Source: a virus. Taken from it: a stretch of 64,000 nucleotides of DNA. How positions within the stretch are numbered: position 1 is the stretch's first letter; every line of letters begins with the position of its first letter. A program made the position numbers and the translations under genes. The stretch is from IMG/VR virus record IMGVR_UViG_3300042691_019786. One strand, given 5' to 3'. This document shows, one piece after another, positions 1-64,000 of the stretch. A model generated the notes under the pieces. That model was given only the letters and a program-made list of their open reading frames with translations, did no database searches and had not been told where the DNA came from.

Positions 1-37
1 AGAATACGTATTTATCTGTTATCATTATTGTTATTTT

Positions 38-1666
38 TTATCTTAAATATTCTAAAGATGGTTTTAGACTCATTATTCTTGCCCTACTACGAATATCTTC
101 AAATTTCGTTTCAACCAATAGTTTACCATCTTCAAAAATAGTTATTAATTCATCACGTGAACTTTCATACCCATCTTCCAATGAAGTTACTGTATGATAA
201 GTGTAATCATTGTAATCTTTAACCAATTTCAAACGACCTTGTTTAGATTTTTTGAATGATGGTTTTAAGTCACCATTTTCATCAACCTCTGTTGGTGATT
301 TAACTAAATCACGTTGTTCACCATTTACAACTGCAAAACATGCTTTTGTTGCAAAGTTTTGAGTATCACGGTTGATATCAGCTTGTAACAATTTACCACC
401 CATACCAAACACAATGTTCTCAGCAGAAATACCTAATCTGTATAACTCTTCGTAAATCTCACGAATTGAATTAATGTTTACACCATCACCTTGGATTACA
501 CGAACTTGTGGTGGTAATACTTTGAACCCTTTGTCGTTTACTGTGTAACCAAATTTATCAAACAATATTTCAAATACTGCTTTCAACGTGTTGACAACGT
601 GACCAGAATCTGGACGGATAACTAATTGGTTACCTGGAGTTGATGGACGAGATAGAATCAAATCACGTAACTCAGTTCCCCATTTCTCAGAACATGCACG
701 TAAGATGTGATAAGAGTCAGATACACACGCTACAATTCCAGTAGGGTATTTCTCCAACGTTCTTCTCATCATTTCAACCTCACCTTCTTCACCTTTCATA
801 GTCATGATAGAGTGTTCAGTTGCTGGTACAGATAATCCAAAGATTGTATCTGTATTGTAGTAATCACAAATACGTTTTGATGCAGCTGTTGTATCAGAAC
901 CCATAAAGTTAATCAAGTGTGCAGCGCCACCATAACCAGCTGATTGTACTGAAGATACACCTCTGAAACCGAAATCATTCAATACGAACTCAATAACTGT
1001 ATTCATTATATCAGTTGGTAACGCAACAGTTTTGTCAAAATATTCAATAACGATTTTTTTGACCTCACGTGATAACGTAGCAACTGTGATTGGATACCAT
1101 AATTGCATCATGATAGTTTCTAAGAAGTTAGTTAACCAATAACAATTAGGGTCAGTGTTCTCAATAGTCATAAGAACGTTTTTAACACCTACTACTGTAC
1201 CTTCTTTTACTGCTTTGATACGTACTGGTAATTTACCACCATGAACATCAATAATGTATTGGAATTTAGATTTGTCAAACACATCATCACGACCAAACAC
1301 ACCATGTTTAGTACCTAAGTACTCATACGCTTCTTCTAATTCTTCTTGTGTGATTGCAACACCTTCCAAATATTCTTTGATGAACATTTCTAAACCAAAC
1401 CATACGGTTTCGCTAAATTTACCACCACGTGATTCCATATATGAATAAACAGTTGTTGTATTGTCTTCGTAGAATTTGTGGTGTGAATACTTATAAGCAT
1501 CACCCATAAGTACTAGGTTGTTAGGTTTATCCAATACTTTTGAAATAAGACCTTCCAATGTTTCAATTTCAGACCAATCTTTGTTTTTGATTGCTTCTGC
1601 TAATCTAGATTTAATCACATTTTTTAACGCTAAATCTCTCTTCATTCTTCTAGTTTCTGATTGCAT
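38..1666 (-). CDS. nadV: Nicotinamide phosphoribosyltransferase (NAMPT)
   Basis: DAYKYSH, DFGFRG, SVPATEHS, VSDSY, VIRPDSG, IQGDG and FGMGG motifs typical of NAMPT. Confidence 0.95.
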   Translation of the reverse strand: MQSETRRMKRDLALKNVIKSRLAEAIKNKDWSEIETLEGLISKVLDKPNNLVLMGDAYKYSHHKFYEDNTTTVYSYMESRGGKFSETVWFGLEMFIKEYLEGVAITQEELEEAYEYLGTKHGVFGRDDVFDKSKFQYIIDVHGGKLPVRIKAVKEGTVVGVKNVLMTIENTDPNCYWLTNFLETIMMQLWYPITVATLSREVKKIVIEYFDKTVALPTDIMNTVIEFVLNDFGFRGVSSVQSAGYGGAAHLINFMGSDTTAASKRICDYYNTDTIFGLSVPATEHSIMTMKGEEGEVEMMRRTLEKYPTGIVACVSDSYHILRACSEKWGTELRDLILSRPSTPGNQLVIRPDSGHVVNTLKAVFEILFDKFGYTVNDKGFKVLPPQVRVIQGDGVNINSIREIYEELYRLGISAENIVFGMGGKLLQADINRDTQNFATKACFAVVNGEQRDLVKSPTEVDENGDLKPSFKKSKQGRLKLVKDYNDYTYHTVTSLEDGYESSRDELITIFEDGKLLVETKFEDIRSRARIMSLKPSLEYLR

Positions 1667-1667
1667 A

Positions 1668-2006
1668 CTATTTTATGTTTACTATTATTATATTCTTTTC
1701 TAATTTCTCTGCTTTGGTGATACTATCTTTAGTTCCTTTAGATTCACCGTCCCAAAATGCTATTATTGTATCAGCATTGTTAACAATATCGGTATTTCTC
1801 AATGGACCAGCAGCTGGTCCATGTTTCTTCCAATCTGGTTTAAAGATAAGTGTTTGAATGTTATTTTCATTTGCATATCTTTCACCCAACGAATCAGCAC
1901 CTTTTGCACCACCACTAACCAACAATGTTATAGTAAATGGTGATAATGTAGTTTTAACCAATTCATAATCGTTGAATCCTCTGCTACCAATTACTGCTAC
2001 TTTCAT
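1668..2006 (-). CDS. SLOG-superfamily (DUF2493/YspA-like) protein
   Basis: VIGSR, VSGGAKGAD, AGPLRN and AFWDGESKGT motifs. Confidence 0.8.
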   Translation of the reverse strand: MKVAVIGSRGFNDYELVKTTLSPFTITLLVSGGAKGADSLGERYANENNIQTLIFKPDWKKHGPAAGPLRNTDIVNNADTIIAFWDGESKGTKDSITKAEKLEKNIIIVNIK

Positions 2007-2992
2007 GCTATACTTTCGCCATATTTAATTTTTGCTTCTTTAATTTTACCCTCACCAGTGTTTTTCTCAATCAACTGTGTTTTAAGTAAAAATCTGATTA
2101 ATTTTTCAAACAATTCTTGGTGTTCTGTCATAATTTGAGATAATTCAATATCAAATGGGTTAACCCAATGCAAAGATGCAATATCATCAGATGGTTCAAT
2201 TCTACCCCATAAGAATTTACCAATAAACAATGTTGTCATGATACCAGATTCTGTTTTAGCATAACGCCAATCGTTTACAGCACCACTACAAACATACTTT
2301 ATATCTTCAATTTCAGCATTACCACCAGTTTCTTCTTTAAATTCACGTTTTGCTGCTCTTTCCCATGACTCATCAGTTCTATCAACAAACCCACCAATAA
2401 AACGATAATTGTCTTCGTTTGGTTTTTTAGCCATTAGGATTTGCCCTTTATCGTTATATACTGTAATATCAACAGTAGGATAAGTAACTGGTCTAGCAGC
2501 GTATGTTGCGTGGATTACACCAGCTCTAAAGTCTTCTGATGCTAATATTTTTCTTGATACTTCTTTACGTACTTCTGTACCAGAGTAAAACACATCGGTT
2601 GTATATTCTATAATCGGATATTTACCATTATAGTAAGGGATAAATGAGTCACGACTACCATACAATACCGCTGATAAATCACCAAAAGGCACTTTAATTT
2701 CAGCATCTAGCGTTTGCGACCATTGTGTGTCAGAGCGTTTATCTTTAAGTGGTAACACAACAGCTTCTGGGTATGCTGCTTGTATCATTGCTCTTCTTGT
2801 TGCAAAATCCAATGGATTGTTTTTTGTGTTAGGTATAACTGATACACCTAAAAAGATTATTACTTTTTTATGGTTTTTAAACACCATATCTAATAGTTTC
2901 TTTTGACCATCATGTAGTTGGTGTACTTGAAACCTTGCTACGACAACACCGATTTGATAATCGGTTGCGTTAATATTTGATTTTTGTTCCAT
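2003..2992 (-). CDS. Bifunctional NMN adenylyltransferase / Nudix ADP-ribose pyrophosphatase (NadM-Nudix)
   Basis: RFQ..HDGQ (HxGH-like), NPL and SGTEVR motifs; C-terminal Nudix box GGFVD...AAKREFKEETG; start moved to MEQKS, downstream of a promoter motif. Confidence 0.9.
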   Translation of the reverse strand: MEQKSNINATDYQIGVVVARFQVHQLHDGQKKLLDMVFKNHKKVIIFLGVSVIPNTKNNPLDFATRRAMIQAAYPEAVVLPLKDKRSDTQWSQTLDAEIKVPFGDLSAVLYGSRDSFIPYYNGKYPIIEYTTDVFYSGTEVRKEVSRKILASEDFRAGVIHATYAARPVTYPTVDITVYNDKGQILMAKKPNEDNYRFIGGFVDRTDESWERAAKREFKEETGGNAEIEDIKYVCSGAVNDWRYAKTESGIMTTLFIGKFLWGRIEPSDDIASLHWVNPFDIELSQIMTEHQELFEKLIRFLLKTQLIEKNTGEGKIKEAKIKYGESIA

Positions 2993-3058
2993 ATCTTTTT
3001 TATTTAATACAAATGTATGAAAAAAAATCCGAATAATCAAATTATTCGGACTCTTTTT

Positions 3059-4429
3059 TTATCTAATAAAACCCATTGTGGATTTTTCTTTTTCGACTTG
3101 ACTGGAATAGAATCCTTTGTATGATTCTGTAATCAATGATACAGTATCATTGATACCCCAGTTTTCGTCATCTTCTGACATTTCTCTGATGTTATCAGCT
3201 AAGTTAGCGATAAACGCACCAGTGATTTTTGCTTTTTTACCGTTTATTGTTCCAGTCAAAGCATCATAAACGTCTTTAACTCTCCATTGCTCTGGTAAAT
3301 GAATATCACATACTTTGATGATTTGTTCTTCATCTAAGAAACTATAATCCAACGTGAAATTAAAACGACCTGGTCTTTCAGCAGCTTTATCAACCAATCC
3401 TTTATCGTTAGTTGACGCTAACAAACTAATTTTTCGTTTCTTCACACCATCAAAGAAAGATAAGAACTGACCTAATAATCTAGTGTAACTTCCGTTATCA
3501 CGTGAACCTAAATATAAGTCGATGTCGTCCATAATGATTACAGCGTTCTCAAATATTTCACAAGACTCCATAATCATTGTTAAATCATCAGCGTGAGTAA
3601 AATCTGGGATAATAAACGTTACATTTGGTACTAGTTTTCTACACATTTCACGAATTGATTCCGTTTTACCAGTTCCTGGTTCTCCATTAAGTAAGTATCT
3701 AGCATTACCACCTCTAGAAACTCTAGTAACAAAGTGTTCAATGAATTTTCTTTGAGTTTCATTCAAAATTAATTCATTTGATGATTCTTGAATATCAATA
3801 ATCTCAATTCCTTTGAATCTATAATCTCTTAATTTAACTTTGATACACTTACCAACATATTCAGAATTGTTAAACGCAATCTTTTTAATGTCTTTAAAGA
3901 TTTCAAAAAGTTTTGTTTCATCCATCATATTTTTACAAGCAATGTGAAGTTGCATAATTAATTCACCTCTTCCATCAATATAGATTTTAGTTTGAAAAAT
4001 AAAATCGTTATCAACGTCTTTGATTTTACCTTTAAACCAGAACGATTCAGTGTTATCAAACGCACCATTAAAATCGATACGACCAACACCATCAGTTTTA
4101 CCATAACTGTCTAATGTGATATCAGTTTTAATTTTTTTACGATAAGTATCGTATAAAAAAGAGTTAATTACAGCTAATTCGATAATACTAATATCATCAG
4201 TATATCTATCAGTTTGATATTCTTCTAGTTCTAACTCATCATTAGTTTCAACTGCTGTAACACCCAAACTAGGGTATTCAGTTTCTATTGTTTCATTATT
4301 TTTCATATATTTATTTCGTAATGTACCTATATCATTTCTAGCATATGAAGCTTCTCTACTTAATTTTTCAATTAACCTTTCATGCTTTTTAATTATGTAA
4401 TCTTCAATTTTTTTCTTTTTTTCGCTCAT
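3059..4429 (-). CDS. AAA+ ATPase
   Basis: Walker A GEPGTGKT, Walker B IIMDDID, SRH STN..D.AAERPGRF. Confidence 0.85.
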   Translation of the reverse strand: MSEKKKKIEDYIIKKHERLIEKLSREASYARNDIGTLRNKYMKNNETIETEYPSLGVTAVETNDELELEEYQTDRYTDDISIIELAVINSFLYDTYRKKIKTDITLDSYGKTDGVGRIDFNGAFDNTESFWFKGKIKDVDNDFIFQTKIYIDGRGELIMQLHIACKNMMDETKLFEIFKDIKKIAFNNSEYVGKCIKVKLRDYRFKGIEIIDIQESSNELILNETQRKFIEHFVTRVSRGGNARYLLNGEPGTGKTESIREMCRKLVPNVTFIIPDFTHADDLTMIMESCEIFENAVIIMDDIDLYLGSRDNGSYTRLLGQFLSFFDGVKKRKISLLASTNDKGLVDKAAERPGRFNFTLDYSFLDEEQIIKVCDIHLPEQWRVKDVYDALTGTINGKKAKITGAFIANLADNIREMSEDDENWGINDTVSLITESYKGFYSSQVEKEKSTMGFIR

Positions 4430-4440
4430 ATTGTTTTAGT

Positions 4441-5037
4441 TTAGTGGTGTCCAACTTTCTCGATTTCTTTTGTTGACATCATCTGTTTCAAATCAGTATA
4501 ATGTAATGGTGTATAATCTGTCATACAACAACCAACATCAGTTACTTTTTTACTATAATACCATTCATAACTTGGGTCTTTCATCAATGAACCATGACAA
4601 TGACCATGCAAATGCCATGCGCCATGGTGTGCTTTATCCCAAGATAGTATTGGGTAGTGCATCATCATAATATCTTGCCATTTTCTAGGGTTGTCTGGGT
4701 CTAACACCGATAAGTTGACATAATCACTCACTGTTTCAAATCGATTAAGTTTACGTATGTCTTTTTCCTTGTCATGGTTACCCAATATGTAATGGATTTT
4801 ACCTTTTAATTGATTAACTAACTCTTGTGTTTGTTTTCCATTTTTATCAAATGATAAATCACCTAGATAAAAAACCACATCTTCGTCATCAACATAATGG
4901 TTCCAATTTTCAATAAGAGCGTTGTTCATTTCTTCTACATCAGCAAATGGTCGTTCATCGTATTTTATTACATTTGCATGACAAAAGTGATAATCAGATG
5001 TAAACCAAATTCGTTGATGGTCTAATTTTAATCTCAT
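4441..5037 (-). CDS. Calcineurin-like metallophosphoesterase
   Basis: SDYHF, LGDL, GNHD, HYP and HGHCH motifs. Confidence 0.9.
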   Translation of the reverse strand: MRLKLDHQRIWFTSDYHFCHANVIKYDERPFADVEEMNNALIENWNHYVDDEDVVFYLGDLSFDKNGKQTQELVNQLKGKIHYILGNHDKEKDIRKLNRFETVSDYVNLSVLDPDNPRKWQDIMMMHYPILSWDKAHHGAWHLHGHCHGSLMKDPSYEWYYSKKVTDVGCCMTDYTPLHYTDLKQMMSTKEIEKVGHH

Positions 5038-5411
5038 ATGTTAATTAAATAATTAAATGTTAATAATAACTGTGTATAATGTAACACTTGGTCAAAACCT
5101 ATGACAACAAAGAAATCATGGTAATTTTCTTCTTTGTATAATCTACTAGTCCATCTACTAGTAAAGTAATCTGTTACCCAATGCATTGCAAATATAGCGA
5201 TAAATGATAACCATACACCACTAAATGTTATATGTATTGATGAAAACGGTAATACTAACGCCCATAAAAAGATAGTTGCAAATGTATAAACAGTAACATG
5301 CAATGTAAGATAGTAGTTACTGCTACTTTTTCTAGTGCTCATATGATGGGTTTGCAGAACAAAATCTGCAAACCAATGCACTAGTAATATAAATAAAACA
5401 TACCAAATCAT
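5034..5411 (-). CDS. DUF3307-family membrane protein
   Basis: H..ADF..Q, H...D and DQ..H pattern with hydrophobic helices. Confidence 0.75.
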   Translation of the reverse strand: MIWYVLFILLVHWFADFVLQTHHMSTRKSSSNYYLTLHVTVYTFATIFLWALVLPFSSIHITFSGVWLSFIAIFAMHWVTDYFTSRWTSRLYKEENYHDFFVVIGFDQVLHYTQLLLTFNYLINI

Positions 5412-5803
5412 GCTAATACTTCTTTAACGATTTTTGACACTACTGCGTTATCTGCTTGACCTTTATACGCTTTATTGAACGCACCCATCATTTTACCAAC
5501 ATCATCAATACCATCTTTTTTAAATGTTCTGATGATTGAACGAATACTAATTTCATCCATTAAAGTTGGTAAGTATGGTTTAATGTATTCTAACTCAGCT
5601 AATGATTCAGCTGTGTTAGTTTGTTTCAAAGATTTTTCAATTTTCTTCAAAATACCCATAACTGTTTCATCATCGTCTTTACCAGAGCGACCAACTTCGT
5701 TTTGGATTTCACCTTTCACAACACCTAAAAAATTTTTTTTGTTCATGTCTTTAGCTTTAAAAGCCTCCATGAAATCTGCGTTAATTCTTTCTTTTAAACT
5801 CAT
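5408..5803 (-). CDS. GatB/YqeY-domain protein
   Basis: MSLKERI.ADF..AFKAKD, YLP and GK.MG pattern. Confidence 0.8.
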   Translation of the reverse strand: MSLKERINADFMEAFKAKDMNKKNFLGVVKGEIQNEVGRSGKDDDETVMGILKKIEKSLKQTNTAESLAELEYIKPYLPTLMDEISIRSIIRTFKKDGIDDVGKMMGAFNKAYKGQADNAVVSKIVKEVLA

Positions 5804-5819
5804 TTTGTTTTATTTTAAA

Positions 5820-6401
5820 TTAAAATTGATTCCCATCACCTTCATCAATCATTCTGATACAATACCCTTCGTATTCTTCATGAAATTCTTCTATCTCATA
5901 TATAAAGTTTTCTCGCTCATCTTCGTAAGCATCATCTTCCCAATCCATATCGTTTGTTGGGTCTTCTTTTGACTCCTCATAATTATACCACGCAAAGAAA
6001 CCTTCTGGGTCTTTCTTGTATACAACAACACCAGTTGGGTCATATGTTTCATCATTGTATTTGTTTACAATGTATGCATCTGGGTCAACTTCAACAACCA
6101 ATTCAAAAAGTCTCATTAAAAACTCATGTGGATAATAATTTGCTGATGCTATATTCCATCTATCCATATCGATATCGTTTTCGATATAAACCCATTTAGC
6201 ACCCATGTTGTCTAAAGACCAATTAATTAAAACGCCTTCTTTACCATCTTTATCGATAACTGTTTCTGGTTCATCGTAAAAAGCTTTTGCAAAGCTAACC
6301 ATATCACTATAACCACCAGCTACTTCGAATCTTTCGTTGATTTTATCAATCGCCTCATCGTTAGCGTAAATTTGTACAATATTTGTTACTGTATTTGCCA
6401 T
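5820..6401 (-). CDS. Hypothetical acidic protein
   Basis: Long ORF within the operon. Confidence 0.6.
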   Translation of the reverse strand: MANTVTNIVQIYANDEAIDKINERFEVAGGYSDMVSFAKAFYDEPETVIDKDGKEGVLINWSLDNMGAKWVYIENDIDMDRWNIASANYYPHEFLMRLFELVVEVDPDAYIVNKYNDETYDPTGVVVYKKDPEGFFAWYNYEESKEDPTNDMDWEDDAYEDERENFIYEIEEFHEEYEGYCIRMIDEGDGNQF

Positions 6402-6755
6402 TTATTTTTGTTTTTTAATTACTAAATAATGATGATAACCTTTATCACCGTCTGTCGCATAGAAAGCATATTTTAATTCGCCATTTTTAACCCTTTCAGC
6501 TATTTTAGCTTTTTCTTCAGCTTTAGCTTCAACAAATATTCTTTCATACTTGTTTTCAGCCTTTTTTACTTTAACAGTTTCTTCTGCTTCAGTTTTAACT
6601 TCTGGTTTAATTGGTTGTTTAGCAACAACTTTTGGTTTAGTTTCCTCAACGACAATAGGCTTTTCTTCCGCAACCACTCTTTTTTTGGGTTCAGATTTAA
6701 CTATTGGTTTTGGTTGTGCTTTTTTCCTTTCAATACTCATAGGACAAATGTACAA
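6402..6755 (-). CDS. Hypothetical Lys/Glu/Pro-rich protein
   Basis: ORF within the operon; true start probably MSIERK. Confidence 0.55.
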   Translation of the reverse strand: MYICPMSIERKKAQPKPIVKSEPKKRVVAEEKPIVVEETKPKVVAKQPIKPEVKTEAEETVKVKKAENKYERIFVEAKAEEKAKIAERVKNGELKYAFYATDGDKGYHHYLVIKKQK

Positions 6756-6781
6756 ACAAAAAATTAATAAAACAAATTAAA

Positions 6782-7288
6782 TTACGATTTTCTTACAAAA
6801 TATTTAAAACGATATTTGAAACCGTTTTCCTCATAGATAGCGCTTTCGTAGATATTAGTCCACTCTTCTTCATTAAAACCTTCAAGGTATGTATCACCTT
6901 CAACATCTGATAAAACCTCTGTTAAATACAATTTACGTGCAATTGGGAATAGTTCTTTGTAGATTTCACCACCACCAATAACAAAATGTTCTTCAATTCC
7001 TAAATTAAAAGAAGACATTTCATATGCTCGTTTAATCATATCTAAATTATTCATAACTATAGCGCCTTCAGCTTGGTAATTTTCATCTCTAGTTATGATG
7101 ATGTTTTCTCTGTTGGGTAATGGTCTAAATTTTTCTGGTAGTGATTCCCAACACTTACGACCCATGTATACACGTTTTCCAGATGTTAAGTTTTTAAAAT
7201 TCTTTAAATCATCTGGAATATGCCATGGCAATTCATTATTCTTACCAATGACCATGTTGGTAGACGCTGCTACTATAATACTTAACAT
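6782..7288 (-). CDS. folA: Dihydrofolate reductase
   Basis: IG....LPWH, MGRK.WESLP..RPLPNR, IGGGEIY and GDTY motifs. Confidence 0.95.
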   Translation of the reverse strand: MLSIIVAASTNMVIGKNNELPWHIPDDLKNFKNLTSGKRVYMGRKCWESLPEKFRPLPNRENIIITRDENYQAEGAIVMNNLDMIKRAYEMSSFNLGIEEHFVIGGGEIYKELFPIARKLYLTEVLSDVEGDTYLEGFNEEEWTNIYESAIYEENGFKYRFKYFVRKS

Positions 7289-7442
7289 CTCTTTTTACGA
7301 ATTATTTCACCATTTTCTTCAGTTATTGAAACTAGTGTGTGTTTATCATACGTTGCGACATCAAAAACAACTGAACGTTTTTGGTCTAACCAACGTTTAA
7401 ATATTAATTCACCTTTTGCGTTATATAGGTATAACTCATTAC

Positions 7443-7691
7443 CTATAATTTCCTTTTTAAATGTTCCTTCCATAATGAAACTAGGGGTTTGTAAATATAA
7501 ACTAAATTAACTAAAATAACCATGACGTTTAAAAACACCAATGGGTATCTTCCATGATAAGTTGAATACACGACAAATAGCATACAACCTAAAGTATTTA
7601 ATAATCTTAATAAAATAATATCTTTAACCATGAAAGATATAAGTACTATTACTGAGGCAAAATATGCCATAATCTCCATATAATAATCCAT
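7443..7691 (-). CDS. Small membrane protein (YgjV-like)
   Basis: Three hydrophobic helices; SF.....LR..N..GC pattern. Confidence 0.6.
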   Translation of the reverse strand: MDYYMEIMAYFASVIVLISFMVKDIILLRLLNTLGCMLFVVYSTYHGRYPLVFLNVMVILVNLVYIYKPLVSLWKEHLKRKL

Positions 7692-7962
7692 CCTTAATTT
7701 GGGTATCTGATTACATAACTGACGATATATTCAGCTAGTAATTTAATGTTATTTTCGTTGCAATTCATATTAATTTAGTTTAATATTAGTTAATAATTCA
7801 CAATCTAAACAATATAATGGTGGTTCTTGACCAATCGGTGTGTTTATATATGGTACACCATTATTTGTTCGTATTTCTGTAACTTTACAGTTATCATACT
7901 TACAGTGAACAAAACACATTGCTGCGTTACATCTATTACACATAGCAACTGGTTCACCAAAA

Positions 7963-8445
7963 CTAATTGAGATTCTTGGTTTCATTTTGAATAGCAATTT
8001 CTTTTTCTTCAGTGCTCAAAAGACCTTTACCATACTTCTCAATTCTTTCGTAATACCTTTTCTTAACTTCTTCTGTTATTGGAATTGGTTTACCTTCATC
8101 GTTTATTCTAACAAACTTTATATTTGTTTTAATTGCTATTTCTTGGTCGCCAGTGTAAACATCGTGTTTTCTTAATTCAACATACAAAGTTACTGATGTT
8201 TTACCAAAATTCAAAACTTTTGCGTATAGTTTAATTATGTTATTAACTTTAACTGGTTTGTCGAATATCAAATCATCAATTTTAACAGTTACAACTCTTG
8301 GGGTATCACATATTTGCGCCACATACGCTGCACTGCTTTCATCAATTATTGATATCAACCTACCACCAAAAACATTTGAATGTACACCGACATCACTGGT
8401 CTTACATAAATAGGTAGTTACTAATTCCATATTTTCTTTTTTCAC
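7963..8445 (-). CDS. Acyl-CoA thioesterase (hotdog fold)
   Basis: N.FGG.L...IDE, GKTS and FV.I...GKP motifs. Confidence 0.85.
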   Translation of the reverse strand: MKKENMELVTTYLCKTSDVGVHSNVFGGRLISIIDESSAAYVAQICDTPRVVTVKIDDLIFDKPVKVNNIIKLYAKVLNFGKTSVTLYVELRKHDVYTGDQEIAIKTNIKFVRINDEGKPIPITEEVKKRYYERIEKYGKGLLSTEEKEIAIQNETKNLN

Positions 8446-8452
8446 GAAATAA

Positions 8453-8962
8453 TTAATTAATATTTTTTGACCTTTCTTTCACCTTATTATCTAATTGGTC
8501 ATTATTTAAGCAGTAGCAGTCACCTTTAAAAACCCAACCTTCGTTTGTTCCAGCGTCATCTACTTCGCCCTTTTTCTTAAATATCGCTTCTTTGAAAAAC
8601 TTCTCTTTTTCTTTCCAACCAATTATCCAACCTTTTGATAAATCTGATAAAATAGCAACGAAACAATAGTAATCACATTTCTGTCTTATATTGTAAGCGA
8701 AGATGTTAGCTCTATGATATGGTTTAGGTTCAAAGTTTTGTAATTTTGTTTTAACGTCAACTTTTTTACCTCTTATTATCATATCGTAATCATATGACCC
8801 AACATATTTTGTTATTTTTTTAAATTGGTCCCAAACAATTATTTCACCTAACGCACCAACTTCATTACCTTTTCCTTCAGTTACCGAGCCTTTCAAGACA
8901 TTGAACTCATAAAGTTCTTTACCCCTTTTTCTTTGGTCGTCAGTAATATCAATCTCAATCAT
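8453..8962 (-). CDS. Hypothetical protein, possible PD-(D/E)XK fold
   Basis: GE...YD...VDVKT pattern. Confidence 0.45.
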   Translation of the reverse strand: MIEIDITDDQRKRGKELYEFNVLKGSVTEGKGNEVGALGEIIVWDQFKKITKYVGSYDYDMIIRGKKVDVKTKLQNFEPKPYHRANIFAYNIRQKCDYYCFVAILSDLSKGWIIGWKEKEKFFKEAIFKKKGEVDDAGTNEGWVFKGDCYCLNNDQLDNKVKERSKNIN

Positions 8963-9301
8963 CCCATATTATTTTATTTAAACGTTATTTTAAAGCATTT
9001 TTGTTAATTGTTTTATTGATTCAGTAATCAATTCAGCTTTTAATGCGTATTTGTTTTGGTCAGCGACATCAATTAACATACATAATGTTTCACAAACACA
9101 TTTGATATCGTTGATAATCATTTCACGTGCTTCCTCTTTATTTGTCGGTGATGGAATATCAGCACCTTTACCGATTAAAATTGCTTGTTCTCTGTCAGTA
9201 TCAACATCAATTGTTATTAAATTCTTCATATTAAAATTTTTACTAAATATACAAATAAAAAATGGCTTTATCAAGTATTTATATATGTAAAACTTAATAT
9301 T

Positions 9302-9442
9302 ATGGCAAAAGCAGTTAAAACAGTATCTTCTACTAAAATTAGTAAAGGTAAAAAGAAAAGACCAGGAGTTCATTCTAAATGTAAAACTTCAGTATCTAAA
9401 AATGCTAAGAACTATAAAAAGAAAAGCGTAGGTCAAGGGTAA
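9302..9442 (+). CDS. 46-aa very basic protein (below the ORF-track cutoff)
   Basis: MAKAVKTVSSTKISKGKKKRPGVHSKCKTSVSKNAKNYKKKSVGQG; preceded by TATTTATA and followed by a terminator. Confidence 0.7.
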   Translation: MAKAVKTVSSTKISKGKKKRPGVHSKCKTSVSKNAKNYKKKSVGQG

Positions 9443-9471
9443 AAAAAAGAGGGTTAAATACCCTCTTTTTT
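9443..9471. terminator. Bidirectional intrinsic terminator
   Basis: AAAAAAGAGGG-ttaaata-CCCTCTTTTTT between convergent genes. Confidence 0.8.
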
Positions 9472-9803
9472 TATTTTACATCTGATAATTTAATTTTTAA
9501 TTCTAATCGTCTATCAAACCATTCTAAAAACTCTTCTTTTGTCATTTCATCAACAATTTTATTGAATCTTTCAGTGATATGTTTTGTATCTATTTCTAAA
9601 TTTAAATGAGAGTTTTCTGGTTCAACATCATCTTTGTTATCAACCATAGTGTTTAACACACCAACAGATGTCGTTATAGTATCTCTCATTTTCTTAGCCC
9701 ATGATGACCATATTGATAAATCACCAGTAGTCCAATCAGTTCTTGTTGATTTACTTAATTCATTAGCTAACGTTTTAATTAATTGTTTTTCACTATTCTT
9801 CAT
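9471..9803 (-). CDS. Hypothetical protein
   Basis: ORF overlapping its neighbour by 4 nt. Confidence 0.6.
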   Translation of the reverse strand: MKNSEKQLIKTLANELSKSTRTDWTTGDLSIWSSWAKKMRDTITTSVGVLNTMVDNKDDVEPENSHLNLEIDTKHITERFNKIVDEMTKEEFLEWFDRRLELKIKLSDVK

Positions 9804-10168
9804 ATTTCAAATTTATTTATAATTTCAAATGGTATAAACCCATCAATTCTAGTTTCAGCCACATCTTCAAAATGATTTAATTCTTCCACATAAAAACCAC
9901 CCATTGTATAGTTGATAGTTAAAAACATTTTCTTTTCAGCGTCCCACATAGCAACATGTTTACCTCTCCATCTATGACCATTATAATATTCACCACCAAT
10001 CAAATCTTTTTTAGGTATCATAGCATTAACCATACGTTCTAAACGCTTATGTTCTTTGATTCCTTGTGCTTTTTTTTCTTCTTCGTATTTGGCATGACTT
10101 TCTCTGACTTCATCAGCTTTTTCTTTGCCAATCAACTCAACTAATCTTGCGTATTTTTCCTTTTTCAT
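9800..10168 (-). CDS. Hypothetical protein
   Basis: ORF within the operon. Confidence 0.6.
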   Translation of the reverse strand: MKKEKYARLVELIGKEKADEVRESHAKYEEEKKAQGIKEHKRLERMVNAMIPKKDLIGGEYYNGHRWRGKHVAMWDAEKKMFLTINYTMGGFYVEELNHFEDVAETRIDGFIPFEIINKFEI

Positions 10169-10482
10169 TTGTTTTCTTTTTTATAAGCGTGAACCCAATT
10201 GATAAACTTGCTATAATTCTTTCTTACATGCATGCATCTATCCGAAAAACTACCTTTATTATCAGTACAATATTCAGTGAATTTATATATCAATTTCTTT
10301 GCTTCACCAAACATATTTTTATCGTTGGCATAGCCTTTTTCTAATAGGTAATTACCAACATGACTATATGTTCCAGTCCATTCTTTAAATCTACTCATAG
10401 TGCAAATGTACAAAAAGAAATTGATATAAACAAAAAATGCACGATAAAAATCGTGCATAATTACATGTTGGTTTAATTCTTG

Positions 10483-10555
10483 TGCGCCCCACGGGCCTCG
10501 AACCCGTAACCTTTCCGTTAAAAGCGGAAAGCCCGTCCACTTGAGCTTCGAGCGC
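10483..10555 (-). tRNA. tRNA-Lys(TTT)
   Basis: Cloverleaf; ttccg-ctTTTaa-cggaa. Confidence 0.85.
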
Positions 10556-10579
10556 AAATGTCACCTTATGGTGAATTTG

Positions 10580-10653
10580 TACCCCCGATGGGACTCGAAC
10601 CCATGACCCCTCCATTAAAAGTGGAGTGCTCTAACCAGCTGAGCTACGAAGGC
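10580..10653 (-). tRNA. tRNA-Lys(TTT)
   Basis: Cloverleaf; ctcca-ctTTTaa-tggag. Confidence 0.92.
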
Positions 10654-10696
10654 GTAATCTTTCCATTAACACTCGTAACCAGCTTGGCCGAGTGCT

Positions 10697-10738
10697 TTAT
10701 CGTTTAATCTTTCGCTTAATGTTGATAAATGTTTTCAT
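10697..10738 (-). CDS. Putative Lys-rich leader peptide MKTFINIKRKIKR
   Basis: Short ORF directly upstream of two tRNA-Lys genes; same MKT start as the other leaders. Confidence 0.6.
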   Translation of the reverse strand: MKTFINIKRKIKR

Positions 10739-10776
10739 AGTTTCTATTTTTTAATGTTTTTATAATTTTATTTTAG

Positions 10777-10903
10777 TGGGGGCGGCTGGAATTGCACCAA
10801 CGTTTTATCAAATTTACAGTTTGCGTGAATAATTTTGATTTTGCTGCAAACATTCTTTAATCTAAAAGGCAGAATGTGATTTATCTAACATTTCAACACC
10901 CCC
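10777..10903 (-). ncRNA. tRNA-like RNA with CAGCAA stem and a GTA anticodon-like hairpin
   Basis: GGGGGTG/CGCCCCCA acceptor, T-arm-like hairpin, internal CATTCT/AGAATG-TTTGCAGCAA, caaa-ctGTAaa-tttg. Confidence 0.55.
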
Positions 10904-11000
10904 ATAATATGTGTCTCTCCACATCTGTCACACCACTTTGTATTCTGTTAACCTCACGATGGGCCCTAACGGTAAAACGGTGTCAAAAACCAGTATATTT

Positions 11001-11672
11001 TTATTTTCTTCCTTTAACCCAACCTTCGTTTAGGTATGTGTCTAACTCTTCTTTCTTAATCTTCTTATTAGAACCATCCTTAGTTATCCAACATGTACCA
11101 TATTGACTGTTTGATTCACCAATACCTTTACCTTTAGATGATTCAGACATTTTCTTTTTAGTTTGGTCAGAATGATTTTTACCTCTAAATGGTGAACCAA
11201 AATCAAAACCAGAATGTTTTTGACCATTACTAATATTCTTACCTCTAATCAACTTTTCTTCTTCAGTTAAATTTGAATGGTAATTTTTAATAATTACAAT
11301 TTTAAATTTTTCACCATACTTTTCTTTTAGTTTTTCATCACATTTAACCCTACCTAACTTTACACCGTCTTCGGATATAAACCCTCCTTCACCACCAACA
11401 ACTAAATTCATACACTCATCTTTTGCTATTTCATCTAAAGTAACGATTTCTTTTTCTCTTTTTTTCAAATCGGCTCTAGTTTCACAAAATTCTAAAATTT
11501 CTCGCTTGAAATTTGATTTGCCATGTTTTCTAATAGCTAACCTCAATCTATTCCCACTACCTAAATATCCATCATCTAGACTATCGGTACTATGCATTCC
11601 TATATAATATCTACCACTTAATATATTAGTAGTTTTATATATAAAATGATACTTTTTTTCTTTCCTCGCCAT
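11001..11672 (-). mobile_element. GIY-YIG (Seg-like) homing endonuclease with NUMOD3
   Basis: FIYKTT..YYIG.H..Y.GSG and GKNHS.TK.K.S motifs; lies in a tRNA cluster. Confidence 0.88.
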
Positions 11673-11733
11673 AATTATATTCTTTTAATATAAATATGTG
11701 CTAAAACGTAAAAAGTACAAAAAACGGTCTCGG

Positions 11734-11805
11734 AGCAGATGAGGTGAATCGAACACCCATCCGAGCCTTGGCAAGGCCCCGTAATAGCCATTATACGACA
11801 TCTGC
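11734..11805 (-). tRNA. tRNA-Gly(GCC)
   Basis: Cloverleaf; loop ttGCCaa; U73. Confidence 0.88.
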
Positions 11806-11864
11806 ATAGAGTGTGGTAGGGCAGCTGTCCCTTGAGGCACCCACACTTGTTGTTCCTCTTTTTG

Positions 11865-11938
11865 AGCGGATATTCAGAATCGAACTGAAATCCCAGGCTT
11901 GGAAGGCTAGTATAATAAAACCATTATACGATATCCGC
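11865..11938 (-). tRNA. tRNA-Gly(TCC)
   Basis: Cloverleaf; loop ctTCCaa; U73. Confidence 0.88.
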
Positions 11939-12029
11939 AAATTTTGAAGAATGACAGTCACGGCCATCTCTAGGTTCATTCTTCTAATGTTAACCGTGGC
12001 AAAATATGGCTCGACCCTAGTTAACCTTG

Positions 12030-12102
12030 AGCCTTTAGTCGGATTCGAACCAACGACCCCTTCATTACAAGTGAAGTGCACTACCAGCTGTGCTATAAAG
12101 GC
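12030..12102 (-). tRNA. tRNA-Thr(TGT)
   Basis: Cloverleaf; ttca-ctTGTaa-tgaa. Confidence 0.9.
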
Positions 12103-12170
12103 AAAAATGAATTTATTACGTTACTTAATAACTACTAAGTCGATAAAATTCTAAACGGTCTCATAGCGAG

Positions 12171-12252
12171 TGAGAGCAGTAGGATTCGAACCTACTCAGC
12201 GTTAACAACAGATTTACAGTCTGCCCCAGCTCTCCAACTCTGGCGTGCTCCC
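12171..12252 (-). tRNA. tRNA-Tyr(GTA)
   Basis: gcaga-ctGTAaa-tctgt; long variable arm. Confidence 0.9.
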
Positions 12253-12259
12253 AAATAAC

Positions 12260-12321
12260 AAGATAGTATGTTACGTGTCAAAATAAAAGTTTGATGTTTG
12301 GTAATTTGCTGAAACTATCTT
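12260..12321 (-). ncRNA. TCAGCAA-stem RNA displaying a Lys(TTT) anticodon-like hairpin
   Basis: AAGATAGT-TTCAGCAA...tcaaa-ctTTTat-tttga...ACTATCTT; lies just after a promoter motif. Confidence 0.55.
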
Positions 12322-12395
12322 TTATTATTATATTGCAAATGTACAAACTATTTTTTACATATGCAAGTTTTTTTTGTGAAAAAAATTCACTTTTG

Positions 12396-12469
12396 ATTTC
12401 CGAGAGGGCTTCGAACCCCCAAATTCTCCCTTCAAAGGGGAGTGACTTTGCCAGTTTGTCTATCGGAAA
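12396..12469 (-). tRNA. tRNA-Gln(TTG)
   Basis: ctccc-ctTTGaa-gggag. Confidence 0.85.
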
Positions 12470-12536
12470 ATAGTCTAATTCTATGCAGTGGGGCTTCACC
12501 ATATGGCACCCTATGAATTAGTAACAGTCTCTCGTG

Positions 12537-12610
12537 TCGAATAGGTTGGATTCGAACCAACGTGCTCGGCATTCCAAATGCCGCTAGATAAACCACTCCT
12601 ATACTACTCG
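12537..12610 (-). tRNA. tRNA-Pro(TGG)
   Basis: cggca-ttTGGaa-tgccg. Confidence 0.88.
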
Positions 12611-12617
12611 TTATGTG

Positions 12618-12690
12618 TCTAAATGGCAAGGTTCGAACTTGCGGTCTCTGCGTCCCAAACGCAGCGGAATACCAACTTTCCCACATCTAG
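12618..12690 (-). tRNA. tRNA-Pro(TGG)
   Basis: ctgcg-ttTGGga-cgcag. Confidence 0.88.
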
Positions 12691-12753
12691 ATATTTTTAA
12701 ACCAACATGTCAAATAACGTTCCTATTAATTGGGTGGCATAGGTGCCATAAAC

Positions 12754-12788
12754 AAAAAAACCCAGTCTAGATTTCTCTGAACTGGGCC
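12754..12788 (-). terminator. Attenuator terminator 1
   Basis: ggCCCAGT...ACTGGG-TTTTTTT; the 5' arm is also complementary to ACTGGGC inside the leader ORF. Confidence 0.8.
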
Positions 12789-12809
12789 TTATAAGTGTTT
12801 TTATATTTC

Positions 12810-12911
12810 TTATAATGTAGTCAAGTCAAACAACATGACACGCCCAGTCGATTGCGGTTGTCCGCCTTTCGTATACTGTTTCGGTTGATATGTCATATAA
12901 GTTGTTTTCAT
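12810..12911 (-). CDS. Leader peptide 1 MKTTYMTYQPKQYTKGGQPQSTGRVMLFDLTTL
   Basis: Residues 1-20 are only M,K,T,Y,Q,P,G; downstream tRNAs are Pro, Pro, Gln, Tyr, Thr, Gly, Gly, Lys, Lys. Confidence 0.85.
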   Translation of the reverse strand: MKTTYMTYQPKQYTKGGQPQSTGRVMLFDLTTL

Positions 12912-12920
12912 TTTCTTTTA

Positions 12921-12996
12921 TATTAAATATATGGTTTTTTTAAAAAGTTTAAATTTATACTACAAATGTACGAACTATTTTTACATTTGTCAAGTT
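12921..12996 (-). promoter_or_regulatory. Bacteroidetes-type sigmaA promoter (TTGACA...TACATTTG) plus TATATTTAAT element upstream of leader 1
   Basis: Matches the -33/-7 consensus; nearly identical to 55161-55235. Confidence 0.75.
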
Positions 12997-13011
12997 TTTT
13001 TCAAACTTTTT

Positions 13012-13473
13012 TTAATTTTTTTTATTTTTATTTATTTCATCCCTTAATTCAGCTGCTTTTTCGTATTCTTCAGCTTGAATCGCTTCTTCTAATAATTCTT
13101 CCAAAGACTTAGGGTCTTCAAGTTCAAATGGCATGTCTGAAACTTCTAACTTAACAATTTCACCGTCTTCAACTTCCCATATAGACTTTTTAAAGTATAA
13201 TTCATCTTCATGATAATACTCTACTCTAGTAGGTTCACCATATTCAGTGTCTATTTTGAATTTTTCATCATCATCAGTTATTTGTCTAGCGTTAGACAAC
13301 ACTTTGATTAATTTGGATAATTCATCACTAAACCCTTCATTTTTAGGTTTTTCCTCTTTTTTATTTTTCTTCTTAGATTCATCTGAATTCTTTTTATTAA
13401 AGAACTCTTCGAATAATTCGTCAAATGTTTTCATTTTACTTTTTTTTTTTAATAAATTTTTCATGTAACCCAA
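13012..13473 (-). CDS. UvrB/UvrC-motif protein
   Basis: C-terminal LEEAIQAEEYEKAAELRDEI; start probably MKTFDE. Confidence 0.75.
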   Translation of the reverse strand: MGYMKNLLKKKSKMKTFDELFEEFFNKKNSDESKKKNKKEEKPKNEGFSDELSKLIKVLSNARQITDDDEKFKIDTEYGEPTRVEYYHEDELYFKKSIWEVEDGEIVKLEVSDMPFELEDPKSLEELLEEAIQAEEYEKAAELRDEINKNKKN

Positions 13474-13903
13474 TAATCTTTTCTCTAATAAGTTTAATAG
13501 GATTTATTTTGTAAAGGTACATAAAAAATCCAAAAAAAACAAACGCTAACGTATACATAATTGCCATAGTCATCCAATAATTTTTTGTTAGTAGTGTAAT
13601 GCTATAAACGACAACATCATAACCCAGTGGGTTTAAAAATAAAGCAATCGTTATAAATGTATTACCTAAAACTCTTTTTTTTAATCTAAAAAATAAGTGC
13701 GACAATAAGAAGAACACAAATGCTAATCCATATAGAATGTACATTGTACTCCAATAATCGTTGGTTAACTGCATCAGTTTGAAAACCAGTATGTCGAACC
13801 CTAGGGGGTTCAGAAAAGTCGCTATCATTAGACAAATTGTCCCCAGTACTTTTCTGCTTACTATCACATTCACTATCCATTTTTTATTATTTAAAAACAA
13901 CAA
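13436..13903 (-). CDS. Membrane protein with internal duplication
   Basis: FLNPLGFD/FLNPLGYD repeated with hydrophobic helices. Confidence 0.65.
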   Translation of the reverse strand: MLFLNNKKWIVNVIVSRKVLGTICLMIATFLNPLGFDILVFKLMQLTNDYWSTMYILYGLAFVFFLLSHLFFRLKKRVLGNTFITIALFLNPLGYDVVVYSITLLTKNYWMTMAIMYTLAFVFFGFFMYLYKINPIKLIREKIIGLHEKFIKKKK

Positions 13904-13946
13904 CCTTAACTCTACTTAAAAGTTGTTCTTATGAACTAAGTCTTTA

Positions 13947-14267
13947 TTATAAATATCTAATAAAATTAAATATACGTCTATTTTTTAGATAATTCAAGTT
14001 ATTATCATTATCATATGCTTCTTTTTCAAAAGAAACGTTATAATAACCTTTAGTATAATATTCAATCAAGTACCATATATAAAAAGGGATTATTAACATT
14101 TCCAATTGTTGTCTTAGGTGAATTCTTTCATGATTTATCAACTCTGGCGTTGCTTTCACTTTGCTATTAAGAATAACAAAAGGAAAGAACGCCATTGCTG
14201 ATGGTAATTGACCTCCACCTAAAAAGAATGTCAAAAACCTTAAAAATCTATCACTTACTATTACCAT
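13947..14267 (-). CDS. Small HExxH zincin-like membrane protein
   Basis: INHERIH..QQ.E...SFE.EAY. Confidence 0.7.
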   Translation of the reverse strand: MVIVSDRFLRFLTFFLGGGQLPSAMAFFPFVILNSKVKATPELINHERIHLRQQLEMLIIPFYIWYLIEYYTKGYYNVSFEKEAYDNDNNLNYLKNRRIFNFIRYL

Positions 14268-14499
14268 TCCTCTTCAAAGTTATTTTGATAAACCCATATA
14301 TGATTATATAAGTTTAATATTGTTAATTCAAATTGAAACGCTGGTGTATGTTCAGATTTCCATCTATCAAAATTTATTTTTAAATCAAAAAATGTTATAC
14401 CATCTTTAAACGACCTTATTGGCGCTAATAATTGCAATTCCAAATTTAATCTTTTTGGTAATCGTCTGTAAAATATAAAACCAATAAATTTTTTCATTG

Positions 14500-15321
14500 T
14501 TAAGATTTTAATAAAATTTCTTTTATGTCTGCAACTAATTTTCTATGTCCATCACCATATTTTGTCCACGCTAAGCCCATTTTCTTTAAGTCATAGTGTT
14601 TCAATATGGTTGAATAATCAGTCACTCCTTCTGGGTTACCAATAATATAAATACTGTCAGCTAATTCAGCGGCCAATCTGATATCATGTGTTGAGAATAT
14701 GATTGTATTATATTCATCAGCATCCAAAATCTTTTGAAATGATGTTTTTACTTTTTCAATGTTCCCAACATCTAATCCAGAGAATGGTTCATCCAAAATC
14801 ATAAAGTGTTTAGATGATAACATTTGCTCAATGATTGCTGTTCTTTGTCTTTGACCACCAGATAATTCACATGAGTATTTATCTTTATGTTCTAACAAAC
14901 CCCATTCAGTCAAAAACTCAGTAATCAACTTATCTTTTTCTTCCTTTGTTGCTTTGCTTTTTCTCAAAGCATATTGACAAATTTGATACACTGTTTTATG
15001 TCTAAACAACGTGTATTTTTGGTCCACAAACCCTACATCACCCTCAGCTAACACTTTAGCATCGTCTGCAACTTCAGTACTCATGTCACTAATCAAAATC
15101 TGACCAGACATTGGTTTAACCAATCCAGTCAACGCTCTGAACAAAGTAGATTTACCTCTACCAGAACGACCTAACACAGCAATTGTTTGGCCAGTAGATG
15201 CGTGACCATCTCTTACTATGTTTTTCTCAATGATTGAAACATCTTTAAGAATTGTTTTCCCTTCATATCCAACACTAATGTTATCAACATATAATATTGT
15301 ATCTTGTTCTCTATAACTCAT
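14500..15321 (-). CDS. ABC transporter ATP-binding subunit (TauB/SsuB-like)
   Basis: GRSGRGKS, LSGGQ, LDEPF and STHD motifs. Confidence 0.92.
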   Translation of the reverse strand: MSYREQDTILYVDNISVGYEGKTILKDVSIIEKNIVRDGHASTGQTIAVLGRSGRGKSTLFRALTGLVKPMSGQILISDMSTEVADDAKVLAEGDVGFVDQKYTLFRHKTVYQICQYALRKSKATKEEKDKLITEFLTEWGLLEHKDKYSCELSGGQRQRTAIIEQMLSSKHFMILDEPFSGLDVGNIEKVKTSFQKILDADEYNTIIFSTHDIRLAAELADSIYIIGNPEGVTDYSTILKHYDLKKMGLAWTKYGDGHRKLVADIKEILLKS

Positions 15322-15597
15322 ATTATTTTCTTTTTTTAGATGCTAAAATTAAAAACTTATTTTTTGGTTTATCAGTTACTAATGATGTTGTGGGAACTGG
15401 TTTATCTGAATATTTATAATATCTTTCAATAATGTCATTAAGATAATCACTTTCAATATTATACCTACTTTTCATAACTTCACCAATTTCATTAAATATT
15501 AAATCAGCTTCATACGTTCTTTTATCATGAATTAAATCTTTATTATCCCATAACAATACTTTTAATTCATCTATTGTTATAATTTCATTTTTCATAT

Positions 15598-16407
15598 TTA
15601 ATAGTTTGAATATCTGAATATCAACTTACGTAATTTAGTGATGATAAAGTCTAACGATAACCCTACAACAACTATTATTATTTGTAGTGCAATTACTCTA
15701 CCATTGTCACCCAATTTATCACTATTTTTAATTAAGAATCCCATACCACCAGCAGCTGCTAATATAGATTCAACCGTTACAAGCATCATCCAAACAATTG
15801 CTAAGTTTTGTCTTACCAACTCTAACACATAATCTAATCTACCTTTGATAACTACTTCCCATAGAATCTCCCAACGATTGCATCCTAGCGTTTTTGCGTG
15901 GTCCAATTCTTCTTTGGGGATGTCTTGTATCATTTGGATAAGAGATGTCGTTAGAAACGTTGTCATGAACACTACAAGCACCCATACTTGAAGACTTCTA
16001 GCATCGTTGATGATAATTGCTAAATAGAAAGCAATACCAGTCAATGGAAGATATCTTAATTTGGATATAAACGTTCCTACTGGCTTCATAATTGGAATTG
16101 CTGTTGAATATGCAATAACCAATGAGATAATCACTGATAAGAACACAGCGTGTGCACATAAAGCGATTGAACTAACAATGTGAACTACTAACCCTTCAGC
16201 CCATAAATCTCCAAACCCATGAATAACTTGTGTTGGTGTTGGGAACATATGTGATGTTCCAAACATATTTAGTGTCCAAAACACCAATATAGCTACTAAC
16301 CAACCTAACATAATAGTACCTTTAGAAGTACCTTTTAAATCTTGAAATGGTTTTATTAAATTTTTCATATTTTTATTTTTTAAAAGTTTAAAAAAAGCCC
16401 CTAACAA
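15598..16407 (-). CDS. ABC transporter permease (TauC/SsuC-like)
   Basis: FPTP, RYLP, EAA-like AKTLG and W..LV..E motifs; start probably MKNLIK. Confidence 0.85.
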   Translation of the reverse strand: MLGAFFKLLKNKNMKNLIKPFQDLKGTSKGTIMLGWLVAILVFWTLNMFGTSHMFPTPTQVIHGFGDLWAEGLVVHIVSSIALCAHAVFLSVIISLVIAYSTAIPIMKPVGTFISKLRYLPLTGIAFYLAIIINDARSLQVWVLVVFMTTFLTTSLIQMIQDIPKEELDHAKTLGCNRWEILWEVVIKGRLDYVLELVRQNLAIVWMMLVTVESILAAAGGMGFLIKNSDKLGDNGRVIALQIIIVVVGLSLDFIITKLRKLIFRYSNY

Positions 16408-16438
16408 ACGCTAGGGACTTTAATTAAGTTGTGGTAGA

Positions 16439-18253
16439 TTATTGTAACAATGTTATTTCTACACGTCTGTTTTTCGCTTTACCATCAGCAGTAGCGTTGC
16501 TTGCAACTGGATTAGTATCACCTAAACCATCCACAAATTGGATACGAGTTCTAGGGATTCCACGATTAACCAAATAATCAACAACTGAGTTAGCACGACC
16601 TCTAGACAATACCATGTTAGATTGTGAGTTACCAACGTTATCAGTGTGACCAATAACTTTCAATTTGGTTTGCTCAGCTTGAATTAACAAGTTGTAGATA
16701 GTTTCTAGAGTTTTTTCAGACCCTTGGATAGTTGTACTTGCAGTTGCAAAGTTAATATTCCATTGTCCGTCAGCCATCACTTTAGTTTTATTTTCAGCAT
16801 AGTTAAACGTTTGTGTTTTACCAGCATCAACATCAGTAATTGATTTCAAAAAGTATAAGTTAACAGCATCTTCGTATTGTACAACACCATCTTTACAAGT
16901 TTCATTGAAACCACATGGATTCAAATCTGTCAAGTACATAGATACTTGGTTGTATACCGCTTTATATCTGTTGTTACCATCAGTGATTCCGTAGTATTGC
17001 ATAGCATCAGCGTAGTTAAACACTCTTGTACCACCAATATTATAATCTAAACCACCTTTTGTACCTTTTTGACCTTTAAACAATTTATACCAATAGTCAG
17101 CTGTTTCAAAGTTATATGTTTTTGCAACACATTCAGCAGCTTTACGAGCCCATCTATCGTATTGTTTAATTTGGTTACATGCTGTATAAGTTTGTTTCAA
17201 GATATTTGTTACTTCTTTTTCATGTTGTAACGCCCATTCTTTAACAACTATGATTGATGTAGCCATTTGGTTAACAAAGTCCTTTGTAGATACAACATCT
17301 GTAAACCCAGTCAATGCATCAAAAGCCATTTTATCACCTGGTGTCCACGTAGTAGCACCATCAATTTTATGGTTAATTGTTTTACCAGTTAATTTACCAT
17401 CTTTAACTTCTTTCAAAGGTACAGTAAATCCAGTGTTTTGAGATTTAATCAATTCTTTTACAGAGTTGATAAAGTCATCATCTTGTGATGGTACAAAGTT
17501 CAATGCATTAGGGTCATAAGTTGTTGGGTCTGGGTTAACTGGTACACCATTTGCAGATGCATAGTTTACTGCTACTACCCAATCTCCGTCACCGATAACA
17601 GATGACACAACAGCACCTCTAAGCGTTTGTGGGTTATCTTGCCATACTTTAGGACCTATTAACTTATCTTCACCATATGATAAACCGATTGCACCGATAT
17701 TAACTACATGATATTTACCTTTACCAAATTTCTCATCTAACGCTTTTTGTGTCGTTGTGATATAGAAAGGTACACCATCACCCATTATCGATACAGCAAA
17801 AGCTGATTTTTGTGATTTAGGGTATGCAACACCTTTGCTAAATTCTTCAACGAACTTGATTTGCATATCGCGTAAACCACCAACCATGTCTTGTCGCACG
17901 ATTTCTAAGTTTACGTTAGCTGCTTCCATTAGAGACCCTTCAGTTGTACGAGGTCCACCATTTGCTACAATCATACCAGAGTTACCATTCCATGCATATT
18001 CAGCAATTCTAATTAATTTGCTTTCGTCAAAGTTACCAGAAACTTCTGCACTTGGCAACGGTAATTCAGCACCTTTTGTTACGTTATTCAAATCATCAGT
18101 ATTGATTGTTAACGCTTTCATTTCTTTCGATACTGCAACTCTTAAACCTGGAGAAACAAAGTATACGATTGTTAATACGATAGCTAAACCTAATCCTACG
18201 ATTACACCCTCAGCTAAAGTTGTCAATTTTGGTTGTCTTAAAATTCTTCCCAT
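16439..18253 (-). CDS. Periplasmic-binding-fold protein fused to a C-terminal OmpA peptidoglycan-binding domain
   Basis: N-terminal TM anchor; S.G.D motif; GHTD..G....N..LS..RA..V and NRRVEI motifs. Confidence 0.85.
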   Translation of the reverse strand: MGRILRQPKLTTLAEGVIVGLGLAIVLTIVYFVSPGLRVAVSKEMKALTINTDDLNNVTKGAELPLPSAEVSGNFDESKLIRIAEYAWNGNSGMIVANGGPRTTEGSLMEAANVNLEIVRQDMVGGLRDMQIKFVEEFSKGVAYPKSQKSAFAVSIMGDGVPFYITTTQKALDEKFGKGKYHVVNIGAIGLSYGEDKLIGPKVWQDNPQTLRGAVVSSVIGDGDWVVAVNYASANGVPVNPDPTTYDPNALNFVPSQDDDFINSVKELIKSQNTGFTVPLKEVKDGKLTGKTINHKIDGATTWTPGDKMAFDALTGFTDVVSTKDFVNQMATSIIVVKEWALQHEKEVTNILKQTYTACNQIKQYDRWARKAAECVAKTYNFETADYWYKLFKGQKGTKGGLDYNIGGTRVFNYADAMQYYGITDGNNRYKAVYNQVSMYLTDLNPCGFNETCKDGVVQYEDAVNLYFLKSITDVDAGKTQTFNYAENKTKVMADGQWNINFATASTTIQGSEKTLETIYNLLIQAEQTKLKVIGHTDNVGNSQSNMVLSRGRANSVVDYLVNRGIPRTRIQFVDGLGDTNPVASNATADGKAKNRRVEITLLQ

Positions 18254-18501
18254 TTTCTTTTTTTTTTTTGTTTTTACTCTTTTTTTTTACTTTACTATTT
18301 TACTTTTTATTTTTCTTGTTTCTAAGATTAAAATCTGTATTTTTTAATAGATTTAATCCACTCTAACAAGCAAGAGATTTTTACATGATTCGATGTTTTT
18401 GACATTTTTCTTTTTTTTAATTAAACAATTTATATTTCTAATTTCATATCACAAATGTATGGAGAATATTTCAATTCTCCAAACATTTTGTAACATTTTT
18501 T

Positions 18502-19626
18502 TTAAAATAAATCTCCGAAACCTCCAGATTTAACTCTATCTGACTGAGTTAGAACATATTCTGGGTTAGAATATTGTTTTGCCTCTGGGATAATATCTTG
18601 ACCTACTTTGATTTTGTCAGCGATAACATTTAAGTTTGCATACAATTCATCAGAATCTAATGAATAGTTACTAGTTAACGTTTCGATATCTTTCAAGTTT
18701 CCAGCAGTGATTGCGATATCATTAGCGATTGTAGATGTAACAACATCCAACGCATAATCTAACTCCCAACCTTTTGTGAAACCCATCGCATTTTTAGCAG
18801 CTGTTGTAGCAGCGTTTGATTTTTGACCAAACTCATAGTCTTTCTTCAACATATCAACAGTGGCATCAAAGTCTTGGATTTTAATATCCATAACAGTTTC
18901 AACCATTGTTAATTTTTGACCCATTTTCTTCATAATAGCGGCACGAGAACCGTATTTTTGAACAAAGTCTTTTTGTTGGTTTAATCTGTTAGCTACACGT
19001 TGTCCTTCAGCCAATGTTTTTTGCAATTCAGATGCATAATTAACATATTCATCTTCAGCTTTAGCAGCCGTACCCATTTTTTGCACCATTTGGTCCATTG
19101 CTAATTTAATCTTTTCAGCTTTACCTTGAAGAGAGATAATTCTAGTTTGACCAGACTCAGCTTCTTTTTCAGCTTTATCAGCTTCAGCTTCCATTTCAGT
19201 TTTCAACGATGCAATGTTTTGTTTAGAAATTCTGAACATACGTTGGTTTTCAAGCAACTTAACCTTTTCAGCTTCTAATTGAGCAAAAGGGTCGTATTTA
19301 ATTAACGCTTTATGTACGTTACGTGTAAATAAACGAATCCCTTTCAAGATAACTGGTGCCATTATAATACCAGCAACGATTAATACTCCAGTCGCAGCCA
19401 CAGCCATAAATTGGCCAATTGCTTGGAAAACTGGTGGTAATACATATGTCCATGTCAAATAACCAACACCAATTAGTGCGGCCAATTTGAAGAACCAGAA
19501 CATTCCTTTCTCACCTTTACGGAAGTTGTCTACTTTGGTAGCAATTTCGTTTTGGTTAAAGTGTTTTAAAATTGGTAACTCAGCTAAGTTAGCATTTAGC
19601 GTTGTTGTTTTACTTTGTGTACTCAT
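18502..19626 (-). CDS. Membrane-anchored coiled-coil protein (PspA/IM30-like?)
   Basis: Two TM helices followed by a long heptad region. Confidence 0.55.
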   Translation of the reverse strand: MSTQSKTTTLNANLAELPILKHFNQNEIATKVDNFRKGEKGMFWFFKLAALIGVGYLTWTYVLPPVFQAIGQFMAVAATGVLIVAGIIMAPVILKGIRLFTRNVHKALIKYDPFAQLEAEKVKLLENQRMFRISKQNIASLKTEMEAEADKAEKEAESGQTRIISLQGKAEKIKLAMDQMVQKMGTAAKAEDEYVNYASELQKTLAEGQRVANRLNQQKDFVQKYGSRAAIMKKMGQKLTMVETVMDIKIQDFDATVDMLKKDYEFGQKSNAATTAAKNAMGFTKGWELDYALDVVTSTIANDIAITAGNLKDIETLTSNYSLDSDELYANLNVIADKIKVGQDIIPEAKQYSNPEYVLTQSDRVKSGGFGDLF

Positions 19627-19635
19627 TTTTACTTT

Positions 19636-20352
19636 TTATTTTATGTTATTAATAATTCCACTTTTAACTTGTTCAATAGATTGAACAATTTGGTTTTTTG
19701 CCATTTCATTGGCTCCTATTTTGCTATCTACCTCACTAATCATTGGTGCGTATTTAACGTCAATCACAGACAATTTATTTTCTTTGTCAGCAATCTGTGT
19801 TTTGATAGCTTCTAATTGTTGTCTTAACAAAGATAATTCATTTACCAATGACTCATTCTCATGTTGCTTTTGAGCCATTAAATCTTGTTTCTTAGCAAGA
19901 CCTTTGCTATTGTAATCATTGTAAACTTTGTTGATTTCAGCAATATAAAATTCTGATTGCTGAACTAGTTTATCTTTGCTAATACTTTTATCCATTGCAG
20001 ATGCCATTGTCAACGCCATTGGATATACTTGAGGGTTGTTAACACCAGCTTGCATGATTGCTTGATAAAACTCATAGAAATCATACCCAGGTTGGTTCAA
20101 TGAATCGAACCCTCTTTGGTATAACTCTAATGTCGCTTGTAAATGCTCATTAGATACAGATGTTGACATTGTTGGTTGTGGTGTTGGTTCATCACTTTTA
20201 CCAAACCCAAACACACTAAATATACCACCACTTTCTTCACTTGTAGGTGTTGATGTGGGGAATTTTGTTGTAGATGGCGTAGGTGTTACAGCCTCTTGTT
20301 TTGGTTCGTTAGCGTTTTCATCACTAACGATAAATAAATCTTTTAATCCCAT
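19636..20352 (-). CDS. Hypothetical coiled-coil protein
   Basis: Pro/Thr linker, PGYDFYEF and C-terminal coiled coil; heads the ABC/OmpA module. Confidence 0.6.
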   Translation of the reverse strand: MGLKDLFIVSDENANEPKQEAVTPTPSTTKFPTSTPTSEESGGIFSVFGFGKSDEPTPQPTMSTSVSNEHLQATLELYQRGFDSLNQPGYDFYEFYQAIMQAGVNNPQVYPMALTMASAMDKSISKDKLVQQSEFYIAEINKVYNDYNSKGLAKKQDLMAQKQHENESLVNELSLLRQQLEAIKTQIADKENKLSVIDVKYAPMISEVDSKIGANEMAKNQIVQSIEQVKSGIINNIK

Positions 20353-20398
20353 TTTCTAAATTTTTAACGTTGATACAAATGTATAGATAATATTTTAA

Positions 20399-20884
20399 TT
20401 ATGCAAACTTTTCTGGAACTTTTTCTATGTGTCTTGTTAAAATAATATAAGAACACCATGCAATGTCTTCTGTTTGCTCAAAAAAACCTTCTTGTATTTT
20501 ATAATGTGACATATCACAATTCCATAACGCTGATTCAATACCTTCACCAAATCGATTGATGTTGGTTGGTTCTACTCTAGGTACTGGAACTTTTAGGGTT
20601 TCTGGTAGATATTTTTCTTCCAATTTATGATACCATTTACGATTATCATAAAAAACTTTTAAATAACCTTCTTTATCTTCTTCCCTTTTTTTATCACTAA
20701 ACCAATATGGTTCTTCATTTTTCTGTAAGGTTTCCCATTCAGCAGTTTCTTCTTCTGATACTTGGATGATTTTTCTAGATTTTAGCATGTCTGTGCTAAG
20801 TGTTGGTAAATGTAGTGCTACAATGTATTCACCAACCATCATACCTAATTGATAATTCAACGGTATTGTACTTTTCTTACTCAT
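20399..20884 (-). CDS. Hypothetical protein
   Basis: ORF. Confidence 0.6.
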   Translation of the reverse strand: MSKKSTIPLNYQLGMMVGEYIVALHLPTLSTDMLKSRKIIQVSEEETAEWETLQKNEEPYWFSDKKREEDKEGYLKVFYDNRKWYHKLEEKYLPETLKVPVPRVEPTNINRFGEGIESALWNCDMSHYKIQEGFFEQTEDIAWCSYIILTRHIEKVPEKFA

Positions 20885-20911
20885 TTAAAACATTTTAATA
20901 ATAAAACATTG

Positions 20912-20990
20912 TTGAAACAGAGTGGATTCGAACCACTATCTCACTCTTTGTACGTACCGCAGAGCGTAATACCATTATACTACTGTCCAA
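20912..20990 (-). ncRNA. tRNA-like RNA with an expanded, non-canonical anticodon loop
   Basis: Acceptor, D and T arms present; ctct-gcggtacgtacaa-agag. Confidence 0.55.
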
Positions 20991-21057
20991 TCCTTTTGGG
21001 CCGAGAGTTTAACCTCCGAGCATCCACCACTTTGTTTTACTAAACAAAGAAAATAAG

Positions 21058-21155
21058 AAGAACAGAGACTAGTGGGAATTTACCCATTGTGGCCACAATC
21101 TCATTCAACCTACGGTTACAAACCGCAATAATTGAACTAACACTAGTTTGTTCTT
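21058..21155 (-). ncRNA. Structured RNA with a Thr(TGT) anticodon-like hairpin
   Basis: AAGAACA/TGTTCTT and ACTAGTG/CACTAGT stems; gcgg-ttTGTaa-ccgt. Confidence 0.45.
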
Positions 21156-21156
21156 G

Positions 21157-21228
21157 TACAGCGTGTTGGAATCGAACCAACGTCCCCCACTTCTATAGAG
21201 TGGACTCTACCACTGGAGCTAACGCTGT
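21157..21228 (-). tRNA. Atypical tRNA, anticodon ATA
   Basis: Cloverleaf; ccact-ctATAga-agtgg; no nucleotide 26. Confidence 0.55.
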
Positions 21229-21239
21229 AAATGAGTACC

Positions 21240-21368
21240 AAGATTGCCCTTTTTTTTGTGCTACCCTTACACCACACGCCCCTACCTCTGTTTTAGGACA
21301 TGCTGGGATTCGAACCCAGTCCCTTTGTTATCTATACAAATTTTTAGTTAACTTGCTGAAACAATCTT
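21240..21368 (-). ncRNA. Circularly permuted tRNA-mimic (YrlA-like topology) on a TCAGCAA stem
   Basis: AAGATTG-TTTCAGCAA, then T arm, loop-closed acceptor stem, D arm, CAATCTT. Confidence 0.65.
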
Positions 21369-21409
21369 TTAATTACTCTGTAAGACAGAGGACTTAATAC
21401 TGGGGGAAC

Positions 21410-21533
21410 AAGATTACTTTTTTGATACGTGCTCTATCCGCTGAGCTAACCGCCCAATTAAGGACAGTATGGGATTCGAACCCATGACCACGAGGTTAAC
21501 AGCCTATTCAGTTTTTGTTGCTGAAATAATCTT
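21410..21533 (-). ncRNA. Circularly permuted tRNA-Asn mimic on a TCAGCAA stem
   Basis: AAGATTAT-TTCAGCAA, agg-ctGTTaa-cct, T arm, loop-closed acceptor, D arm, GTAATCTT. Confidence 0.65.
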
Positions 21534-21585
21534 TCTTTCCCTTGTAACATTCTACGCAGTTCCCCACGTAGAATATTATTGCTAA

Positions 21586-22218
21586 TTACTTACCAGCTGG
21601 TGCAACGTTAATTGAACCTACTGACCCAGCTTTTGCTCTTTCGATACCAGCTGAACGCTCTGCATCTAATTGTGCATACAACTTAGTCACTTGTTCTTGT
21701 AAGAACTCGTTTTGAGTTGCTAATGTACCAATTTTAGCAGCGTTCTCAGCAGCGATTGCTTTGTTCTCAGAGTGAATCAATTTGATTTCATTCTCGTACT
21801 GAGATTTCAAAGTAGCAGCAACTGTTGCAACTTCTTTCTTCACTGTGTTTTCAGTGTTAGCTTTAGTTGAGTCTAACTCAGAACGTAAAGTTGTTAATTC
21901 ACTTGTTGCGATAGAAGTGTATCCGTTTGCACGTAACCACTCGTTAACAACTCTTTATTGGTTAGCTTTGAAAGACAATTCTAACTCAACGTCAGCTTGT
22001 CTACGTTTCTCAGCGTACTCTACTTCTAATGAAGCGATAGCTTCTTCTTTGTTAGCTACTAACAATGTTAATTGGTCAGCTTGCTCAGACAATGTTGTTA
22101 CAGTTGCTGTAGCAGCTTTCAATTCGTTAACAGCTTTAGTGATTTGCGCTGCCGCTTGTCCTAAAACTACTTCTGTGTTTGCAGAAGCTTTTCTTGCTGG
22201 TGTACTTTTTGTCGCCAT
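21586..22218 (-). pseudogene. Coiled-coil protein interrupted by a single in-frame TAA
   Basis: ORFs 21955-22218 and 21586-21843 share a frame: ...FKANQ*RVVNEWLRANG... Confidence 0.7.
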
Positions 22219-22339
22219 ACTCTTTTTACTTTTTTTTTTACTTTTTTATTATGATTATTATATCCAATTTTTATGTTACTAATGTACGAACATTTGATTC
22301 AAAATGCAAGTTTTTTTTGTAACTTTTTCAACTTTTTTT

Positions 22340-22699
22340 TTAATTTATGGAATCGTTGACTTCCATGTTTAGATATAAATCAACATCTATATCTCTAAAA
22401 ATTCTAAGATAACCATCTTCACATTCAATAGTGATATAATTATTCTTTAAATTTCTATCAGATTGTAAACAATTACCACAATCCATTTTTACAATTCTAC
22501 CAACTGGTAATTTTAACTCTTTGGTGTTCCAAAGTTTTTTTGGTTTTCTGTAAACCTCAACAGTTTGAGTTACAACTTGTGTTTGAACTGGAATATCCAA
22601 ATCAATTCTTTGCACTTCAACCGTTTCTTCTTGTTTTGGTTGTTCTTTACATGAAATCAATCCAATACCAATAACAAACATTAAAACAATTTTCTTCAT
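22340..22699 (-). CDS. Putative lipoprotein
   Basis: MKK, hydrophobic stretch, LISC lipobox. Confidence 0.7.
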   Translation of the reverse strand: MKKIVLMFVIGIGLISCKEQPKQEETVEVQRIDLDIPVQTQVVTQTVEVYRKPKKLWNTKELKLPVGRIVKMDCGNCLQSDRNLKNNYITIECEDGYLRIFRDIDVDLYLNMEVNDSIN

Positions 22700-22712
22700 G
22701 TTTTTTTTTTAT

Positions 22713-23315
22713 TTAACAATGTTCACCATCACCATCACCTCTTAACACTAGCTTATCACCAACACTTAAACTATCAATAAATTTTTGTGTTATAGTAAAT
22801 GAATCCGTATCAGAGTTATCATTGTGACAATATATCCAACCACTACAACTAGCTAAATTTTGTTCATCTTCGATAAATGAAGGAGTACTTGCATCCCAAC
22901 CATGGAAATTTTTAGATAGAACTTTAAGGTCTAAAAATTTAAGCTTGTTTTCTAAGTCTTTAATTTCAACATAAAAATCTAACCCTTCAATATCAATTAA
23001 TTCTAAAACATCTTCGAATTTATCTTCAAATTGTTCCCACATTTTGTTTTCTATAAATTCTTTAGCGTTAACATTTTCTAACCCTAATTCAGCCATAGTA
23101 ATCTCTTCATAAAGGTCTTCATCTTCATCATCAGCAACAACCATGATTAAAACATCGTTTTTCTTTAAATCTTCATAAGATTTACGTTGTTTAAAACTAT
23201 TTTTGTTTTTTTCAATGAACTTTTTTATATCTTCAGAAGAATTTTCTTCTTTTTTTGTGATACCAATTCTTTTAACCAAAGATAAACTAGCATCCCATGA
23301 ACCACAACTTCCCAT
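22713..23315 (-). CDS. Hypothetical acidic protein
   Basis: ORF. Confidence 0.6.
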   Translation of the reverse strand: MGSCGSWDASLSLVKRIGITKKEENSSEDIKKFIEKNKNSFKQRKSYEDLKKNDVLIMVVADDEDEDLYEEITMAELGLENVNAKEFIENKMWEQFEDKFEDVLELIDIEGLDFYVEIKDLENKLKFLDLKVLSKNFHGWDASTPSFIEDEQNLASCSGWIYCHNDNSDTDSFTITQKFIDSLSVGDKLVLRGDGDGEHC

Positions 23316-23344
23316 TTGTTTTTTTTTTATTTTACGTTATTTTG

Positions 23345-23479
23345 TGTTGCCAGTAGGATTCGAACCTACAGTGTTATGTCACAACCCCCGTTTACCCCAT
23401 CACCCACACTTGACAAGGTGTAGTCTAGTCTTTACAGACGGGTCAGTGGAGTGAGTCTACCAAATTTCTCCATAGCAAC
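23345..23479 (-). tRNA. Leu-type tRNA body with an ~50-nt structured insert in the anticodon loop
   Basis: Acceptor GTTGCTA/TGGCAAC, D arm, long variable arm, T arm; ct[insert]TAAac. Confidence 0.55.
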
Positions 23480-23668
23480 GATTGGTGTCCCTTCCACACG
23501 TGGATTGATTAAGGGGACTCTCGCCCCGTCACCAAAACCCAAACAGCTTAACTACGGGAATAGTTTCTGTTCCGTGTGGCACCAATATTAAAAATTAGTC
23601 ATGTCTGTAGCTTCTGACATAGTTACCTATGATTATCAACCGTTTTGTTGCACCTAATAGAACTAATT

Positions 23669-24322
23669 TTATTTTCTTCCTTTAACCCATCCTTTATTTA
23701 GGTAGATATCAAGGTCATCTTTTTTAATCTTTTTATTCGAACCATCTTTGGTTATCCAACAAGTACCATATTGACTGTTTGATTCACCAATACCTTTACC
23801 TTTAGATGCTTCACTTATTTTCTGTTTAGATTCCTCAGTATGTTGTTTACCAGCAAAAAACCCAACATTACCATTTTCATTATAAAATTTAATTAAAGAT
23901 TCGCTAATCTTATTTTTAATTTTATCTGTAGACATAGTTTTTTTCATATTTTCAATTCGTTTAGATTGATTAATTTTTAAATTTTGTAATCCAACCAATA
24001 AAAATTTTTTTCTATGTTCTTCATTAATAAAACCTCCAGTACCACCGCCTTTTAAATTCATACAGTTGTTATCTGTAATCATTTCTTCACTGATTGCTTT
24101 TATTTCAGCTTCAACCAATAACTCACGTGTATCAAAGAACTCTAATATCTCTTTTTTATGGTTTTCAACACCATATTTACGTATGCTATATCTTAATCTT
24201 TTTCCACTTCCCATATAACCATCATCTAGATTATTTGTACTGTGCATTCCTATATAATATCTATTTGTTATAATACAAGTAGTCTTATATAAGTAATGAA
24301 TCGTTTTCTGTTTCCTTGCCAT
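23669..24322 (-). mobile_element. GIY-YIG (Seg-like) homing endonuclease, paralog of 11001-11672
   Basis: Same motifs; near-identical C-terminus (GKGIGESNSQYGTCWITKDG). Confidence 0.88.
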
Positions 24323-24370
24323 ACATCTATTTTAATATAAATATACGACAAAGTACAAAAAAGTCAAGGG

Positions 24371-24496
24371 TCGGAAGGGTTAGACTCGAACTAACACTCT
24401 GCGGTTCCGATTAGCGTTTTATTTGCTGAACTTAATCTTTAAAACAGATTAAACTTTTTGCAATACCGCTGCCTCTACCAATTGGGCTACCTCCCG
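24371..24496 (-). ncRNA. tRNA body whose anticodon loop is replaced by the TCAGCAA stem
   Basis: Normal acceptor, D and T arms; TTAATCT/AGATTAA-GTTCAGCAA inside the gcggt/accgc stem. Confidence 0.65.
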
Positions 24497-24732
24497 TATT
24501 AAGAGTAAATTTAAGGTTTCATTTACTCTTCTGCATTTCTGCCATCATAAATTACCGCTAAACCGCTAAATAAAGTTTCATTTATAATAGTCGAGTTTTT
24601 ACTTTAAAACCATCACTACGAAAAAAGCAATTACTGTATGGTCGTAATTTACCTTCAGTTTTTAATTCCAGAATGTTTAAAGAGCCTATCTGCGGACATT
24701 TAACTGAAAACGTGACCTTTCGCTCTACCTTG

Positions 24733-24807
24733 TGACTTCGGAAGGATTCGAACCTTCGACCTACGCATTAGAAGTGCGTTGCTACTATCCAGCTGAGCTA
24801 CGAAGCC
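24733..24807 (-). tRNA. tRNA-Arg(TCT)
   Basis: acgca-ctTCTaa-tgcgt. Confidence 0.9.
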
Positions 24808-25123
24808 AATTTGTGGAATTTTTCGGCTTTCCACTACCTATCTGACCATTCGCATCAGAACCAGTGGTCTCTGTTTTTTTCATCGTATTATTACTAATTA
24901 GGTACCACCCTAACCATACGACTATATGAACGGTAGTTCAAACGTATTTTATCATAGACATTCTACATATATACGTGGGCCATGGACAGCCCAATATTTT
25001 TTAGTGAGTAGCATTGTGATTTATGTGAGGCTCTACTGAGAAATATTTTAACGCTTTGCGTGCCTTTTCATGTTCACTACTCTAAAGATTCTACTCTCTC
25101 CATTACTGAGAATCACCTAAATG

Positions 25124-25197
25124 TGGTCCTTGATGGGCTCGAACCATCGACCTACTGATTATGAGTCAGTTGCTCTAACCTACTGAGCTAAAGGACC
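25124..25197 (-). tRNA. tRNA-CAT (Ile2 or Met)
   Basis: actga-ctCATaa-tcagt. Confidence 0.88.
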
Positions 25198-25226
25198 AAG
25201 TGTAACCGAATTTCGGTTACGCTTTT

Positions 25227-26204
25227 TTATAAATCTAACATTTTTTGTGGGTTTGAACCATATATGTTAATTTCATAGTTTTCTGGTAATTTAAGTACTT
25301 TAACTATTTCATTTTTAACAAATTTCTCCCACGCATAACAAATCAATTTAAGTATTGCATCATTAGTCAATCTAAAACTTTCATTGTTTTTAGAATTAAG
25401 TAATCTGTTTCTTAACGCTAGTATTGGTGAATTTTGTTTTAAATCAATACCAGTTGATAATTTAGTTAAGAAATCTTCAGCTAAAACATCATCAACTTCA
25501 GAAAACAAATAGTGGAAACTAGACACAACTGTTGCTGTTAATAATCCACAGCTTTTTAATGACATGTTTTTACCAAATTTAATACTTTCATCGATATTTT
25601 TTAAACTATTGTAGTATTCTTCAATATCAGTGTTAGATAATGTTCTATTATCTGAAGCTTTGCTAGTATAACTAAATTTACCAGTTTTGAAAGCGTTAAT
25701 AAATTTACAAACAGCAGAAGCCGTTGTTGCGTTGCTTACACCAGCAATACCTAAAACATCAGAACCAGTTCTTTTTCTTCCACTATCAATAGTTGGAAAA
25801 GTTTCTGGGTCAATTCCAGACGTAACTAAAAATCTAAATGTCATTCCGCTAACAACAATGCCATGTAATCTGTGTTGTCCGTTTGATAAATTACCTTTTG
25901 CATTAAAAGATAAAGTCTCACCGTTAAACTTCCAGTTACCATTTTCCATTTCTTTAGCTAATTTAATCACATTAGTTTTAGAAAGAGGTCTATTCTCATT
26001 ATTGTATTTTTCCAAAATTTCAGATGCTAAATCTGGTGTTACAACAATGAATCTAACTTCGCACTCATTACCGTCAACTACATAACGACCAACGCTAGAA
26101 CCATTAATTGTGTATGCATCTAATAACTCAATTAACGCTGCGTTTCTTTCAATATCGACATGAGTTAGGGTATCCATATCGATTGTTTTACTCTCATTAT
26201 TCAT
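25227..26204 (-). CDS. ParB/DGQHR-like domain protein
   Basis: N.NR.L..., W..NG..I.F and NGQHRL motifs. Confidence 0.6.
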   Translation of the reverse strand: MNNESKTIDMDTLTHVDIERNAALIELLDAYTINGSSVGRYVVDGNECEVRFIVVTPDLASEILEKYNNENRPLSKTNVIKLAKEMENGNWKFNGETLSFNAKGNLSNGQHRLHGIVVSGMTFRFLVTSGIDPETFPTIDSGRKRTGSDVLGIAGVSNATTASAVCKFINAFKTGKFSYTSKASDNRTLSNTDIEEYYNSLKNIDESIKFGKNMSLKSCGLLTATVVSSFHYLFSEVDDVLAEDFLTKLSTGIDLKQNSPILALRNRLLNSKNNESFRLTNDAILKLICYAWEKFVKNEIVKVLKLPENYEINIYGSNPQKMLDL

Positions 26205-26229
26205 ATTACTCTTTTTTTTTACAAATTTA

Positions 26230-26856
26230 CTAACTTAATTTTAACTTTGCAAGTTTTTTTGCAACAAGAAATAAAAATTTTTTATTTCCTTCTTTTTCTT
26301 TCCATGTTTTGTATTCAACAATTGATTCATTCAACACATTAGTTACCCATGATTCATCTTTAATATCATTTGATTCTAAAACAAAATCATATAACTCCCA
26401 TGGTGCTATTTCAGCATTATTAGTATTAATCGTTAGATACGCATATTTAACATAGTCATTTTCATTTTCTACAGAAATTGAATGGAAATCATCATCGTTT
26501 CCTTCATAATATATACCACCAACGTTTTCACCAAAACTAGTAACAATAAAAACTTCTGTACTACCATTATAACCACTAAAATGTTCTATTTGTTCATACA
26601 AACCTTTACCAATAGGTACCGACCAAAAACCACCATATTCATCATCAAACGAATCATTTAAGTCTGGGATAACATACAACTCATCACATGTTTCTAATAA
26701 ATCATGTGTATAATAACCACCAGTGAACTCAACGATTTGAACATTAAACTTAGAAAGAGTTTGGCGAACTGCTGACACTAAGTTAGGGTTCGCCCTATTG
26801 GACTTTGCCAAATATACTCTTTTCATCTTTTTAGATTTATCTAGTTTAAAATACAT
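26230..26856 (-). CDS. Hypothetical protein (possible NDT/TIR-like flavodoxin fold)
   Basis: VYLA, L..CD.L.V and G.G.Y.QI pattern. Confidence 0.4.
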   Translation of the reverse strand: MYFKLDKSKKMKRVYLAKSNRANPNLVSAVRQTLSKFNVQIVEFTGGYYTHDLLETCDELYVIPDLNDSFDDEYGGFWSVPIGKGLYEQIEHFSGYNGSTEVFIVTSFGENVGGIYYEGNDDDFHSISVENENDYVKYAYLTINTNNAEIAPWELYDFVLESNDIKDESWVTNVLNESIVEYKTWKEKEGNKKFLFLVAKKLAKLKLS

Positions 26857-26859
26857 GGA

Positions 26860-27189
26860 TTACTTTTCATCAGAACCGAACCACTCGTTGTATATTGCTT
26901 GAGCTTCTTCCAACTCCATTTCTTTAAGAGCAATCTCCATTTTTGTTGAGTGTAACTCACGTACCCATAATTTAGCATCAAAGTCTTTTGAACCTGGACG
27001 TAAAGAATACGTATTGTCTGGCGCTAAGTCAGTTAGGTTAGCTAACTTGTTTTGTAACTCTAATTTTTCTTTCTTCAATGCTTGAACGAAAGATTCTACT
27101 TCTAATACAGTAGTGTCAGCTAACATTTTAGCTCTTGCTTCTTTGATTTCAGCGTTAGATGCTGATAACGTTTTTACAAACTTACTCAT
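26860..27189 (-). CDS. Hypothetical coiled-coil protein
   Basis: ORF after a promoter motif. Confidence 0.65.
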   Translation of the reverse strand: MSKFVKTLSASNAEIKEARAKMLADTTVLEVESFVQALKKEKLELQNKLANLTDLAPDNTYSLRPGSKDFDAKLWVRELHSTKMEIALKEMELEEAQAIYNEWFGSDEK

Positions 27190-27453
27190 TTTATTTACTT
27201 TTTAAATTTATACTACAAATGTATGGATAATATTTTAATAATCCAAATATTTTTCAACTTTTTTTTTAATCTAAATAAATGTCGTGGTATTCAATAGCAT
27301 ACGCATCTATCATCGCACCTATTTCAAAATAATAATAGAACATAGTTTCACTATGTGAATGTTCTAACATACTAATAACGTAATTAGCAAGTATCTGTAA
27401 TAGTTTTATTTTAAATTCTTTTTTCATATTACAAATATACATTAAATAATTGA

Positions 27454-27642
27454 TTAATCCAAATTTTCTTCTTCGTTTTCTTTTAAAACTTTGTTACCTT
27501 TCGTATAAGGTGGGTCAAATACACAGTGACGACATCCACTGCCGCAACAAGTTCCTCTTTTCTTTAAATAATGTTCTGTGTATATGATTTTACCTTTTTC
27601 TAAGTAATAATCCTTACCTTCTTCAAAACTAAATTTTTCCAT
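27454..27642 (-). CDS. Small Cys-rich protein (DUF5522-like)
   Basis: DYY.E.G...T..Y..KRG.CCGSGCRHC; start at MEKFS because the longer ORF overlaps a tRNA. Confidence 0.75.
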   Translation of the reverse strand: MEKFSFEEGKDYYLEKGKIIYTEHYLKKRGTCCGSGCRHCVFDPPYTKGNKVLKENEEENLD

Positions 27643-27643
27643 G

Positions 27644-27717
27644 TGGAACAGAAGAGAATCGAACTCTCCACTCTCTCCTTGCAAGGGAGAAACGCCAGCC
27701 TTGGTACATGCTGCCCC
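27644..27717 (-). tRNA. tRNA-Ala(TGC)
   Basis: tctcc-ctTGCaa-ggaga; G3:U70. Confidence 0.88.
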
Positions 27718-27790
27718 AGATAAATGAAGAAACCACGGTTTTACGGTGAATTACCAACTTCATTTTTATTTTAGACTTTTAAAAGTCAAG

Positions 27791-27862
27791 CGGTCTATGA
27801 GAGAATCGAACTCTCACCACAGCATAGACAGTGCCGTATCCTAGCCATTGGACCAATAGACC
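27791..27862 (-). tRNA. tRNA-Asp(GTC)
   Basis: Loop ctGTCta; G73. Confidence 0.88.
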
Positions 27863-28021
27863 AAATAAAACACCCAGTTACACGATTTGTTCTACACCAA
27901 ACTCAACACTTCGAACAAATCCCTTCAACTAACTACTCGTTTGGTTCTTTCGTTAGTCTCCCCCTCCTATCTCTAGGTTTAGGGTTAGAAGCCTACCAGT
28001 CTTACCTCACTAAGTGTTTTG

Positions 28022-28095
28022 TGGAGGATATCGGAATCGAACCGATGACCCCTTGCGTGCAAGGCAAGTGCTCTAGCCAGCTGAGCTAATCCCCC
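28022..28095 (-). tRNA. tRNA-Ala(TGC)
   Basis: cttgc-ctTGCac-gcaag; G3:U70. Confidence 0.92.
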
Positions 28096-28187
28096 TTTAT
28101 AGGTTTGGTAACTATTCTCAAGTTTCGAACCTCTTAATAGCTTTTACATCTCCACAATCGCCAAACCACGCAATTGTTTACCATGGG

Positions 28188-28259
28188 CGGAACTAGGGGG
28201 AATCGAACCCCCATCTTCTGATAGACAGTCAGACATCGTAGCCGTTGGACCATAGCTCC
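28188..28259 (-). tRNA. tRNA-Asp(GTC)
   Basis: tctga-ctGTCta-tcaga. Confidence 0.9.
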
Positions 28260-28331
28260 TTATATTCGGTGGGAACACTATATCATCCGCTCATAGAGTC
28301 TGTCAATAATATAGGTTCATCACCTCACTTG

Positions 28332-28402
28332 TATTGGGTACGGGATTCGAACCCGTGTCAACCGCTTCACTGCGGCCATCCTATCCACTAGACGAACCCA
28401 AC
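28332..28402 (-). pseudogene. tRNA-like gene (Glu/Asp-type body) with a 6-nt anticodon loop
   Basis: gccgc-agtgaa-gcggt; other arms intact. Confidence 0.55.
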
Positions 28403-28472
28403 AACCGACTCAATCAGTCTGCAAACCTTTATCATCGGCTCTCTTGCAAGTGTTGCAGCACTCGCTTGATAG

Positions 28473-28544
28473 TACTCCCAGAGAGAATCGAACTCTCATT
28501 ACCAGATTGAAAACCTGGGGTCCTAACCGTTAGACGATAGGAGC
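28473..28544 (-). tRNA. tRNA-Glu(TTC)
   Basis: ccagg-ttTTCaa-tctgg. Confidence 0.88.
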
Positions 28545-28615
28545 GTGTTATCTGTCTTTCCAGATTGTCATACTCATCCTCTCCACCGATACGTAACTAT
28601 AAGTGCGAGCGTTTG

Positions 28616-28687
28616 CATTCCGTGAGGGATTCGAACCCTCGCCTTCACTTAGAAAGAGTGACGTGTTAACCCCTTCACTAACGGAAC
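28616..28687 (-). tRNA. tRNA-Glu(TTC)
   Basis: tcact-ctTTCta-agtga. Confidence 0.88.
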
Positions 28688-28698
28688 ATTTAATTTTG

Positions 28699-28771
28699 TG
28701 AGAAGGGTGGGATTCGAACCCACATGGCTGGATTTTCAGTCCAGTGCATTGACCAACTTTGCTACCTTCCC
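28699..28771 (-). tRNA. tRNA-Phe(GAA)
   Basis: ctgga-ctGAAaa-tccag. Confidence 0.9.
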
Positions 28772-28776
28772 ATTAT

Positions 28777-28809
28777 AGTGCGATGCTCTACCAACTGAGC
28801 TATCTGTCC
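28777..28809 (-). pseudogene. 5' half of a tRNA, truncated at the anticodon loop
   Basis: GGACAGA-TA-GCTCAGTTGGTAGAGC-A-TCGCA-CT, then stops. Confidence 0.7.
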
Positions 28810-28996
28810 ATTGTTTTAATTTCACATTGCAAATGTATTAATAATATTTTTAATTTGCAAATATTTTTTTATTTTTTTTTCTAATCTTTCAAAGAACGTT
28901 TTCTTTAATTTTGTTTTACAAATGTATGAACTATTTTTTAAACTTCCAAATTTATTTGTAATATTTTTTTATTTTTTTTTTCAAACCTATATAAAC

Positions 28997-29027
28997 AAAA
29001 AAAGGTTGACTGTTTAGGTCAACCTTT
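28997..29027 (-). terminator. Attenuator terminator 2
   Basis: AAAGGTTGAC-ctaaaca-GTCAACCTTTTTTT; AGGTTGACCT also pairs with AGGTCAACCT in the leader. Confidence 0.85.
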
Positions 29028-29049
29028 CAAATATAGTATAGTTACTTAA

Positions 29050-29139
29050 TTAACTACATACATAGGTTGACCTCCCTAGGCTAAAATCGGCCTCGGCTGC
29101 GAAGAAGTCAAATTCAAATATGTTATTAATTGTTCTCAT
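29050..29139 (-). CDS. Leader peptide 2 MRTINNIFEFDFFAAEADFSLGRSTYVCS
   Basis: Run FEFDFFAAEADF; downstream tRNAs are Phe, Glu, Glu, Asp, Ala, Asp, Ala. Confidence 0.88.
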   Translation of the reverse strand: MRTINNIFEFDFFAAEADFSLGRSTYVCS

Positions 29140-29204
29140 TTTTTATCTTTATTAATTAAATATACACTAATATACTAAAAGTTCGTTTATTTGTCAAGTT
29201 TTTT

Positions 29205-29708
29205 TTATAAATTATCGTTTTTTTCTTCTTTAAATATTTTAACGCTTGTAGGTCCTACCTCAAATGCGTAACCTTTTTCATTAAGTCTAGATTTATTATT
29301 CTCTACAATGTTTTTATATATAAAATCTTTTTGACCTTTTGAACCTTCCTTATCTTGACCATTAATAATAATTAAGAAAGGTTCATATTCTGATAAAAAT
29401 TGTAATAAAGCTTCACCAACAGTAGATAAAATTTTAAAATACGCTTTAGTTGTTGTTTTAAATTTTTGAATCATATTATTACCAACAGAAAACGCTAAAA
29501 CATAAGTTTTTTTATTTGACACTAAATCAATAAAATCTATTTTAACGTCATAACCAGATTCTTCGTCAAATGAAATCTCATAATCATCACCATACTTTAT
29601 TATGTTAAAACCACCTTCTTTAATATAAGGTGGATAATAACTTAAATTACCAATTTCATTAATATTATCTAGATTTTCCCTTAATAATTGTTTTATACGT
29701 TTTTTCAT
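29205..29708 (-). CDS. Hypothetical late protein (IKQLLRE N-terminus), paralog of 31368-31856
   Basis: Shared YF.IL.TV.EAL.QFL and KGQKD.IY motifs; TATTTAT upstream. Confidence 0.7.
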   Translation of the reverse strand: MKKRIKQLLRENLDNINEIGNLSYYPPYIKEGGFNIIKYGDDYEISFDEESGYDVKIDFIDLVSNKKTYVLAFSVGNNMIQKFKTTTKAYFKILSTVGEALLQFLSEYEPFLIIINGQDKEGSKGQKDFIYKNIVENNKSRLNEKGYAFEVGPTSVKIFKEEKNDNL

Positions 29709-29746
29709 ACTTATAAATATAGTAACACTATTAAAAAACTTAGTTG

Positions 29747-29830
29747 TACGGATAGTCAGACTCGAACTGACACGCATATTTCAGCAAATGCTTCTAAGGC
29801 ATTCGGGTCTACCAATTCCCCCATATCCGC
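29747..29830 (-). tRNA. tRNA-Leu(TAG)
   Basis: aatgc-ctTAGaa-gcatt; long variable arm. Confidence 0.9.
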
Positions 29831-29835
29831 ATATG

Positions 29836-29915
29836 TAGCCCGAGAGGGAGTCGAACCCTCACCCCGAAGGACTGGAGCTTAAATCCAGCGTGTATACCAA
29901 TTTCACCATCGGACC
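29836..29915 (-). tRNA. tRNA-Leu(TAA)
   Basis: ctgga-ttTAAgc-tccag. Confidence 0.9.
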
Positions 29916-29923
29916 GTTTATTG

Positions 29924-29996
29924 TAGGGGTAGAGGGATTCGAACCCCCGACCTATTGCATGTAAGGCAATTGCTGCTACCGCTGAGCTATACCCCT
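29924..29996 (-). tRNA. tRNA-Val(TAC)
   Basis: attgc-ctTACat-gcaat. Confidence 0.9.
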
Positions 29997-30188
29997 ATTT
30001 TTTATCTTTAATCATATTTGTTGCACAACAATCATATAGTTCTGCTATGTTTTTCTTTCCAGGTACATTTAGATTATCCAGTAACCCACTATCAATCCAT
30101 TTCTGAATTATTTCTTCACGTATGTTTTTCATATGTTCAATATTGTCTGATATTGAATGACCTAAGTTTTCCATGTTCTTAATTTTTG

Positions 30189-30259
30189 TTGGACTGGGAA
30201 TTTCGAAATCCCGACTTCTGCCATGTTAAAGCAGCACTCTGCCTCTGAGTTACAGTCCA
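30189..30259 (-). tRNA. tRNA-Val(AAC), unusual A34
   Basis: ctgct-ttAACat-ggcag. Confidence 0.7.
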
Positions 30260-30271
30260 ATATGCTAGGTT

Positions 30272-30622
30272 TTACCCTAGCTTTATAAATGTTTCATTCT
30301 TGATGGCTTTGCTTATCCATCTAGCTAATTCAGAACCTCTGATTTCAGCTTCAAAACTAGTTGTACCTAAATCACTTGATAATTGAATATTCAACTGGCC
30401 ATCATTAGCTGATTCTATTGTTTTTATTGGAAATTGGTATAATTCACCCATAACTACGATGTTGTAATACAAATTACCAGCAATGTAGTGACTAAACGTT
30501 GCCATATTCTTAGACTTCATTAAGTCTTTTTTGATTTCTATTTCGTTAAGCATAACCATTTTCTTTTTTCCATTTATCATGCATTTGATTAATTGTATGG
30601 TAAGGACTTCCTTCACCTTCAA
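30272..30622 (-). CDS. Hypothetical protein
   Basis: ORF inside a tRNA operon; start probably MLNEIE. Confidence 0.55.
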   Translation of the reverse strand: MKVKEVLTIQLIKCMINGKKKMVMLNEIEIKKDLMKSKNMATFSHYIAGNLYYNIVVMGELYQFPIKTIESANDGQLNIQLSSDLGTTSFEAEIRGSELARWISKAIKNETFIKLG

Positions 30623-30866
30623 TTATTTCATCAAACCCATTTTCTTTTGTTATTACAGACTCTTCTGATTTAATCGCACCTCTGTACTTATCACCATAGC
30701 TACCAGTAACAGTTTTTGATGCTGGGTCGATGTCGCCCCAAGATGTTCTCCAACTTCTTGGTTCGATGTACTCAATGTAATATTTTTTTCCAGTTTCTGG
30801 GTAGAAAACTACCTCTCTTCCAGTTTCCTCTCTGTTAACTAGGAAGTCTTTTCTTACGTCTGTCAT
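30546..30866 (-). CDS. Hypothetical phage protein
   Basis: TGK.Y.IE.I...WGDIDPA.K...G.YG.KY.G pattern. Confidence 0.7.
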   Translation of the reverse strand: MTDVRKDFLVNREETGREVVFYPETGKKYYIEYIEPRSWRTSWGDIDPASKTVTGSYGDKYRGAIKSEESVITKENGFDEIIEGEGSPYHTINQMHDKWKKENGYA

Positions 30867-31072
30867 AACACTTGTTTTTACTTTCTTTTAGTCTTTAACA
30901 ACTTTTTTATTATTTTACCCCAATTGAAATTACTTTCCAATTTGTTTACGTTTGGTCTAAGGTATTTTCTAGACCCTTCCATTTTTCCGCTAATCACTGT
31001 TCTAGTGGTTATTTTGTCGTTGTTTGTTTCCATACTCTTTTTTTTACTTTTATATTATTATTTTATCTTTTG

Positions 31073-31143
31073 AGGCATCGACTGGATTCGAACCAGTGTG
31101 GGAGGTTTTGCAGACCTCTGCCTAGCCACTCGGCCACGATGCC
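31073..31143 (-). tRNA. tRNA-Cys(GCA)
   Basis: gaggt-ctGCAaa-acctc; U73. Confidence 0.92.
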
Positions 31144-31147
31144 AAAT

Positions 31148-31180
31148 AAAAAAGGCCTATCAGTTATTTGATAGGCCTTT
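31148..31180 (-). terminator. Attenuator terminator 3
   Basis: AAAGGCCTATCA-aataac-TGATAGGCCTTTTTT; alternative pairing with the leader end GGTGGGCT..GTATGTT. Confidence 0.85.
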
Positions 31181-31203
31181 CGTATGTTTATTTTATGACT
31201 TCT

Positions 31204-31278
31204 TTAACATACATAGCCCACCACGTTTACCACTAGTAAACATAAAAGTAACGCTGATTGTGTGTAAAAAGTTTTCAT
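31204..31278 (-). CDS. Leader peptide 3 MKTFYTQSALLLCLLVVNVVGYVC
   Basis: Run LLLCLLVVNVV; downstream tRNAs are Cys, Val, Val, Leu, Leu. Confidence 0.88.
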   Translation of the reverse strand: MKTFYTQSALLLCLLVVNVVGYVC

Positions 31279-31367
31279 AGTTTTATTCTTTTTTATTATT
31301 AAATATATCACATCTATTAAATGTTATACAAATGTACGACATTTTTTTAGATTTGTCAAGACTTTTT

Positions 31368-31856
31368 TTAATTATTTTCTATTTTTTTTAAAGCTGGTGA
31401 ATCTAAAGGGTCAGCTAGTTCATAACCTAACGCTCTTAGTTCAGCAGCATTTTTTTCTATTACTTGATGATAGATGTTATCTTTTTGACCTTTCTTGCCT
31501 CTAGCGTCAGCACCAGCTAAATCAACATAATCTGGTTGAACTTCTTCTAAAAATTGCATAAGCGCTTCTTTAACTGTTGCTAAAATTTGAAAATAATGTC
31601 TAACATCAGTTTTATCAACAGAAATAGTTCTACCATCAACACCAAAACTAAAACTATATGACGTGTCATCCATAGGGTTAACATACGCTGCAATATTTAT
31701 ATTTTTATCTAATACCTCATCGTAAAAGAATGTTTCGTAATTATTACCGCTAAATTTATGAAAATGAAACTGACCTTTTTTATATCTTGGATTGCTTAAC
31801 TCACCAACTTCAGATATTAAACTTTCTCTTAGTAATTCTTTTATTAATTTCTTCAT
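31368..31856 (-). CDS. Hypothetical late protein (LIKELLRE N-terminus)
   Basis: Paralog of 29205-29708. Confidence 0.7.
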   Translation of the reverse strand: MKKLIKELLRESLISEVGELSNPRYKKGQFHFHKFSGNNYETFFYDEVLDKNINIAAYVNPMDDTSYSFSFGVDGRTISVDKTDVRHYFQILATVKEALMQFLEEVQPDYVDLAGADARGKKGQKDNIYHQVIEKNAAELRALGYELADPLDSPALKKIENN

Positions 31857-31905
31857 ATTAATAAATATATTGACAAATTGAAAATTAATCGTTATAATTA
31901 TAATT

Positions 31906-32028
31906 ATGGGATATGTTTATTTGTTATTTTGCGTCAATAAAGACGGTAGTGAAGGTTATAAGATTGGTATTACCAAGAATGACCCAAATAAACGTGTAAA
32001 GCAATTGCAGACTTTTCACAAATTATAG
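31906..32028 (+). pseudogene. Truncated N-terminal copy of the T5orf172-like gene
   Basis: MGYVYLL...YKIGITK...KRVKQLQT, then stop. Confidence 0.7.
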
Positions 32029-32050
32029 ATATTTATTAATAAAAATAAAA

Positions 32051-32677
32051 ATGAATTATATTTACGTATTGAAAGACCCTATAACTGATGAAATTAAATA
32101 TGTTGGTAAAAGTATTAACCCATATGATAGATGTAGGAAACATATTAGCGAAGCTAAAATTACTGGTGCTAATAATCATAGAATTAATTGGATAAAATCA
32201 TTATTAAAACTTGGTTTAACCCCCAATATGGAAATAATGGATGAAATAGATGGTGAATGGGAATGGTTAGAACAATATTGGATAAGTCAATTTAAAACAT
32301 GGGGTTTTAATTTAACAAATGGAACTTTTGGTGGTGAAAATCCTCCTTCATGGAAGGGTAGAACACATACTGATGAATATAAAGAAATTAGAAGAAAATT
32401 AATGAAAGATAATAACCCAGCTAAAAATATGACAAATGAGTGGAAAGAAAATATTAGTAAAGCACATAAAAAAAACAAATACAATCCTATAGTAGCGTCT
32501 GAGGTTAATAAGAAAAAAGTGTGTCAATTAACTTTAAGTGGTGATGTAATTAAAGTTTGGTCTTCAATAACAGACGCAGCGAAAGGTATTGGTCTTAAAA
32601 GTAGTTATGGTATTGGTGCTGTATGTCGTGGTGAAAGAAATAAATCTGGTGGTTTTAAATGGAAATATTATGAATAA
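32051..32677 (+). mobile_element. GIY-YIG homing endonuclease with NUMOD/IENR1 C-terminus
   Basis: YIY.L.DP...YVGK...R...H and W.SI..AA...C.G.R..SGGFKWKY motifs. Confidence 0.85.
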
Positions 32678-32999
32678 AGGTTTTGTATATCTATTACTAG
32701 CGATAGATGAAAAAGGTGATGAAAAATATAAAATAGGTGTAACTAAACGTAGCATAGCTAAACGAATTTCTGAATTACAGACTGGGAACGCATATAAGAT
32801 TCAATTACTTAAATTTTATAAGTCTGAAAACTACTTAAAAGTAGAACGTTTTTTACATAGAAAATATATGATAAAAACTGAAGCTGAAAATGAGTGGAGA
32901 ACACTTACTGATGAACAAGTTATTTCATTTATTAAAGATTGCGAGGAAGCCGATAATAATATCAACTTCCTTTTAAAAAACAATCCTTTCTATAAATAA
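32670..32999 (+). CDS. T5orf172/GIY-YIG-like protein
   Basis: GFVYL...YKIG.T....RI.ELQTGN...E..LH...EW. Confidence 0.8.
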   Translation: MNKGFVYLLLAIDEKGDEKYKIGVTKRSIAKRISELQTGNAYKIQLLKFYKSENYLKVERFLHRKYMIKTEAENEWRTLTDEQVISFIKDCEEADNNINFLLKNNPFYK

Positions 33000-33240
33000 T
33001 TAAAGACTTCGAAATCTTTTAACAATCTCTTCATCTGACAACGGTGCATGTCTTTTGTACCATTTAAGTAATACTTTATCACCGTTAATTACCATATCAG
33101 AAATACCCCATTCTCGAATAATATCTTTATGATACCTAGTTTCTATAACGTTTATTACACTTCTTTTGTAATCTTCATCCCAGAAACCTAGTATTTCCAT
33201 ATTCTTCTGGTGTAATTCTAAAAATTCTTTTCCGTCCATA

Positions 33241-34434
33241 TTATAACTTGTAAAATTCTCTTCTTATTTTAACCAATAAAGTATTAACCAATTCTGGGTC
33301 AATCTTGTTTGGTAAGTCTGATTCGTCAAAGATTCTATCCATCTCTTTGATTTCAGCTTCTGCTGTATCAATAAGTGTATCTAAATCAACTTCACCACGT
33401 CTAATCGCTAACAATTCTTTAGCGTCTGGTCGTCTAACGATAATACCTTCACCTCTACCAATTTCTTTAGCCATTCTGATTAATCGCATACAATGCATCA
33501 TGTTTTTACCGTCAATCTTTTGACCATGTGCTTGTGTGTCAACATAACGCTGTTCATTTCTGTTAGCCAACCATTCTTCATACTCTTTGTAATCTTTACA
33601 ATGCATTGAGTAACCATCTTTGTTATAGATAATGTTACAGATAGGTTTTTCACCTTTTGGTATACTAGATAACCTTAATTGATTTGATTCAGCAGCGTTT
33701 GCACCTTCACCAGTCTTAACAAGACCTTTATATCCAAAACCCATAGGGTAACCTTCTTCTTTTCTCCAAGCTTTAGACTTTTCTCTAATATCTTCTGGAA
33801 TGTTTTCGTTAAAACAGTTATTAGCATCAACATCAAAGAAAACAGCATAAACATCTCTAGCGTTAGGTACGTTAGTTACACCGCAAAACTTTTCATCATA
33901 TGTACCGTTATTCCACACTTTCCATGGAATAGATTTTTCACCTTCAATAACATATACAAAGTCCAATACATCTTTACGAGTTACTTTATCTTTCTCCCAA
34001 TTCTGTTTTTTGTTAAGACCTCTAGCTTTTTGGATTTGCTGTACAGCATAACCAGCAAATGAGTTCTTACACCTTTTGGTAATAAAATCAGCCTTGTGGT
34101 CCAATACATATTGGAACAATGGATGTTTTGTGATGATACAATCTTCTGGTGTGTTAAGCAACTCTAAAACTGTAGGATTTGAGCTTCCCATTAGTTCTAA
34201 GAACCTTTTTAACTCCCAACCAGTATAGTCAGCATTAACATTCAACTGTTCAACATATCCAGTACCCAAGATATTATCAATAGGTAACATGTAAACGAAT
34301 TTTCGGTCTTCGTCAGACGTTGGTGTCTGAGTACCATAGGCTTGACTACCAATAATGCATTCAAAAAGAATCAATCCATTCTCTTTAAGGTAATCGTATG
34401 TAATTTTCTGTGTCATATTCTTAATTTTTAACAA
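33241..34434 (-). CDS. Pol-beta-superfamily nucleotidyltransferase (YcgL/RlaP-like)
   Basis: GSQAYG....SD.D, NP.VLE and K...H..RL...IR.G motifs. Confidence 0.85.
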   Translation of the reverse strand: MLKIKNMTQKITYDYLKENGLILFECIIGSQAYGTQTPTSDEDRKFVYMLPIDNILGTGYVEQLNVNADYTGWELKRFLELMGSSNPTVLELLNTPEDCIITKHPLFQYVLDHKADFITKRCKNSFAGYAVQQIQKARGLNKKQNWEKDKVTRKDVLDFVYVIEGEKSIPWKVWNNGTYDEKFCGVTNVPNARDVYAVFFDVDANNCFNENIPEDIREKSKAWRKEEGYPMGFGYKGLVKTGEGANAAESNQLRLSSIPKGEKPICNIIYNKDGYSMHCKDYKEYEEWLANRNEQRYVDTQAHGQKIDGKNMMHCMRLIRMAKEIGRGEGIIVRRPDAKELLAIRRGEVDLDTLIDTAEAEIKEMDRIFDESDLPNKIDPELVNTLLVKIRREFYKL

Positions 34435-34516
34435 AGGTATGTATAATTTATTAATCTACCAAACATTAACCTATTTATTTTTTAAAATATTCTACTTATA
34501 TTTAAAATAAAACATT

Positions 34517-34660
34517 ATGACTGATATTAAAAAAATTAGTGTGGCATTGTCACCAGAGATTCTTAAACAATTAGAAGAAGGTAATTATAATAAATCCAAA
34601 TTAATCGATTCACTTCTAACTGAACACTTTAAGAAAGAAAACGAAAAAAAGATTAAATAA
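34517..34660 (+). CDS. Small ribbon-helix-helix-like DNA-binding protein
   Basis: MTDIKKISVALSPEILKQLEEGNYNKSKLIDSLLTEHF... Confidence 0.6.
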   Translation: MTDIKKISVALSPEILKQLEEGNYNKSKLIDSLLTEHFKKENEKKIK

Positions 34661-34723
34661 AATTCGTACTAGTACGACTTTTTTAATATTTCTAGATATT
34701 TATAGATATAAACAATAAATATT

Positions 34724-34885
34724 ATGGGAAGAAAAGCAAAAACAACAGAAGAAAAGAAAGGTAAATTATCTATTACCATATCATCAGAAAACTATGACCA
34801 ACTTGTTAAAGATGGGATGAATAAGTCACAACTAATCAATTGGTTGTTAGAGCAGCATTTTAACAGTCTTAACAATGGAAAGTAA
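34724..34885 (+). CDS. Small ribbon-helix-helix-like DNA-binding protein
   Basis: ...KLSITISSENYDQLVKDGMNKSQLINWLLEQHF...; overlaps the HNH start. Confidence 0.6.
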   Translation: MGRKAKTTEEKKGKLSITISSENYDQLVKDGMNKSQLINWLLEQHFNSLNNGK

Positions 34886-35513
34886 GGTTTGCACCAACTG
34901 TGGTGAAGAAAAAGCATTGTGTGACTTCTATAAACGTTTAAATCAAACAACAGCACAGTGTAAAGAATGTATTAAATCAAACATGAGGGATAAATATAAA
35001 GAAAACCCATCTAAAGATATTGAATACAGTAGAAACTACCGAAAAGCTAACCCATTAAAAGGTCGTGAAGACGCTAAGAAATGGCGTGAGGCTAATCCAG
35101 ATAGAGATAAAGAAAATAAGGCTAAATGGTTAGCTAAGAATCCAGATTACGAGAAAGAAAGAAGTAAACGTAGACGTAAAGAAACACCACACATATTTGC
35201 ATGGCGTGATATGTTAAAAGACTCATTAAAAAGGCTAGGAAAGAAAAAAGAAGGTCATACAATAGACCTTCTTGGATATTCTGCTCTGGAATTAAAAGAA
35301 CACATAGAATCTTTATTCACCGAAGGTATGACTTGGGATAACCATGGTGAATGGCACATAGACCATATAAAACCAGTAATTACTTTCGACCCAGCAACAC
35401 CTTCTAGTGTCGTAAATGCTTTGAGTAATCTACAACCATTATGGTCTACTACAAGAGAGATAGATGGTGTTGTTTACTTAGGGAACTTAAACAAAGGAAA
35501 ATATCAATTTTAA
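34875..35513 (+). mobile_element. HNH homing endonuclease with N-terminal zinc finger
   Basis: C..C...C..C; GMTWDNHGEWHIDHIKP...NLQPLW...N..K. Confidence 0.85.
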
Positions 35514-36159
35514 TTTTTATTGGGTTTAACACCAATTGTCGGTCTTGAACGAAAACGAATAGCTAATAAATCATCTTTTGATTTTCTTAGGTGCTCATTA
35601 AAGAAATCTCGATACTCTTCTTGTTTTTCTTTTGATAATTTTTTAATCCCATATTCTTCTTCACATAATTCCATGCGTTTTAACCAAATAATATCATCAT
35701 ATGTTCTATATGGGTTAGAACTACGTCTATTTCTACGTATTTCTTCTCGTTCTTTTTCAAATGTTTTAACAATATTTAACGCATTTTGATAATCAGTCCA
35801 AGTAAAAGTCATAATATGTGAATTGGTTTAATAAAAATTACTATAAGCGTTCTACTTATTTTTTAAAAAGTATAAAAAATACTGTATGACCATCCTCAAA
35901 ATTTTCAATTATTTCAAAATCTGTATATTCATCTGAATATTCATCAATTACTTTTTCTATTTTTTTAAACAACTCACTACCTATATTGTAGTCAAGTAGT
36001 ACAATATCATCTAATTTTACTTTAACAACTTTATCTTTTTTAAGTTGTTCTAGTTTAAGTTTCAATACGTTTTTAAATATTTGTTTCATTTTATTTAAGT
36101 TTTAAATTTATAAGACAAAGATACTAATATTATTTCAATTTGTCAAGCTTTTATTATTT

Positions 36160-36366
36160 TTAATTCATTAAACCAACGTAATCTTTGTTAACGTTTAATT
36201 GTTCAATATAACCAGTCCCTAAGATGTAATCTTGTGGTAGGATATATACAAACTTTTTGTCAACGTCAGACGTTGGTGTTTGGGTTCCGTATGCTTGAGA
36301 GCCGATAATACATTCAAATAAAATCAACCCATTCTTTTCTAAAAATTCGTGTGTAATCTTTTCCAT
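36160..36366 (-). pseudogene. Truncated N-terminal duplicate of the nucleotidyltransferase 33241-34434
   Basis: NGLILFECIIGSQAYGTQTPTSD identical in both copies; ends after LNVNKDYVG. Confidence 0.8.
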
Positions 36367-36563
36367 TTTATTTTCTACCTAAAGTTAAATTTTTCTCAAC
36401 TCGTATTTCACTATTCTTCAATGTCCAAATCTCACCGTTATCCATAGCACATGTAAACATCAAATCATGTTCTTGTGAATAATCTATAACCAAAAAAGCA
36501 TAACCTTTCATGTTATCTGATACCCTTATAATCGGTATTGTTGGATTTAATTGTAACATCATA

Positions 36564-37205
36564 CTAGTCCCACCATTTTCTAATATTGTCAGCTAAAATC
36601 TTAAACAATAATCTATGACATCTTTCTTGATTCTCATGTGCAATCTCCATTGCATAGATTTGTTTATTTTTAGCTTCATCATCGTATCTAGTAAATCTAG
36701 ATAATTCACCACTGACAGCTTTTTTATATTGTCTTGGGTATTTCTTAAAGAACTCATCGAAATTCTCTGATAATTCATCGCTTTTCCATTCGTATGTTTT
36801 TTCACCAGCAAATTCTTTATCGCTTTCAACAAAATAATGTTTACTCTTATGGTAATCCATATATTCCATGTTGTAAGTTTCATCTTGTTCTAATTCAATT
36901 AGTCTAGCGACAAGATTCATAATTTCAGCATCACGTTTTGCACTAGTATGGAAATCTCTTTCAGCAATATATTTTGCTTGTCTTTTGATTTTAAATTTTA
37001 AAACCTCAAAGATATAATGGTCGTCCCAATCTCTGTCTTTCCATATAATTGGAAACCACGATATCAAATTTTTAACGCTAATCACAAAGTTACGTGGGTA
37101 ATATCTAAGGTCTTGTAACCACCATCTTATTTTATCAAACATTGTTGATTTGTAATCATCAAAATCAATAATTTCTTTTACTTTATCTTCCATATTAATT
37201 TTCAC
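36564..37205 (-). CDS. Hypothetical phage protein
   Basis: W..IIWKDRDWD...WWD pattern. Confidence 0.7.
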   Translation of the reverse strand: MKINMEDKVKEIIDFDDYKSTMFDKIRWWLQDLRYYPRNFVISVKNLISWFPIIWKDRDWDDHYIFEVLKFKIKRQAKYIAERDFHTSAKRDAEIMNLVARLIELEQDETYNMEYMDYHKSKHYFVESDKEFAGEKTYEWKSDELSENFDEFFKKYPRQYKKAVSGELSRFTRYDDEAKNKQIYAMEIAHENQERCHRLLFKILADNIRKWWD

Positions 37206-38091
37206 TTATTTCGATATATATTTCACTAATTTGTTTAAACTCTTTCATTATATCACGTTTCATTTCTTCAACAGTGTCTTCAACGTTATATACTTTCATA
37301 AAGTCATCACCATTTATTGATATCAATAACAAATAGTTATTTTTACCCATCGTCATTGTTTTTATTCTATTTACATGTGTTACCAACTCAAAATCGCTAA
37401 TTATTTCTTTGATACGCACTCTATCTTTTCTAGGCATACTTTCACCAATAATCAACTTACGTAATTCATTCACTAACGAGTATGAAACATAACACAACGT
37501 CATACCTACCATTATACTACCTATACCATCAAATATTGGTAACCAAATAGCTAAACACGTACAAATAAACGCTATTGCTAAACCAATCAATGCCGCTGCA
37601 TCTTCCAATAGTATCACTATTAAGTTAATATCAACTGATTTCTTTATTGCTTTAAAAAATGACGCTTTGGATGTTTTACGCAATTCTTTTAATGCAACAT
37701 AAAAAGATTTAGCTTCAATTATTAATGATATACCTAATACAGCTAACGCCCATGTAACATGTTGTACTGGTTCTGGATTACCAATTTTATGAATCCCTTC
37801 ATAAAATGAATATGCAGCACCACCAAAAAACAATAATATTGCAACCATAAACCCCCAAAAATACTCTTCACGACCATAACCAAACGGGTGTAACTCATCG
37901 TTTTCTTTTTTGGTTCTTTTATTACCAATCAATAAAAATATTTGGTTTAAACAATCTGCACTAGAGTGGATAGCTTCAGCCATCATTGACGCACTTTTAG
38001 TGAAAAACGCTGCAATAAATTTTAAGATAGTAATTAAACCGTTACCAGTTAAAGCAACCATCACCGCTTTTGTTGAATTTGAACTACTCAT
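37195..38091 (-). CDS. Cation diffusion facilitator transporter
   Basis: S.SM.AEAIHS.AD, HPFGYGRE and ED motifs; 6 TM helices. Confidence 0.92.
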   Translation of the reverse strand: MSSSNSTKAVMVALTGNGLITILKFIAAFFTKSASMMAEAIHSSADCLNQIFLLIGNKRTKKENDELHPFGYGREEYFWGFMVAILLFFGGAAYSFYEGIHKIGNPEPVQHVTWALAVLGISLIIEAKSFYVALKELRKTSKASFFKAIKKSVDINLIVILLEDAAALIGLAIAFICTCLAIWLPIFDGIGSIMVGMTLCYVSYSLVNELRKLIIGESMPRKDRVRIKEIISDFELVTHVNRIKTMTMGKNNYLLLISINGDDFMKVYNVEDTVEEMKRDIMKEFKQISEIYIEISEN

Positions 38092-38138
38092 TATTTAATT
38101 TTTAAATTTATAATACAAATGTATAAATCATTTTTGAC

Positions 38139-38681
38139 TTATGCAAATTTTATGAAACCTTTTTTAATTAAATCGTGAATATATGATGAATGGTGAATGT
38201 TTTTCTCATTTGCATACCCAATTGACATGTGCATTCCGAAATATGGTCTACCCAAACCTAATTCATCTCTAATTGATTGGAGTTGTTCTCTTTCTTCATG
38301 TGGAATGTTTAACCACCAATGTTCTGAGTTGGTTCTAGGGTCTAAGTCTAAGACTATATCAATTTTTTTACCATCCCATTTTTTCTTAACTTCTTCCCAT
38401 TTAGCTTCAACTTCTTCTGCTGACAACACACCGTTTTGTGATAAATCTTTCATACTATCGTTGATAAATGAAATGTGAGCACCACGTAGCGGTTTGTTTA
38501 ATATAAGATTGTATCTTTTCTTGATGAACCATGCATAATATTCAGCAACGTCACCATCAAAAAATACCATAGCAATCTTCTTCCAAGAAGATTGGTTAGA
38601 ATGTTTCTTAGTTCGGTCCTCTGGCTCGAACCCAATAGTTCCAGATAATGTTATTCTTCCTTGCATTTTCTCTTCGTTCAT
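38139..38681 (-). CDS. 2H-phosphoesterase-like protein
   Basis: Two HxS motifs (AHISF, MHMSIG). Confidence 0.6.
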   Translation of the reverse strand: MNEEKMQGRITLSGTIGFEPEDRTKKHSNQSSWKKIAMVFFDGDVAEYYAWFIKKRYNLILNKPLRGAHISFINDSMKDLSQNGVLSAEEVEAKWEEVKKKWDGKKIDIVLDLDPRTNSEHWWLNIPHEEREQLQSIRDELGLGRPYFGMHMSIGYANEKNIHHSSYIHDLIKKGFIKFA

Positions 38682-39180
38682 AACTTGTGGTTATAAATCC
38701 TTTTTGTGGTGAAAAATTCATTGGATTATAGATTGTTTGTGTTGGTTCCAAACCAACACATTCCAATAACTCAAAAAATTCATCTTTCTTTTTAATTTGA
38801 CCTCTTAAATCTTTAAGTATTTGTGCATCAATCTCTTTAGCTATCTCATCACTTAATAATTTGATAAGTTCAGCTTCGGCATCCATGATACCATATCGTT
38901 GTAAATCAGTTATTCTTTCTTCTGACCATACAGCATTTATCCTTTTAGTTCCAAGTGATAGCTTATATGCGTTTTCATCATAACCTTTTGAAAAATACCA
39001 TTTTTTGATTACTTCTTGAGTAAAGTCTACTTCATGGTTAAATATTTTAACTAGATATTGTAATAAATTAAAACCCCATTCTTGAGTGTCATCATATTTG
39101 ATTATAAAGACACCTTCTTTTACGTGATAATATTTATCTAAATACCTAGTAATTTCTTGTTCTTTCTCAAAATCTTCCAT
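38608..39180 (-). CDS. Protein containing major-capsid (gp23-like) segments
   Basis: WS.E..DL...GI.DAEAEL..LLSDEIAKEIDAQIL and YNP.NF.P.KG. Confidence 0.55.
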   Translation of the reverse strand: MEDFEKEQEITRYLDKYYHVKEGVFIIKYDDTQEWGFNLLQYLVKIFNHEVDFTQEVIKKWYFSKGYDENAYKLSLGTKRINAVWSEERITDLQRYGIMDAEAELIKLLSDEIAKEIDAQILKDLRGQIKKKDEFFELLECVGLEPTQTIYNPMNFSPQKGFITTSYERRENARKNNIIWNYWVRARGPN

Positions 39181-39220
39181 GTTTAATTATAAAGAAGATT
39201 TTGAGAAAAATCAATAGTTT

Positions 39221-39700
39221 TTAGTTAATAATCTCTGTTTCATGTTTTATACCATACTCATCATAATAGTATAAATCAACACCTTCAAAAACCAAGAACG
39301 AATATTCAGTAACAGACATTACACATTCAGAAAAATAACCACTATATTTTTTATACTCGTTTTCTTCTTCAGTGTTATCATTTTCTTCTTCATCGTCTTC
39401 ATCATAATAGTCATCAAACATAACCGTAGTTAAAAATTTATAATCATCTTCAGTGATTTGTCCTTCTTCAAAATGTTTATAAATTCTATCATCTTCTAAC
39501 ATAACACCCCAGTGACCTTTTGTTGGTGTAAGTTTGTTTATTAATGTTACAAAACGCTCAACAATATCTGCATCTTCTATTGATGCCGTCATTTCTTCTT
39601 CAGTGTGACCTCTACCATCACCAATCATGTAACTAAACTCCAATAAATAACATGGATTTTGTTTTTTCTTCTTTTTCTTTTTTTCTACTACTTTTATCAT
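39221..39700 (-). CDS. Hypothetical acidic protein
   Basis: ORF. Confidence 0.6.
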   Translation of the reverse strand: MIKVVEKKKKKKKQNPCYLLEFSYMIGDGRGHTEEEMTASIEDADIVERFVTLINKLTPTKGHWGVMLEDDRIYKHFEEGQITEDDYKFLTTVMFDDYYDEDDEEENDNTEEENEYKKYSGYFSECVMSVTEYSFLVFEGVDLYYYDEYGIKHETEIIN

Positions 39701-39712
39701 ATACTTTAAAAA

Positions 39713-40426
39713 TTAAGCTAATTTCAATGGTCTTAAATATTCTCTTAGGAACGCATTAACTGGTCCACCAATTTTTTCTTCCCATTGTTTATAATTCTTA
39801 GCATTTTTCTCTTCCAATTGAGATAAAGCTTTCTCTGATGGCTTGTGTCTACTCCATGGTAACGTTTCTGGTACAAAGTCTGGATATAACGTTCTGTTAA
39901 ACACCCTTTCATCAACTAAGAAAACAAACGCTGTTAATTGGTCACCCAAATCTGGTTCATGAAACTCTTGCAACAACACACCAGCTTCACGCATAGTTTG
40001 CATGTGTCTATTCAAAGTTCCCAATCTTTCTGGGTTGTTGTTTGTTGTACCACCGTTAAGAATAATAAATGTTTTATCTTTATCAGCCCATTTGTTATAT
40101 ATTTGTTGATGTGGTTTTAACCCTTCAACAGTTCTACCATAATCAACGACAGCGTGACCAAATTGGATTCCTTGTTGAATCGGGGACATGTTATACGGAA
40201 CCAACCCATACATTCTACGTTCTAAGTACATTTCACTCTTACGTGGTGTTGAATCAGCTTTAACTTTACATAACCCTAAACGTCTGTAAAACTCTTGCAC
40301 ATCAATTTTTTCTTCATAATACGATTCTTCGTAAAATGCCATAGATGTGTCCCATGATGAAATGTCTAATATTCTAACATTTGCATCTAAACACCATTCA
40401 TATCCAGTTTTTAATATCTTTTCCAT
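39713..40426 (-). CDS. Pth2-like peptidyl-tRNA hydrolase domain protein
   Basis: IQ.GHAV, IILNGG and F.EPDL...LTA motifs. Confidence 0.6.
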   Translation of the reverse strand: MEKILKTGYEWCLDANVRILDISSWDTSMAFYEESYYEEKIDVQEFYRRLGLCKVKADSTPRKSEMYLERRMYGLVPYNMSPIQQGIQFGHAVVDYGRTVEGLKPHQQIYNKWADKDKTFIILNGGTTNNNPERLGTLNRHMQTMREAGVLLQEFHEPDLGDQLTAFVFLVDERVFNRTLYPDFVPETLPWSRHKPSEKALSQLEEKNAKNYKQWEEKIGGPVNAFLREYLRPLKLA

Positions 40427-41733
40427 TAATTTCCTATTTCAATTAAATGTGATACAGTACATTGTGCTGAGTTATATACTATATATTCGTTATTTCTTAG
40501 GTCAGCGCCACCTTTTGCAAACACACTATCAAATCCTTCATTATCTAACACTTTCTTAGATAACTTATAACAGCTTGAGTCATGGTGCAATATTTCTTTT
40601 TGTTTACCCAAATGCACATCAAACAATGCCAAAAACGCTTTGTTATCACCACCATGAGCCCAATAAGAACCTCTTAACGATGTGTAACCAATAGATTTTT
40701 GTGCTTTGTCAGCAAAGTAGATACCATCACCAAACATTGACCCAGTATGTACCGCACCAGATGGTCTGATAAGTAACCCAGTTTGTAAAATGTTAAACCA
40801 GTTCTCATTTCTTGACCCATGCCAGTATAGTCTACGTTTCTTAACTTCAACTTTATCCATGTGTTTATCAAATATTTTTTGTGTTTTGTTGTTAACAACC
40901 TTGAACACACGTTTCATTTGATTCACATTTGGACCCATCAATTTTTTGATAAGTTCAAGCGTTTCAGTATCATTTTCAACCTCAATAGATAATCCCATTT
41001 GGTCTAAGATAGTAACTTCAGATACTTCTTCTTTTTTACCTTCAGCTTCAGCCTCAGCAGCTTTCTTAGCAGCTTCTCTTTGTTGTTTAATCAACTCAAC
41101 TTGACCAGCCATTGTATCCAACGCTGATTGTTCGTTATCAATCAATCTTTGTGCGTTAGTCAAACTAACATCATTACTAATCTCTCTAAACAAATGGTCT
41201 TTTACGTTATCCATTCTTCTAGGGATAATTGTATAAAGTTTCAATAACATATCATTGATATGTTTGATATCTACACCAATAGCAATCAATCCACTAATGT
41301 TAGTGATAATCTCTTGTGCAGCGGTAACTTGTTGTTCCGATACAGCTTCTTGCGTTACCTTATAGTTACGTTGGATTGATTTGTTGGCAAATGACATCAA
41401 TTCATCAACCAATTTACGCACAATCTCATCTTTGATATTTGCAACTTTATTATCAACTGGTTTTGATTCATCCACAACTGGTTCAGCCAACAAATCAGTT
41501 ACATCTGTATAACCTTTTGTTTTTGATAGTTTTTGTTTCAACACACTATCCCATTTTGAACTAGGTTTATATTCAGTTGTTAAAGACTTGCCAACACGAC
41601 CATATTCACATTTGATACGGCCATCTGATAATTCTTCCATAATATAAACTTTATTACTTTGGCTGGTCAAACCATTATCAACTGATACATGTATCAGTTT
41701 TGCGTATCTTAAACCGTTCTCTTTTACTATCAT
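40426..41733 (-). CDS. WGR-domain poly/mono(ADP-ribose) polymerase
   Basis: YGRVG (WGR-like), LYT.IP regulatory helix, WHGS, G.MFG.GIYFA..S..Y and NEYIVY (H-Y-E triad). Confidence 0.9.
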   Translation of the reverse strand: MIVKENGLRYAKLIHVSVDNGLTSQSNKVYIMEELSDGRIKCEYGRVGKSLTTEYKPSSKWDSVLKQKLSKTKGYTDVTDLLAEPVVDESKPVDNKVANIKDEIVRKLVDELMSFANKSIQRNYKVTQEAVSEQQVTAAQEIITNISGLIAIGVDIKHINDMLLKLYTIIPRRMDNVKDHLFREISNDVSLTNAQRLIDNEQSALDTMAGQVELIKQQREAAKKAAEAEAEGKKEEVSEVTILDQMGLSIEVENDTETLELIKKLMGPNVNQMKRVFKVVNNKTQKIFDKHMDKVEVKKRRLYWHGSRNENWFNILQTGLLIRPSGAVHTGSMFGDGIYFADKAQKSIGYTSLRGSYWAHGGDNKAFLALFDVHLGKQKEILHHDSSCYKLSKKVLDNEGFDSVFAKGGADLRNNEYIVYNSAQCTVSHLIEIGN

Positions 41734-41762
41734 ACTTCAATATTTTATACAAATTTACTAAT

Positions 41763-42254
41763 TTAAAAATTATCTTCCAAATGTTTTGGTATATAATCAG
41801 CAATATTTCTTTTCCACCAATTTTTAAACTTACGTTTTATTCTTTCTTTAAAAAAATAGAATCGCATATCTAAATTAGCAACTTTTTCACCCAACCATGT
41901 GTAATCTGTGAAACCATCTTCATCATATTCATACTCATTACATGGATATGGTCTACCACGTTCATCAATATACTGCCAATAACCATCTTCTTCTTTGGTT
42001 ATTTTATCAGTATATTCATCACCTTCGTATTCAACCCATCGCCAATCTTTACTTTCAATACCTTCTGGTTCATCTGTTGGTAATCCTTCTTGTGGTAAAC
42101 CATAATGCCAGTTGCATGAACAACCAATATCATCTGGTGTACCAATACAATCATCACAGATATATGGGTTATCATTATTGGCATAACCTGGCATGTATAA
42201 CCATACAGCTACATTACCACAATCACATTTCTTTTTACCACGTTCTAGTATCAT
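41763..42254 (-). CDS. Hypothetical Cys-rich protein
   Basis: C.CG..A.W.Y.P...C..C...GCSCN pattern. Confidence 0.65.
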   Translation of the reverse strand: MILERGKKKCDCGNVAVWLYMPGYANNDNPYICDDCIGTPDDIGCSCNWHYGLPQEGLPTDEPEGIESKDWRWVEYEGDEYTDKITKEEDGYWQYIDERGRPYPCNEYEYDEDGFTDYTWLGEKVANLDMRFYFFKERIKRKFKNWWKRNIADYIPKHLEDNF

Positions 42255-42436
42255 CTACAAACAAATTTTTGTTGTTATCAATGAATTTAACAAATAATTG
42301 TTGCATTTCGAAGGGTAATGGGAAACCACCCATGTAGACAACTCCCATTACCACTTCTAATTCTTGTCCAGCTTTAAGGTCCATACCTTTAGCGACAGTT
42401 ACATCTTGTTTTAATCTATAAACAGTTCCGTTCATA

Positions 42437-43273
42437 TTAAGCCATTTTAAAGAACATTTCTCTTACTTTAGATGAAATGTATTTATTTATTTCTTTTGGT
42501 TCCAATTGGTTCTCTACCATTGTATCCATTTCTTCTTTGATAACGTCATTAACAACCCATCTGATAACGTCACCCATTTTCTTAACATCAATAGGTTCGT
42601 TGTTTGGGAAAATGTTTTCTAACGCTTGGTTAAAACGACTTTCAGATACTGCATAATCAACAAATTCTTTAATAGAATTTAATTTCTCAACATCAACAGC
42701 TGCAAGTGTTTTTACTTTAGAACTAGAGTGGCGTTCGCCCTTTACCTTGAAACGATGAACAACACCTTTAAAATCAGCAGTCCATACAATACCTTCACCA
42801 ATTCCAGAGTAACCAAAAGCTTTTGCTACTGGACATTCTTCTTCAACTTTGATAGTCAACTCAGACAACTGATTTTGTACCAATTGTGGCATGTTAAAAT
42901 CAATATCGATTGAATATGTAGGGTAATCGTCAATATTGTAAATATTCTGCTCTGGTGCTCTTAAATAAGAGTAATCAACCCAATATGCTGGATTAGCTTT
43001 TAACTCTTCTTCAGTTTCAGTATGTGGTGTGATTTTAACACCAAAGATAAAGAAAGATTTAGGTAAATTGCAAACACCAACACCTTTTTGAATATTACCA
43101 CCAGCCCATTCACCGTAGATTGTTACAGTATTTTTATCACCGTCTAAACCATTGTTTAACAACACAGCATTAATCATAGCTTCAAAAATTTCTTTATGTG
43201 AATGCACAAAAAATGCAAATCCAGCGTTATCAGATGTTTTAATTTCTCTAATATTTTTTATTTTCTTTTCCAT
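42437..43273 (-). CDS. Rnl2-family RNA ligase, C-terminal fragment
   Basis: DNAGFA, YGEWAG..IQ, F.IFGV, GEGIV and FKVK motifs; lacks motif I. Confidence 0.85.
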   Translation of the reverse strand: MEKKIKNIREIKTSDNAGFAFFVHSHKEIFEAMINAVLLNNGLDGDKNTVTIYGEWAGGNIQKGVGVCNLPKSFFIFGVKITPHTETEEELKANPAYWVDYSYLRAPEQNIYNIDDYPTYSIDIDFNMPQLVQNQLSELTIKVEEECPVAKAFGYSGIGEGIVWTADFKGVVHRFKVKGERHSSSKVKTLAAVDVEKLNSIKEFVDYAVSESRFNQALENIFPNNEPIDVKKMGDVIRWVVNDVIKEEMDTMVENQLEPKEINKYISSKVREMFFKMA

Positions 43274-43281
43274 TTTTATGT

Positions 43282-43542
43282 TTATATTTTTTTATTTTTT
43301 TCAAACCATTCATCTAAAGTGAATACGTATTCATCTACATTTTTGACGTAATCTTCTTCAAATATAGTTTTTTCCACTATTTGCCATACATATACGGATG
43401 TTATACCTAGTTCATCTAAAATCATAGGATTCTCTAAAACATCAAGTATGAATTTCTCTTTAGATTCATATTCAAATGGTATATTCCACTCCCAACACTC
43501 TGGTTCGGAACAATATGTATAATCAAAAACTAACTTTTCCAT
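43282..43542 (-). CDS. Hypothetical protein inside the split ligase locus
   Basis: ORF with its own promoter motif at about 43555-43590. Confidence 0.6.
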   Translation of the reverse strand: MEKLVFDYTYCSEPECWEWNIPFEYESKEKFILDVLENPMILDELGITSVYVWQIVEKTIFEEDYVKNVDEYVFTLDEWFEKNKKI

Positions 43543-43625
43543 TTTTTATTTTTTACAAATGTACGACATTTTTTTAACTTTTCCAAATTTTATAGATATT
43601 TATTAAAAAACGATAAACCAGCATT

Positions 43626-44456
43626 ATGAAAAAACAAAATTACCATTATGTTTATAGAATTACTAATAAACTAAATAAAAAACATTACTATGGTTCTAGA
43701 ACATCAAAAATAGAACCTAAATATGATTTAGGTGTGAGTTATTTTAGTTCTAGCTCTGACAAAGAATTTATTAACGACCAAAAATTAAATACACACAATT
43801 ACAAATATGTTATAGTTAGAGTTTTTAATTCTAGAAATGAAGCTTTATTATTTGAGTCGCATTTACATGCTAAATTCAATGTTGCTAAAAATGATAAATT
43901 TTATAATAAATCAAACGTAACAACAACTGGTTTTATTTACGGTTTTCTTGGTAAAAAACACAACCCAGAATCACGCAAAAATGCAATAACAAAAAAAGTT
44001 AATACTATGAAAACAACTATTAACAATAATGGTCAAAATCTATATAATTTAGCCGCTAGAAAAGGTGATGAGACAAAAAGAAACACTATCACATCTGATG
44101 GGTTAAATATCCATCAATTAGCAGCTAAAAAATATAAAGAACGTTTGGACGTTATTAAAGATGGTGAAACAATGTCTACTAGAGACAAATTAAAACAACC
44201 TAAAAAAGATAAAACAAATTACCAAAAAGAGGCTGAAATTATCCACATATATAACAACAACAATGAATTAATTTATGTAGTAACAATAAATTTAAGAAAA
44301 TTTTGTAAGGAACATAAATTACCATATACTGAATTATATAATTCAAAAAGAAACAACATCAAACTTTATGAAAATATTACTGATAAACGAATTATTACTA
44401 TATTAACCAATAAAGATTTTTACAAATATAAAAATTGGTATGCTATAAAACAATAA
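43626..44456 (+). mobile_element. GIY-YIG (Seg-like) homing endonuclease
   Basis: YVYRITN...YYGSR...YFSSS...FYN; inverted within the ligase gene. Confidence 0.85.
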
Positions 44457-44814
44457 TCTCACCTATTTTATAATCATTAATTACTTTACCATTAATAATC
44501 GCATTTTCATCAAATAATTGTTTTGAACCATCTTCAAACTCAATTTCTATTAATTTTGAAGGTGCTGGTGTGATAATATTCTCACGAGATTGAGCCCACA
44601 TACCGCTTAGTGCGTTAAAAGACACACCAGCATTGGTACCATGTATTTTTACAGTACCTTTGAATGTGATAGTTGGTTTTGGTAATGTTGGGTCATAAAT
44701 CGCCTCACCATTTTCATCCAAACCAACAAAGTTGAAATGTCTGTTGACATTAGAAACAACTGTTCTAAATTGTTCAATAGACGGGAACTTGATTAATCGT
44801 TTATTTTTATTCAT
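44443..44814 (-). CDS. Rnl2-family RNA ligase, N-terminal fragment
   Basis: FPSIEQFR, motif I KIHGTN, QSR..IITP, then an unrelated tail. Confidence 0.85.
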   Translation of the reverse strand: MNKNKRLIKFPSIEQFRTVVSNVNRHFNFVGLDENGEAIYDPTLPKPTITFKGTVKIHGTNAGVSFNALSGMWAQSRENIITPAPSKLIEIEFEDGSKQLFDENAIINGKVINDYKIGEIIVL

Positions 44815-44829
44815 GTTATTCTTTTTTTT

Positions 44830-45288
44830 TTAAAAATTGTAACTAATACTTGGTGTTACGTAATCGACACCATCCCAGTTTGTGTAAGACACGCCATATC
44901 CTATCTTATTATGTGTATATGATACACCTAATCCGTATTCAATAAAATTATGTTTAGTATCAATGTAACTACCGACACCCAATATGATATTACCATATAC
45001 TTTACCAATAGGGAATGATGGTGCTACTTTAACTTCATAGAAATAGTTTCTAATATCATCATTCTTAAAAATACCATCTAAACTACCTCTACCTAACGCT
45101 AACCCAAAAGCTACATCGTTACACACAACACCAAATTCTAATGAACTATATGAACCAGTGTTAAAATCTGAATTGTTTGATAATGAAACACCCCATGATA
45201 CATACTTTCCAACATTACATTTTGTTGAATCTTGTGCGAAAGTGCTAACCGCCCACATACACATTACTAATAATACTAATTTTCTCAT
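44830..45288 (-). CDS. Putative outer-membrane beta-barrel protein
   Basis: Signal peptide, alternating beta pattern, C-terminal SYNF. Confidence 0.6.
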   Translation of the reverse strand: MRKLVLLVMCMWAVSTFAQDSTKCNVGKYVSWGVSLSNNSDFNTGSYSSLEFGVVCNDVAFGLALGRGSLDGIFKNDDIRNYFYEVKVAPSFPIGKVYGNIILGVGSYIDTKHNFIEYGLGVSYTHNKIGYGVSYTNWDGVDYVTPSISYNF

Positions 45289-45481
45289 TTTTTATCTACT
45301 TTATTTTTAACATACTTTACAGCTTCTGGACCATGTTCAACAATTACTTGTTTTACACTATCAATTACCGTGTCTTCTACTCTATTTTTTAATTTATTTA
45401 CTTTATAAACAACAAATAATATGGCAAATGCTATTACTACCAATAAAATACCCAATGCTACTACTAATACTGCTACCATAC

Positions 45482-46876
45482 TTATACTGTTAAACCTATT
45501 GCTGCATTTTGTATTTCTATACACTCGTCAAGTGAGTTAGCCTCTGATTTGTCATCTCTAAAGTGTTTAAACGCTGGATATAACAATGAGTATGCACCAG
45601 TGTGGTCAAAAGATAACCCAGAACACTTAACTTCGATGATAGTACCTAACAAATTGTCTTGATTCTCTGTAATTTCAGCCATCAAAGACTCTGTTAACCC
45701 TTGTGGTCTTGTTTTTAATTTACCACATGATGTCTCAGCATTGAATGAACTGATTACATTTTCGTTTTTGGTACCTTTTGTACCATAGTTAAACCCAGTG
45801 ATAACCAAATCCAACGTTAATTCCAACTTCATTTTGATTTGATGTGTTGGTTTACCATCTTTCCAACTACCATCATATGCTTTAAGAATAGTACCTTCTT
45901 CACCTCTACCTAATATTTCTTGGAAGTGTTTAATCGCATCTTCATATGTTTCAACAATTACTGATTCAACAACTGAAATCATTGTTGCATTAGCCACAGA
46001 TACATAACTAGCAGCAAATTCAAGTCTTTCATTATATGGTGTTTTAGAACCTTTCTCGAAATATTCATCAATTGATATAGTATCCCAAACTGTGTAACGA
46101 ATTTTATCTAACGCTTCTTGTAATTCACCGTGTTTTTCTTCAAAAGCAGCAATTTTCTTTTCATTTTCTTTTTCAGAACGACTTTCTTTCTTACCACAAA
46201 TATCAATCAATGATGCAATAATACCGTTAGATTCATAACGTGGAATCCCATCCATTGTTAATTCACCATTTAACACACAATCTTCAAAATTACTTAGTTC
46301 TGAAAGAAATTTAGCACCAGTAAGAATAGTTGCTTCACCTTGTCGGCTTTCTAGTTCAACTTCACCATTACGAATAACTGCGTTACAATAACGACCATCC
46401 ATTTTAACTTGTGAATAACCTCTTCCACCTTTCTCAAAAATTTTACGTGCTTTCTTTTCGTCAAATGATACAGCACCCATATATGGCGTATCTTCGATTA
46501 AGTCTTTGAAAACTTTATTGATAAAAGTTGTACCCATACCAATCTTACAATCTTTATCGATAATACGTTCAATAATGTAAGCATCGTCAGCTGATACGTT
46601 TTCTAACCAAATAGTTAGTTTATCAATAGCTAGTTGACCAGTGAAGTCACGGTTTGCGATTTGCATCAACATACCCAACGCTTGTTCTAACGTCCAATCA
46701 ACTTGGTTGTGAGTGTATTCTGGTACACGTTTAATATAAAACTTAACTCGTTTAGAGTTAGCCATATATAACACTCTTCTCAATAACTCATTGTCTGAGT
46801 ATTTTTTAAGGATTTCAATCTTAGCGTTGTTACCACTAGTTGATGCAATCTCGTCAAAAATCTGTTTAATAGTCAT
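45482..46876 (-). CDS. lig: ATP-dependent DNA ligase
   Basis: KMDG, NGEL, EGTILK and K.K motifs; OB-fold P.F..FR.DK. Confidence 0.92.
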   Translation of the reverse strand: MTIKQIFDEIASTSGNNAKIEILKKYSDNELLRRVLYMANSKRVKFYIKRVPEYTHNQVDWTLEQALGMLMQIANRDFTGQLAIDKLTIWLENVSADDAYIIERIIDKDCKIGMGTTFINKVFKDLIEDTPYMGAVSFDEKKARKIFEKGGRGYSQVKMDGRYCNAVIRNGEVELESRQGEATILTGAKFLSELSNFEDCVLNGELTMDGIPRYESNGIIASLIDICGKKESRSEKENEKKIAAFEEKHGELQEALDKIRYTVWDTISIDEYFEKGSKTPYNERLEFAASYVSVANATMISVVESVIVETYEDAIKHFQEILGRGEEGTILKAYDGSWKDGKPTHQIKMKLELTLDLVITGFNYGTKGTKNENVISSFNAETSCGKLKTRPQGLTESLMAEITENQDNLLGTIIEVKCSGLSFDHTGAYSLLYPAFKHFRDDKSEANSLDECIEIQNAAIGLTV

Positions 46877-46942
46877 ATTTTTTTCTTTTGTTTTACAAAT
46901 GTACGAATTTAAATTGAATCCACCAAATCTAATTTAAAATTT

Positions 46943-47308
46943 TTAATCAATTCCTTTTTCAGCAGCATGTTTATCACACAAACTTTTTATCCAATCCAAC
47001 TTTCTAGGATAGCCATGGTCACCACAAACTTCACATATTTCATATGATAACTTTTCATATGTTAATATTATGTCATGCATCTCTGGTGTTGGGTCTTTTA
47101 CGTAGAAATTAAGCCCACCAAACTTCTCTTTTGATTGAATCATAGTTCTATCCCAACCTAACGATAAAAGTTCGTCTATGAGGTTCTTTAACAACTGAAA
47201 CCAACCTTCACCAACACCAAACATAGATGGGTTGGTAAGGTTAGCACCTTTCCAATTATAAACACCACCAATGGAAATAAGATATTGTTCAAATTCTTCT
47301 CTACTCAT
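46943..47308 (-). CDS. Hypothetical phage protein
   Basis: GW..L, Q.KEKFGGL.FY and CEVCG motifs. Confidence 0.7.
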   Translation of the reverse strand: MSREEFEQYLISIGGVYNWKGANLTNPSMFGVGEGWFQLLKNLIDELLSLGWDRTMIQSKEKFGGLNFYVKDPTPEMHDIILTYEKLSYEICEVCGDHGYPRKLDWIKSLCDKHAAEKGID

Positions 47309-47485
47309 GTTTATTTTTTAATTCGATTAAACCATTCAATAACTTCAGAATCGCTAGTGTAGTCATATAACTCTGAACCACCAAATCTATCTTTACAAGC
47401 TATTAATAATTCGATAACATCCCTTTCTGTATAAACTTTAGGTTTGTTTTCCTCTTCAATACGAGAATCATTTTGTATACTATCT

Positions 47486-47770
47486 TTACTCATGTTTATT
47501 CATTTCTTTTTTAATACCCCAATAAGTACCTAACGTACCACCAATTAAAAATGCTAATATTGGTAAGAACTCACCATGCATTATTGAATTACCACCGATA
47601 GATATCGATACTAACCATGCTAACCCAATCCCATTACCACTTATGATTGCTGGAACCATTTTACGTTCAGCAGTATAAATAACATTTATTGTTCTCAAAT
47701 AAATGAAAATGATTTGACTAATCAACACAACAAATGCTGATAAATACGGATTTGCTAATATTTCTTTCAT
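47486..47770 (-). CDS. Small membrane protein (DUF5698-like)
   Basis: Three TM helices; GG.LGT..G. Confidence 0.55.
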   Translation of the reverse strand: MKEILANPYLSAFVVLISQIIFIYLRTINVIYTAERKMVPAIISGNGIGLAWLVSISIGGNSIMHGEFLPILAFLIGGTLGTYWGIKKEMNKHE

Positions 47771-47773
47771 ATT

Positions 47774-47998
47774 TTATTTTATTAATTCATCGATAGCCAA
47801 CTCCATAAGTGTTGCTGCCAATTCTAAATTTCTATATTGAGACCTATGAGCTTGCATTCTGATTTCAATATCAAATTCTTCACAATACAAACTGACACCT
47901 CTTGGCACACCACAATGTTGACCACCTTTTTCTAGTTCTGGGTAAGATTTTTTAACAACCTTACCCATCACTTCTTTCTTTAACGCTTCTCTATCCAC
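47774..47998 (-). CDS. Stand-alone release-factor GGQ domain protein
   Basis: GGQH...RSQ.RN..LA aligns by eye with RF1/ArfB domain 3. Confidence 0.6.
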   Translation of the reverse strand: MDREALKKEVMGKVVKKSYPELEKGGQHCGVPRGVSLYCEEFDIEIRMQAHRSQYRNLELAATLMELAIDELIK

Positions 47999-48529
47999 GA
48001 TATCTATTTTTTTCTAATTTAATAATAGTTGATGCTTCATGCAACATACTTTCACCACCTTGTAAATGATGACTCTTCGTCCCATCAGTAACAAAGAACA
48101 TTCGACCTTCAAATGATTTAGTAAATGATTCTAAACCTTGATGTGTGCCAGTAACTAATGTCATCTTATGTTTCTTAATTAGTTCAGCTAATTCTGTGTA
48201 AAACTCTCTAGTCATATTACCAAGATATTGTTGTATAACTACCATCACGTTGGTCGCTATATTTGTTTACTATAAAACCTCTGTTTTCTAACTCTTTTTT
48301 GGTTAAATCATCAACATATATAGCAATAGTAGTGCTTAATTTATTCTGTTCTACAGCTTTTTTAACCCCATTTAAGCAAACATCAACTTCTTTTCGCACT
48401 TTTTCACCTAAAATAGATTGGGCTGTTTTTCTAGCCCAATCCGCTGTTATTTCGTTATTTTCCATTTTTTCTTTTTTTGTTTCACTTCTAAACCATTGAA
48501 ACCCTTCTGGTCCTCCATCAATTAACATA

Positions 48530-49654
48530 TTACAACATTTTATATAACGTTTTATCGTCATAGTTAAACATATATTCTTCAACTGATGCTATTTTGTAAT
48601 CTTTCAACCCAAAATACAACCCAGTAAAGTTTTTTAAATCATATTTCTCACAAACTTCAAACACAGCAGCAGCAAACTTTTTTTGTTCTGGTTTTGTTAC
48701 GTTTTTTGGTTTACGCAACTTTAATTCATCCCATACAACATTCAATTTTGCAACCAACGCATCGTAAGACTCTTTAAGACGATTTAATTCTTCTGTTCTT
48801 TCTGGGAAAGTAGCAGCAAATTCTTCTATCTCGTTAGTTTTTACAATAGTTAATATGTTGTGTTCAGCAGTTTTACCTTTCAAGTGGTGTACCGCAACAT
48901 ATGCTGGATTTTTCACTTTAACACGATTGTCATTACCATCACGTACAACATAACCTTCTTCAGACCATGGCATACCTTCAAATGTTTTCAACAAGTGACC
49001 AACATTTTTTGCGTTTAAATCAAAAGATTTTACCAATGGTATATCCAATGATACCGCAGTCATTTCCAAGTCTCTCCCAGACAACTCAACAAGTGTTTTT
49101 CTGTTTCTAACAGCCAACAAAGTCGCTGATGATTCACCATGTGGTTTTACTACTATGTTATATGGTGTAGTTAACTCAAACACATAGATATAATCATAAT
49201 TTAACAAACATGCATTGAATGTGTATTTGTTGTTAACAGTATCCCAAAACAATTCGTTAAATTTAGTACCATTTTTGTTGTTAACTTCACCTTCACCGTT
49301 TGCAGTACCAGTAGTACCAGCATACCATGTCATGTCGTGCCAATCATAATACACTTGTATCATAGTACCATCCAATTTTTCAAGTACTTGTGCAGTATTC
49401 CAATCTATTTTAGCAGCGTTACCTTCTTCAGAGTTGAAGAATTTTCTAAACGCCAAAGACATTACGTTCCAAGTACCTTTTTCAAGGATGATTCCACGAC
49501 AATCTTGCATCTCTGGCAATGACATAAGTGTTGGTGACACTAATTGGTCATACTTCAAGAGTATTTTGTGTTCATACTCTCTAGTTTTTAAAGAAAAGTC
49601 TTTGATTGTTTTTTCTAAACCGTGTGTTCTTAAATATTTTTGTATAGCTAACAT
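48530..49654 (-). CDS. Rnl1-family (T4 RnlA-like) RNA ligase
   Basis: CRG, KFFN, EKLDG, FEL, EGYV and VKVK...Y motifs. Confidence 0.9.
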   Translation of the reverse strand: MLAIQKYLRTHGLEKTIKDFSLKTREYEHKILLKYDQLVSPTLMSLPEMQDCRGIILEKGTWNVMSLAFRKFFNSEEGNAAKIDWNTAQVLEKLDGTMIQVYYDWHDMTWYAGTTGTANGEGEVNNKNGTKFNELFWDTVNNKYTFNACLLNYDYIYVFELTTPYNIVVKPHGESSATLLAVRNRKTLVELSGRDLEMTAVSLDIPLVKSFDLNAKNVGHLLKTFEGMPWSEEGYVVRDGNDNRVKVKNPAYVAVHHLKGKTAEHNILTIVKTNEIEEFAATFPERTEELNRLKESYDALVAKLNVVWDELKLRKPKNVTKPEQKKFAAAVFEVCEKYDLKNFTGLYFGLKDYKIASVEEYMFNYDDKTLYKML

Positions 49655-50108
49655 GCGTTAATTTTTTAATGTTAGACAAATGTAGGTATAAATTTTTAAT
49701 AAAACAAATAAAACGATGATTAATTTATTTCATCATCGTTTTTACCATTGTTTTTATCTCTTAGGCTATTTATTTTTTTGATAAACTCATCATAAGTTTT
49801 ATCATCCAATTTATTGTTAAATAAATCAGCAATAGGGTTTTCATCTTGCATAGCGTCTAATATCTTCTTTGATGAAAACATTGAGCATAAGTCAGAAAAT
49901 TTAAATATATCATCATCACCACCTATGAGTAAACCACTCATAAAAACCATAATTGTACCAAATTGAGCTAAAGCTATATCACCTTCTTCTTTACCTTCAG
50001 TAATAAGAGATTGGCCCATTTTCATAAATTTGGTACTTAAATCCAATCTTCTGTCGATTTCTTTTCTGTTCATAAAACTATTTTTAACTAATATACTAAA
50101 TAAAACAA

Positions 50109-50756
50109 TTACTTGCAATAATAACTTGAATCAATTCTGATAGTAACACCATATTTCCTAGATAACGCATCAAATCTAGCGTCTAACTTCTTGTCAAAAC
50201 CAAAACTTTCTTCCAACTCGCCCTTTTCATCAACAAAATAAACAATGTATGAATTATCATTCCATGATTTTCTAATAAACTCAACTTTTAACTCACCTTT
50301 AAAGTATTCATCAATAACTCTAGAAACATCTTCTTTGATTGCTTTAGCGTCAACGTTATATTTGTATTGAATACCCATATCATTCATTGATTCCGATACT
50401 AGTTTGTTGTATTTACCAAATCTACCATTAACCAATACTTCCATTGGTTGCCATTTAACAACATGTGGTTCGTTATGTTCTATATTACCAGAATAATCAG
50501 CTAGATATGTGAAACCCATGAACCCATCTTTATGGATAGCAAAAATAAGTCTTAGATTAGTGACATCTAATCCAGTTTCTTCTTTTGTTTCACGTATCGC
50601 TGTGGTTTTAGGGTCACCATTGTCTTCTGGGTCCATTTTTCCTCCAGGTAATCCGAAATCATTATGGTCATCTTTTCTAGAAACACCTAAAATGTAACCT
50701 TCTGGATTAATTAGCACAACTTGTGCTGAAACTTTAATATCCTTATCAATCTTCAT
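50109..50756 (-). CDS. Nudix hydrolase
   Basis: LPGG.....AIRETKEETGL. Confidence 0.88.
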   Translation of the reverse strand: MKIDKDIKVSAQVVLINPEGYILGVSRKDDHNDFGLPGGKMDPEDNGDPKTTAIRETKEETGLDVTNLRLIFAIHKDGFMGFTYLADYSGNIEHNEPHVVKWQPMEVLVNGRFGKYNKLVSESMNDMGIQYKYNVDAKAIKEDVSRVIDEYFKGELKVEFIRKSWNDNSYIVYFVDEKGELEESFGFDKKLDARFDALSRKYGVTIRIDSSYYCK

Positions 50757-50951
50757 ATTTTGTTATCTTTAAATTTTTGTCAATAAAAATATCATTTATG
50801 TTTAATATTTCTTTGACGTGAAATACTTCAGTTCTCATATCTGCCAATAAATTATCTTCTGGCACAAATTTTATTTTGTAAAGGGGTCCTTCTATCCATA
50901 GAATTTCTGAATATACAAAACCCCACCCTTTTAAATTTAATTTAACTTCGC

Positions 50952-51848
50952 TCATTGTTTTTTTATTTCAGTGACAATACCACTTATCATAAATGATTTA
51001 ATGTCTTGCCATTTTGTTATTTGATTGCTCATAACTGGTTTACCACCATCTGGGTTAATCGCAATAGTTATATGTGGAATTTCATTTTTTGATGGATAAC
51101 CGCTAACTCTTACAGCCATAGCTTTATCTGAAAGACCTAACGCTTCAACTGTCAATGTAACTTCTTTACCTAAATCAGTTTTATCTTTAAGTTCACCCAA
51201 ATTTATTGTCATATGATGTGTTATCACAGTCCAATCTTTTGGTATCCATATACCAAGTTTATCCAATAACGTACCTTTGGATTGTCCATCCAACAAAACA
51301 CAAGAATATAACACATCTGATTGTTTATACATATCTTTAGATTCAACTATTTTTTTAACAGTCAATGGCCCAACAGATTTATGTGAATCCATCATCATTT
51401 TTATTTTATCTAATGGAACTCCATGTGTATTTGACTCAGCTAATTGCTCAGCAGTCAAGTTACGAGTGCCAACATCATGTATTTGTATGTTGTTATCATC
51501 AAATCCCATTTCCAACGCTGCAACAACATATGCTTTAGCCTCATTGGCTTTGATATTCGTGTTATCTATTACAACTGGACTAATACCATCTTTCATAGAT
51601 TTGATTGCGTTAGATAAGTTCTTAGAGTGCATTCTAGACAAATCTTTAAAGTCTCCAGACTCTATCATTTTAGCAAAGAAACCTCTGTAGTCACCAGTAG
51701 CTTCAATTAAATCATCTGTTGAATGAATTATCCCTTCACCCATTAGTGATTTCGCCATTGTTGATTTTCCAGCCCCAGGAATACCACGCATCACAAACAA
51801 TTTTTGTGATGGTCTAGTTATTTCGATATTTAAAACATTTTTTTTCAT
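50952..51848 (-). CDS. P-loop polynucleotide kinase fused to a 2H cyclic phosphodiesterase
   Basis: GIPGAGKST, DNTN and HGVP motifs; HMTI and HITI. Confidence 0.82.
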   Translation of the reverse strand: MKKNVLNIEITRPSQKLFVMRGIPGAGKSTMAKSLMGEGIIHSTDDLIEATGDYRGFFAKMIESGDFKDLSRMHSKNLSNAIKSMKDGISPVVIDNTNIKANEAKAYVVAALEMGFDDNNIQIHDVGTRNLTAEQLAESNTHGVPLDKIKMMMDSHKSVGPLTVKKIVESKDMYKQSDVLYSCVLLDGQSKGTLLDKLGIWIPKDWTVITHHMTINLGELKDKTDLGKEVTLTVEALGLSDKAMAVRVSGYPSKNEIPHITIAINPDGGKPVMSNQITKWQDIKSFMISGIVTEIKKQ

Positions 51849-51904
51849 ATTGGCAAATGTACAGAATTAATTTTTATTAACCAAATTTATTGATAAATAT
51901 CTTA

Positions 51905-52840
51905 TTAATGTTGGTTATTTACTTTCATAACGCTACCATCACTATAACGGTAAATTATTAATCCATTATAATCAGCGTTAACTGTTTGCCCTAATATGTT
52001 AATTATATTGACTAGTTTTGCTTTATCACCTTTATCATTTCTATTATCTATTGATATTATATCACTAACGTCTTTTTTACCATCGTAATCAGTTTGTTTT
52101 AAACGATAGTATGTTATAAATGGTTGTAAATTATAATCATGATACTCATAATACAATTGATGTGTTGAATAGCCAGCACCTTCAATATTGTCAATAACAT
52201 GAAAATTATAACCATCATAACTTTTTTCAATCGTGAAATAATCATTATTTATTTCAGTCGCTGTTGACCAAAATAAAAGATTATAGTCGTTAACATTTTT
52301 ACCTTTAAAATATATCAATTCTATTGGTAATGGCGTTGGGTCCATTTCAACAATTTTAACGTCCTCAATATATAAAGTAGTCGAAAAGTAAGTTGAATTA
52401 ACCAATATTTGAAAATATACAGTTCCATCATAGTTTGATGAATAAACATCAGTCCATTGATACCAATTTGTCCAATTTGACGAACAATCTGGATTTGTTG
52501 ATGAATAACTTTGAATTAATGTTGTTTGATTGGCTGTTTCGTTGACGTTAACTGTTAAACTACAAACCCTTTTTGTCCAAAATGTTATAATATAATTTTT
52601 ATTTGATTGTACTGTAACTGGAAAATAAACATATTTTGGTGAACTAGCTGACCAACTAGTTAATCTTAACGCCCATGTGCCAGATAATGCATTACCAGAA
52701 CCATAGTTGTTTAACATCCACCCAGATGGTGTTGATGACCAACCAGAAGTTGTTGGTGGAGAAAAATCTTCATCAACCAAAGTTGTTTGTGATAATAACA
52801 ATGTTGGTAAAAATAGGATTAAAAATAGTATTGTTTTCAT
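51905..52840 (-). CDS. Secreted Bacteroidetes-type protein (CBM-like plus PLPIEL/Ig-like domain)
   Basis: Signal peptide; PLPIEL..F...W.TATE.NND.F.IE.S.DG...YYRLKQ.D.DG. Confidence 0.7.
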   Translation of the reverse strand: MKTILFLILFLPTLLLSQTTLVDEDFSPPTTSGWSSTPSGWMLNNYGSGNALSGTWALRLTSWSASSPKYVYFPVTVQSNKNYIITFWTKRVCSLTVNVNETANQTTLIQSYSSTNPDCSSNWTNWYQWTDVYSSNYDGTVYFQILVNSTYFSTTLYIEDVKIVEMDPTPLPIELIYFKGKNVNDYNLLFWSTATEINNDYFTIEKSYDGYNFHVIDNIEGAGYSTHQLYYEYHDYNLQPFITYYRLKQTDYDGKKDVSDIISIDNRNDKGDKAKLVNIINILGQTVNADYNGLIIYRYSDGSVMKVNNQH

Positions 52841-52896
52841 AGTTAAGTTTTACATTAATAAATATATAAAACTATACTAATAAAGATAACATTTTG

Positions 52897-52981
52897 CGGA
52901 GAGCAGAGGAATCGAACCTCATACCAAAAAGGTACGTCACGATTAGCAGTCGGACCCTATCGCCATCAAGGATTACTCTCC
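52897..52981 (-). tRNA. tRNA-Ser(GCT)
   Basis: Loop ctGCTaa; long variable arm; G73. Confidence 0.85.
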
Positions 52982-52987
52982 ATTTTG

Positions 52988-53060
52988 TACCCCCACAGAG
53001 ATTCGAACTCCGATACTGGCCTTAGAAGGGCCATGTCCTATCCAGTTGAACGATAGGGGC
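52988..53060 (-). tRNA. tRNA-Arg(TCT)
   Basis: tggcc-ctTCTaa-ggcca. Confidence 0.88.
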
Positions 53061-53069
53061 AGATTGTTG

Positions 53070-53142
53070 TACACCTACAGAGATTCGAACTCCGATTTAT
53101 CGCTTCGTAGGCGATTGTCCTATCCAGTTGAACGATAAGTGC
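53070..53142 (-). tRNA. tRNA-Arg(ACG)
   Basis: atcgc-ctACGaa-gcgat. Confidence 0.88.
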
Positions 53143-53148
53143 ATGTTG

Positions 53149-53218
53149 TACCGACTGTGAGGTTCGAACTCACTTAACCATCCATATGAGGGACGGTCCT
53201 TTTCCACTAAGTGTCGGC
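53149..53218 (-). tRNA. tRNA-CAT (Met/Ile2) with a shortened D arm
   Basis: cgtcc-ctCATat-ggatg. Confidence 0.7.
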
Positions 53219-53224
53219 ATTTTG

Positions 53225-53326
53225 CTCACCCACTAGGATTCGAACCTAGGACCTAACGGTTAACACTCCTTGTATGAACTTACTTATCATACCTAGCCGT
53301 TTGCTCTACCACTGAGCTATGGGTGA
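53225..53326 (-). tRNA. tRNA-Asn(GTT) with a 30-nt insert (53265-53294) in the anticodon loop
   Basis: aacgg-ct[insert]GTTaa-ccgtt; the rest is canonical. Confidence 0.8.
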
Positions 53327-53336
53327 ATATTTGTTG

Positions 53337-53410
53337 CTCTCCCTCTAGGATTCGAACCTAGGACCCACGCATTAACAGTGCGTTGCTCTAACCTACTGAG
53401 CTAAAGGAGA
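53337..53410 (-). tRNA. tRNA-Asn(GTT)
   Basis: acgca-ctGTTaa-tgcgt. Confidence 0.92.
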
Positions 53411-53420
53411 ATATATTTTG

Positions 53421-53497
53421 TACAGAAGGTGAGATTCGAACTCACATGTGACCAACTACCCTTTCTACAAGATATAAGCTTGAGGGGATACATCTGC
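53421..53497 (-). tRNA. Non-canonical tRNA-Ile(TAT) lacking a normal D arm
   Basis: Acceptor and T arm present; caag-ctTATat-cttg; D-loop-like TAGTTGGT lies 3' of the anticodon arm. Confidence 0.6.
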
Positions 53498-53503
53498 ATC
53501 TTG

Positions 53504-53575
53504 TTGTCTAACCCAGACTCGAACTGGAAATACTGCCGTATCAGAGCAGCGTGATAACCATTTCACCATTAGACA
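53504..53575 (-). tRNA. tRNA-Ile(GAT)
   Basis: ctgct-ctGATac-ggcag. Confidence 0.88.
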
Positions 53576-53586
53576 AAATTGTGGAA

Positions 53587-53775
53587 TTACTTCCACTGTG
53601 TTTTTCGGTAGTGTTTCCAAGTTTTATACATTCTAACTTGATAACTCATTTTGTTTCCATAGAAACGAATACCTTCATCCCAATAAATTGGGTAGAAATC
53701 ATTGATTAACATGATTCGGTATTGTCTACCATTTTGTGCTTTGTTCAGTTTTGCTCTGTTTACGTTTTTACTCAT
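53587..53775 (-). CDS. Small basic protein ending WKHYRKTQWK
   Basis: Start MSKNVN; preceded by a uORF and hairpin. Confidence 0.65.
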   Translation of the reverse strand: MSKNVNRAKLNKAQNGRQYRIMLINDFYPIYWDEGIRFYGNKMSYQVRMYKTWKHYRKTQWK

Positions 53776-53845
53776 AATGTTGTGAGTCTGTGAATAGCAG
53801 ACCTTACAACATATCAAATTCTTTTTTCATAAAATTAAATTTTAG

Positions 53846-53932
53846 CGGAGAGGGTGGGACTCGAACCCACACACCTCTAGGGCCTACCGCTTTCAAGGCG
53901 GTTGCAGTTAGGCCAACTCTGCTTACCTCTCC
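53846..53932 (-). tRNA. tRNA-Ser(TGA)
   Basis: accgc-ctTGAaa-gcggt; long variable arm. Confidence 0.9.
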
Positions 53933-53964
53933 GTATTTATAATTAACTAATATTCAGTTAATTG

Positions 53965-54035
53965 CACAAGTAGAGAGACTCGAACTCCCGTCAACGGTTT
54001 TGGAGACCGCTATTCTACCACTGAACTATACTTGT
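53965..54035 (-). tRNA. tRNA-Trp(CCA)
   Basis: gcggt-ctCCAaa-accgt. Confidence 0.9.
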
Positions 54036-54075
54036 GTATTAATTTACCAACATGTCAAAGAACTTACAGTTCAAG

Positions 54076-54148
54076 GGTGATTAACCAGAATCGAACTGGT
54101 ATCAATAGAATCACAATCTATCATGTTAACCGTTACACCATAACCACC
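54076..54148 (-). tRNA. tRNA-His(GTG)
   Basis: G-1:C73; ataga-ttGTGat-tctat. Confidence 0.9.
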
Positions 54149-54150
54149 AT

Positions 54151-54729
54151 TTATTTATTCTTACCAGCGTATGTTTCAGTTTGTGAATGACAATTAGGAC
54201 ATAAAAAACGTAAATTTTCTATTCTATTATCATTATTTATACCGTTAATATGGTCTATTTGTAATATTAGTTTACCACCCATCCATTCACCAGTATTACC
54301 ACAACTTACACATTTATACTCTAATAAATTACTTCTTAACACTCTATTCTTTAAATGACCAGAATTATATTGTGAATTTTCACAAAATATTTCAGAATCA
54401 CTATATTTTACCTTAGTAACGTTTCTTCTAGGGTTACCTTTATATAAATCATTATCTATTCCATATAAATCAAAATACCTTTTTAACGTTCTATAATTAC
54501 CAGCTTTTAGTGTTAAACCCATTTTTTCTAACACTTCAGCTTTAGAATTTGAAGATTCTATTAAAGGTTTTAATTCTTCAAAACTCCATTTATGATAATA
54601 TTTTTTAGGTTTAAGACCATATTTATCTGCCCAATATCTTATAGTCGTTAATGATTTATTAGTTTTTTTACTTATTTGTCTTAAAGATAAACCTTCTTTA
54701 AGAAGTTTTTCTAATTCTATTTTTTCCAT
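54151..54729 (-). mobile_element. HTH-HNH homing endonuclease
   Basis: C..CG...DHING...DNR.ENLR.LCPNCH. Confidence 0.9.
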
Positions 54730-54786
54730 ATTTATGTTTTTATATAAATATAGAATAATAGTTCAAAAAGTAAATATCACTTTAAA

Positions 54787-54821
54787 AATCTAGCACTCTA
54801 ACCAACTGAGCTAACGCCACC
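54787..54821 (-). pseudogene. 5' half of a tRNA-His-like gene, truncated at the anticodon loop
   Basis: GGTGGCGT-TA-GCTCAGTTGGTTAGAGT-G-CTAGA-TT, then the HNH promoter. Confidence 0.7.
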
Positions 54822-55001
54822 GTCTATTGTAACAAATATTATTATGTTACCGTTTTCTTTTTTAAATCTTAGGTCACCGTTGTAACCCATTTGTTTTGCT
54901 TTTTCTTTATACTCGTCAACTATTTCATCAAAGTTTTCGTTAAACTTTTTTACTTTTACTTTTCCGAGTGGTCTTACTAATTCTTCCATAGTTATAAGCA
55001 T

Positions 55002-55034
55002 AAAAAAAGCCTTGATTTGTGGTCAAGGCTTTTT
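55002..55034 (-). terminator. Attenuator terminator 4
   Basis: AAAAAGCCTTGA-ccacaaa-TCAAGGCTTTTTTT; GCCTTGACC also pairs with GGTCAAGGT in the leader. Confidence 0.85.
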
Positions 55035-55059
55035 GTTGATTACTTCATAAAATGTTTTA

Positions 55060-55155
55060 CTATTCTATGATGTTATTTAACATACCTTGACCGTTATGGA
55101 AACTATTGCGTCTCCAATTATTAATCGAAATCATATGTATGTTAATTGTTCTCAT
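55060..55155 (-). CDS. Leader peptide 4 MRTINIHMISINNWRRNSFHNGQGMLNNIIE
   Basis: Rich in R,I,N,H,M,S,W; downstream tRNAs are His, Trp, Ser, Ile, Ile, Asn, Asn, CAT, Arg, Arg, Ser. Confidence 0.88.
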   Translation of the reverse strand: MRTINIHMISINNWRRNSFHNGQGMLNNIIE

Positions 55156-55265
55156 TTTTATATTAAATATATCGTTTTTTCTAAAAAGTTTAAATTTATA
55201 CTACAAATGTACAAACTTTTTTTCTATTTGTCAAGTGTTTTTGTAATTATTTTTTTAATTTTTTC

Positions 55266-55748
55266 TTAATAACCTTGATTAAAGTCGTTTGGGTCAAAAT
55301 CTTGATATGCATTTTTATTTTGTTGAGCTCTAGATTCTTTTTCCCAATCTTCAGCGTTATTAGCGTTAACACCATCTTCATTAGATAATTCAAAATCATC
55401 TGTAAAATAATTTCCATCCATTTGCCCTCCAACTAATTCTAAATTACGAGGGTCTTTTAACCACTCTATTCTTAACATGTCTCTTGACGCTTCAATAACT
55501 TTTGCTTTAGCACCATATCTTACTGAATAATCATTATTCCATCTTGATTTTTTTGGGCTCCAAATGACGATATCCCCAACTTTAAATTTACTGATTTCAT
55601 TCTCATCAATACCCATAATAGGAACTTCATTCTCATCAATACGTTTGATTTTGTTAAACGTTTTTGCAAACGATTCTAGGATTGCTTTTTCTTTATCAGC
55701 AATGATTGCTTTTCTTTTAGTTTCAGTTAAAAATTCTTTCTTTTTCAT
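55266..55748 (-). CDS. Hypothetical late protein with an SH3-like segment
   Basis: FKVGDIV motif; TATTTAT upstream. Confidence 0.6.
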   Translation of the reverse strand: MKKKEFLTETKRKAIIADKEKAILESFAKTFNKIKRIDENEVPIMGIDENEISKFKVGDIVIWSPKKSRWNNDYSVRYGAKAKVIEASRDMLRIEWLKDPRNLELVGGQMDGNYFTDDFELSNEDGVNANNAEDWEKESRAQQNKNAYQDFDPNDFNQGY

Positions 55749-55782
55749 ATAATAAAGTTTAACTATAAATATATAGAAAACA

Positions 55783-56226
55783 TTAAAAAATCTGTGCTGT
55801 TATATAGATGTTATCAGTTTCAGTTATTAACTCTCTTCGCTTCAACCAATCTTGCAAATTATTCAACCCTTTGAATTGTTGCCCCCATATATAATCATAT
55901 CCTAATTCTTTGGACATGTCTTTTAACTTATTACCCCAACCATCACCTCTATGTTTTTCTTCTATGAATAATAAGATACCTTCAACGCCATGTAATCCTT
56001 TGAACTTATCTGTGTTTTTGAAATAATCGGTTATTTGATTTTCAGAAAACAAATAAGCACCTACAACTTTGTCATCGTCATCCAATAACATTAATGAGTT
56101 TTCAAAGTTTACTGTCCATGATATGTAATATTTAAAATATTCTTTATCCATTACATGTTCAAAATGAATACCCCAATCTAATATTGGGTCGATGTATTCA
56201 TCTGTAACTCCTTTAATTATTTTCAT
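55783..56226 (-). CDS. GNAT-family acetyltransferase
   Basis: I.EKHRGDGWG motif A. Confidence 0.7.
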   Translation of the reverse strand: MKIIKGVTDEYIDPILDWGIHFEHVMDKEYFKYYISWTVNFENSLMLLDDDDKVVGAYLFSENQITDYFKNTDKFKGLHGVEGILLFIEEKHRGDGWGNKLKDMSKELGYDYIWGQQFKGLNNLQDWLKRRELITETDNIYITAQIF

Positions 56227-56695
56227 TCATTAAAATTTCAAAAAATTGATACTGTCTAACTTCCCATATATAATCTAAATCAGATTGATTATATTTAATT
56301 TCACCTAACCATGGGTCTTTAATGTGAAAAAAGTTATCATCATAACCATTAACTATTATCCAATGTGGAATACCTTGCGTTATCGTTCTAATTATTGGTA
56401 AGTTTCCGTTATCAATAATTGTTTTTAATAAATCAAAAGGGTGTGGTGATGATATGTATTCAACATATTTTAAATTTAACATGTTTAAACCGTTTGCTAA
56501 TCTTTCTGGCGGTGTGCCTACAACCCAATCAGTACCACATAACTTTGCAATGTCTTCAATACTATATTTCATATCAATATCGAATTGAATCATATTGTCT
56601 TTGTTTACTGAATGATACCAAGCCATGTAAATACATGCTGGACCACATGTGTTACCGCTTGTCTGTTTAAAATATTTAACGTCAATAGTTTTCAT
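56213..56695 (-). CDS. C39-like cysteine peptidase
   Basis: Q....CGPAC, HW..V.GYD and DP motifs. Confidence 0.82.
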   Translation of the reverse strand: MKTIDVKYFKQTSGNTCGPACIYMAWYHSVNKDNMIQFDIDMKYSIEDIAKLCGTDWVVGTPPERLANGLNMLNLKYVEYISSPHPFDLLKTIIDNGNLPIIRTITQGIPHWIIVNGYDDNFFHIKDPWLGEIKYNQSDLDYIWEVRQYQFFEILMNENN

Positions 56696-57077
56696 CGTAC
56701 TCATCGTCATCGTAAAAATTAGTACCATACCCATCATAACCATCGTCATCAAATTCATCATCAGAATCTAAATCATCTTCTTCGTCAACGATTGTTTCTA
56801 AATAATCTAAATCAATGAAAAATCCAAACTTATTGTTAAAGACTTTTTTTAAAGATTTGGAATCGTCAAACGTTAGTTCTTTAAATTCTATTTTAGATAA
56901 TAAATCTTCACCATCTGAAAACTCTAATTCGTAATCACCAATTTTGTAAGTGAATGGCCATGTAATGCTGTAAGCTAATTCTTCATATTCATCAACTTCT
57001 TTATCTGTCATTACAGAAAAACCATTCACTTCTACATCACTAATGGTATCATTAAAAATCGCTATAAATTTTGCCAT
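56682..57077 (-). CDS. Hypothetical protein with an acidic tail
   Basis: ORF. Confidence 0.6.
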   Translation of the reverse strand: MAKFIAIFNDTISDVEVNGFSVMTDKEVDEYEELAYSITWPFTYKIGDYELEFSDGEDLLSKIEFKELTFDDSKSLKKVFNNKFGFFIDLDYLETIVDEEDDLDSDDEFDDDGYDGYGTNFYDDDEYDENY

Positions 57078-57112
57078 ATTAATTAATAAAAAATAAATAT
57101 AATATTATAATA

Positions 57113-58243
57113 TCAAAAAATAAATATATCTAGATAAAGTTTTTTAAAATTATCAGTTTCTAGTCTTTGTATTTCTTTACCTAATTCTGGTCCTTGTTTT
57201 AACCCCATCTTTGTCATTAGGTCTGAACCATTAACCGTTAATTTAAATAATAAAAATGTATCTATAATCTTTACATCAATACCACTTAATTGAGCAAATC
57301 TAGTTATTTGTTCTGCTGTTACACCAGATGTCTTTTCAGCTTTTTTAAGCGTTACAGCTGTATCAATCGACAAATTCAATAGACTAATCAAAAATGTAAT
57401 AGCTCTTATTTCATCAATTGAGTATTTTAATTTGTTCAATTGTTTTGTTAATAAATCAACTTTATTATTCTTTAACAACATTGCTAAAACAATAATTATA
57501 TCATTATCTTCAATGAAATTTTTATTAACATTAACATCTTTAAAAACCCAATCAAATAAATTGTATTTGTCAATCATTTTTAAAAACGATTTTACAGATT
57601 TTGCTGATTTGATACCTTTCAAAAACTCATCTCTGATTCTTTCACCAGATATACCTTCCAAACTAGCATCTTTTTGCAATGCAGCGTCAACTGATGGGTC
57701 TAATTCACTACCAAATCTACCAGCAAATCTAATTGCTCTTAATATACGTAATCTATCTTCACCAAATCTATCTTCAGCTGCACCTACAGTCCTTACAACA
57801 CTGTTTTTAAGGTCTTCTATACCATCAACCAAATCAACAACTTCTGACGTGTCTATATCGTAAAATAATGCGTTGATTGTTAAGTCACGTCTTTTAACGT
57901 CACCTACTATATCTGTAAAACTAACACCATCTGGTCTTCTACCGCTAGATAAGTCTTCCCTAAAAGTTGCGATTTCGTATTCACCCATATCAGTAAAGAC
58001 GTTGATAACACCAAATGCTTTACCAGTTGGTAAAGTTCTAAAACCACCTTTAGCCATTATGTCTTCCACTTGGTCTGGGATAGCATCGGTTGCCAAATCG
58101 TAATCTTTAGGTGTTTTACCTAACAACGCATCACGCACTGCACCACCTACAACATATAGGTTAAAACCATTTTGCTTAAAAACATCTTTTATTTGTAAAA
58201 TGTCTTTTGGTATTGGCATATCAAATATAATTCTCTTTTCCAT
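57113..58243 (-). CDS. cca: CCA-adding tRNA nucleotidyltransferase (class II)
   Basis: VGGAVRD...DYD, RRDLTINAL, EDRLRILRAIRF and ERI..E motifs. Confidence 0.92.
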   Translation of the reverse strand: MEKRIIFDMPIPKDILQIKDVFKQNGFNLYVVGGAVRDALLGKTPKDYDLATDAIPDQVEDIMAKGGFRTLPTGKAFGVINVFTDMGEYEIATFREDLSSGRRPDGVSFTDIVGDVKRRDLTINALFYDIDTSEVVDLVDGIEDLKNSVVRTVGAAEDRFGEDRLRILRAIRFAGRFGSELDPSVDAALQKDASLEGISGERIRDEFLKGIKSAKSVKSFLKMIDKYNLFDWVFKDVNVNKNFIEDNDIIIVLAMLLKNNKVDLLTKQLNKLKYSIDEIRAITFLISLLNLSIDTAVTLKKAEKTSGVTAEQITRFAQLSGIDVKIIDTFLLFKLTVNGSDLMTKMGLKQGPELGKEIQRLETDNFKKLYLDIFIF

Positions 58244-58324
58244 AGTACAAATGTAATAATAAAATTTTAATAAAACAAAAAAACCCAGACGTAAATCTGG
58301 GTTTTATATTTTTATTTTTTTTAA

Positions 58325-58741
58325 TTAAGCTATTTCAACTACTTCTAAATCGAAGATTAAGTCTTTACCAGCTAAAGGGTGATTAGCATCTAACACAACA
58401 GTTTCTTCTTTAACTTCAGCAACTGTTACAACCATTTGCCCTTTTGGCCCTTCTGAAACCAATTGTTGACCAACTTGAACACCTTCTGGAACAAATGTTC
58501 TTTCGATTTCTTGCGTCATTTCTGGTCTAATTGGACCATAAGCTTGTTCAGCTGGAATTGTGATAGTTTTTTTATCACCTACTTTCATTCCGTGTAATCC
58601 TTGTTCAAATCCAGGGATTAACATACCTTTACCTAATTCAGCAGATAGAGGTTCTCTGTCAGCAGAAGAATCAAAAACTGTGTTATCATCTAATCTACCA
58701 GTGTAATGTACTTTTACAGTACTGTTTTCTGTAATTACCAT
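58325..58741 (-). CDS. FKBP-type peptidyl-prolyl isomerase (SlyD/FkpB-like)
   Basis: VHYTG....FDSS, IPGFE and D.NHPLAGK.L.F motifs. Confidence 0.92.
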   Translation of the reverse strand: MVITENSTVKVHYTGRLDDNTVFDSSADREPLSAELGKGMLIPGFEQGLHGMKVGDKKTITIPAEQAYGPIRPEMTQEIERTFVPEGVQVGQQLVSEGPKGQMVVTVAEVKEETVVLDANHPLAGKDLIFDLEVVEIA

Positions 58742-58781
58742 ATTTTATGTTTAAATTTAAATTATTTTTACTAATATACTA

Positions 58782-59201
58782 TTAATTATTCGTTTTGTCA
58801 ACAAAATTTAAAATTAATTTATAAGCGTCAATAATTTTATTCATATATTCAACATTTTTAACATCATCTATCGTCAAATTACCATGTAAAAGACCAAAAA
58901 ATTTATTTATAGTTTTAAAGTGTTTTATTGCAATAACATTTTCTTTTTCATAAATTGATGAAGGAAAGAATATGTATTTCCAAACACTTTTTAAATCATA
59001 ATATTCATTTCTAAATACTTTTCTTACTTTTGATTCAACAGTGTTATCACTTTTTATAGTTATTTTAGTAACATATAATTCACCATCAACTTCAAATGGT
59101 ATTATTTTGAATAATTCACTTTTTTTATTTTTGAATAAGTGTAATTCTGTTTTAGTTAAATAATTTTTAACTTCTAATTGTTTTTGCTCTACTGTTTTCA
59201 T
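58782..59201 (-). CDS. Hypothetical protein
   Basis: ORF. Confidence 0.55.
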   Translation of the reverse strand: MKTVEQKQLEVKNYLTKTELHLFKNKKSELFKIIPFEVDGELYVTKITIKSDNTVESKVRKVFRNEYYDLKSVWKYIFFPSSIYEKENVIAIKHFKTINKFFGLLHGNLTIDDVKNVEYMNKIIDAYKLILNFVDKTNN

Positions 59202-59279
59202 ATTAAATTTATTTTATTTTTAGTTATTATTTTTATACATAGACACTGTGTCTATGTTATTGTCTATGTTAAAATAAAT

Positions 59280-59309
59280 TTAAGGTGGAGCTCTGTATAT
59301 CTACATCAT
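59280..59309 (-). CDS. Putative amber-readthrough mini-ORF M-M-(TAG)-I-Y-R-A-P-P
   Basis: ATG ATG TAG ATA TAC AGA GCT CCA CCT TAA; RAPP matches an arrest-peptide motif. Confidence 0.55.
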
Positions 59310-59320
59310 AGTATTAAAAT

Positions 59321-59671
59321 TTAAACGTTGTTATTTATCTCCCTTCCCAATAATGGAAAAGAACTAGTTAGTCTTCTGCTAGAATCAGAAGGTTCAAATG
59401 CTATTGCTGTTATTTCATTGTTGATGTTTGGCTCTCTAAATATTGTGTACTTGATTCCTCTAGAATCAGCTTTCTCTGATAGTCTAACTAATTCTTCTTC
59501 GTTAGCGACTGTCAATAATGCCAGATAATTTGATTTTGATTGCCATTCTGTCGCTTCTATAGGATGAGCGTGTTGGAAATCTATGGCAGCATGTGCCGAT
59601 TGTACCGCTTGTGTCGGTAATGATAAGTCGCGTCTTGTGACAACTCTTAATTTTTCGTTAACCTATTTCAT
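59321..59671 (-). CDS. Pth2-like peptidyl-tRNA hydrolase with an in-frame TAG at codon 3
   Basis: ATG AAA TAG GTT...; VVTRRDL...Q.AHA...F.EP....TAIA. Confidence 0.78.
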
Positions 59672-59723
59672 AACTTTTTTTTAATAAATATATCAATAAT
59701 AATGCCAAAGTAAACATTATTTG

Positions 59724-59794
59724 TGGTCTTAGAGGGAATCGAACCCTCACTATCGGTTTTAGAGACCGTTACGCTGCCGTTACATCATAAGACC
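59724..59794 (-). tRNA. Amber suppressor tRNA (CTA)
   Basis: Cloverleaf; acggt-ctCTAaa-accga; own promoter motif at about 59806. Confidence 0.88.
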
Positions 59795-59830
59795 AAATCT
59801 TATAGTACAAATGTACAAAAGATTTTTTAA

Positions 59831-61450
59831 TTATGCAAATTTATTCTTTAATAATTTTTTTATTAATTTTTTATTCTCAGTAACATTATGTTTTGATTTT
59901 CTTCTAACAAATTCATCGTATTCGCTTTGTGTGATAAGACCATTTTTAAGGTTTTGTGCCAAATTTTCTAAATCTATGTTTTTATCCCTTTCTTCTCGTT
60001 CTCTTTCCTTTTCTTCGAACTCATCTAAATCAGTATCCAACACCCATACGTCACCGTAATCATTCGTATTTACTTTTGTTGCGTCATTTGGGTGTGCAAA
60101 CATTGCCTCACCATAATGTGCTCTGTATAATTCAACAGCGTCAGATTTTAATATTGTTTTTTCATCATATGTTTCTACAGTATCATCACTAAAAGCATAT
60201 GGTATTTCATAAATGTCGTCATCTAACGTTACATAGTCGTCATCAGTTGTTATATATTGATTTTCACCATAGTAATTTGGTTCTAATTCTATGGTATCAT
60301 CTAATTTAGCATATTCGCCTTCGTATCTACCATAGGTTAATTCTACGTGTACTGAATCATCATCATATTTATATATCCATTCATGGTCATATGTTTTAAT
60401 ACAGTCATCAATTAAGTATACACCACCATCTATTGATACTATATCATCTTGGTGTGCGTAACCTTCTACATACCCATTTGGTGTTCTATATGATAAATAA
60501 AACGCTTCATCTTCATCTACAGTCTCACCTTCATGGTCACCATATTCAATATAAACCCCAGCCTCTGAATGACCACCATGAGAGTCTTGTAATCGAATCC
60601 AACCTTGTTCTCCACTAGTCGCTAATGTGCTAGTTTCTGGATTATAATACTCAAATGTATCCATAAATGGGTATGTGTCATATTCACCACCATTCTCAAG
60701 CGTTACTGTCGAATTAGCTCTATTACTAAAACCATGTTCTTCAGCATAATTGTTGAAGAATGTGTTAAATTCTTTATTTGTTGTATAAATCCTATCCATA
60801 AAGTACTGGTCGTTATCCATATGCCAAATAAGCGCTCTACCTCTAACTTTTTTTGTTTCTGGATTTAATAATACAAGACATTTAACTTCATTAGGGTTAT
60901 CAGTATAAATTTTAAGATATTCTTGCGCTCTACTAAATCTCATACATGAACCCATAGTTTCACCATCTTCATAATTACCACAGTGATATGCTTTTAGAAT
61001 ATCATCACCTTCAACCATTTTTAATTGTGATGTATCAGCTGTTTTAAGATGACCAATAAGGTCTTCTATTTCATAGTCTTTAATATCTTTTATGTTACTA
61101 CCTAGATAATTGAGAAGTTTATTAATCTTAAACAATCTTTCTTTAGTATTACCATTAATATCAGTATATCCTAAAGTGATTAATTTTTCATTTTTTTTGT
61201 CATAATCAACATATTCGACATTAGCGTCATCTTTTATTTTATCACTATTTAAAAACGCTAATAATTTTTTAGATAAAGGTGTGTTAATGATATTTAATTT
61301 TTTAGTTAAATTATCACCAACTTTGATTTCTTTTTCCAATATTAAAAATAATTTATTTAAATTAACAATTTTTTGCCTTTCAATTATTAATTTATCATTT
61401 TTTATATTTTTTATAGATTCTTTAAATAATTTTTTAATTAACTGTTTCAT
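59831..61450 (-). CDS. Hypothetical late protein with acidic pseudo-repeats
   Basis: LIKKL N-terminus, GSCMR domain, repeated DDxx.L units. Confidence 0.65.
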   Translation of the reverse strand: MKQLIKKLFKESIKNIKNDKLIIERQKIVNLNKLFLILEKEIKVGDNLTKKLNIINTPLSKKLLAFLNSDKIKDDANVEYVDYDKKNEKLITLGYTDINGNTKERLFKINKLLNYLGSNIKDIKDYEIEDLIGHLKTADTSQLKMVEGDDILKAYHCGNYEDGETMGSCMRFSRAQEYLKIYTDNPNEVKCLVLLNPETKKVRGRALIWHMDNDQYFMDRIYTTNKEFNTFFNNYAEEHGFSNRANSTVTLENGGEYDTYPFMDTFEYYNPETSTLATSGEQGWIRLQDSHGGHSEAGVYIEYGDHEGETVDEDEAFYLSYRTPNGYVEGYAHQDDIVSIDGGVYLIDDCIKTYDHEWIYKYDDDSVHVELTYGRYEGEYAKLDDTIELEPNYYGENQYITTDDDYVTLDDDIYEIPYAFSDDTVETYDEKTILKSDAVELYRAHYGEAMFAHPNDATKVNTNDYGDVWVLDTDLDEFEEKEREREERDKNIDLENLAQNLKNGLITQSEYDEFVRRKSKHNVTENKKLIKKLLKNKFA

Positions 61451-61537
61451 ATAAATAAATATCTAATGAAAATAAAAAAAAGCATAGATAATGTCTATGC
61501 TTTTTTTTTTATAATATTTATTTTATCCCTATATTTT

Positions 61538-62104
61538 TTATTTGAATAAAATTTTTCCTAATCTTAACGCACTTGCTTTAAATTGCTCATAAGTACCATT
61601 GTTTTCAATAACAATGTCTGCACATGTTCTATCAATGTTGAATGAACTAGCGTCTTCGTTTGGTAGTCTTTCAGATGCATCCACCCAAATAACCAAATCA
61701 AAAATACCTTGTCTTAAACATTCTTCAATTTCATCTCTGTCACGCATTCCTACATAACAATCTGAACGTTGTAAGATACCTTTAGCTAATTTAGCTCTAT
61801 CATCTTTGTTATAATCACAAATAGCTTCATACCATTCTTGTCTGTGGTTAACTCTATCTTCAAAACATTCTTCTGGTGTTGAATAACCATATTTGTCTTT
61901 TAATAAGTCATACAAAAAGATATTTGCTGCTGATTGAGATGATGATTCAAACGTATAACCAAATTCTTCATTGAAGATTTCAGCTAATGTATCTTTCCCA
62001 TGTCTCATGTTACCTATGATTAGTAACTTAGGTTTTCTTGTTTTACCAGTTAGTCTTTCTAACATTTTTGTTTCTGCATCCATATAATTTATATTTAATC
62101 CCAT
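61538..62104 (-). CDS. dNMP-kinase-like P-loop protein
   Basis: G..RHGKDT and D.VI.NNG motifs. Confidence 0.65.
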   Translation of the reverse strand: MGLNINYMDAETKMLERLTGKTRKPKLLIIGNMRHGKDTLAEIFNEEFGYTFESSSQSAANIFLYDLLKDKYGYSTPEECFEDRVNHRQEWYEAICDYNKDDRAKLAKGILQRSDCYVGMRDRDEIEECLRQGIFDLVIWVDASERLPNEDASSFNIDRTCADIVIENNGTYEQFKASALRLGKILFK

Positions 62105-62355
62105 TCTAAAATATTTTGGTCACGGTCTTCAATAACACAACGTAACCCTTTTTCAACGTCACAATGATAAGTGATAAAATCACCACCAATATTCATACAT
62201 GTGTTAACACCTAACGCTTCATAAAACTTATCTTTATCGATTTTGTATTTTTCTAATATGGTCACGATTTCATAACCAGTAAAACCTTCTTTATGTTTGG
62301 TTTTATAAGTGTCGATAAATAACTCTAAATTTTCGCTAGTTAATTTTTTTACCAT
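62095..62355 (-). CDS. Hypothetical protein
   Basis: ORF. Confidence 0.6.
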   Translation of the reverse strand: MVKKLTSENLELFIDTYKTKHKEGFTGYEIVTILEKYKIDKDKFYEALGVNTCMNIGGDFITYHCDVEKGLRCVIEDRDQNILEWD

Positions 62356-62509
62356 TTTCTTCTATTTTTAATTTTACCTTTTGCGGAAAATAAAATAACT
62401 AATAAAAACACAATAATTGCTAATACCGTCATCTTTTACAAATTTACTAAATATTATTCATATATGCAAATAAAAAAAGCCATCATTTAGATGGCTTCTT
62501 AATAAGTTC

Positions 62510-62589
62510 AGAATAGTCTTTGTGGAATTGAACCACTAATCGAATTTTGCAAATTTAATTTTCATCCAGAAGATTGCTGAAACTATTCT
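62510..62589 (-). ncRNA. TCAGCAA-stem RNA with a T-arm and GCA loop
   Basis: AGAATAGT-TTCAGCAA...ttGCAaa...GTGGTTCAATTCCAC...ACTATTCT. Confidence 0.55.
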
Positions 62590-62595
62590 TTTTAG

Positions 62596-62665
62596 TAGCG
62601 AACTCGGAATCGAACCACCCTTCAAGGTTATGAGCCTCGTGTGCAACCTCTTACACCATAACGCA
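62596..62665 (-). tRNA. tRNA-Met(CAT)-like gene with a degraded T/acceptor stem
   Basis: cgagg-ctCATaa-ccttg; imperfect 3' half. Confidence 0.55.
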
Positions 62666-62670
62666 ATATA

Positions 62671-63177
62671 TTATTTGGTGGATTCTAGTGACTTTTTTAG
62701 TATAAATGAGATTGTCCCTTTAGAAGATATCCCATGTTTAGCCATTATTTCACTAAAACTTAAACCATTCTTTTTATCATTGATAATAGCTTCATGGTTA
62801 TATTTTAAGTTAGCTTTACTAGATAACTTAATTCTTTTTTCTTTAGGTACGTCTAAAGAATTTTCACTATATGTACCAATCCCTATATTATCATACGAAT
62901 TATCCGTTGATATTCCGTTTAAATGTCTGACAACAATACCAGTTTCAAAAATTTTATCACCAAATTTTTGATAAGCTTGTAATCTGTGAACAAAAGACCT
63001 AGTTGGGTTTGAACCCTTTTCTACTCTAATGTTAAAAGATAAATAACCTTTTTTAGATTTTCCAATTGAGATTTCTTGACCATCTTTATTAAAGACTTTA
63101 CCATCTTTATCAACTGAATAACCTTTATCAACACTTAATTTGGTTATTAACTCTTGTTTGCTTACTTCAATACTCAT
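62671..63177 (-). mobile_element. HNH homing endonuclease
   Basis: VHRL.A...VRHLNG..DN...N....T.SEN; lies between two Met tRNA genes. Confidence 0.85.
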
Positions 63178-63196
63178 ACAAATACTTTTAAAATTT

Positions 63197-63264
63197 ATTA
63201 ACTTCTTAGTCACCATTTAGGTGTGCAATAACCACTACGTGCAAGTGAGTTAATTTCGGTTATC
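63197..63264 (-). ncRNA. HDV-like (theta) self-cleaving ribozyme
   Basis: P1 GATAAC/GTTATT, P2 ATTAACT/AGTTAAT, P3 CAC/GTG, P1.1 GC/GC, P4 CACC/GGTG, J4/2 aCTAAGa; starts right after the tRNA discriminator. Confidence 0.8.
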
Positions 63265-63336
63265 TAGCGGAGGAAGGAATCGAACCCCCGACCTCAAGGT
63301 TATGAGCCTTGCGAGCTACCTCTGCTCTACTCCGCA
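63265..63336 (-). tRNA. tRNA-Met(CAT), initiator-like
   Basis: 1:72 mismatch; caagg-ctCATaa-ccttg. Confidence 0.88.
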
Positions 63337-63341
63337 ATGTG

Positions 63342-63419
63342 TGCCCTAGACTGGCTACGAACCAGTTATCCCATAGATATCTTTCGATACCCATCTGATA
63401 AAGTCTAAACTTCTAGAGC
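63342..63419 (-). ncRNA. tRNA-like RNA without an anticodon loop
   Basis: GCTCTAG/CTAGGGC acceptor, T arm, central GTATC-GAAA-GATAT hairpin. Confidence 0.5.
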
Positions 63420-63423
63420 ATAG

Positions 63424-63498
63424 TTGGCCAGAATCTGTTTTTTTTACTTTGCTTAGAATATAGTATAGTTAAATTGCTGAATAGATTCTTTCTGCCAA
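63424..63498 (-). ncRNA. TCAGCAA-stem RNA
   Basis: TTGGC..AGAATCT-ATTCAGCAA...AGATTCT.GCCAA. Confidence 0.55.
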
Positions 63499-63510
63499 TA
63501 AGTTTATCTC

Positions 63511-63790
63511 AAGATGGTTTTTTGTGTTTTTTCATCCCAGCGGATTAACCCTTTTTACGTCTTCGGCTACGCTTTGGCGAGAGTCTACTGTTATTCGACT
63601 ACATCCTACTTGCACCTATTGGGGTGGTTGTGACGTGGTTTTTGTTTTAATTGGAAACCTAACCAATTTTGTTTAATTCCGTTGCAGTAAAAACCATCCG
63701 AGTCCTTCTTTCAAAGGTCATATTGTCTTTCTGGCATACCAACTAAACTCTCATAGTAATTGTATCTGTTTTGGTTGCAGAACCCATCTT
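63511..63790 (-). ncRNA. ~280-nt RNA closed by a CTGCAA-variant stem
   Basis: AAGATGG-GTTCTGCAA...CCATCTT with a nested second motif; follows a promoter and boxA. Confidence 0.5.
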
Positions 63791-64000
63791 TTTAGATAAT
63801 ATTTTTAATATGTAAAGAACGTTGTTTTTAATTATATTACAAATGTACTAATAAATATGTGGTTTGTCAAGTAAAATCAAAAATATTTTTAATTTATTTT
63901 TTTGTACCACCCATTTCATTCTGTTTATCGTTTGTAAGTTCCTCTAAAACAACTAAAACGTTATGTTTAGTCGTTAAATCATGAATCACATTAACAACAT

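Follow-up and report, generated by a model that had tools for sequence, protein, structure and literature searches.

Four tRNA operons in a giant uncultured phage, all on the minus strand and serving K/T/Y/Q/P/G, F/E/D/A, L/C/V and R/I/N/H/M/S/W, are each organized in the order promoter, leader ORF of 24-33 amino acids, intrinsic terminator and tRNA operon. We consider it very probable that these units work by ribosome-mediated transcription attenuation and that each regulates the very tRNAs it monitors, a function that is inferred without expression, ribosome or termination data. Under this arrangement, a tRNA block is probably made only if ribosomes slow on its codons, and the four multivalent leaders are inferred to survey, between them, the full set of 20 amino acids and every codon box served by a tRNA in the block.

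The units lie within a 64,000-nucleotide stretch of phage DNA (the window) and have the following features.

12963-12993, minus strand: host-type promoter (TTG-N20-TAnnTTTG) upstream of leader 1
12922-12931, minus strand: TATATTTAAT phage promoter-like motif, leader 1
12810-12911, minus strand: leader ORF 1, 33 amino acids; K/T/Y/Q/P/G make up 18/19 codons before the antiterminator
12840-12849, minus strand: antiterminator 5ʹ strand (region 2), attenuator 1; duplex -15.7 kcal/mol
12761-12786, minus strand: intrinsic terminator 1 stem-loop, T run next
10482-12690, minus strand: tRNA operon 1, with Pro, Pro, Gln, Tyr, Thr, Gly-TCC, Gly-GCC, a GIY-YIG gene (11001-11672), Lys and Lys
12336-12366, minus strand: internal host-type promoter ahead of tRNA-Tyr, a possible bypass for Tyr/Thr/Gly/Lys
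29167-29197, minus strand: host-type promoter, leader 2, with 1 mismatch in the -7 box
29155-29164, minus strand: TATATTTAAT motif, leader 2
29050-29139, minus strand: leader ORF 2, 29 amino acids; codons 8-19 are 12 consecutive F/E/D/A codons
29064-29073, minus strand: antiterminator 5ʹ strand, attenuator 2, which also forms a 1:2 hairpin with upstream sequence
29004-29024, minus strand: intrinsic terminator 2
28830-28949, minus strand: two internal host-type promoters (28949-28919 and 28860-28830) between terminator 2 and tRNA-Phe, a possible bypass of attenuator 2
27643-28771, minus strand: tRNA operon 2, with Phe, Glu, Glu, an undetermined tRNA, Asp, Ala, Asp and Ala
31329-31359, minus strand: host-type promoter, leader 3
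31298-31307, minus strand: TATATTTAAT motif, leader 3
31204-31278, minus strand: leader ORF 3, 24 amino acids; codons 10-17 are 8 consecutive L/C/V codons
31209-31223, minus strand: antiterminator 5ʹ strand, attenuator 3
31154-31177, minus strand: intrinsic terminator 3; tRNA-Cys starts ~11 nt downstream
29746-31143, minus strand: tRNA operon 3, with Cys, conserved 106-aa and 116-aa ORFs, Val (AAC, degenerate), Val-TAC, Leu-TAA and Leu-TAG
55204-55234, minus strand: host-type promoter, leader 4
55162-55171, minus strand: TATATTTAAT motif, leader 4
55060-55155, minus strand: leader ORF 4, 31 amino acids; codons 4-18 are all cognate (R/I/N/H/M/S/W)
55084-55092, minus strand: antiterminator 5ʹ strand, attenuator 4
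55009-55029, minus strand: intrinsic terminator 4
within 52896-55001, minus strand: operon 4, first part, with a 67-aa ORF, a tRNA 5ʹ fragment near 54820 and an HNH gene
within 52896-55001, minus strand: operon 4, then His, Trp, Ser-TGA, Ile-GAT, Asn, an Asn-like gene with a 30-nt insertion, a CAT gene, Arg-ACG, Arg-TCT and Ser-GCT

The original prediction, made from the sequence of this DNA, had proposed all four leader ORFs, their M-K/R-T starts and their terminators, and each was recovered, with a T run after every stem. The alternative pairing it proposed for the terminator 5ʹ arm was likewise found, as antiterminator strands sit in the distal part of all four ORFs. The amino acid sets that it assigned agree with the tRNA content of each cluster, with Ser-GCT and Met the weaker assignments. 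Ser-GCT (52896-52982) was detected only by relaxed ARAGORN, and Met depends on the operon 4 CAT gene (53150-53222), which has a degenerate D arm and is likely to be elongator Met. Apart from tRNAs, the regulated genes comprise only a few small or mobile ORFs, with no biosynthetic enzymes, transporters or tRNA synthetases; two small proteins of the operons matched none of the Pfam or PHROG families tested and no Atlas cluster.

Enterobacterial attenuators (trpL, hisL, pheL and the multivalent thrL and ilvL) control amino acid biosynthesis operons. The phage units share with them a short ORF of control codons, an antiterminator strand in the distal ORF and a mutually exclusive intrinsic terminator. 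Unlike those systems, they reside in a phage and regulate tRNAs rather than enzymes, a single leader here covers as many as 7 amino acids (more in relatives), and the leaders resolve codon boxes and jointly tile the whole genetic code. The following criteria for an attenuator are satisfied: the leader ORF lies between promoter and regulated genes, its control codons are cognate to downstream gene function, an intrinsic terminator separates it from the first gene, the antiterminator is mutually exclusive with that terminator and has its 5ʹ strand inside the distal ORF, and the control codons are placed such that a stalled ribosome would leave region 2 free. As judged from sequence and comparison, the anatomy, composition match, codon-box match, co-variation and geometry are all in place.

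Across whole ORFs, 69/113 codons of the window leaders are cognate, and from codon 2 to the antiterminator the count is 56/77; neither was equalled in 500,000 random 6/4/3/7 partitions (0/500,000 in each case), a permutation test of the composition match that had been specified beforehand. Automatic detection in related phages yielded 96 distinct leader-like ORFs, of which 84 entered the pooled statistics, the other 12 being excluded for a truncated cluster, a wrongly chosen start or a near-saturated set. In the pooled units, 772/998 control codons are cognate, whereas label shuffles gave 284 ± 28 and never more than 399. Because units share ancestry, their counts overstate independence, and the independent evidence amounts to ~9 partitions.

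These partitions bear out the expected co-variation of leader and cluster content in relatives, which extends to the isoacceptor level: where Leu, Ser, Arg and Ile isoacceptors are split between operons, 43/44 leader codons belong to the box read by a tRNA of the same operon. Approximately eight partitions differ from that of the window, and leader content tracks each. For example, LR756502 and LR745206 are divided into F/H/K/W, R/S, E/Y, I/G/A, N/L/T/V/M, D/P(/Q) and a Gln run, all with matching leaders; a two-way partition occurs in L170, a three-way partition in L173, L199 and L206, and L218, L233 and L239 differ again.

Amino acid differences between orthologous leaders remain within the leader's own set in 268/268 pairwise comparisons for the R/I/N class and 36/38 for the K/T/Y class. 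Residue order is shuffled and composition is kept, which indicates selection on composition and not on peptide sequence. It is thus highly improbable that the small ORFs are functional peptides, or trans-acting leader RNAs, with terminators that merely end transcripts. Although conservation of the ORFs extends across phages, the peptide of the L/C/V class is hydrophobic and attenuator leader products have acquired trans roles in other systems (PMC7968998 and PMC6614838), such a role does not account for the shuffled order, for leader content that changes with cluster content or for a distal ORF sequence that follows the terminator sequence.

The cognate run ends 3-4 codons ahead of the antiterminator, a distance equal to one ribosome footprint. 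The cognate fraction is 0.89-0.95 from codon -8 to -4 relative to region 2 (0.92 at -4) and then falls to 0.64, 0.48 and 0.29 (the last at -1), against a background of 0.26, and in a folding model that allows for the ribosome footprint, the switch falls at the codon of this drop. The upstream complement of the terminator arm has a median of -13.7 kcal/mol, versus -6.1 in 75 ordinary terminators. In the R/I/N class, the leader's own terminator arm is the better partner than an orthologue's differing arm in 214/232 pairs, and antiterminator-terminator covariation was equalled in 3/500 shuffles. Spacing is 23-36 nt from leader stop to terminator, with a median of 24.5 nt from terminator to first tRNA (≤40 nt in 53 of the 84 units). 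A 1:2 pause/protector hairpin is clear in leaders 2 and 3 and folds in 71/84 isolated folds, with a median z of only -1.1 versus codon shuffles.

DNA of 32% GC contains many short ORFs, and a few of those returned by the detector do not match (units 41, 69, 82 and 94), so that AT-rich ORFs and terminators might happen to precede tRNA clusters. However, the permutations, the codon-box match and the antiterminator-terminator comparison effectively refute such a coincidence, which also fails to explain recurrence in dozens of phages and ~9 partitions, and the same detector finds no leader units in T5 or DLP6.

For the attenuator, the following sequence of events is proposed. RNA polymerase would start upstream of the leader, which a ribosome would translate. 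If all control codons are read fast, the ribosome would cover region 2 as the terminator is being synthesized, allowing the terminator to fold and transcription to stop. Scarcity of even one charged tRNA in the set would make the ribosome pause at least 4 codons upstream of region 2, which could then pair with the terminator 5ʹ arm and permit transcription of the tRNA block. Fresh phage tRNA would restore fast reading and close the switch, a negative feedback that would act as a homeostat of supply at the codon level. The sequence tests that could be run support the original interpretation that the tRNA itself is the regulated product; leader translation, transcription-translation coupling, regulated read-through and the trigger remain inferences. 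Candidate triggers are tRNA cleavage, amino acid starvation and simple demand; loss or shortage of host tRNA is the most likely, since extra tRNA would not cure amino acid starvation. In an equilibrium model of leaders 1 and 4, the antiterminator re-forms when the ribosome is at the stop codon, and termination there must therefore depend on kinetics or steric effects.

The folding model also predicts that, without a ribosome, the antiterminator is the default state (0.73-1.0), such that any failure of translation would give read-through. The switch could accordingly be imagined to read general ribosome availability or uncoupling, as in host translation shut-off or phage developmental timing, with codon content secondary. 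We judge this very unlikely, because general sensing needs neither a codon-box-exact match after tRNA relocation nor several separately tuned leaders per genome.

Internal promoters may limit attenuation in this phage. The exact pattern TTG-N20-TAnnTTTG occurs 29 times on the minus strand and twice on the plus strand, versus 1.1 in shuffles; upstream of the leader, a host-type promoter is present in 58/84 units and a phage-type motif in 70/84. A shared TATATTTAAT element had been reported ahead of all four leaders, and it is indeed there, but it is not specific to them: 7 copies are present where 1.5 would be expected, and related motifs lie upstream of many protein genes. We therefore reject it as an attenuator-specific element and regard it as a general phage promoter-like motif. 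The extra promoters that had been flagged as possible bypasses (12366-12336, 28949-28919 and 28860-28830) are true consensus matches, and a ATATTTAT motif lies ahead of the HNH gene of operon 4, so control may be partial here. It remains possible, if not the reading we favour, that attenuators are real in this clade and yet are partly or wholly bypassed in this phage by constitutive internal promoters, with leaders adding an inducible increment, chiefly for F/E/D/A. The promoters past terminator 2 and inside operon 1 point this way, as do host-type promoters inside the cluster in 15/84 units. Conversely, a host-type motif falls between terminator and first tRNA in only 4/84 units, this interval is mostly short, and leader 2 is intact with an identical peptide in close relatives. 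Such bypass is compatible with attenuation and changes its scope.

T-box riboswitches achieve antitermination by direct binding of uncharged tRNA, with no translated leader. They resemble the phage units in an antitermination response to tRNA status, but an Rfam search of the window gave tRNA matches only, and a T-box was rejected. Attenuation by the pheL leader peptide has been described (PMC3082878), and a leader peptide that senses charged tRNA also operates at the E. coli pheM attenuator upstream of pheST (PMC5371410). The latter likewise controls a part of the translation apparatus, but the product is a charging enzyme for one amino acid, whereas the phage units govern the tRNA genes themselves, for all 20. 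The TrcR-repressed trn operon of Anabaena PCC 7120 is a back-up tRNA array, normally silent and induced by translational stress (PMC10272220). It parallels the phage operons as an inducible reserve, but TrcR is a protein repressor that acts at initiation on one 26-gene operon, without codon-specific sensing, whereas the phage architecture can be explained without a repressor. T5-like phages carry tRNAs that stand in for host tRNAs lost to anticodon nucleases, retron PtuAB among them, with rescue decided by expression level and dependent on a strong promoter; attenuation and leaders are unmentioned there (PMC11555353). The window phage differs in its leader units, none of which was detected in T5. 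No description of attenuated tRNA genes was found in the literature searched, which mostly did not cover subscription journals.

We lean towards the broader view that a codon-resolved tRNA homeostat operates in several lineages of large phages, with leaders that audit the whole code and activate only the block whose codons are slowed. The lineages concerned are the Bacteroidota-type clade, phages of 634 and 642 kb, and Caulobacter and Ralstonia jumbo phages, the latter two probably independently. A Bacteroidota host is inferred for the window phage from its promoter motif. Similar leaders occur in the cultured phages Caulobacter CcrBL9 and Ralstonia RsoM2USA, with no matching leader found for the Glu/Asp tRNA pair of CcrBL9, and Lak-B1 offers a single candidate ahead of a very broad tRNA cluster that is suggestive only. 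A cultured close relative was not found by DNA or by leader peptide; a 14-mer scan gave mostly chance matches, and a K/T/Y-class leader pattern matched G001 alone. The leader-2 pattern and an operon-marker protein were absent from the prokaryote genomes searched, but these queries were narrow and hosts may still have such control. An assignment of the relatives as bS21 phages was rejected (0/5).

Whether near-complete phage tRNA sets serve codon compensation or replacement of destroyed host tRNAs is a long-standing question. The leaders make it testable: their sequences spell out the codons under surveillance, and any of them can serve directly to report tRNA supply in vivo. Cultured CcrBL9 is an immediate test system. 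If correct, our interpretation widens the reach of classical attenuation to phages and to tRNAs as non-coding products, with a direct negative feedback loop; the homeostat, if real, would be an inducible counter to any tRNA-cleaving defence that need not recognize the defence protein. Every amino acid is represented in the gated set, and so are codons that the phage seldom uses (CGC is 1% of its Arg codons). Ungated tRNA genes comprise a CAT gene at 25123, a second Arg-TCT at 24732, initiator-type Met genes at 63264 and 62595 and an amber suppressor at 59723, and these extras include readers of the heavily used codons AGA (63%) and probably ATA (29%). Thus, both hypotheses may hold, for different genes. 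Recoding of TAG is unsupported, as long ORFs stop at TAA in 40 cases, TGA in 3 and TAG in 3. Leader content also aids annotation by telling Ile2 from elongator Met among the CAT-anticodon genes. In keeping with the proposed switch, the window further encodes a CCA-adding enzyme, RNA ligases and a Pnk-like protein.

The four leader open reading frames (ORFs) of the original prediction are present in the window, each preceded by a host-type promoter and the shared TATATTTAAT motif and each followed, 23-30 nt beyond its end, by an intrinsic terminator. The tRNA sets behind them are as had been claimed:

12810-12911 (-): leader 1, before tRNAs for K/T/Y/Q/P/G
29050-29139 (-): leader 2, before tRNAs for F/E/D/A
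31204-31278 (-): leader 3, before tRNAs for L/C/V
55060-55155 (-): leader 4, before tRNAs for R/I/N/H/M/S/W

When whole ORFs are counted, with no region chosen, 69/113 codons belong to the set of the leader's own operon, and from codon 2 to the antiterminator the count is 56/77. The proposed permutation test of this match leaves it standing, as neither value is reached by any of 500,000 random 6/4/3/7 partitions. Where a block holds two isoacceptors, its leader carries both codon boxes (AGA + CGC, TCG + AGT, GGC + GGA, TTA + CTT/CTA), and the control codons include some that are rare in the phage (GC3 0.34 vs 0.19; CGC represents 1% of Arg codons). The leader units are a real feature, in which a variant of a known mechanism acts on a new class of target; their function is inferred, with high confidence.

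The window has a GC content of 31.7%, and almost all of its genes lie on the minus strand. It carries approximately 37 tRNA genes, and its products include NAMPT, PARP, DNA ligase, a CCA-adding enzyme, RNA ligases, a Pnk-like protein and homing endonucleases. Related IMG/VR contigs reach 353 kb and a large terminase is present on two, and therefore the source is a giant tailed phage. On the coding strand the motif TTG-N20-TAnnTTTG, taken here as the housekeeping promoter of the Bacteroidota, is found 29 times, compared with 2 on the other strand and 1.1 in shuffles, and thus the host probably belongs to the Bacteroidota. Also present are NAD salvage genes (NAMPT, a NUDIX-domain protein) with a PARP catalytic-domain gene (38-3040 and 40426-41733, minus strand), and genes for an ABC transporter ATPase, a permease and an OmpA-domain protein (14500-18253, minus strand).

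The four-way partition of amino acids among operons recurs in four related contigs (G002, G003, G005 and G007), to the extent of those contigs. A complete 288-kb relative (G001) has only two of the four operons, each with a leader before it, and no orphan leader for the two missing operons was detected in the region scanned. Among orthologous leaders, control residues are reordered yet keep to their own set: in two classes this holds for 268/268 and 36/38 of the pairwise differences. Scores are lower in the remaining two (141/218 and 484/1339), in part owing to a fixed 9-codon window that extends into the N-terminal segment.

The expectation that leader composition would co-vary with cluster content was borne out, in that distant phages split the code otherwise and their leaders follow. 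LR756502.1 and LR745206.1 use seven smaller units (F/H/K/W, R/S, E/Y, I/G/A, N/L/T/V/M, D/P(/Q) and a Gln run before Gln tRNAs), and among other related phages L170 has two operons, L173, L199 and L206 have three, and L169, L218, L233 and L239 have further partitions. A composition-blind detector returned 96 distinct leader-like ORFs, of which 12 were excluded (truncated cluster, wrong start or near-saturated set). In the 84 units scored, 772/998 control codons are cognate, compared with 284 +/- 28 under shuffling of cluster labels. These units share kinship, and therefore the evidence that can be counted as independent is the approximately nine partitions. For isoacceptors divided among operons, 43/44 Leu/Ser/Arg/Ile codons fall in the box of the tRNA downstream of their leader (about five lineages). 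Insofar as sequence can decide the matter, this co-variation is the decisive test.

In one related phage (L013), two R/I/N-class attenuators that differ in their terminators stand in tandem, at 11942 and 13502 (plus strand). Leader-terminator units without a detected tRNA behind them occur in 634/642 kb phages (L184:6376, L177:11659, L178 and L186), and what they gate may be protein genes or RNAs that escaped detection.

The alternative pairing predicted between the terminator 5' arm and the distal ORF is possible in 84/84 scored units and is stronger than at ordinary terminators, with an upstream complement to the arm of median -13.7 kcal/mol versus -6.1 at 75 ordinary terminators from these genomes. 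The terminators are diverse (63 distinct arm 8-mers) and the ORF segment changes with them; when an orthologue has a different arm, the leader pairs better with its own in 214/232, 94/130, 448/662 and 8/10 comparisons. When the F/E/D/A class was aligned without regard to structure, covariation was matched by 3/500 shuffles and exceeded all slid controls, which taken alone would lend modest support to the switch.

The cognate fraction is 0.89-0.95 at codon positions -8 to -4 before the antiterminator and then 0.64, 0.48, 0.29 and background, an edge that fits the prediction from a ribosome footprint. In a folding model that assumes a +12 nt footprint, the terminator arm is released at the same codon as this edge. 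Read-through is the default in the model without a ribosome, and for leaders 1 and 4 termination is not maintained at the stop codon, which indicates that kinetics matter.

Under the proposed mechanism, fast reading of the control codons would let the ribosome mask region 2 (the antiterminator 5' strand in the distal ORF), so that the terminator could fold. Were the ribosome to pause at any of these codons, region 2 would be free to form the antiterminator, the tRNA block would be transcribed, and newly made phage tRNA would shut the switch. Such a sensor would be blind to whether a tRNA was cleaved or starved of its amino acid, and its product would cure only tRNA loss or shortage. A trigger of this kind is consistent with the nearby tRNA repair and maturation genes and with published evidence that defences which cleave tRNA are overcome by phage tRNA dosage (PMC11555353).

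The units work like trp/his/ilv attenuators and meet every sequence-testable feature of these apart from the 1:2 pause hairpin, which is plausible but not established. They fall outside the biosynthetic/aaRS attenuator family, since what they regulate is tRNA. The closest known parallels are pheM-pheST (PMC5371410) and the Anabaena trn array (PMC10272220), which is under a repressor. Our literature searches found no report of attenuated tRNA genes, and attenuation or leaders go unmentioned in the huge-phage, bS21-phage and RsoM2USA papers. The mechanism varies on known attenuation, with a target class that is new.

Comparable units occur in other large phages. In the cultured Caulobacter phage CcrBL9, a leader with 33/38 cognate residues precedes a P/T/K/L/H/A/S/W block (p 2.6e-7), its terminator not being picked up by the detector, and a second (18/31 cognate), whose terminator and antiterminator are both clear, precedes a Y/V/I/Q/N/R/F block. 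In Ralstonia phage RsoM2USA the tRNA cluster starts 18 nt beyond a leader-terminator unit (antiterminator -16.9 kcal/mol), whose leader matches a broad set as judged by eye. The Lak-B1 megaphage (MK250020.1; L189:2812) has a candidate unit ~24 nt before its main tRNA array (antiterminator -19.3 kcal/mol). The detector returned no leader unit from T5 or the fetched part of the DLP6 array.

The caution that some promoters might bypass control was justified, as operon 1 contains a host-type promoter (12336) and two more (28919 and 28830) lie beyond terminator 2; the HNH gene of operon 4 is also preceded by its own promoter-like motif. A motif that could give such a bypass lies between terminator and first tRNA in 4/84 units (the median gap between the two is 24.5 nt), and this rarity in the clade means that it limits the window's instance rather than the system. 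A 67-aa ORF (54798-55001, minus strand) lies immediately behind terminator 4, and relatives have a comparable gap of ~190-200 nt; it would thus be co-regulated. In most of the loci fetched, DLP6 and RsoM2USA among them, a 106-aa protein of no known family (30546-30866, minus strand, in the window) is encoded within or adjoining a tRNA array, which makes it a candidate for a tRNA-related function.

Several tRNA genes or tRNA-like sequences lie outside the gating or are otherwise unusual:

24732-25197 (-): ungated Arg-TCT and CAT (likely Ile2) pair
53225-53326 (-): tRNA-Asn-like gene, interrupted directly before the GTT anticodon by a 30-nt hairpin insertion
54780-54823 and 28770-28812 (-): lone tRNA 5' halves
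59723-59794 (-): amber suppressor tRNA (CTA)
12313, 21360, 21525, 24430, 62581 and 63481 (-): repeated element with a TTCAGCAA core

The ungated extra tRNAs include those for the heavily used AGA and probably ATA codons, and the Arg-TCT/CAT pair fits the frequency of both in the phage. CAT-anticodon genes form sequence types, one behind ATA-only leaders and another behind ATG leaders, from which we infer that the CAT gene at 53150 is likely elongator Met and the ungated one at 25123 likely Ile2. The insertion in the Asn-like gene is possibly a small tRNA intron, or the gene may be a pseudogene. The half at 54780-54823 was severed by an HNH endonuclease insertion at 54151-54729. Several relatives also have an amber suppressor tRNA, despite which TAG ends just 3/46 long ORFs. 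Several copies of the TTCAGCAA element are tRNA-like RNAs, having an acceptor-like stem and T arm without a normal anticodon arm.

What the first reader, a model, noticed from the sequence alone, without database searches (positions are those of the whole stretch)
10777..63790. Family of TCAGCAA-stem tRNA-mimic RNAs in several circular permutations
Seen: at least eight elements share a helix beginning AAGA, immediately followed by an unpaired CAGCAA (CTGCAA in the last copy): 10777, 12260, 21240, 21410, 24371, 62510, 63424 and 63511. The attached cargo differs: a lone anticodon hairpin (TTT, GCA), a permuted T-arm/closed acceptor/D-arm domain (21240, 21410), or a normal tRNA body with the helix inserted (24371, 10777). 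Established: bacterial YrlA Y-RNAs join a Ro60-binding stem to a permuted tRNA-like domain. Inference: the motif is a protein-binding handle (a TROVE/Ro-like partner is not in this window) that presents tRNA parts as decoys or scaffolds for RNA repair.
Basis: partly seen in the sequence, partly recalled or inferred. Interest (0 to 1): 0.8.

Follow-up and report, generated by a model that had tools for sequence, protein, structure and literature searches.

The report
Partner RNAs of phage Ro60-like protein
This giant phage hides eight small RNA genes among its tRNA genes; all share one conserved "handle" that most likely docks them onto a Ro60-like ring protein, and each carries a different piece of tRNA, a protein-RNA pairing found in hundreds of phages but, as far as I could find, not yet published.

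Summary
All eight elements exist at the stated coordinates, on the minus strand like the 35 tRNA genes. Each has an 8-bp helix (5' A-R-R-A..., 3' ...U-Y-Y-U-G), then UU(C/G)CAGCAA or UUCUGCAA, and an A-rich run before the 3' strand. The core pattern occurs 6 times against 0.02 expected. Cargo is an anticodon-stem-loop mimic (Lys UUU; Cys GCA plus a T-arm-like hairpin), a permuted T-arm/closed-acceptor/D-arm domain (two copies, sub-threshold YrlA hits), a 260-nt unknown RNA, or a tRNA-like body with the handle closed as a hairpin.

Relatives of this phage encode a DUF2828+vWA protein that folds like Ro60, and a handle RNA follows its stop codon. The same handle flanks this gene in about 17 of 19 phage loci and most of 80 bacterial loci. 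In 121 genomes of one bacterial family, it occurs in all 8 genomes with the gene and in only 1 of 113 without. A model trained only on bacterial copies ranks window elements 1st, 2nd and 4th.

The handle is not the YrlA motif and is in no Rfam family. It resembles Dictyostelium Class I RNAs. The decoy/repair function remains inference. This scan has already found the same system on many other genomes.

The parts
63510..63791 (-). Long-cargo handle RNA. 5' AAAGAUGGG + UUCUGCAA, about 260 nt of unknown structured cargo, an A-rich run, then CCAUCUUG. A TAnnTTTG promoter box lies about 50 nt upstream.
   Evidence: An orthologue exists in G005. No Rfam match for the cargo.
63428..63491 (-). Short handle RNA (64 nt). 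AAAGAAUCUA + UUCAGCAA, 37 nt of cargo with no clear anticodon hairpin, then AGAUUCUGG.
   Evidence: Full-length hit to Rfam Dicty_Class_I_RNA at 30.2 bits, E 0.003, below the gathering score. Second-best hit of model R1 in the window, E 0.04.
62509..62591 (-). Handle RNA whose cargo is a GCA (Cys-type) loop plus a T-arm-like hairpin (GUGG-UUCAAUU-CCAC). It starts 5 nt after a degenerate tRNA-Met copy and is followed by an intrinsic terminator.
   Evidence: The G004 orthologue has a completely different stem (GGUUGAG/CUCAACC) and the same kind of cargo.
24371..24496 (-). tRNA-shaped RNA (acceptor, D arm, T arm) in which the anticodon loop is replaced by the handle in closed form. The hairpin UUUAAUCUG-uuuu-AAAGAUUAAG + UUCAGCAA spans 24453-24423.
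   Evidence: Rfam tRNA at 42.8 bits with a large insert.. Conserved in G001-G004 with a U-A to U-G change in the hairpin.
21409..21534 (-). Handle RNA with a permuted tRNA-like domain: a 3-4 bp closing stem, T arm, acceptor stem closed by a 6-nt loop, then D arm.
   Evidence: YrlA (RF02553) hit over model positions 24-84 at 32.9 bits. Orthologues score 39.3 and 42.3 bits, against a gathering score of 69. The closed acceptor stem is rewritten with pairing kept in L001.
21239..21369 (-). Second handle RNA with a permuted tRNA-like domain (T arm, closed acceptor, D arm). It lies directly upstream of an odd tRNA with anticodon AUA.
12259..12322 (-). Short handle RNA (64 nt) carrying an anticodon-stem-loop mimic, UCAAA-CUUUUAU-UUUGA (Lys UUU). 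It is the first RNA after a TTG/TAnnTTTG promoter and lies 6 nt before tRNA-Tyr.
   Evidence: compensatory U-A to C-G change in relatives. Best hit of model R1 in the window: 27.2 bits, E 5.6e-5.
10777..10903 (-). tRNA-like RNA with a 7-bp acceptor stem, a CAAA-CUGUAAA-UUUG (Tyr GUA) hairpin and a weak T arm. The D arm is replaced by the closed handle hairpin ACAUUCUG...AAAGAAUGU + UUGCAGCAA (10877-10841).
   Evidence: Neither ARAGORN nor Rfam calls it a tRNA.

Best explanation
The eight elements are small non-coding RNAs, co-transcribed with the phage's tRNAs and probably freed by the RNase P and RNase Z cuts that mature the neighbouring tRNAs. They share a handle: an 8-bp purine-started helix, the single-stranded (U/A)C(A/U)GCAA next to its 5' strand, and an A-rich opposite strand. 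The handle is the docking site for the phage's Ro60-like ring protein (DUF2828 + vWA), which is encoded outside this window. This parallels the way Y RNAs dock on Ro60. The variable part of each RNA displays a piece of tRNA: an anticodon stem-loop of a particular identity, or the T-arm/D-arm elbow with a closed acceptor stem. This turns the ring into a set of particles that present tRNA look-alikes. I think the most likely use is to trap or divert host enzymes that bind or cut tRNA, such as anticodon nucleases. A related use would be to hold damaged tRNA for the phage's own repair enzymes (Rnl1-type ligase, RlaP, CCA-adding enzyme, all in this window). Shown here: the family, its covarying helix, and its tight genomic coupling to the DUF2828 gene. 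Inferred: physical binding, processing, and the decoy/repair role. The confidence given (0.7) is for the partner-RNA reading; for the decoy/repair function alone I would say about 0.35.
For: The motif is far above chance: 6 matches against 0.02 expected. Stems differ between the eight copies and between orthologues while pairing is kept. The DUF2828+vWA protein of related phages has a Ro60 fold. The model has pLDDT 82, and the top 13 PDB matches are all Ro60/Rsr, full length, E 3e-9 to 8e-6. Its MIDAS residues are invariant. A handle RNA begins 10-70 nt after the stop codon in G004, G005 and about 17 of 19 phage loci. In 80 bacterial loci the RNAs lie in tandem upstream of the gene. CAGCAA occurs in 61 of 74 upstream stretches against 9 of 75 control stretches. 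Of 169 upstream motifs, 95 have an 8-bp partner followed by G, against 13 of 518 elsewhere and 3 of 169 after shuffling. In 121 genomes of one bacterial family, all 8 genomes with DUF2828 have RNA-model hits, always just upstream on the same strand, against 1 of 113 genomes without the gene. In three whole genomes (14 Mb) the only hits lie at the DUF2828 locus. A model built only from bacterial copies ranks window elements 1st, 2nd and 4th. Cargo made of tRNA parts recurs across the family, and in Felix O1. RNA-repair genes lie in the window. A member of the protein family, Bas63 gp130 (a Felix O1-type phage), counters the Ppl defence experimentally; its authors guessed that neighbouring 'tRNA genes' might be Y RNAs.
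Against: There are no expression or binding data for any member. This genome's own DUF2828 gene was not seen by me, because the window's end could not be extended. In the complete relative G005, most handle RNAs lie 40 kb from the gene. Adjacency is therefore not universal, and the coupling in this clade rests on one RNA per genome plus shared motifs. Bas63 gp130 alone, expressed without phage RNAs, sufficed against Ppl, so the RNAs may serve another purpose. Some cargoes (63491-63428 and the 260-nt one) show no tRNA part. My stem-based detectors select for pairing, so '100% paired' figures are partly circular; the shuffled and positional controls are what carry weight.
Confidence: 0.7

Rival explanations
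1. The handle binds a host factor rather than the phage DUF2828 protein. Candidates are the host's own Ro60/Rsr, or an RRM-type RNA chaperone as found in Bacteroidota. On this reading the RNAs are sponges for that host protein.
For: Control genomes show that Bacteroides carries both TROVE and RRM proteins. Dictyostelium Class I RNAs, which the handle resembles, bind an RRM protein directly. Most handle RNAs in this clade are not next to the DUF2828 gene.
Against: Handle RNAs and the DUF2828 gene co-occur across phyla whose hosts differ completely: 8 of 8 genomes with the gene against 1 of 113 without. They are also strictly adjacent in most loci. A host-factor sponge would not need the gene alongside.
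Confidence: 0.1
2. The helix and motif are an RNA-only device for processing or stability. It would act as a clamp that sets RNase P/Z/E cleavage or protects spacer RNAs in the tRNA operon, with no dedicated protein.
For: Elements begin 2-5 nt after the discriminator base of an upstream tRNA and end 4-10 nt before the next tRNA. A terminal helix would protect the ends.
Against: This does not explain the invariant single-stranded CAGCAA, the closed-hairpin versions buried inside tRNA-like bodies, or the presence of the elements upstream of DUF2828 genes in bacterial loci that have no tRNA array.
Confidence: 0.08
3. They are permuted or intron-bearing tRNA genes, matured by cutting and ligation (the phage has an Rnl1 ligase) into working tRNAs, as in the permuted tRNA genes of the red alga Cyanidioschyzon.
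For: The 21534-21409 and 21369-21239 elements have 3'-half-then-5'-half order. The 24496-24371 element could yield an A-U-UGC-A-A loop (Ala) if about 52 nt were removed. RNA ligase and a CCA-adding enzyme are present.
Against: The permuted copies have no anticodon arm; joining their ends gives a loop of more than 40 nt. The acceptor is closed by a loop of 6-13 nt with no sign of processing sites. Many members carry only a hairpin or no tRNA part at all. In relatives the anticodon-stem pairing of the 24496 orthologue decays. No splicing endonuclease is known in this context.
Confidence: 0.04
4. They are decaying tRNA pseudogenes plus a short repeated element, left behind by homing-endonuclease traffic in the tRNA clusters.
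For: GIY-YIG and HNH endonuclease genes sit next to three of the elements. A degenerate tRNA-Met copy lies beside one of them.
Against: All copies have the same orientation as the tRNAs. The stems covary rather than repeat. The elements are conserved at syntenic sites in phages whose neighbouring protein is only 64-75% identical. The family is present in Felix O1 and in bacterial loci.
Confidence: 0.02

Closest known systems
Ro60 (Rsr, TROVE+vWA) with Y RNAs, especially bacterial and phage YrlA (Rfam RF02553; Chen et al. 2014, PMC4201824; Thermus phage phiLo Ro60 with Yrl1/2, PMC12135203)
   Same: A ring protein with a HEAT-repeat and vWA fold. Small RNAs are encoded beside it. The RNAs are modular: a terminal helix as the presumed docking site plus a second module. 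In two window copies that module is a T-arm/closed-acceptor/D-arm tRNA mimic in the same order as YrlA.
   Different: The protein belongs to Pfam DUF2828/DUF7788, not TROVE PF05731. Its sequence similarity to solved Ro60 structures is insignificant. The handle is A-R-R-A helix + (U/A)CAGCAA, not the GNCGAAN0-1G / CGAA motif. No element reaches the YrlA gathering score. There are many RNAs per genome, with interchangeable cargo that includes bare anticodon hairpins and closed-hairpin permutations.
Dictyostelium Class I RNAs (Rfam RF01414; Kjellin et al. 2021, PMC7919456)
   Same: Both have a short stem joining the 5' and 3' ends in which structure, not sequence, is conserved. Both have a 5' AAG and a 3' CUG(U). 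A conserved, largely unpaired ...UUACAGCAA lies directly after the 5' strand, followed by a variable remainder of 50-65 nt. Four short members give full-length hits of 25-30 bits, each exactly on an element.
   Different: All hits are below the gathering score of 41.5. The stem is 6 bp in Dictyostelium against 8 bp here. The distance from the conserved G to CAGCAA is 10 nt against 8-9 nt. Class I RNAs are eukaryotic genes with their own DUSE promoter, and their known direct binder is an RRM protein. No link to a DUF2828 protein has been tested.
Bas63 gp130 (Felix O1-type phage), a Ro60-like counter-defence protein against Ppl (PhageMaP preprint, 10.1101/2024.10.10.617714)
   Same: Felix O1-type phages carry a homologue of the DUF2828 protein (43% identity). 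It sits directly upstream of a tRNA array in which I found four handle RNAs, one with a permuted tRNA-like domain. The authors speculated that some neighbouring 'tRNA genes' are Y RNAs.
   Different: That work tested the protein alone and did not identify the RNAs or the handle. I checked Felix O1 (FO1a), not Bas63 itself.

Membership tests
DUF2828-associated handle RNAs (undescribed family, defined here from loci next to DUF2828 genes) | An 8-bp helix whose 5' strand starts A-R-R-A and whose 3' strand ends U-Y-Y-U followed by G | tested here: met
   All eight window copies. The same consensus holds in 144 filtered elements from phage and bacterial loci.
DUF2828-associated handle RNAs (undescribed family, defined here from loci next to DUF2828 genes) | (U/A)C(A/U)GCAA directly 3' of the helix's 5' strand, and an A-rich run before the 3' strand | tested here: met
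   Seven copies have CAGCAA (six as UUCAGCAA, one as UUGCAGCAA) and one has CUGCAA. The CUGCAA variant is also the one found right after the DUF2828 gene in G004 and G005.
DUF2828-associated handle RNAs (undescribed family, defined here from loci next to DUF2828 genes) | Recognised by a covariance model trained only on bacterial members | tested here: met
   With R1 (17 bacterial sequences), window hits 1, 2 and 4 are 12258-12324 (E 5.6e-5), 63428-63492 (E 0.04) and 62508-62592 (E 0.24). Long-cargo and hairpin forms cannot be scored by this model.
DUF2828-associated handle RNAs (undescribed family, defined here from loci next to DUF2828 genes) | A DUF2828+vWA gene in the same genome | tested here: inconclusive
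   Absent from the window. Present in relatives G004 and G005. The rest of this genome could not be fetched. An earlier scan note places the gene 5.6 kb beyond the window.
YrlA / bacterial Y RNA (Rfam RF02553) | tRNA-like domain: T arm, acceptor closed by a loop, D arm, with a closing stem | tested here: met
   Met for 21534-21409 and its orthologues (32.9-42.3 bits over model positions 24-84). 21369-21239 has the same layout. The other six copies do not.
YrlA / bacterial Y RNA (Rfam RF02553) | Reaches the Rfam gathering score (69 bits) including the outer Ro-binding stems | tested here: not met
   The best score is 42.3 bits. The outer stems align with non-standard pairs.
YrlA / bacterial Y RNA (Rfam RF02553) | GNCGAAN0-1G (CGAA) Ro-binding motif near the 5' end (PMC4201824) | tested here: not met
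   The handle carries AAAGR...CAGCAA instead.
YrlA / bacterial Y RNA (Rfam RF02553) | Partner is a canonical TROVE (PF05731) Ro60 | tested here: not met
   No PF05731 match in G001-G005, including the complete G005. The partner candidate is PF11443/PF25043.
Dictyostelium Class I RNA (Rfam RF01414) | Terminal stem plus the adjacent 11-nt CCUUACAGCAA motif, reaching the gathering score of 41.5 bits | tested here: not met
   The stem and the U..CAGCAA core are present, but scores are 25-30 bits and the spacing differs by 1-2 nt.
Dictyostelium Class I RNA (Rfam RF01414) | Dictyostelid gene with a DUSE promoter about 60 nt upstream | tested here: not met
   The elements lie in phage tRNA operons with Bacteroidota-type TTG/TAnnTTTG promoters.
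Permuted or intron-containing tRNA genes | Processing restores a canonical cloverleaf with a 7-nt anticodon loop | tested here: not met
   The permuted copies have no anticodon arm. Only 24496-24371 could in principle give an Ala-type loop, and its orthologues lose this.

The most novel reading that the evidence does not exclude
The phage and bacterial handle RNAs and the 'orphan' Class I RNAs of Dictyostelium are one ancient RNA class that docks on DUF2828-type Ro60-like proteins. Class I RNAs would then be the amoeba's Y-RNA analogues. DDB_G0281243, the protein of unknown function pulled down with Class I RNA DdR-21, would be the ring protein. I could not test whether Dictyostelium has a DUF2828 protein. 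The family does occur in eukaryotes (plants) according to papers that mention it.
Probability: 0.1. Interest if true: 0.9.

Novelty: new variant of a known kind. Interest (0 to 1): 0.72.

Why it matters
Ro60-Y RNA particles are known from animals, some bacteria and a few phages, and their purpose in microbes is still unclear. Here a second, much more widespread phage branch appears. The protein matched 710 cultured-phage records, including Felix O1, Listeria, Staphylococcus, Campylobacter and mycobacteriophages, and thousands of metagenomic proteins. It comes with its own RNA family, which I found in neither Rfam nor the papers I could search. The RNAs carry exchangeable tRNA parts with specific anticodons. 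That makes a concrete, testable link between Ro-like rings, tRNA-targeting bacterial immunity and phage RNA repair. It also means that many 'spacers' and odd 'tRNAs' in phage tRNA arrays are really genes of this family. One member of the protein family already has an anti-defence phenotype. The resemblance to Dictyostelium Class I RNAs offers a lead on RNAs that have been unexplained for twenty years.

Tried and rejected
- Plus-strand reading: AAGACAGCAA as one contiguous motif is not enriched, with 4 hits against 5.8 expected. The real motif has 3-6 stem bases between AAGA and TTCAGCAA and lies on the minus strand.
- Known RNA families: Rfam at gathering thresholds gives only tRNAs. Permissive scans give only sub-threshold YrlA and Dicty_Class_I hits. 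I compared the sequences by eye with GOLLD/ROOL and with the consensus of self-cleaving ribozymes (hammerhead, twister, pistol, hatchet, recalled from memory) and saw no match; no such family hit in Rfam.
- Canonical TROVE and RRM partners: none in the related phage genomes.
- GCAA pairing with a downstream UUGC/UUGU as a second conserved helix: present in about half the copies but not universal, so it is not part of the definition.
- Close relatives among cultured phages: megablast found none.
- Extending the window to see this genome's own DUF2828 gene failed. No whole genome is held.
- Testing whether Dictyostelium DDB_G0281243 is a DUF2828 protein failed. The 2011 pull-down paper is not held. 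Supplements and full-text searches gave nothing. The homologue search lists only unnamed phage and bacterial proteins.
- My first stem detector looked downstream of the bacterial DUF2828 genes and found no enrichment. The RNAs there lie upstream.

Full report
**What is there.** The window is part of a very large phage genome. It has 34-35 tRNA genes, all on the minus strand, and Bacteroidota-type promoters (TTG ... TAnnTTTG). It also has GIY-YIG and HNH homing endonucleases and a set of RNA-repair genes: an Rnl1-type RNA ligase, RlaP and a CCA-adding enzyme. There is a run of A, then a helix strand starting AAGA or AGAA, then UUCAGCAA (once UUGCAGCAA, once UUCUGCAA). A variable cargo follows, then an A-rich run, and then the complementary strand ending UCUUG or UUCUG.

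The pattern AAGA-N3-6-TTCAGCAA occurs six times, against 0.02 expected from shuffles. All six are on the tRNA strand and in tRNA spacers. The stems differ from copy to copy (AUAGU, UUAU, UUGU, UUAAG, AUCUA, UGGG, AUGU) while pairing is kept.

**The two forms of the handle.** In six copies the helix joins the two ends of the RNA. In the other two (24496-24371 and 10903-10777) the same helix is closed as a hairpin. There it sits inside a tRNA-shaped body, in place of the anticodon loop or of the D arm. The order of parts is the same in both forms: A-rich run, 3'-type strand, 5'-type strand, CAGCAA.

**Cargo.** 12322-12259 carries a Lys-type anticodon hairpin (UCAAA-CUUUUAU-UUUGA). 62591-62509 carries a GCA loop and a T-arm-like hairpin. 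10903-10777 has a Tyr-type hairpin (CAAA-CUGUAAA-UUUG). 21534-21409 and 21369-21239 carry a T arm, an acceptor stem closed by a short loop, and a D arm. 63791-63510 carries about 260 nt of unknown RNA. 63491-63428 has no obvious tRNA part.

Related phages add Arg-UCU, Pro-UGG and further Lys and Cys hairpins, several on the same CAAA/UUUG stem. This looks like one module diversified by anticodon.

**Relatives and covariation.** Proteins flanking the elements found related phage contigs at 64-75% amino-acid identity. The elements lie at syntenic sites in those contigs. Compensatory changes are seen:
- The stem of the Lys element changes UAGU/ACUA to UAGC/GCUA.
- The closed acceptor stem of the permuted domain is entirely rewritten in one contig with pairing kept.
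- Orthologues in a more distant contig have wholly different stems with the same cargo type.

**The partner.** I could not reach that DNA, and the window itself has no such gene. Two related phages, one a complete 288-kb genome, encode a 476-483-residue protein with Pfam DUF2828 and DUF7788. They have no canonical TROVE protein and no RRM protein.

An AlphaFold model of this protein from a 24-sequence alignment has pLDDT 82 and pTM 0.80. Its 13 best PDB matches are all Ro60: Thermus phage phiLo, Xenopus, human and Deinococcus Rsr. The matches run over the whole length, with E from 3e-9 to 8e-6. By sequence alone the relation is not detectable. The DxSxS MIDAS residues are invariant. In both phages a handle RNA with the CUGCAA variant and a 130-150-nt cargo starts right after the stop codon and ends at a terminator.

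**How general the pairing is.**
- Phage loci: among 19 loci with this gene (38-100% identity), about 17 have one to three handle RNAs just downstream, with very different stems.
- Bacterial loci, position: among 80 loci, mostly Clostridia but also Chloroflexota and others, the RNAs lie in tandem arrays upstream of the gene. CAGCAA is present in 61 of 74 upstream 350-nt stretches, against 9 of 75 control stretches.
- Bacterial loci, pairing: 95 of 169 upstream motifs have a perfect 8-bp partner followed by G. Elsewhere in the same loci the figure is 13 of 518, and after shuffling the 5' strand it is 3 of 169.
- Independent model: I built a covariance model from 17 bacterial copies only. Seven of its eight pairs change on both sides, though the sequences were selected for pairing. 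The model ranks window elements first (E 5.6e-5), second and fourth in the 128 kb searched.
- Whole genomes: in three bacterial genomes the model's only hits are at the DUF2828 locus.
- Co-occurrence: in 121 genomes of one bacterial family, all 8 genomes with the gene have hits, on the same strand just upstream, against 1 of the 113 without it.
- Felix O1: the gene (gp42) heads the tRNA array, and four handle RNAs, one with a permuted tRNA-like domain, lie between the tRNAs.

**Comparison with what is known.** The logic is that of Ro60 with Y RNAs. The two permuted domains match the tRNA-like part of YrlA at 33-42 bits, below the gathering score of 69. However, adjacent ordinary tRNAs can also give about 30 bits with that model. 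The defining YrlA handle (GNCGAAN0-1G; CGAA in phage phiLo) is absent, and the protein is a different Pfam family. The elements are therefore not YrlA members, though they probably work like YrlA.

Short members give full-length hits to Rfam's Dictyostelium Class I RNA family. The scores are 30.2, 26.4, 25.0 and 25.9 bits, against a gathering score of 41.5, and each hit lies exactly on an element. That family is defined by a terminal stem, a 5' AAG, a 3' CUGU and an adjacent CCUUACAGCAA motif, and was reported as unique to dictyostelids. The likeness is real as a pattern. Whether it reflects common descent, a shared kind of partner or convergence is open. The pull-down of a Class I RNA included a protein of unknown function, DDB_G0281243, whose family I could not determine.

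I found no paper describing the handle RNAs. The PhageMaP preprint shows that Bas63 gp130, a Ro60-like protein of a Felix O1-type phage, counters the Ppl defence. Its authors guess that some neighbouring 'tRNA genes' may be Y RNAs.

**Mechanism, and what is not shown.** I think the handle docks on the ring protein and the cargo presents tRNA parts. The particles would then trap or divert tRNA-binding host enzymes such as anticodon nucleases, or hold damaged tRNA for the phage's ligase, RlaP and CCA-adding enzyme. Only the genomic coupling, the covarying helix and the fold are shown. Transcription, processing, binding and function are all inferred. One point weighs against a strict need for the RNAs: gp130 alone worked against Ppl.

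**Standing within this scan.** Earlier notes report the same protein-RNA pairing on many other genomes: 181 notes in at least 145 genomes by one look-up. One such report was later re-checked there. Its observation stood, and its bold reading was rated unlikely. My tests above were run independently of those reports, apart from the lead to DUF2828 and to the PhageMaP paper.

Noticed in passing
window 53225-53326 (-): A second tRNA-Asn (GUU)-like gene whose anticodon loop holds a hairpin insert of about 30 nt (GUAUGA...UCAUAC). The insert has no CAGCAA handle. Rfam tRNA scores it 58.4 bits; ARAGORN misses it. It may be a small intron or another kind of tRNA decoy.
   Followed up: no
window 62596-62665 and 62671-63216 (-): An HNH endonuclease gene sits between tRNA-Met (63337-63264) and a degenerate second copy of the same tRNA (Rfam 20 bits). 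This looks like a homing-endonuclease insertion that duplicated part of its target.
   Followed up: partly
window 21156-21228 (-); L001 4180-4258 and 4601-4672; L002 7442-7520: The tRNA directly after the second permuted element has anticodon AUA here. In relatives it has a four-base anticodon (UUUA/UUAU), and one relative has a UUA (ochre-reading) tRNA nearby. The window also has a CUA (amber-reading) tRNA at 59723-59794 and a tRNA with an 8-nt anticodon loop at 28331-28402.
   Followed up: no
window 33241-34434, 48530-49654, 57113-58243, 38-1666, 40426-41733 (-): An RNA-repair and NAD-related gene set: RlaP nucleotidyltransferase, T4 Rnl1-type RNA ligase, CCA-adding enzyme, nicotinamide phosphoribosyltransferase and a PARP-domain protein. 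This context fits tRNA damage and repair during infection.
   Followed up: partly
L028 3946-4110, L031 3961-4093, L033, L039, L032; L024 (minus strand) after the DUF2828 stop: The long handle RNAs that directly follow the DUF2828 gene share a conserved 3' module: CUUC...ACAGAGUUAGAAG-UAAAAAGCUCCA just before the 3' strand. It could form a small pseudoknot (CUUC/GAAG and GAGC/GCUC). This module is not present in the window's 260-nt cargo.
   Followed up: partly
L016 369-738: A related phage contig carries a tmRNA gene with an unusually long predicted tag peptide, a few kb from its handle RNAs.
   Followed up: no
window 63338-63427 (-): The spacer between the short handle RNA and tRNA-Met contains a T-loop-like GGUUCGUAGCC and may be a further tRNA-like fragment. 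The G005 orthologous spacer holds a long-armed tRNA-like sequence.
   Followed up: no

Follow-up and report, generated by a model that had tools for sequence, protein, structure and literature searches.

A likely ribosome-mediated transcription attenuator in front of a phage tRNA operon

Analysis of a 64,000-nucleotide stretch of DNA from a giant uncultured phage (IMG/VR record IMGVR_UViG_3300042691_019786, here called the window) led us to an element on the minus strand which is likely to be a ribosome-mediated (leader-peptide) transcription attenuator controlling a phage tRNA operon. An attenuator had been proposed here in an earlier, sequence-only reading, and the promoter, leader, sensor codons, antiterminator and terminator of such a device were all found to be present and conserved, the evidence being computational throughout.

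Organization of the element and proposed mechanism

The element and the tRNA operon that follows it are composed of the parts listed below, named according to the role that each would have in the model.

12993-12961, minus strand: promoter P1, consisting of TTGACA (12993-12988), 17 nt and TACATTTGTA (12970-12961)
12960-12912, minus strand: 5' untranslated leader, A-rich and without a Shine-Dalgarno sequence
12911-12810, minus strand: leader ORF of 33 codons and a stop (ATG at 12911, stop codon at 12812-12810)
12908-12852, minus strand: sensor codons 2-20 (4 Thr, 3 Tyr, 4 Gln, 2 Pro, 3 Lys, 2 Gly and 1 Met)
12907-12890, minus strand: region 1, the 5' half of the protector (anti-antiterminator) helix, inside codons 2-8
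12871-12849, minus strand: small hairpin of the Gly-Gly and Pro codons, situated in the loop of the protector helix
12848-12842, minus strand: antiterminator strand ACUGGGC (codons 22-24), with its partner at 12787-12781
12841-12828, minus strand: region 2, the 3' half of the protector helix
12788-12754, minus strand: intrinsic terminator, with hairpin 12788-12761 (-12.7 kcal/mol) and U7 at 12760-12754
12753-12691, minus strand: spacer of 63 nt between the terminator and the first tRNA-Pro gene
12690-12395, minus strand: tRNA-Pro(UGG), tRNA-Pro(UGG) and tRNA-Gln(UUG), called by ARAGORN
12367-12334, minus strand: internal promoter-like site between tRNA-Gln and tRNA-Tyr, recognized by the promoter motif
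12252-11732, minus strand: tRNA-Tyr(GUA), tRNA-Thr(UGU), tRNA-Gly(UCC) and tRNA-Gly(GCC), called by ARAGORN
11672-11001, minus strand: homing-endonuclease-like ORF (GIY-YIG/NUMOD3, 223 amino acids), inserted in the tRNA operon
10653-10482, minus strand: two tRNA-Lys(UUU) genes, called by ARAGORN
10458-10437, minus strand: clean operon-end terminator, from a terminator scan

In the proposed mechanism, RNA polymerase would start at P1 and a ribosome would translate the leader close behind it. When charged Lys, Thr, Tyr, Gln, Pro and Gly tRNAs are plentiful, the ribosome would advance to codons 19-33 and there cover or enclose the antiterminator strand, the terminator hairpin would form and transcription would stop at U7. 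Scarcity of any single one of the six would stall the ribosome within codons 2-17, where it would mask region 1, and ACUGGGC could pair with the 5' terminator arm once this has been made; no terminator would then form and the polymerase would enter the nine tRNA genes. The leader would act as an OR-gate speedometer, in which a stall on any of six codon families opens the whole operon, and because the products are the tRNAs that decode the sensor codons the circuit would exert negative feedback on tRNA supply. Ribosome stalling and the coupling of transcription to translation in the host are steps that we infer, and the physiological trigger would be a tRNA shortage caused by a codon-usage mismatch, host tRNA decay or a tRNA-cleaving defence.

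Leader composition and matching tRNA genes

Translation of the leader ORF bore out the earlier statement that codons 1-20 specify only Met, Lys, Thr, Tyr, Gln, Pro and Gly. Between positions 2 and 20, all 18 codons other than Met specify amino acids carried by the nine downstream tRNAs (Lys/Thr/Tyr/Gln/Pro/Gly), a six-residue set with a background frequency of 0.314 in the long ORFs of the phage. The run score of the leader for residues with a downstream tRNA was reached by none of 300,000 random peptides, and among the 424 window ORFs of at least 20 amino acids it was attained by the leader alone. Every non-Met sensor codon is decodable by some tRNA of the cluster, with the Gly sensor codons GGC and GGA corresponding to its two Gly isoacceptors. 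Leaders of this type shun the phage-preferred codons CCA and GGT and employ the rare CCG, CCT, GGC and GGA/G, in which they resemble classical leaders; here the rare codons (CCG, GGC) may be imposed by the small conserved hairpin rather than by tuning of sensitivity.

The window contains further leaders at 29139, 31278 and 55155, each of which matches only its own tRNA cluster. Together with the element described above, these four were compared with two modules on other contigs (L020 and L031) and three in Cellulophaga phage phi4:1, giving nine module types. For eight of the nine leaders the own tRNA set was the best match, the set of the ninth being a subset of another, and re-assignment of leaders to tRNA sets never attained the observed total (0 of 200,000). 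The leader at L020:245 is rich in Ser, Arg and Trp and precedes three Ser tRNAs, an Arg and a Trp tRNA, and the one at L031:17366, rich in Leu, Arg, Glu, Ile and Gln, is followed by a Leu/Arg/Glu/Ile/Gln tRNA cluster. The distance from the leader stop codon to the terminator hairpin is about 25 nt in the element at 12911 and 25-37 nt in every detected attenuator module of both phage lineages, a range which leaves out one unrelated ORF at 86 nt.

Phage phi4:1 (L003, NC_021788.1, record positions 81195-93296), which infects a Bacteroidota host and has been cultured, has an array of 23 tRNAs that is split by three promoter-leader-terminator modules at L003 positions 5871, about 6831 and 8577. A leader composed of Gln, Arg, Leu, His, Glu and Pro has Pro-Glu-Gln-His-Leu-Leu-Arg tRNAs downstream, and one composed of Thr, Lys, Gly, Ile, Val, Asp, Ala, Arg and Tyr precedes the tRNA group that runs from Ala to Tyr; the annotated gp075 is probably this Thr/Lys/Gly-type leader with its start set wrongly. 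The third leader is unannotated, contains Tyr, Asn, Ser, Trp and Phe, and stands before Tyr-Ser-Asn-Trp-Phe tRNAs; for the annotated gp076, which lies near it, no composition match was found. Modelled switching of the phi4:1 leaders (see below for the procedure) has the same shape as in the window element. A T5-like coliphage served as a negative control, since its small ORFs showed no match: the 13 small ORFs beside its tRNA genes had run scores of at most 3.

These modules bear on a reading in which the attenuator is the same and the signal is amino-acid starvation or general translation stress instead of tRNA supply, so that the match between leader and tRNAs would be a general boost to translation capacity. 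The argument for it draws on what is known of the trp, his and thr leaders, as sensing of charged tRNA cannot separate a missing tRNA from a missing amino acid. Extra tRNA, however, gives no relief from amino-acid starvation, and nine modules that are each spelled in the residues of their own cluster would be purposeless for a general sensor. We consider a starvation or stress signal improbable.

Promoter and translation start

Besides its TTGACA form, P1 is compatible with the Bacteroidota pattern TTG-N20-TAnnTTTG. The sequence TACATTTGYA was found 17 times on the minus strand of the window, mostly 5' of genes, against 1.2 occurrences expected. A Shine-Dalgarno core is present in only 2 of the 56 long ORFs of the window, and the start context of the leader ORF, A-rich and without such a core, is like that of the real genes of the phage. 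The leader ORF should therefore be as translatable as those genes. The promoter form and the Shine-Dalgarno-free starts make a host of the Bacteroidota type probable. At 63338-63847 (minus strand) another strong promoter, of the TTGACAAA type, was observed, and the roughly 500 nt between it and a tRNA-Met gene hold no convincing ORF; this region may be a non-coding RNA.

The block directly 5' of the ATG is common to all four window modules. The sequence-only reading had described the promoter block as nearly identical to that of the module at 55155 (attenuator 4), and comparison of the 94 nt 5' of the ATG with 55249-55156 indeed gave 83 identical positions out of 98. This identity of 85%, compared with 62-66% for the upstream blocks of other module pairs, supports the duplication of the module that had been suggested for this pair. 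Between attenuator 4 and tRNA-His, inside that attenuator-controlled tRNA operon, lies a homing-endonuclease-like gene with an HNH-like C-terminus (about 54150-54950).

Alternative RNA folds and the modelled switch

Two pairings had been pointed out before and both were recovered. The antiterminator strand at 12848-12842 is the exact complement of 12787-12781 (ACTGGGC with GCCCAGT), which lies inside the 5' arm of the terminator, and the protector-like pairing of 12907-12890 with 12841-12828 appears in the minimum-energy fold computed without constraints. This fold has a z-score of -3.3, and none of 200 shuffled sequences folds as well. The protector helix and the antiterminator are mutually exclusive because the two cross, and antiterminator and terminator have one strand in common. 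The small hairpin of the Gly-Gly and Pro codons is kept in all homologues with altered sequence, and is possibly a pause signal.

To model the switch, a ribosome footprint from -15 to +13 nt relative to the A-site codon was masked and the RNA was then folded. For the full-length RNA at equilibrium the terminator was preferred at almost every ribosome position, the probability of the antiterminator reaching a maximum of 0.65 with the ribosome at codons 8-9. When the RNA was cut before the 3' arm of the terminator, this probability was about 0.98 for ribosomes at codons 1-17 and 0 for codons 19-28. The modelled antiterminated state is a three-way junction closed by a 7-bp helix, in which region 2 forms an inner hairpin. 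Folding of the alternative states, put forward in the sequence-only reading, hence gives a switch in the co-transcriptionally cut RNA and no clean switch at equilibrium. Since the full-length RNA at equilibrium prefers the terminator, the attenuator model depends on co-transcriptional kinetics. Classical attenuators likewise depend on such kinetics.

The model also re-forms the antiterminator helix when the ribosome is at the last leader codons; we infer that this state can be discounted because its loop would have to contain the ribosome. An automated terminator scan called the operon-end terminator and missed the attenuator hairpin because of the bulge in the latter.

Homologues and covariation

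With the neighbouring 604-amino-acid OmpA-domain protein as bait, a search of IMG/VR contigs of up to 429 kb led to 32 loci with 56-94% identity, most of which have the same tRNA cluster about 3.5 kb downstream, in varying order and copy number. Related jumbo-phage contigs yielded 15 distinct leader homologues. In codons 2-18 of these, 245 of 255 residues (96%) are in the six-residue set, as compared to 78 of 218 (36%) in the remainder of the ORFs. The order of the sensor residues varies between lineages, so that it is the composition and not the peptide sequence that is kept, as would be expected if selection acts on codon content. Around codons 5-6, homologue leaders have one or two residues from outside the set. 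A His tRNA has been gained in L007 and L008 and an Ala tRNA in L016, the respective leaders being without a His or Ala sensor codon. Other searches were negative: when 801 nt spanning the element were compared with the DNA of cultured phages, only tRNA-level similarity and no homologous leader came up, the upstream 153-amino-acid ORF found no relatives in IMG/VR, and the exact promoter pattern was found in two unrelated contigs, both without tRNA genes.

For the covariation analysis, 14 homologues were aligned. Pairing in the antiterminator helix amounts to 92.9%, and in three of its pairs both partners have changed; none of 500 shuffles was as good, and the pairing score collapsed once the partner was displaced by 1-3 columns. 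For the terminator, pairing is 94.1% and six pairs covary. Where the terminator type changes from CCCAGU/ACUGGG to CCCGAU/AUCGGG, the antiterminator strand is altered alongside, in the same columns of three strands; as read from the alignment this is three-strand covariation, and it rests on few independent events. In three homologues the stem arms contain a G-U pair or a mismatch. For the protector helix in the register of the window the homologue alignment gave no covariation and only 65.8% pairing; every homologue folds a protector helix of its own in its minimum-energy fold. The third codon positions of region 1 are invariant among the homologues, which indicates a constraint at the RNA level. 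In 14 of 14 homologues the modelled switch boundary lies at codons 16-18 and so coincides with the end of the sensor codons.

Short ORFs are common in AT-rich DNA and the terminator is favoured at equilibrium, and the leader could accordingly be taken for an ordinary small gene or a chance ORF, with the hairpin as a plain terminator, constitutive or leaky, by which tRNA transcription is held at a fixed low level. Against this stand a composition match far beyond chance, a composition that is kept while the order changes, an antiterminator that covaries with the terminator, and an edge of the sensor codons that is, in 14 homologues, also the edge of the antitermination-competent ribosome positions; we regard this explanation as highly unlikely. 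Least credible is that the leader peptide is a trans-acting micropeptide, or the terminated leader RNA a small regulatory RNA, with the tRNA adjacency secondary: the rhizobial trpL peptide and RNA provide a precedent (available parts of PMC7298713 and PMC6614838), but here peptide composition is conserved and sequence is not, the invariant third codon positions of region 1 point to an RNA-level constraint, and a trans role would supplement attenuation and not substitute for it.

Spacer and internal promoter of the tRNA operon

The spacer between terminator and first tRNA contains a nearly invariant block of about 17 nt with TTTGACAT, and a small GG..CC hairpin. The spacer block was also found in related loci at L004:10713-10807, L009:12546-12640, L013:16328-16422, L019:10018-10072 and L021:6521-6584, and in relatives without the spacer the terminator is 13-19 nt from the tRNA. 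The conserved spacer folds weakly, with a consensus helix of 4 bp only.

The internal promoter-like site was seen between tRNA-Gln and tRNA-Tyr only in the window, L004 and L009. Among the other relatives checked, no promoter motif was found inside the cluster except in L010 and L012, in which it lies just 5' of a detached final Gly tRNA. Judged by its motif, such an internal promoter could feed the Tyr, Thr, Gly and Lys tRNAs independently of the attenuator, in which case only the two Pro tRNAs and the Gln tRNA of this phage would be wholly attenuator-dependent.

tRNA-related genes elsewhere in the window

Several genes on the minus strand of the window may constitute a toolkit for tRNA and RNA repair and NAD metabolism beside the tRNA arrays: an Rnl1-like RNA ligase (48530-49654), a CCA-adding enzyme (57113-58243), an RlaP-family nucleotidyltransferase (33241-34434), a nicotinamide phosphoribosyltransferase (38-1666) and a PARP-domain protein (40426-41733). 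The first three agree with a strong investment in a working tRNA pool. Among the tRNA genes, the one at 28331-28402 (minus) has a four-base anticodon call (gtga), tRNA-Tyr at 21156-21228 (minus) was called with anticodon ata, and the tRNA at 59723-59794 (minus) is amber-reading (cta). Additional tRNA-like sequences without an ARAGORN call were observed at 53143-53335 and 21229-21568 (minus); these have acceptor/T-arm-like ends and long insertions, and may be intron-containing or split tRNA genes.

Relation to known regulatory systems

Multivalent leaders are known from enterobacteria, where thrL responds to Thr and Ile and ilvL/ivbL to Ile, Val and Leu; trpL, hisL and leuL are further leaders of this group. 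Similar to these, the element described here has a promoter, a short translatable leader rich in regulatory codons, some of them rare, a U tract, and three mutually exclusive helices (antiterminator, terminator and a putative protector). The general mechanism of leader-peptide attenuation is covered in the available part of PMC1183508. Unlike the enterobacterial leaders and outside the classical scope, the regulated genes are nine tRNA genes and a homing endonuclease, not biosynthetic enzymes or synthetases. Six amino acids would be sensed together, in mixed order and not as runs, the stop codon is situated downstream of region 2, within the antiterminator junction, and the element is phage-borne. 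In its proposed mechanism it agrees with the multivalent thr and ilv leaders; what is new is the output, tRNA genes.

In E. coli, the pheM leader attenuates pheST, which encodes phenylalanyl-tRNA synthetase. Both there and here leader-peptide attenuation would act on a gene of the translation apparatus with feedback on charged-tRNA supply, but pheM is cellular, concerns one amino acid and controls a synthetase, whereas here the tRNA genes themselves are the output. The T-box of Firmicutes binds uncharged tRNA directly via a specifier codon and controls synthetase and amino-acid genes. As in the proposed attenuator, shortage of charged tRNA (in the T-box, of one tRNA) flips a terminator/antiterminator switch; unlike the attenuator, the T-box does so without need for a ribosome or a leader ORF. 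At the gathering score, the Rfam leader families (Thr, His, Leu, Trp, Phe) and the T-box gave no match in 12690-13020, the best Rfam hit there being an unrelated motif with 21 bits against a cut-off of 59 (E = 1).

Phage tRNAs are currently viewed as constitutive aids to codon usage or as decoys against tRNA-cleaving immunity. The regulation of phage tRNA genes is, to our knowledge, essentially unstudied. The tRNA-Lys of T5 counters PARIS, which cleaves tRNA-Lys (PMC11464382), and phage tRNAs counter retron effectors according to the available part of PMC11555353. The likeness to the present case is that phage tRNAs replace cleaved or scarce host tRNAs, tRNA-Lys being among those that would be sensed here; in the parts of the two papers that were available, the subject is tRNA function and not transcriptional control. 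Nothing on inducible control of phage tRNA transcription was found in these parts or in the accessible text of PMC13015707, a 2026 survey of phage tRNA genes, and neither this survey nor a literature search gave an account of leader-peptide control of tRNA genes.

Implications

If the attenuator operates as proposed, decoding speed can feed back directly on the transcription of tRNA genes, the grouping of these tRNA arrays would be explained, and a natural reporter of codon-specific translation speed would be at hand. The idea is directly testable because phi4:1, with its three modules, is cultured. A short ORF and a terminator before tRNA genes of matching composition provide a genomic signature by which more cases may be recognized.

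More tentatively, and with somewhat more doubt than confidence, we suggest that large phages of Bacteroidota-type hosts divide their tRNA arrays into regulons, each with its own multi-codon speedometer, which would serve as inducible counter-defence and as a homeostat. A stall would arise when anticodon nucleases cleave host tRNAs, when these are degraded in the course of takeover, or when phage codon demand exceeds them, and the stalled ribosome itself would turn on replacement tRNAs for exactly that codon group. Sensor and output would then be the same class of molecule, a form of tRNA autoregulation for which we have met no description in any organism.

Follow-up and report, generated by a model that had tools for sequence, protein, structure and literature searches.

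Does a short reading frame whose codons name four amino acids control the genes for the corresponding tRNAs that lie behind it? The question is raised by a 29-codon ORF within a 64 kb stretch of phage DNA (the window), which a first-pass annotation had read as an attenuator. This reading is supported by a short ORF, a cognate codon run, a terminator and a mutually exclusive antiterminator that are conserved in relatives, and by the recurrence of the design in three other cassettes. With better-than-even confidence, we propose that the element acts as a ribosome-mediated (leader-peptide) transcription attenuator of phage tRNA genes.

The window is AT-rich (GC ~31%) and carries 34 tRNA genes, and its long ORFs are almost all encoded on the minus strand. 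A window scan found 41 Bacteroidota-type promoters (TTG, 17-21 nt, TAnnTTTG) on the minus strand and 6 on the plus strand, and most of these matches are directly 5' of ORF starts. Promoters of the Bacteroidota have a -33/-7 consensus, and mRNAs of this phylum are without Shine-Dalgarno sequences (PMC6847099). Because the promoters in the window are of this type, its source is evidently a large uncultured phage with a predicted Bacteroidota-type host. A gene neighbouring the cassette is 99% identical to a gene on a 205,931-bp IMG/VR contig, and a megablast comparison of positions 27500-31500 with deposited phage genomes found no close relative, the sole match being to tRNA-Leu. The tRNAs called by ARAGORN in the window include one with the anticodon CTA (amber-suppressor-type) and one with the anticodon ATA (Tyr).

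The leader ORF contains the control run that had been described as twelve consecutive Phe, Glu, Asp or Ala codons. The run is present at this length and is the longest stretch restricted to these residues in all six frames of the window, the runner-up having 7 residues. The frequency of the four-residue set is 0.13-0.16 per frame in the window, from which the chance expectation for a 12-residue run anywhere in the window is estimated at roughly 1e-5. The ORF has its own start and stop behind a promoter, and its codon cluster, which is 8-13 codons long in relatives, would report on the products of the genes proposed to be regulated.

Six of the 12 run positions have a minor synonymous codon. 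Both synonymous codons are used for Phe, Glu and Asp, all of which can be read by the phage tRNAs. GCC accounts for 2% of the Ala codons in the long ORFs of the window versus 2/3 of those in the leader, and it is no standard cognate codon of tRNA-Ala(UGC). Rare Leu codons are likewise used in the leu leader of E. coli, and rare codons in the run would raise the sensitivity of a sensor. The GCC bases of the run also belong to a small hairpin, P1.

The leader promoter is of the Bacteroidota type and can alternatively be read as TTGACA-17-TATATT. Its -7 box is TATATTAG versus TATATTTG in a close relative, L019 (relatives are designated by L numbers), and has A where T is expected, at a position where T is near-invariant in the consensus (PMC6847099). 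The 5' UTR includes an element, TATATTTAAT, that is common to the relatives and to four cassettes in the window. In many relatives, a GGGG...CCC mini-hairpin is found between this element and the ATG; the window phage is without it.

An intrinsic terminator (-11.9 kcal/mol) separates the ORF from the tRNA genes, and a terminator is found in this place in every variant (-11.7 to -17.2 kcal/mol). The 5' arm of the terminator, region 3, can pair instead with region 2, whose last base is 11 nt (fewer than four codons) before the stop codon. The first-pass annotation had claimed a perfect 10-bp antiterminator a few codons ahead of the stop, and we confirm it: the two segments are complementary at all 10 positions, and their duplex energy of -17.6 kcal/mol is reached by none of 1500 random 24-mers from the genome and by none of 500 shuffles. 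It is the strongest antiterminator of all variants. The complete structure has three tiers, comprising an outer helix (region 2 with the terminator 5' arm), a middle helix and, as its core, an inner hairpin, TAGTTA/TAACTA, that holds the stop codon. This antiterminator excludes the terminator, and geometry predicts that the choice between them depends on the ribosome.

Two further pairings are found within the ORF. Region 1, which covers codons F-D-F-F, is a putative anti-antiterminator because it can pair with region 2. In the window copy this pairing has an energy of -13.3 kcal/mol (shuffle p = 0.02); it reaches p = 0.01 in L227 and is not above shuffles in the other relatives. Hairpin P1, just ahead of region 2, is a possible pause hairpin. 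An Rfam scan of 28997..29139 found no leader family at E<=1, and the T-box model (RF00230) had no match in 27000..32000 at the same threshold.

Features of the F/E/D/A attenuator, its tRNA cluster and related sites in the window
Feature	Position	Strand	Basis or remark
Leader promoter, TTGACAAAT, 14 nt, TATATTAG	29167..29197	-	Bacteroidota-type -33/-7, one mismatch to TAnnTTTG
5' UTR element, TATATTTAAT	29155..29164	-	common to four cassettes and relatives
Leader ORF, 29 codons + TAA, MRTINNIFEFDFFAAEADFSLGRSTYVCS	29050..29139	-	ATG and stop kept in ~15 variants
Control run, 12 codons, Phe/Glu/Asp/Ala only, FEFDFFAAEADF	29083..29118	-	six-frame scan
Region 1, putative anti-antiterminator, TTTGACTTCTTC	29101..29112	-	duplex energy
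Small hairpin P1, CCGAGGCC...GGCCTAGG type	29075..29096	-	predicted in most of 12 folded variants
Region 2, antiterminator 5' strand, AGGTCAACCT	29064..29073	-	complementarity, duplex energy
Inner hairpin, TAGTTA/TAACTA, holds stop codon	29039..29056	-	fold; same in all 15 variants
Region 3, antiterminator 3' strand and terminator 5' arm, AGGTTGACCT	29017..29026	-	fold, complementarity
Three-tier antiterminator	29073..29017		fold
Region 4, terminator 3' arm, GTCAACCTTT + T-run	28997..29011	-	fold
Terminator hairpin + T-run	29028..29000	-	-11.9 kcal/mol
Internal promoter 1, TTGGAAG...TACATTTG	28919..28949	-	promoter match; 3' of terminator
Internal promoter 2, TTGCAAA...TACATTTG	28830..28860	-	promoter match; ~60 nt 5' of tRNA-Phe
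tRNA-Phe (GAA)	28698..28771	-	ARAGORN, Rfam
tRNA-Glu (UUC) x2	28687..28615, 28544..28472	-	ARAGORN, Rfam
tRNA-like gene, 8-nt anticodon loop CAGUGAAG	28331..28402	-	ARAGORN, Rfam 45 bits
tRNA-Asp (gtc)	28259..28186	-	ARAGORN, Rfam
tRNA-Ala (UGC)	28095..28021	-	ARAGORN, Rfam
tRNA-Asp (gtc), second	27862..27790	-	ARAGORN, Rfam
tRNA-Ala (UGC), second, degenerate	27643..27714	-	ARAGORN only
DUF5522 gene	27642..27454		adjoins second tRNA-Ala
Leader 1, MKTTYMTYQPKQYTKGGQPQSTG...	12911		tRNAs Pro, Pro, Gln, Tyr, Thr, Gly, Gly, further on Lys, Lys (set PQYTGK)
Leader 2, MRTINNIFEFDFFAAEADF...	29139		tRNAs Phe, Glu, Glu, Asp, Ala, Asp, Ala (set FEDA)
Leader 3, MKTFYTQSALLLCLLVVNVVGYVC	31278		tRNAs Cys, Val, Val, Leu, Leu (set CVL)
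Leader 4, MRTINIHMISINNWRRNSFH...	55154		tRNAs His, Trp, Ser, Ile, Asn, Arg, Arg (set HWSINR)
Other copies of TATATTTAAT, approximate	12921-12930, 31286-31295, 55164-55173	-	
Paralogous genes directly 5' of leaders 2 and 3	29205-29708, 31368-31856	-	weak DUF6934 matches
Phe_leader-like segment, Cys/Val/Leu cassette	31146-31267	-	Rfam, structural resemblance only
tRNA 5'-half-like sequence, GGCGTTAGCTCAGTTGGTTAGAGT...	~54785-54822	-	
ORF with HNH-like motifs	54151-54729	-	motifs spotted by eye
Promoter with -33 box TTGACAAAC	63840-63870	-	
14-codon ORF, MGSATKTDTITMRV	63743-63787	-	
tRNAs with anticodons CTA and ATA	59723-59794 and 21156-21228	-	ARAGORN

Behind the terminator, Phe, Glu, Asp and Ala tRNAs are encoded on the same strand as the leader. 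The downstream canonical set had been given as exactly Phe, Glu x2, Asp x2 and Ala x2. All seven are called with the anticodons gaa, ttc, gtc and tgc, and this part of the description stands with the reservation that the distal Ala gene is degenerate: its acceptor stem includes a C.C mismatch, its D-stem is almost absent, and the Rfam tRNA model gives no hit to it at E<=1. It adjoins the start of a DUF5522 gene. A second correction is that an eighth, tRNA-like gene lies inside the cluster. ARAGORN calls this gene His|Ser with anticodon gtga, and it is located between Glu and Asp, where the relative L027 has a normal tRNA-His. The same odd gene, with the same gtga call, is found in L241, and an unassigned tRNA call occurs at this place in L192/L193. 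The gene may be either a His tRNA in decay or a decoder of four-base codons.

The two internal promoters that had been placed at about 28830 and 28920 are indeed good matches, located within the 229 nt that separate the terminator from tRNA-Phe in the window lineage. Both have the TTG-N19-TAcaTTTG form found 5' of most window genes. Because of these promoters and the imperfect -7 box of the leader, the attenuator of the window phage probably adds to basal transcription rather than gating all of it. In eight related loci, only 9-17 nt and no promoter separate the terminator from the first tRNA. Read-through is therefore the sole route to the tRNAs in these loci, and termination must be conditional or leaky.

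About 15 different versions of the F/E/D/A leader, all from related uncultured phages, were retrieved when viral and metagenome contigs were scanned for patterns. Some or all of the Phe(gaa), Glu(ttc), Asp(gtc) and Ala(tgc) tRNAs are found 3' of every version for which downstream sequence is available. Thirteen variants were retrieved with a pattern that fixes an AAEAD core, so the conservation of this core is partly by selection. A smaller sample was obtained with promoter or UTR patterns (L123, L131, L139, L027 and L059), and these leaders, found by promoter or UTR alone, contain the same run. A scan of viral contigs for TATATTTAAT...ATGARAAC returned mostly noise and recovered the unbiased leaders L027, L059, L052 and L113. 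When the leader core was compared with genome contigs, the matches listed included only chance ones in GC-rich bacteria.

Relatives differ in the run by synonymous substitutions (TTT/TTC) or by changes inside the set (E to D, D to A, A to E, or an added E-F); L059, for example, has AAEED through an A-to-E change and is still inside the F/E/D/A set. The few changes out of the set are N in L131 and G in L277. Indels in the run and in the tail of the ORF are 3, 6 or 12 nt long. The N-terminal M-K/R-T-x-x-N-I-F is conserved as peptide, and in the distal third of the ORF it is the RNA that is conserved and not the peptide. Three different reading frames of the retained GGTCAA occur (R-S-T, G-Q or V-K), and a 1-nt indel among relatives shifts the frame of the tail with the motif retained. 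Both the ORF and the structure elements are kept with minor substitutions in L019, L117, L241, L270 and L297, which are separate metagenome contigs. The correspondence between codons and tRNAs is not complete: most relatives' leaders have Asn codons, with or without a tRNA-Asn in the cluster, and extra Pro, Cys and Met tRNAs in the relatives' clusters have no matching leader codon.

When the 3' arm of the terminator is omitted, 15 of 15 variants fold into the three-tier antiterminator, with z from -1.5 to -5.8. The outer helix is strong or moderate in L019, L192, L206/L284, L227 and L277, and weak in L131, L225, L205 and L196; in L131, L205 and L196 it comprises 5-6 bp and is no better than shuffles. 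Compensatory changes between region 2 and the terminator 5' arm are found in L206/L284 (GGGATGAGA with TCTCATCC), in L059 (GTGGTCGG with CCGACCAC) and in L227 (GGTCAAG with CTTGACT). Because most terminator arms carry a TTGACC-like core, a matrix of duplex energies separates own from foreign pairs only weakly (-10.9 vs -10.1 kcal/mol), and the covariation therefore rests on few lineages with different stems. RNAalifold gave no consensus for the antiterminator segment because its helices are out of register in the MAFFT alignment used. The structural evidence used here consists of per-sequence folds and duplex energies.

The F/E/D/A leader is one of four such cassettes in the window. Each comprises a promoter, TATATTTAAT, a leader that starts with M-K/R-T, and a terminator. 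The other three resemble the 29139 cassette in promoter type, in TATATTTAAT, in the M-K/R-T start, in a matched run and in a copy of the terminator 3' arm inside the ORF; the 29139 cassette differs from them in its amino-acid set. The promoter of the other three is cTTGACAAAT, 14 nt, TACATTTG, and an imperfect -7 box and two internal promoters before the first tRNA are found in the 29139 cassette only. For the four leaders, the cognate fraction is 0.69, 0.43, 0.52 and 0.70 with their own tRNA blocks and 0.03-0.32 with the other blocks. The true assignment of leaders to blocks is the best of 24 possible. The four sets jointly cover 19 amino acids without overlap, leaving out Met.

Inspection of the DNA 5' of tRNA-Arg(tct) and of both tRNA-Met genes showed no Met leader. 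A 14-codon ORF, MGSATKTDTITMRV, is found about 400 nt 5' of a tRNA-Met, behind a promoter whose -33 box is similar (TTGACAAAC, not TTGACAAAT); the ORF is without a Met run and without an obvious terminator.

Several other features are located in or near the cassettes. Directly 5' of leaders 2 and 3 are two paralogous genes that have weak DUF6934 matches and the common motifs MKKxIKxLLRExL and KGQKDxIY. The repeated gene-plus-cassette layout suggests that a larger module was duplicated. A segment of the Cys/Val/Leu cassette scores 29.9 bits with the Rfam Phe_leader model (E = 0.05, gathering score 55), a structural resemblance only. Between the terminator of attenuator 4 and tRNA-His, a sequence like the 5' half of a tRNA is found just upstream of an ORF with HNH-like motifs, and it may be the remnant of a tRNA gene disrupted by an endonuclease gene. 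An intron-split tRNA at ~54820 was rejected, as the intron mode of ARAGORN found none.

From the anatomy, conservation and covariation of the element, we infer leader translation, coupling of ribosome and polymerase, a direction for the switch and candidate physiological triggers. Transcription would begin at the leader promoter, and the 29-codon leader would be translated as RNA polymerase moves on. With Phe-, Glu-, Asp- and Ala-tRNAs plentiful, the ribosome would reach the stop codon and occupy or unwind region 2 and the stop-codon hairpin. By geometry, a ribosome at the stop would cover about -17 to +12 nt. The middle helix, the inner hairpin and the 3' portion of region 2 all fall in this span, and the terminator could thus form where the antiterminator could not. 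Region 3, thus freed, would pair with region 4 and end the transcript.

If, instead, the twelve F/E/D/A codons are decoded slowly, the ribosome would stall upstream (the run is nt 22-57 of the ORF and region 2 is nt 67-76), covering region 1 and leaving region 2 free. Regions 2 and 3 would then pair into the three-tier antiterminator, and polymerase would enter the Phe, Glu, Asp and Ala tRNA genes. The tRNAs made would relieve the stall, providing negative feedback on tRNA supply. Candidate triggers are codon demand, decay of host tRNAs during infection and tRNA-cleaving defences. A shortage of amino acids would register as a stall in the same way as a shortage of tRNA. In the window phage, the attenuated transcript would add to the transcripts of the two internal promoters.

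These promoters also allow a different account of the window copy, in which it contributes little or is a relic, essentially all transcription of the cluster starts at the internal promoters, and the leader transcript mostly terminates whatever the tRNA supply. We regard this as unlikely, but as deserving weight: both internal promoters match the form seen 5' of most window genes, the leader -7 box departs from that of L019, and the promoter unit looks tandemly duplicated in the window lineage. Against it stand the strongest antiterminator of all variants (10 bp, -17.6 kcal/mol) beside an intact ORF, run and terminator, and the minor extent of the substitutions in the five separate contigs. 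Relatives without internal promoters argue, in addition, that the element is not dispensable in general. Alternately, translation of the leader might control the terminator without sensing four tRNAs, either as a general gauge of translation or coupling (including a Rho-type route) or as a reversed switch in which a stall leads to termination. The pairing of regions 1 and 2 is not conserved, the outer helix is weak in some relatives, and 11 of 12 variants folded up to region 3 without a ribosome default to the antiterminator, so that the switch reports whether a ribosome reaches the stop in time. Yet a general gauge needs neither a run limited to the four amino acids of the downstream tRNAs nor four cassettes that divide 19 amino acids without overlap. 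For the reversed switch, the difficulty is that region 2 follows the run and is covered by, or adjoins, a ribosome terminating at the stop codon, an arrangement that predicts read-through on a stall. Both forms seem improbable to us.

Two further readings are less likely still. One, in which the product of the small ORF is a working micro-protein or a peptide that arrests ribosomes through its sequence, with the hairpin simply its terminator and the tRNA match incidental, accords with the conserved N-terminal peptide. It is nonetheless very improbable, given that the C-terminal third changes frame among relatives while the RNA motif is kept, that the four paralogous ORFs have unrelated middles, each mirroring its own tRNA block, and that the chance expectation for the run is ~1e-5 per window. 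Small ORFs are, of course, many in AT-rich DNA, and the gene upstream of the leader (29708..29205) needs a terminator; a chance ORF beside the ordinary terminator of this gene is nevertheless already contradicted by the comparative data, and its probability is negligible. Against it stand the uniqueness of the run in the window, a promoter that separates the ORF from the upstream gene, conservation of the ORF in many contigs and covariation of the antiterminator. An attenuator sensing four tRNAs remains the reading that we prefer.

The regulated genes of known leader-peptide attenuators are, to our knowledge, amino-acid biosynthesis or synthetase genes in every case, and here the downstream genes are tRNAs. 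This output is the point of novelty of the element and no ground to reject an attenuator mechanism. A literature search found no paper on attenuators of tRNA genes, and the elements, if they act as proposed, would be the first known. Attenuation would thereby be extended to viruses, to Bacteroidota-type hosts and, as a new class of output, to genes for RNAs of the translation machinery.

We know of little work that addresses the control of phage tRNA expression. What phage tRNAs do is itself debated, and the proposals include codon compensation, replacement of decaying host tRNAs and escape from tRNA-cleaving defences (PMC10264068, PMC11464382, PMC11555353). A wider proposal, to which we give an even chance, is that a large freshwater phage clade runs its tRNA set as an on-demand regulon, in which four codon-matched attenuators for 19 amino acids each open their own block on slow decoding. 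The phage would then measure tRNA supply and correct it, with a built-in viral sensor that replaces short tRNAs under codon demand, host shut-off or tRNA-cleaving defences. Because the element is modular and only ~200 nt long, it could also serve as a compact sensor of codon-specific translation stress.

Three known systems are useful for comparison. The T-box (RF00230), typical of Firmicutes, binds uncharged tRNA directly through one specifier codon and involves no translation. As is proposed for the phage leader, it chooses between terminator and antiterminator according to a specific tRNA pool and controls genes for aminoacyl-tRNA supply. In contrast, the phage leader has an ORF with a multi-codon run and gives no T-box match.

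The pheM leader of E. coli pheST places Phe-tRNA synthetase under attenuation control. It resembles the phage leader in its run of Phe codons, and the pheST product is a decoding component, which closes a loop on charged-tRNA supply. Whereas pheM senses one amino acid and controls a synthetase, the phage leader would sense four and has tRNAs as its output. The pheL leader of pheA is discussed elsewhere (PMC3082878). The Rfam Phe_leader model is without a match on the F/E/D/A element.

Among multivalent enterobacterial attenuators, the thr leader responds to Thr and Ile, that of ilvGMEDA to Leu, Val and Ile, and that of ilvBN to Val and Leu. The phage leader has no sequence or Rfam relationship to these leaders, and its region 1:2 pairing is weak in relatives. 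It has in common with them a short leader ORF whose run mixes the regulatory amino acids and a mutually exclusive terminator and antiterminator, and the position of the ribosome, which decides the structure in the thr and ilv leaders, is proposed to do so in the phage. The phage leader differs in that the genes under its proposed control encode tRNAs rather than biosynthetic enzymes, and in that it belongs to a phage of a predicted Bacteroidota-type host.
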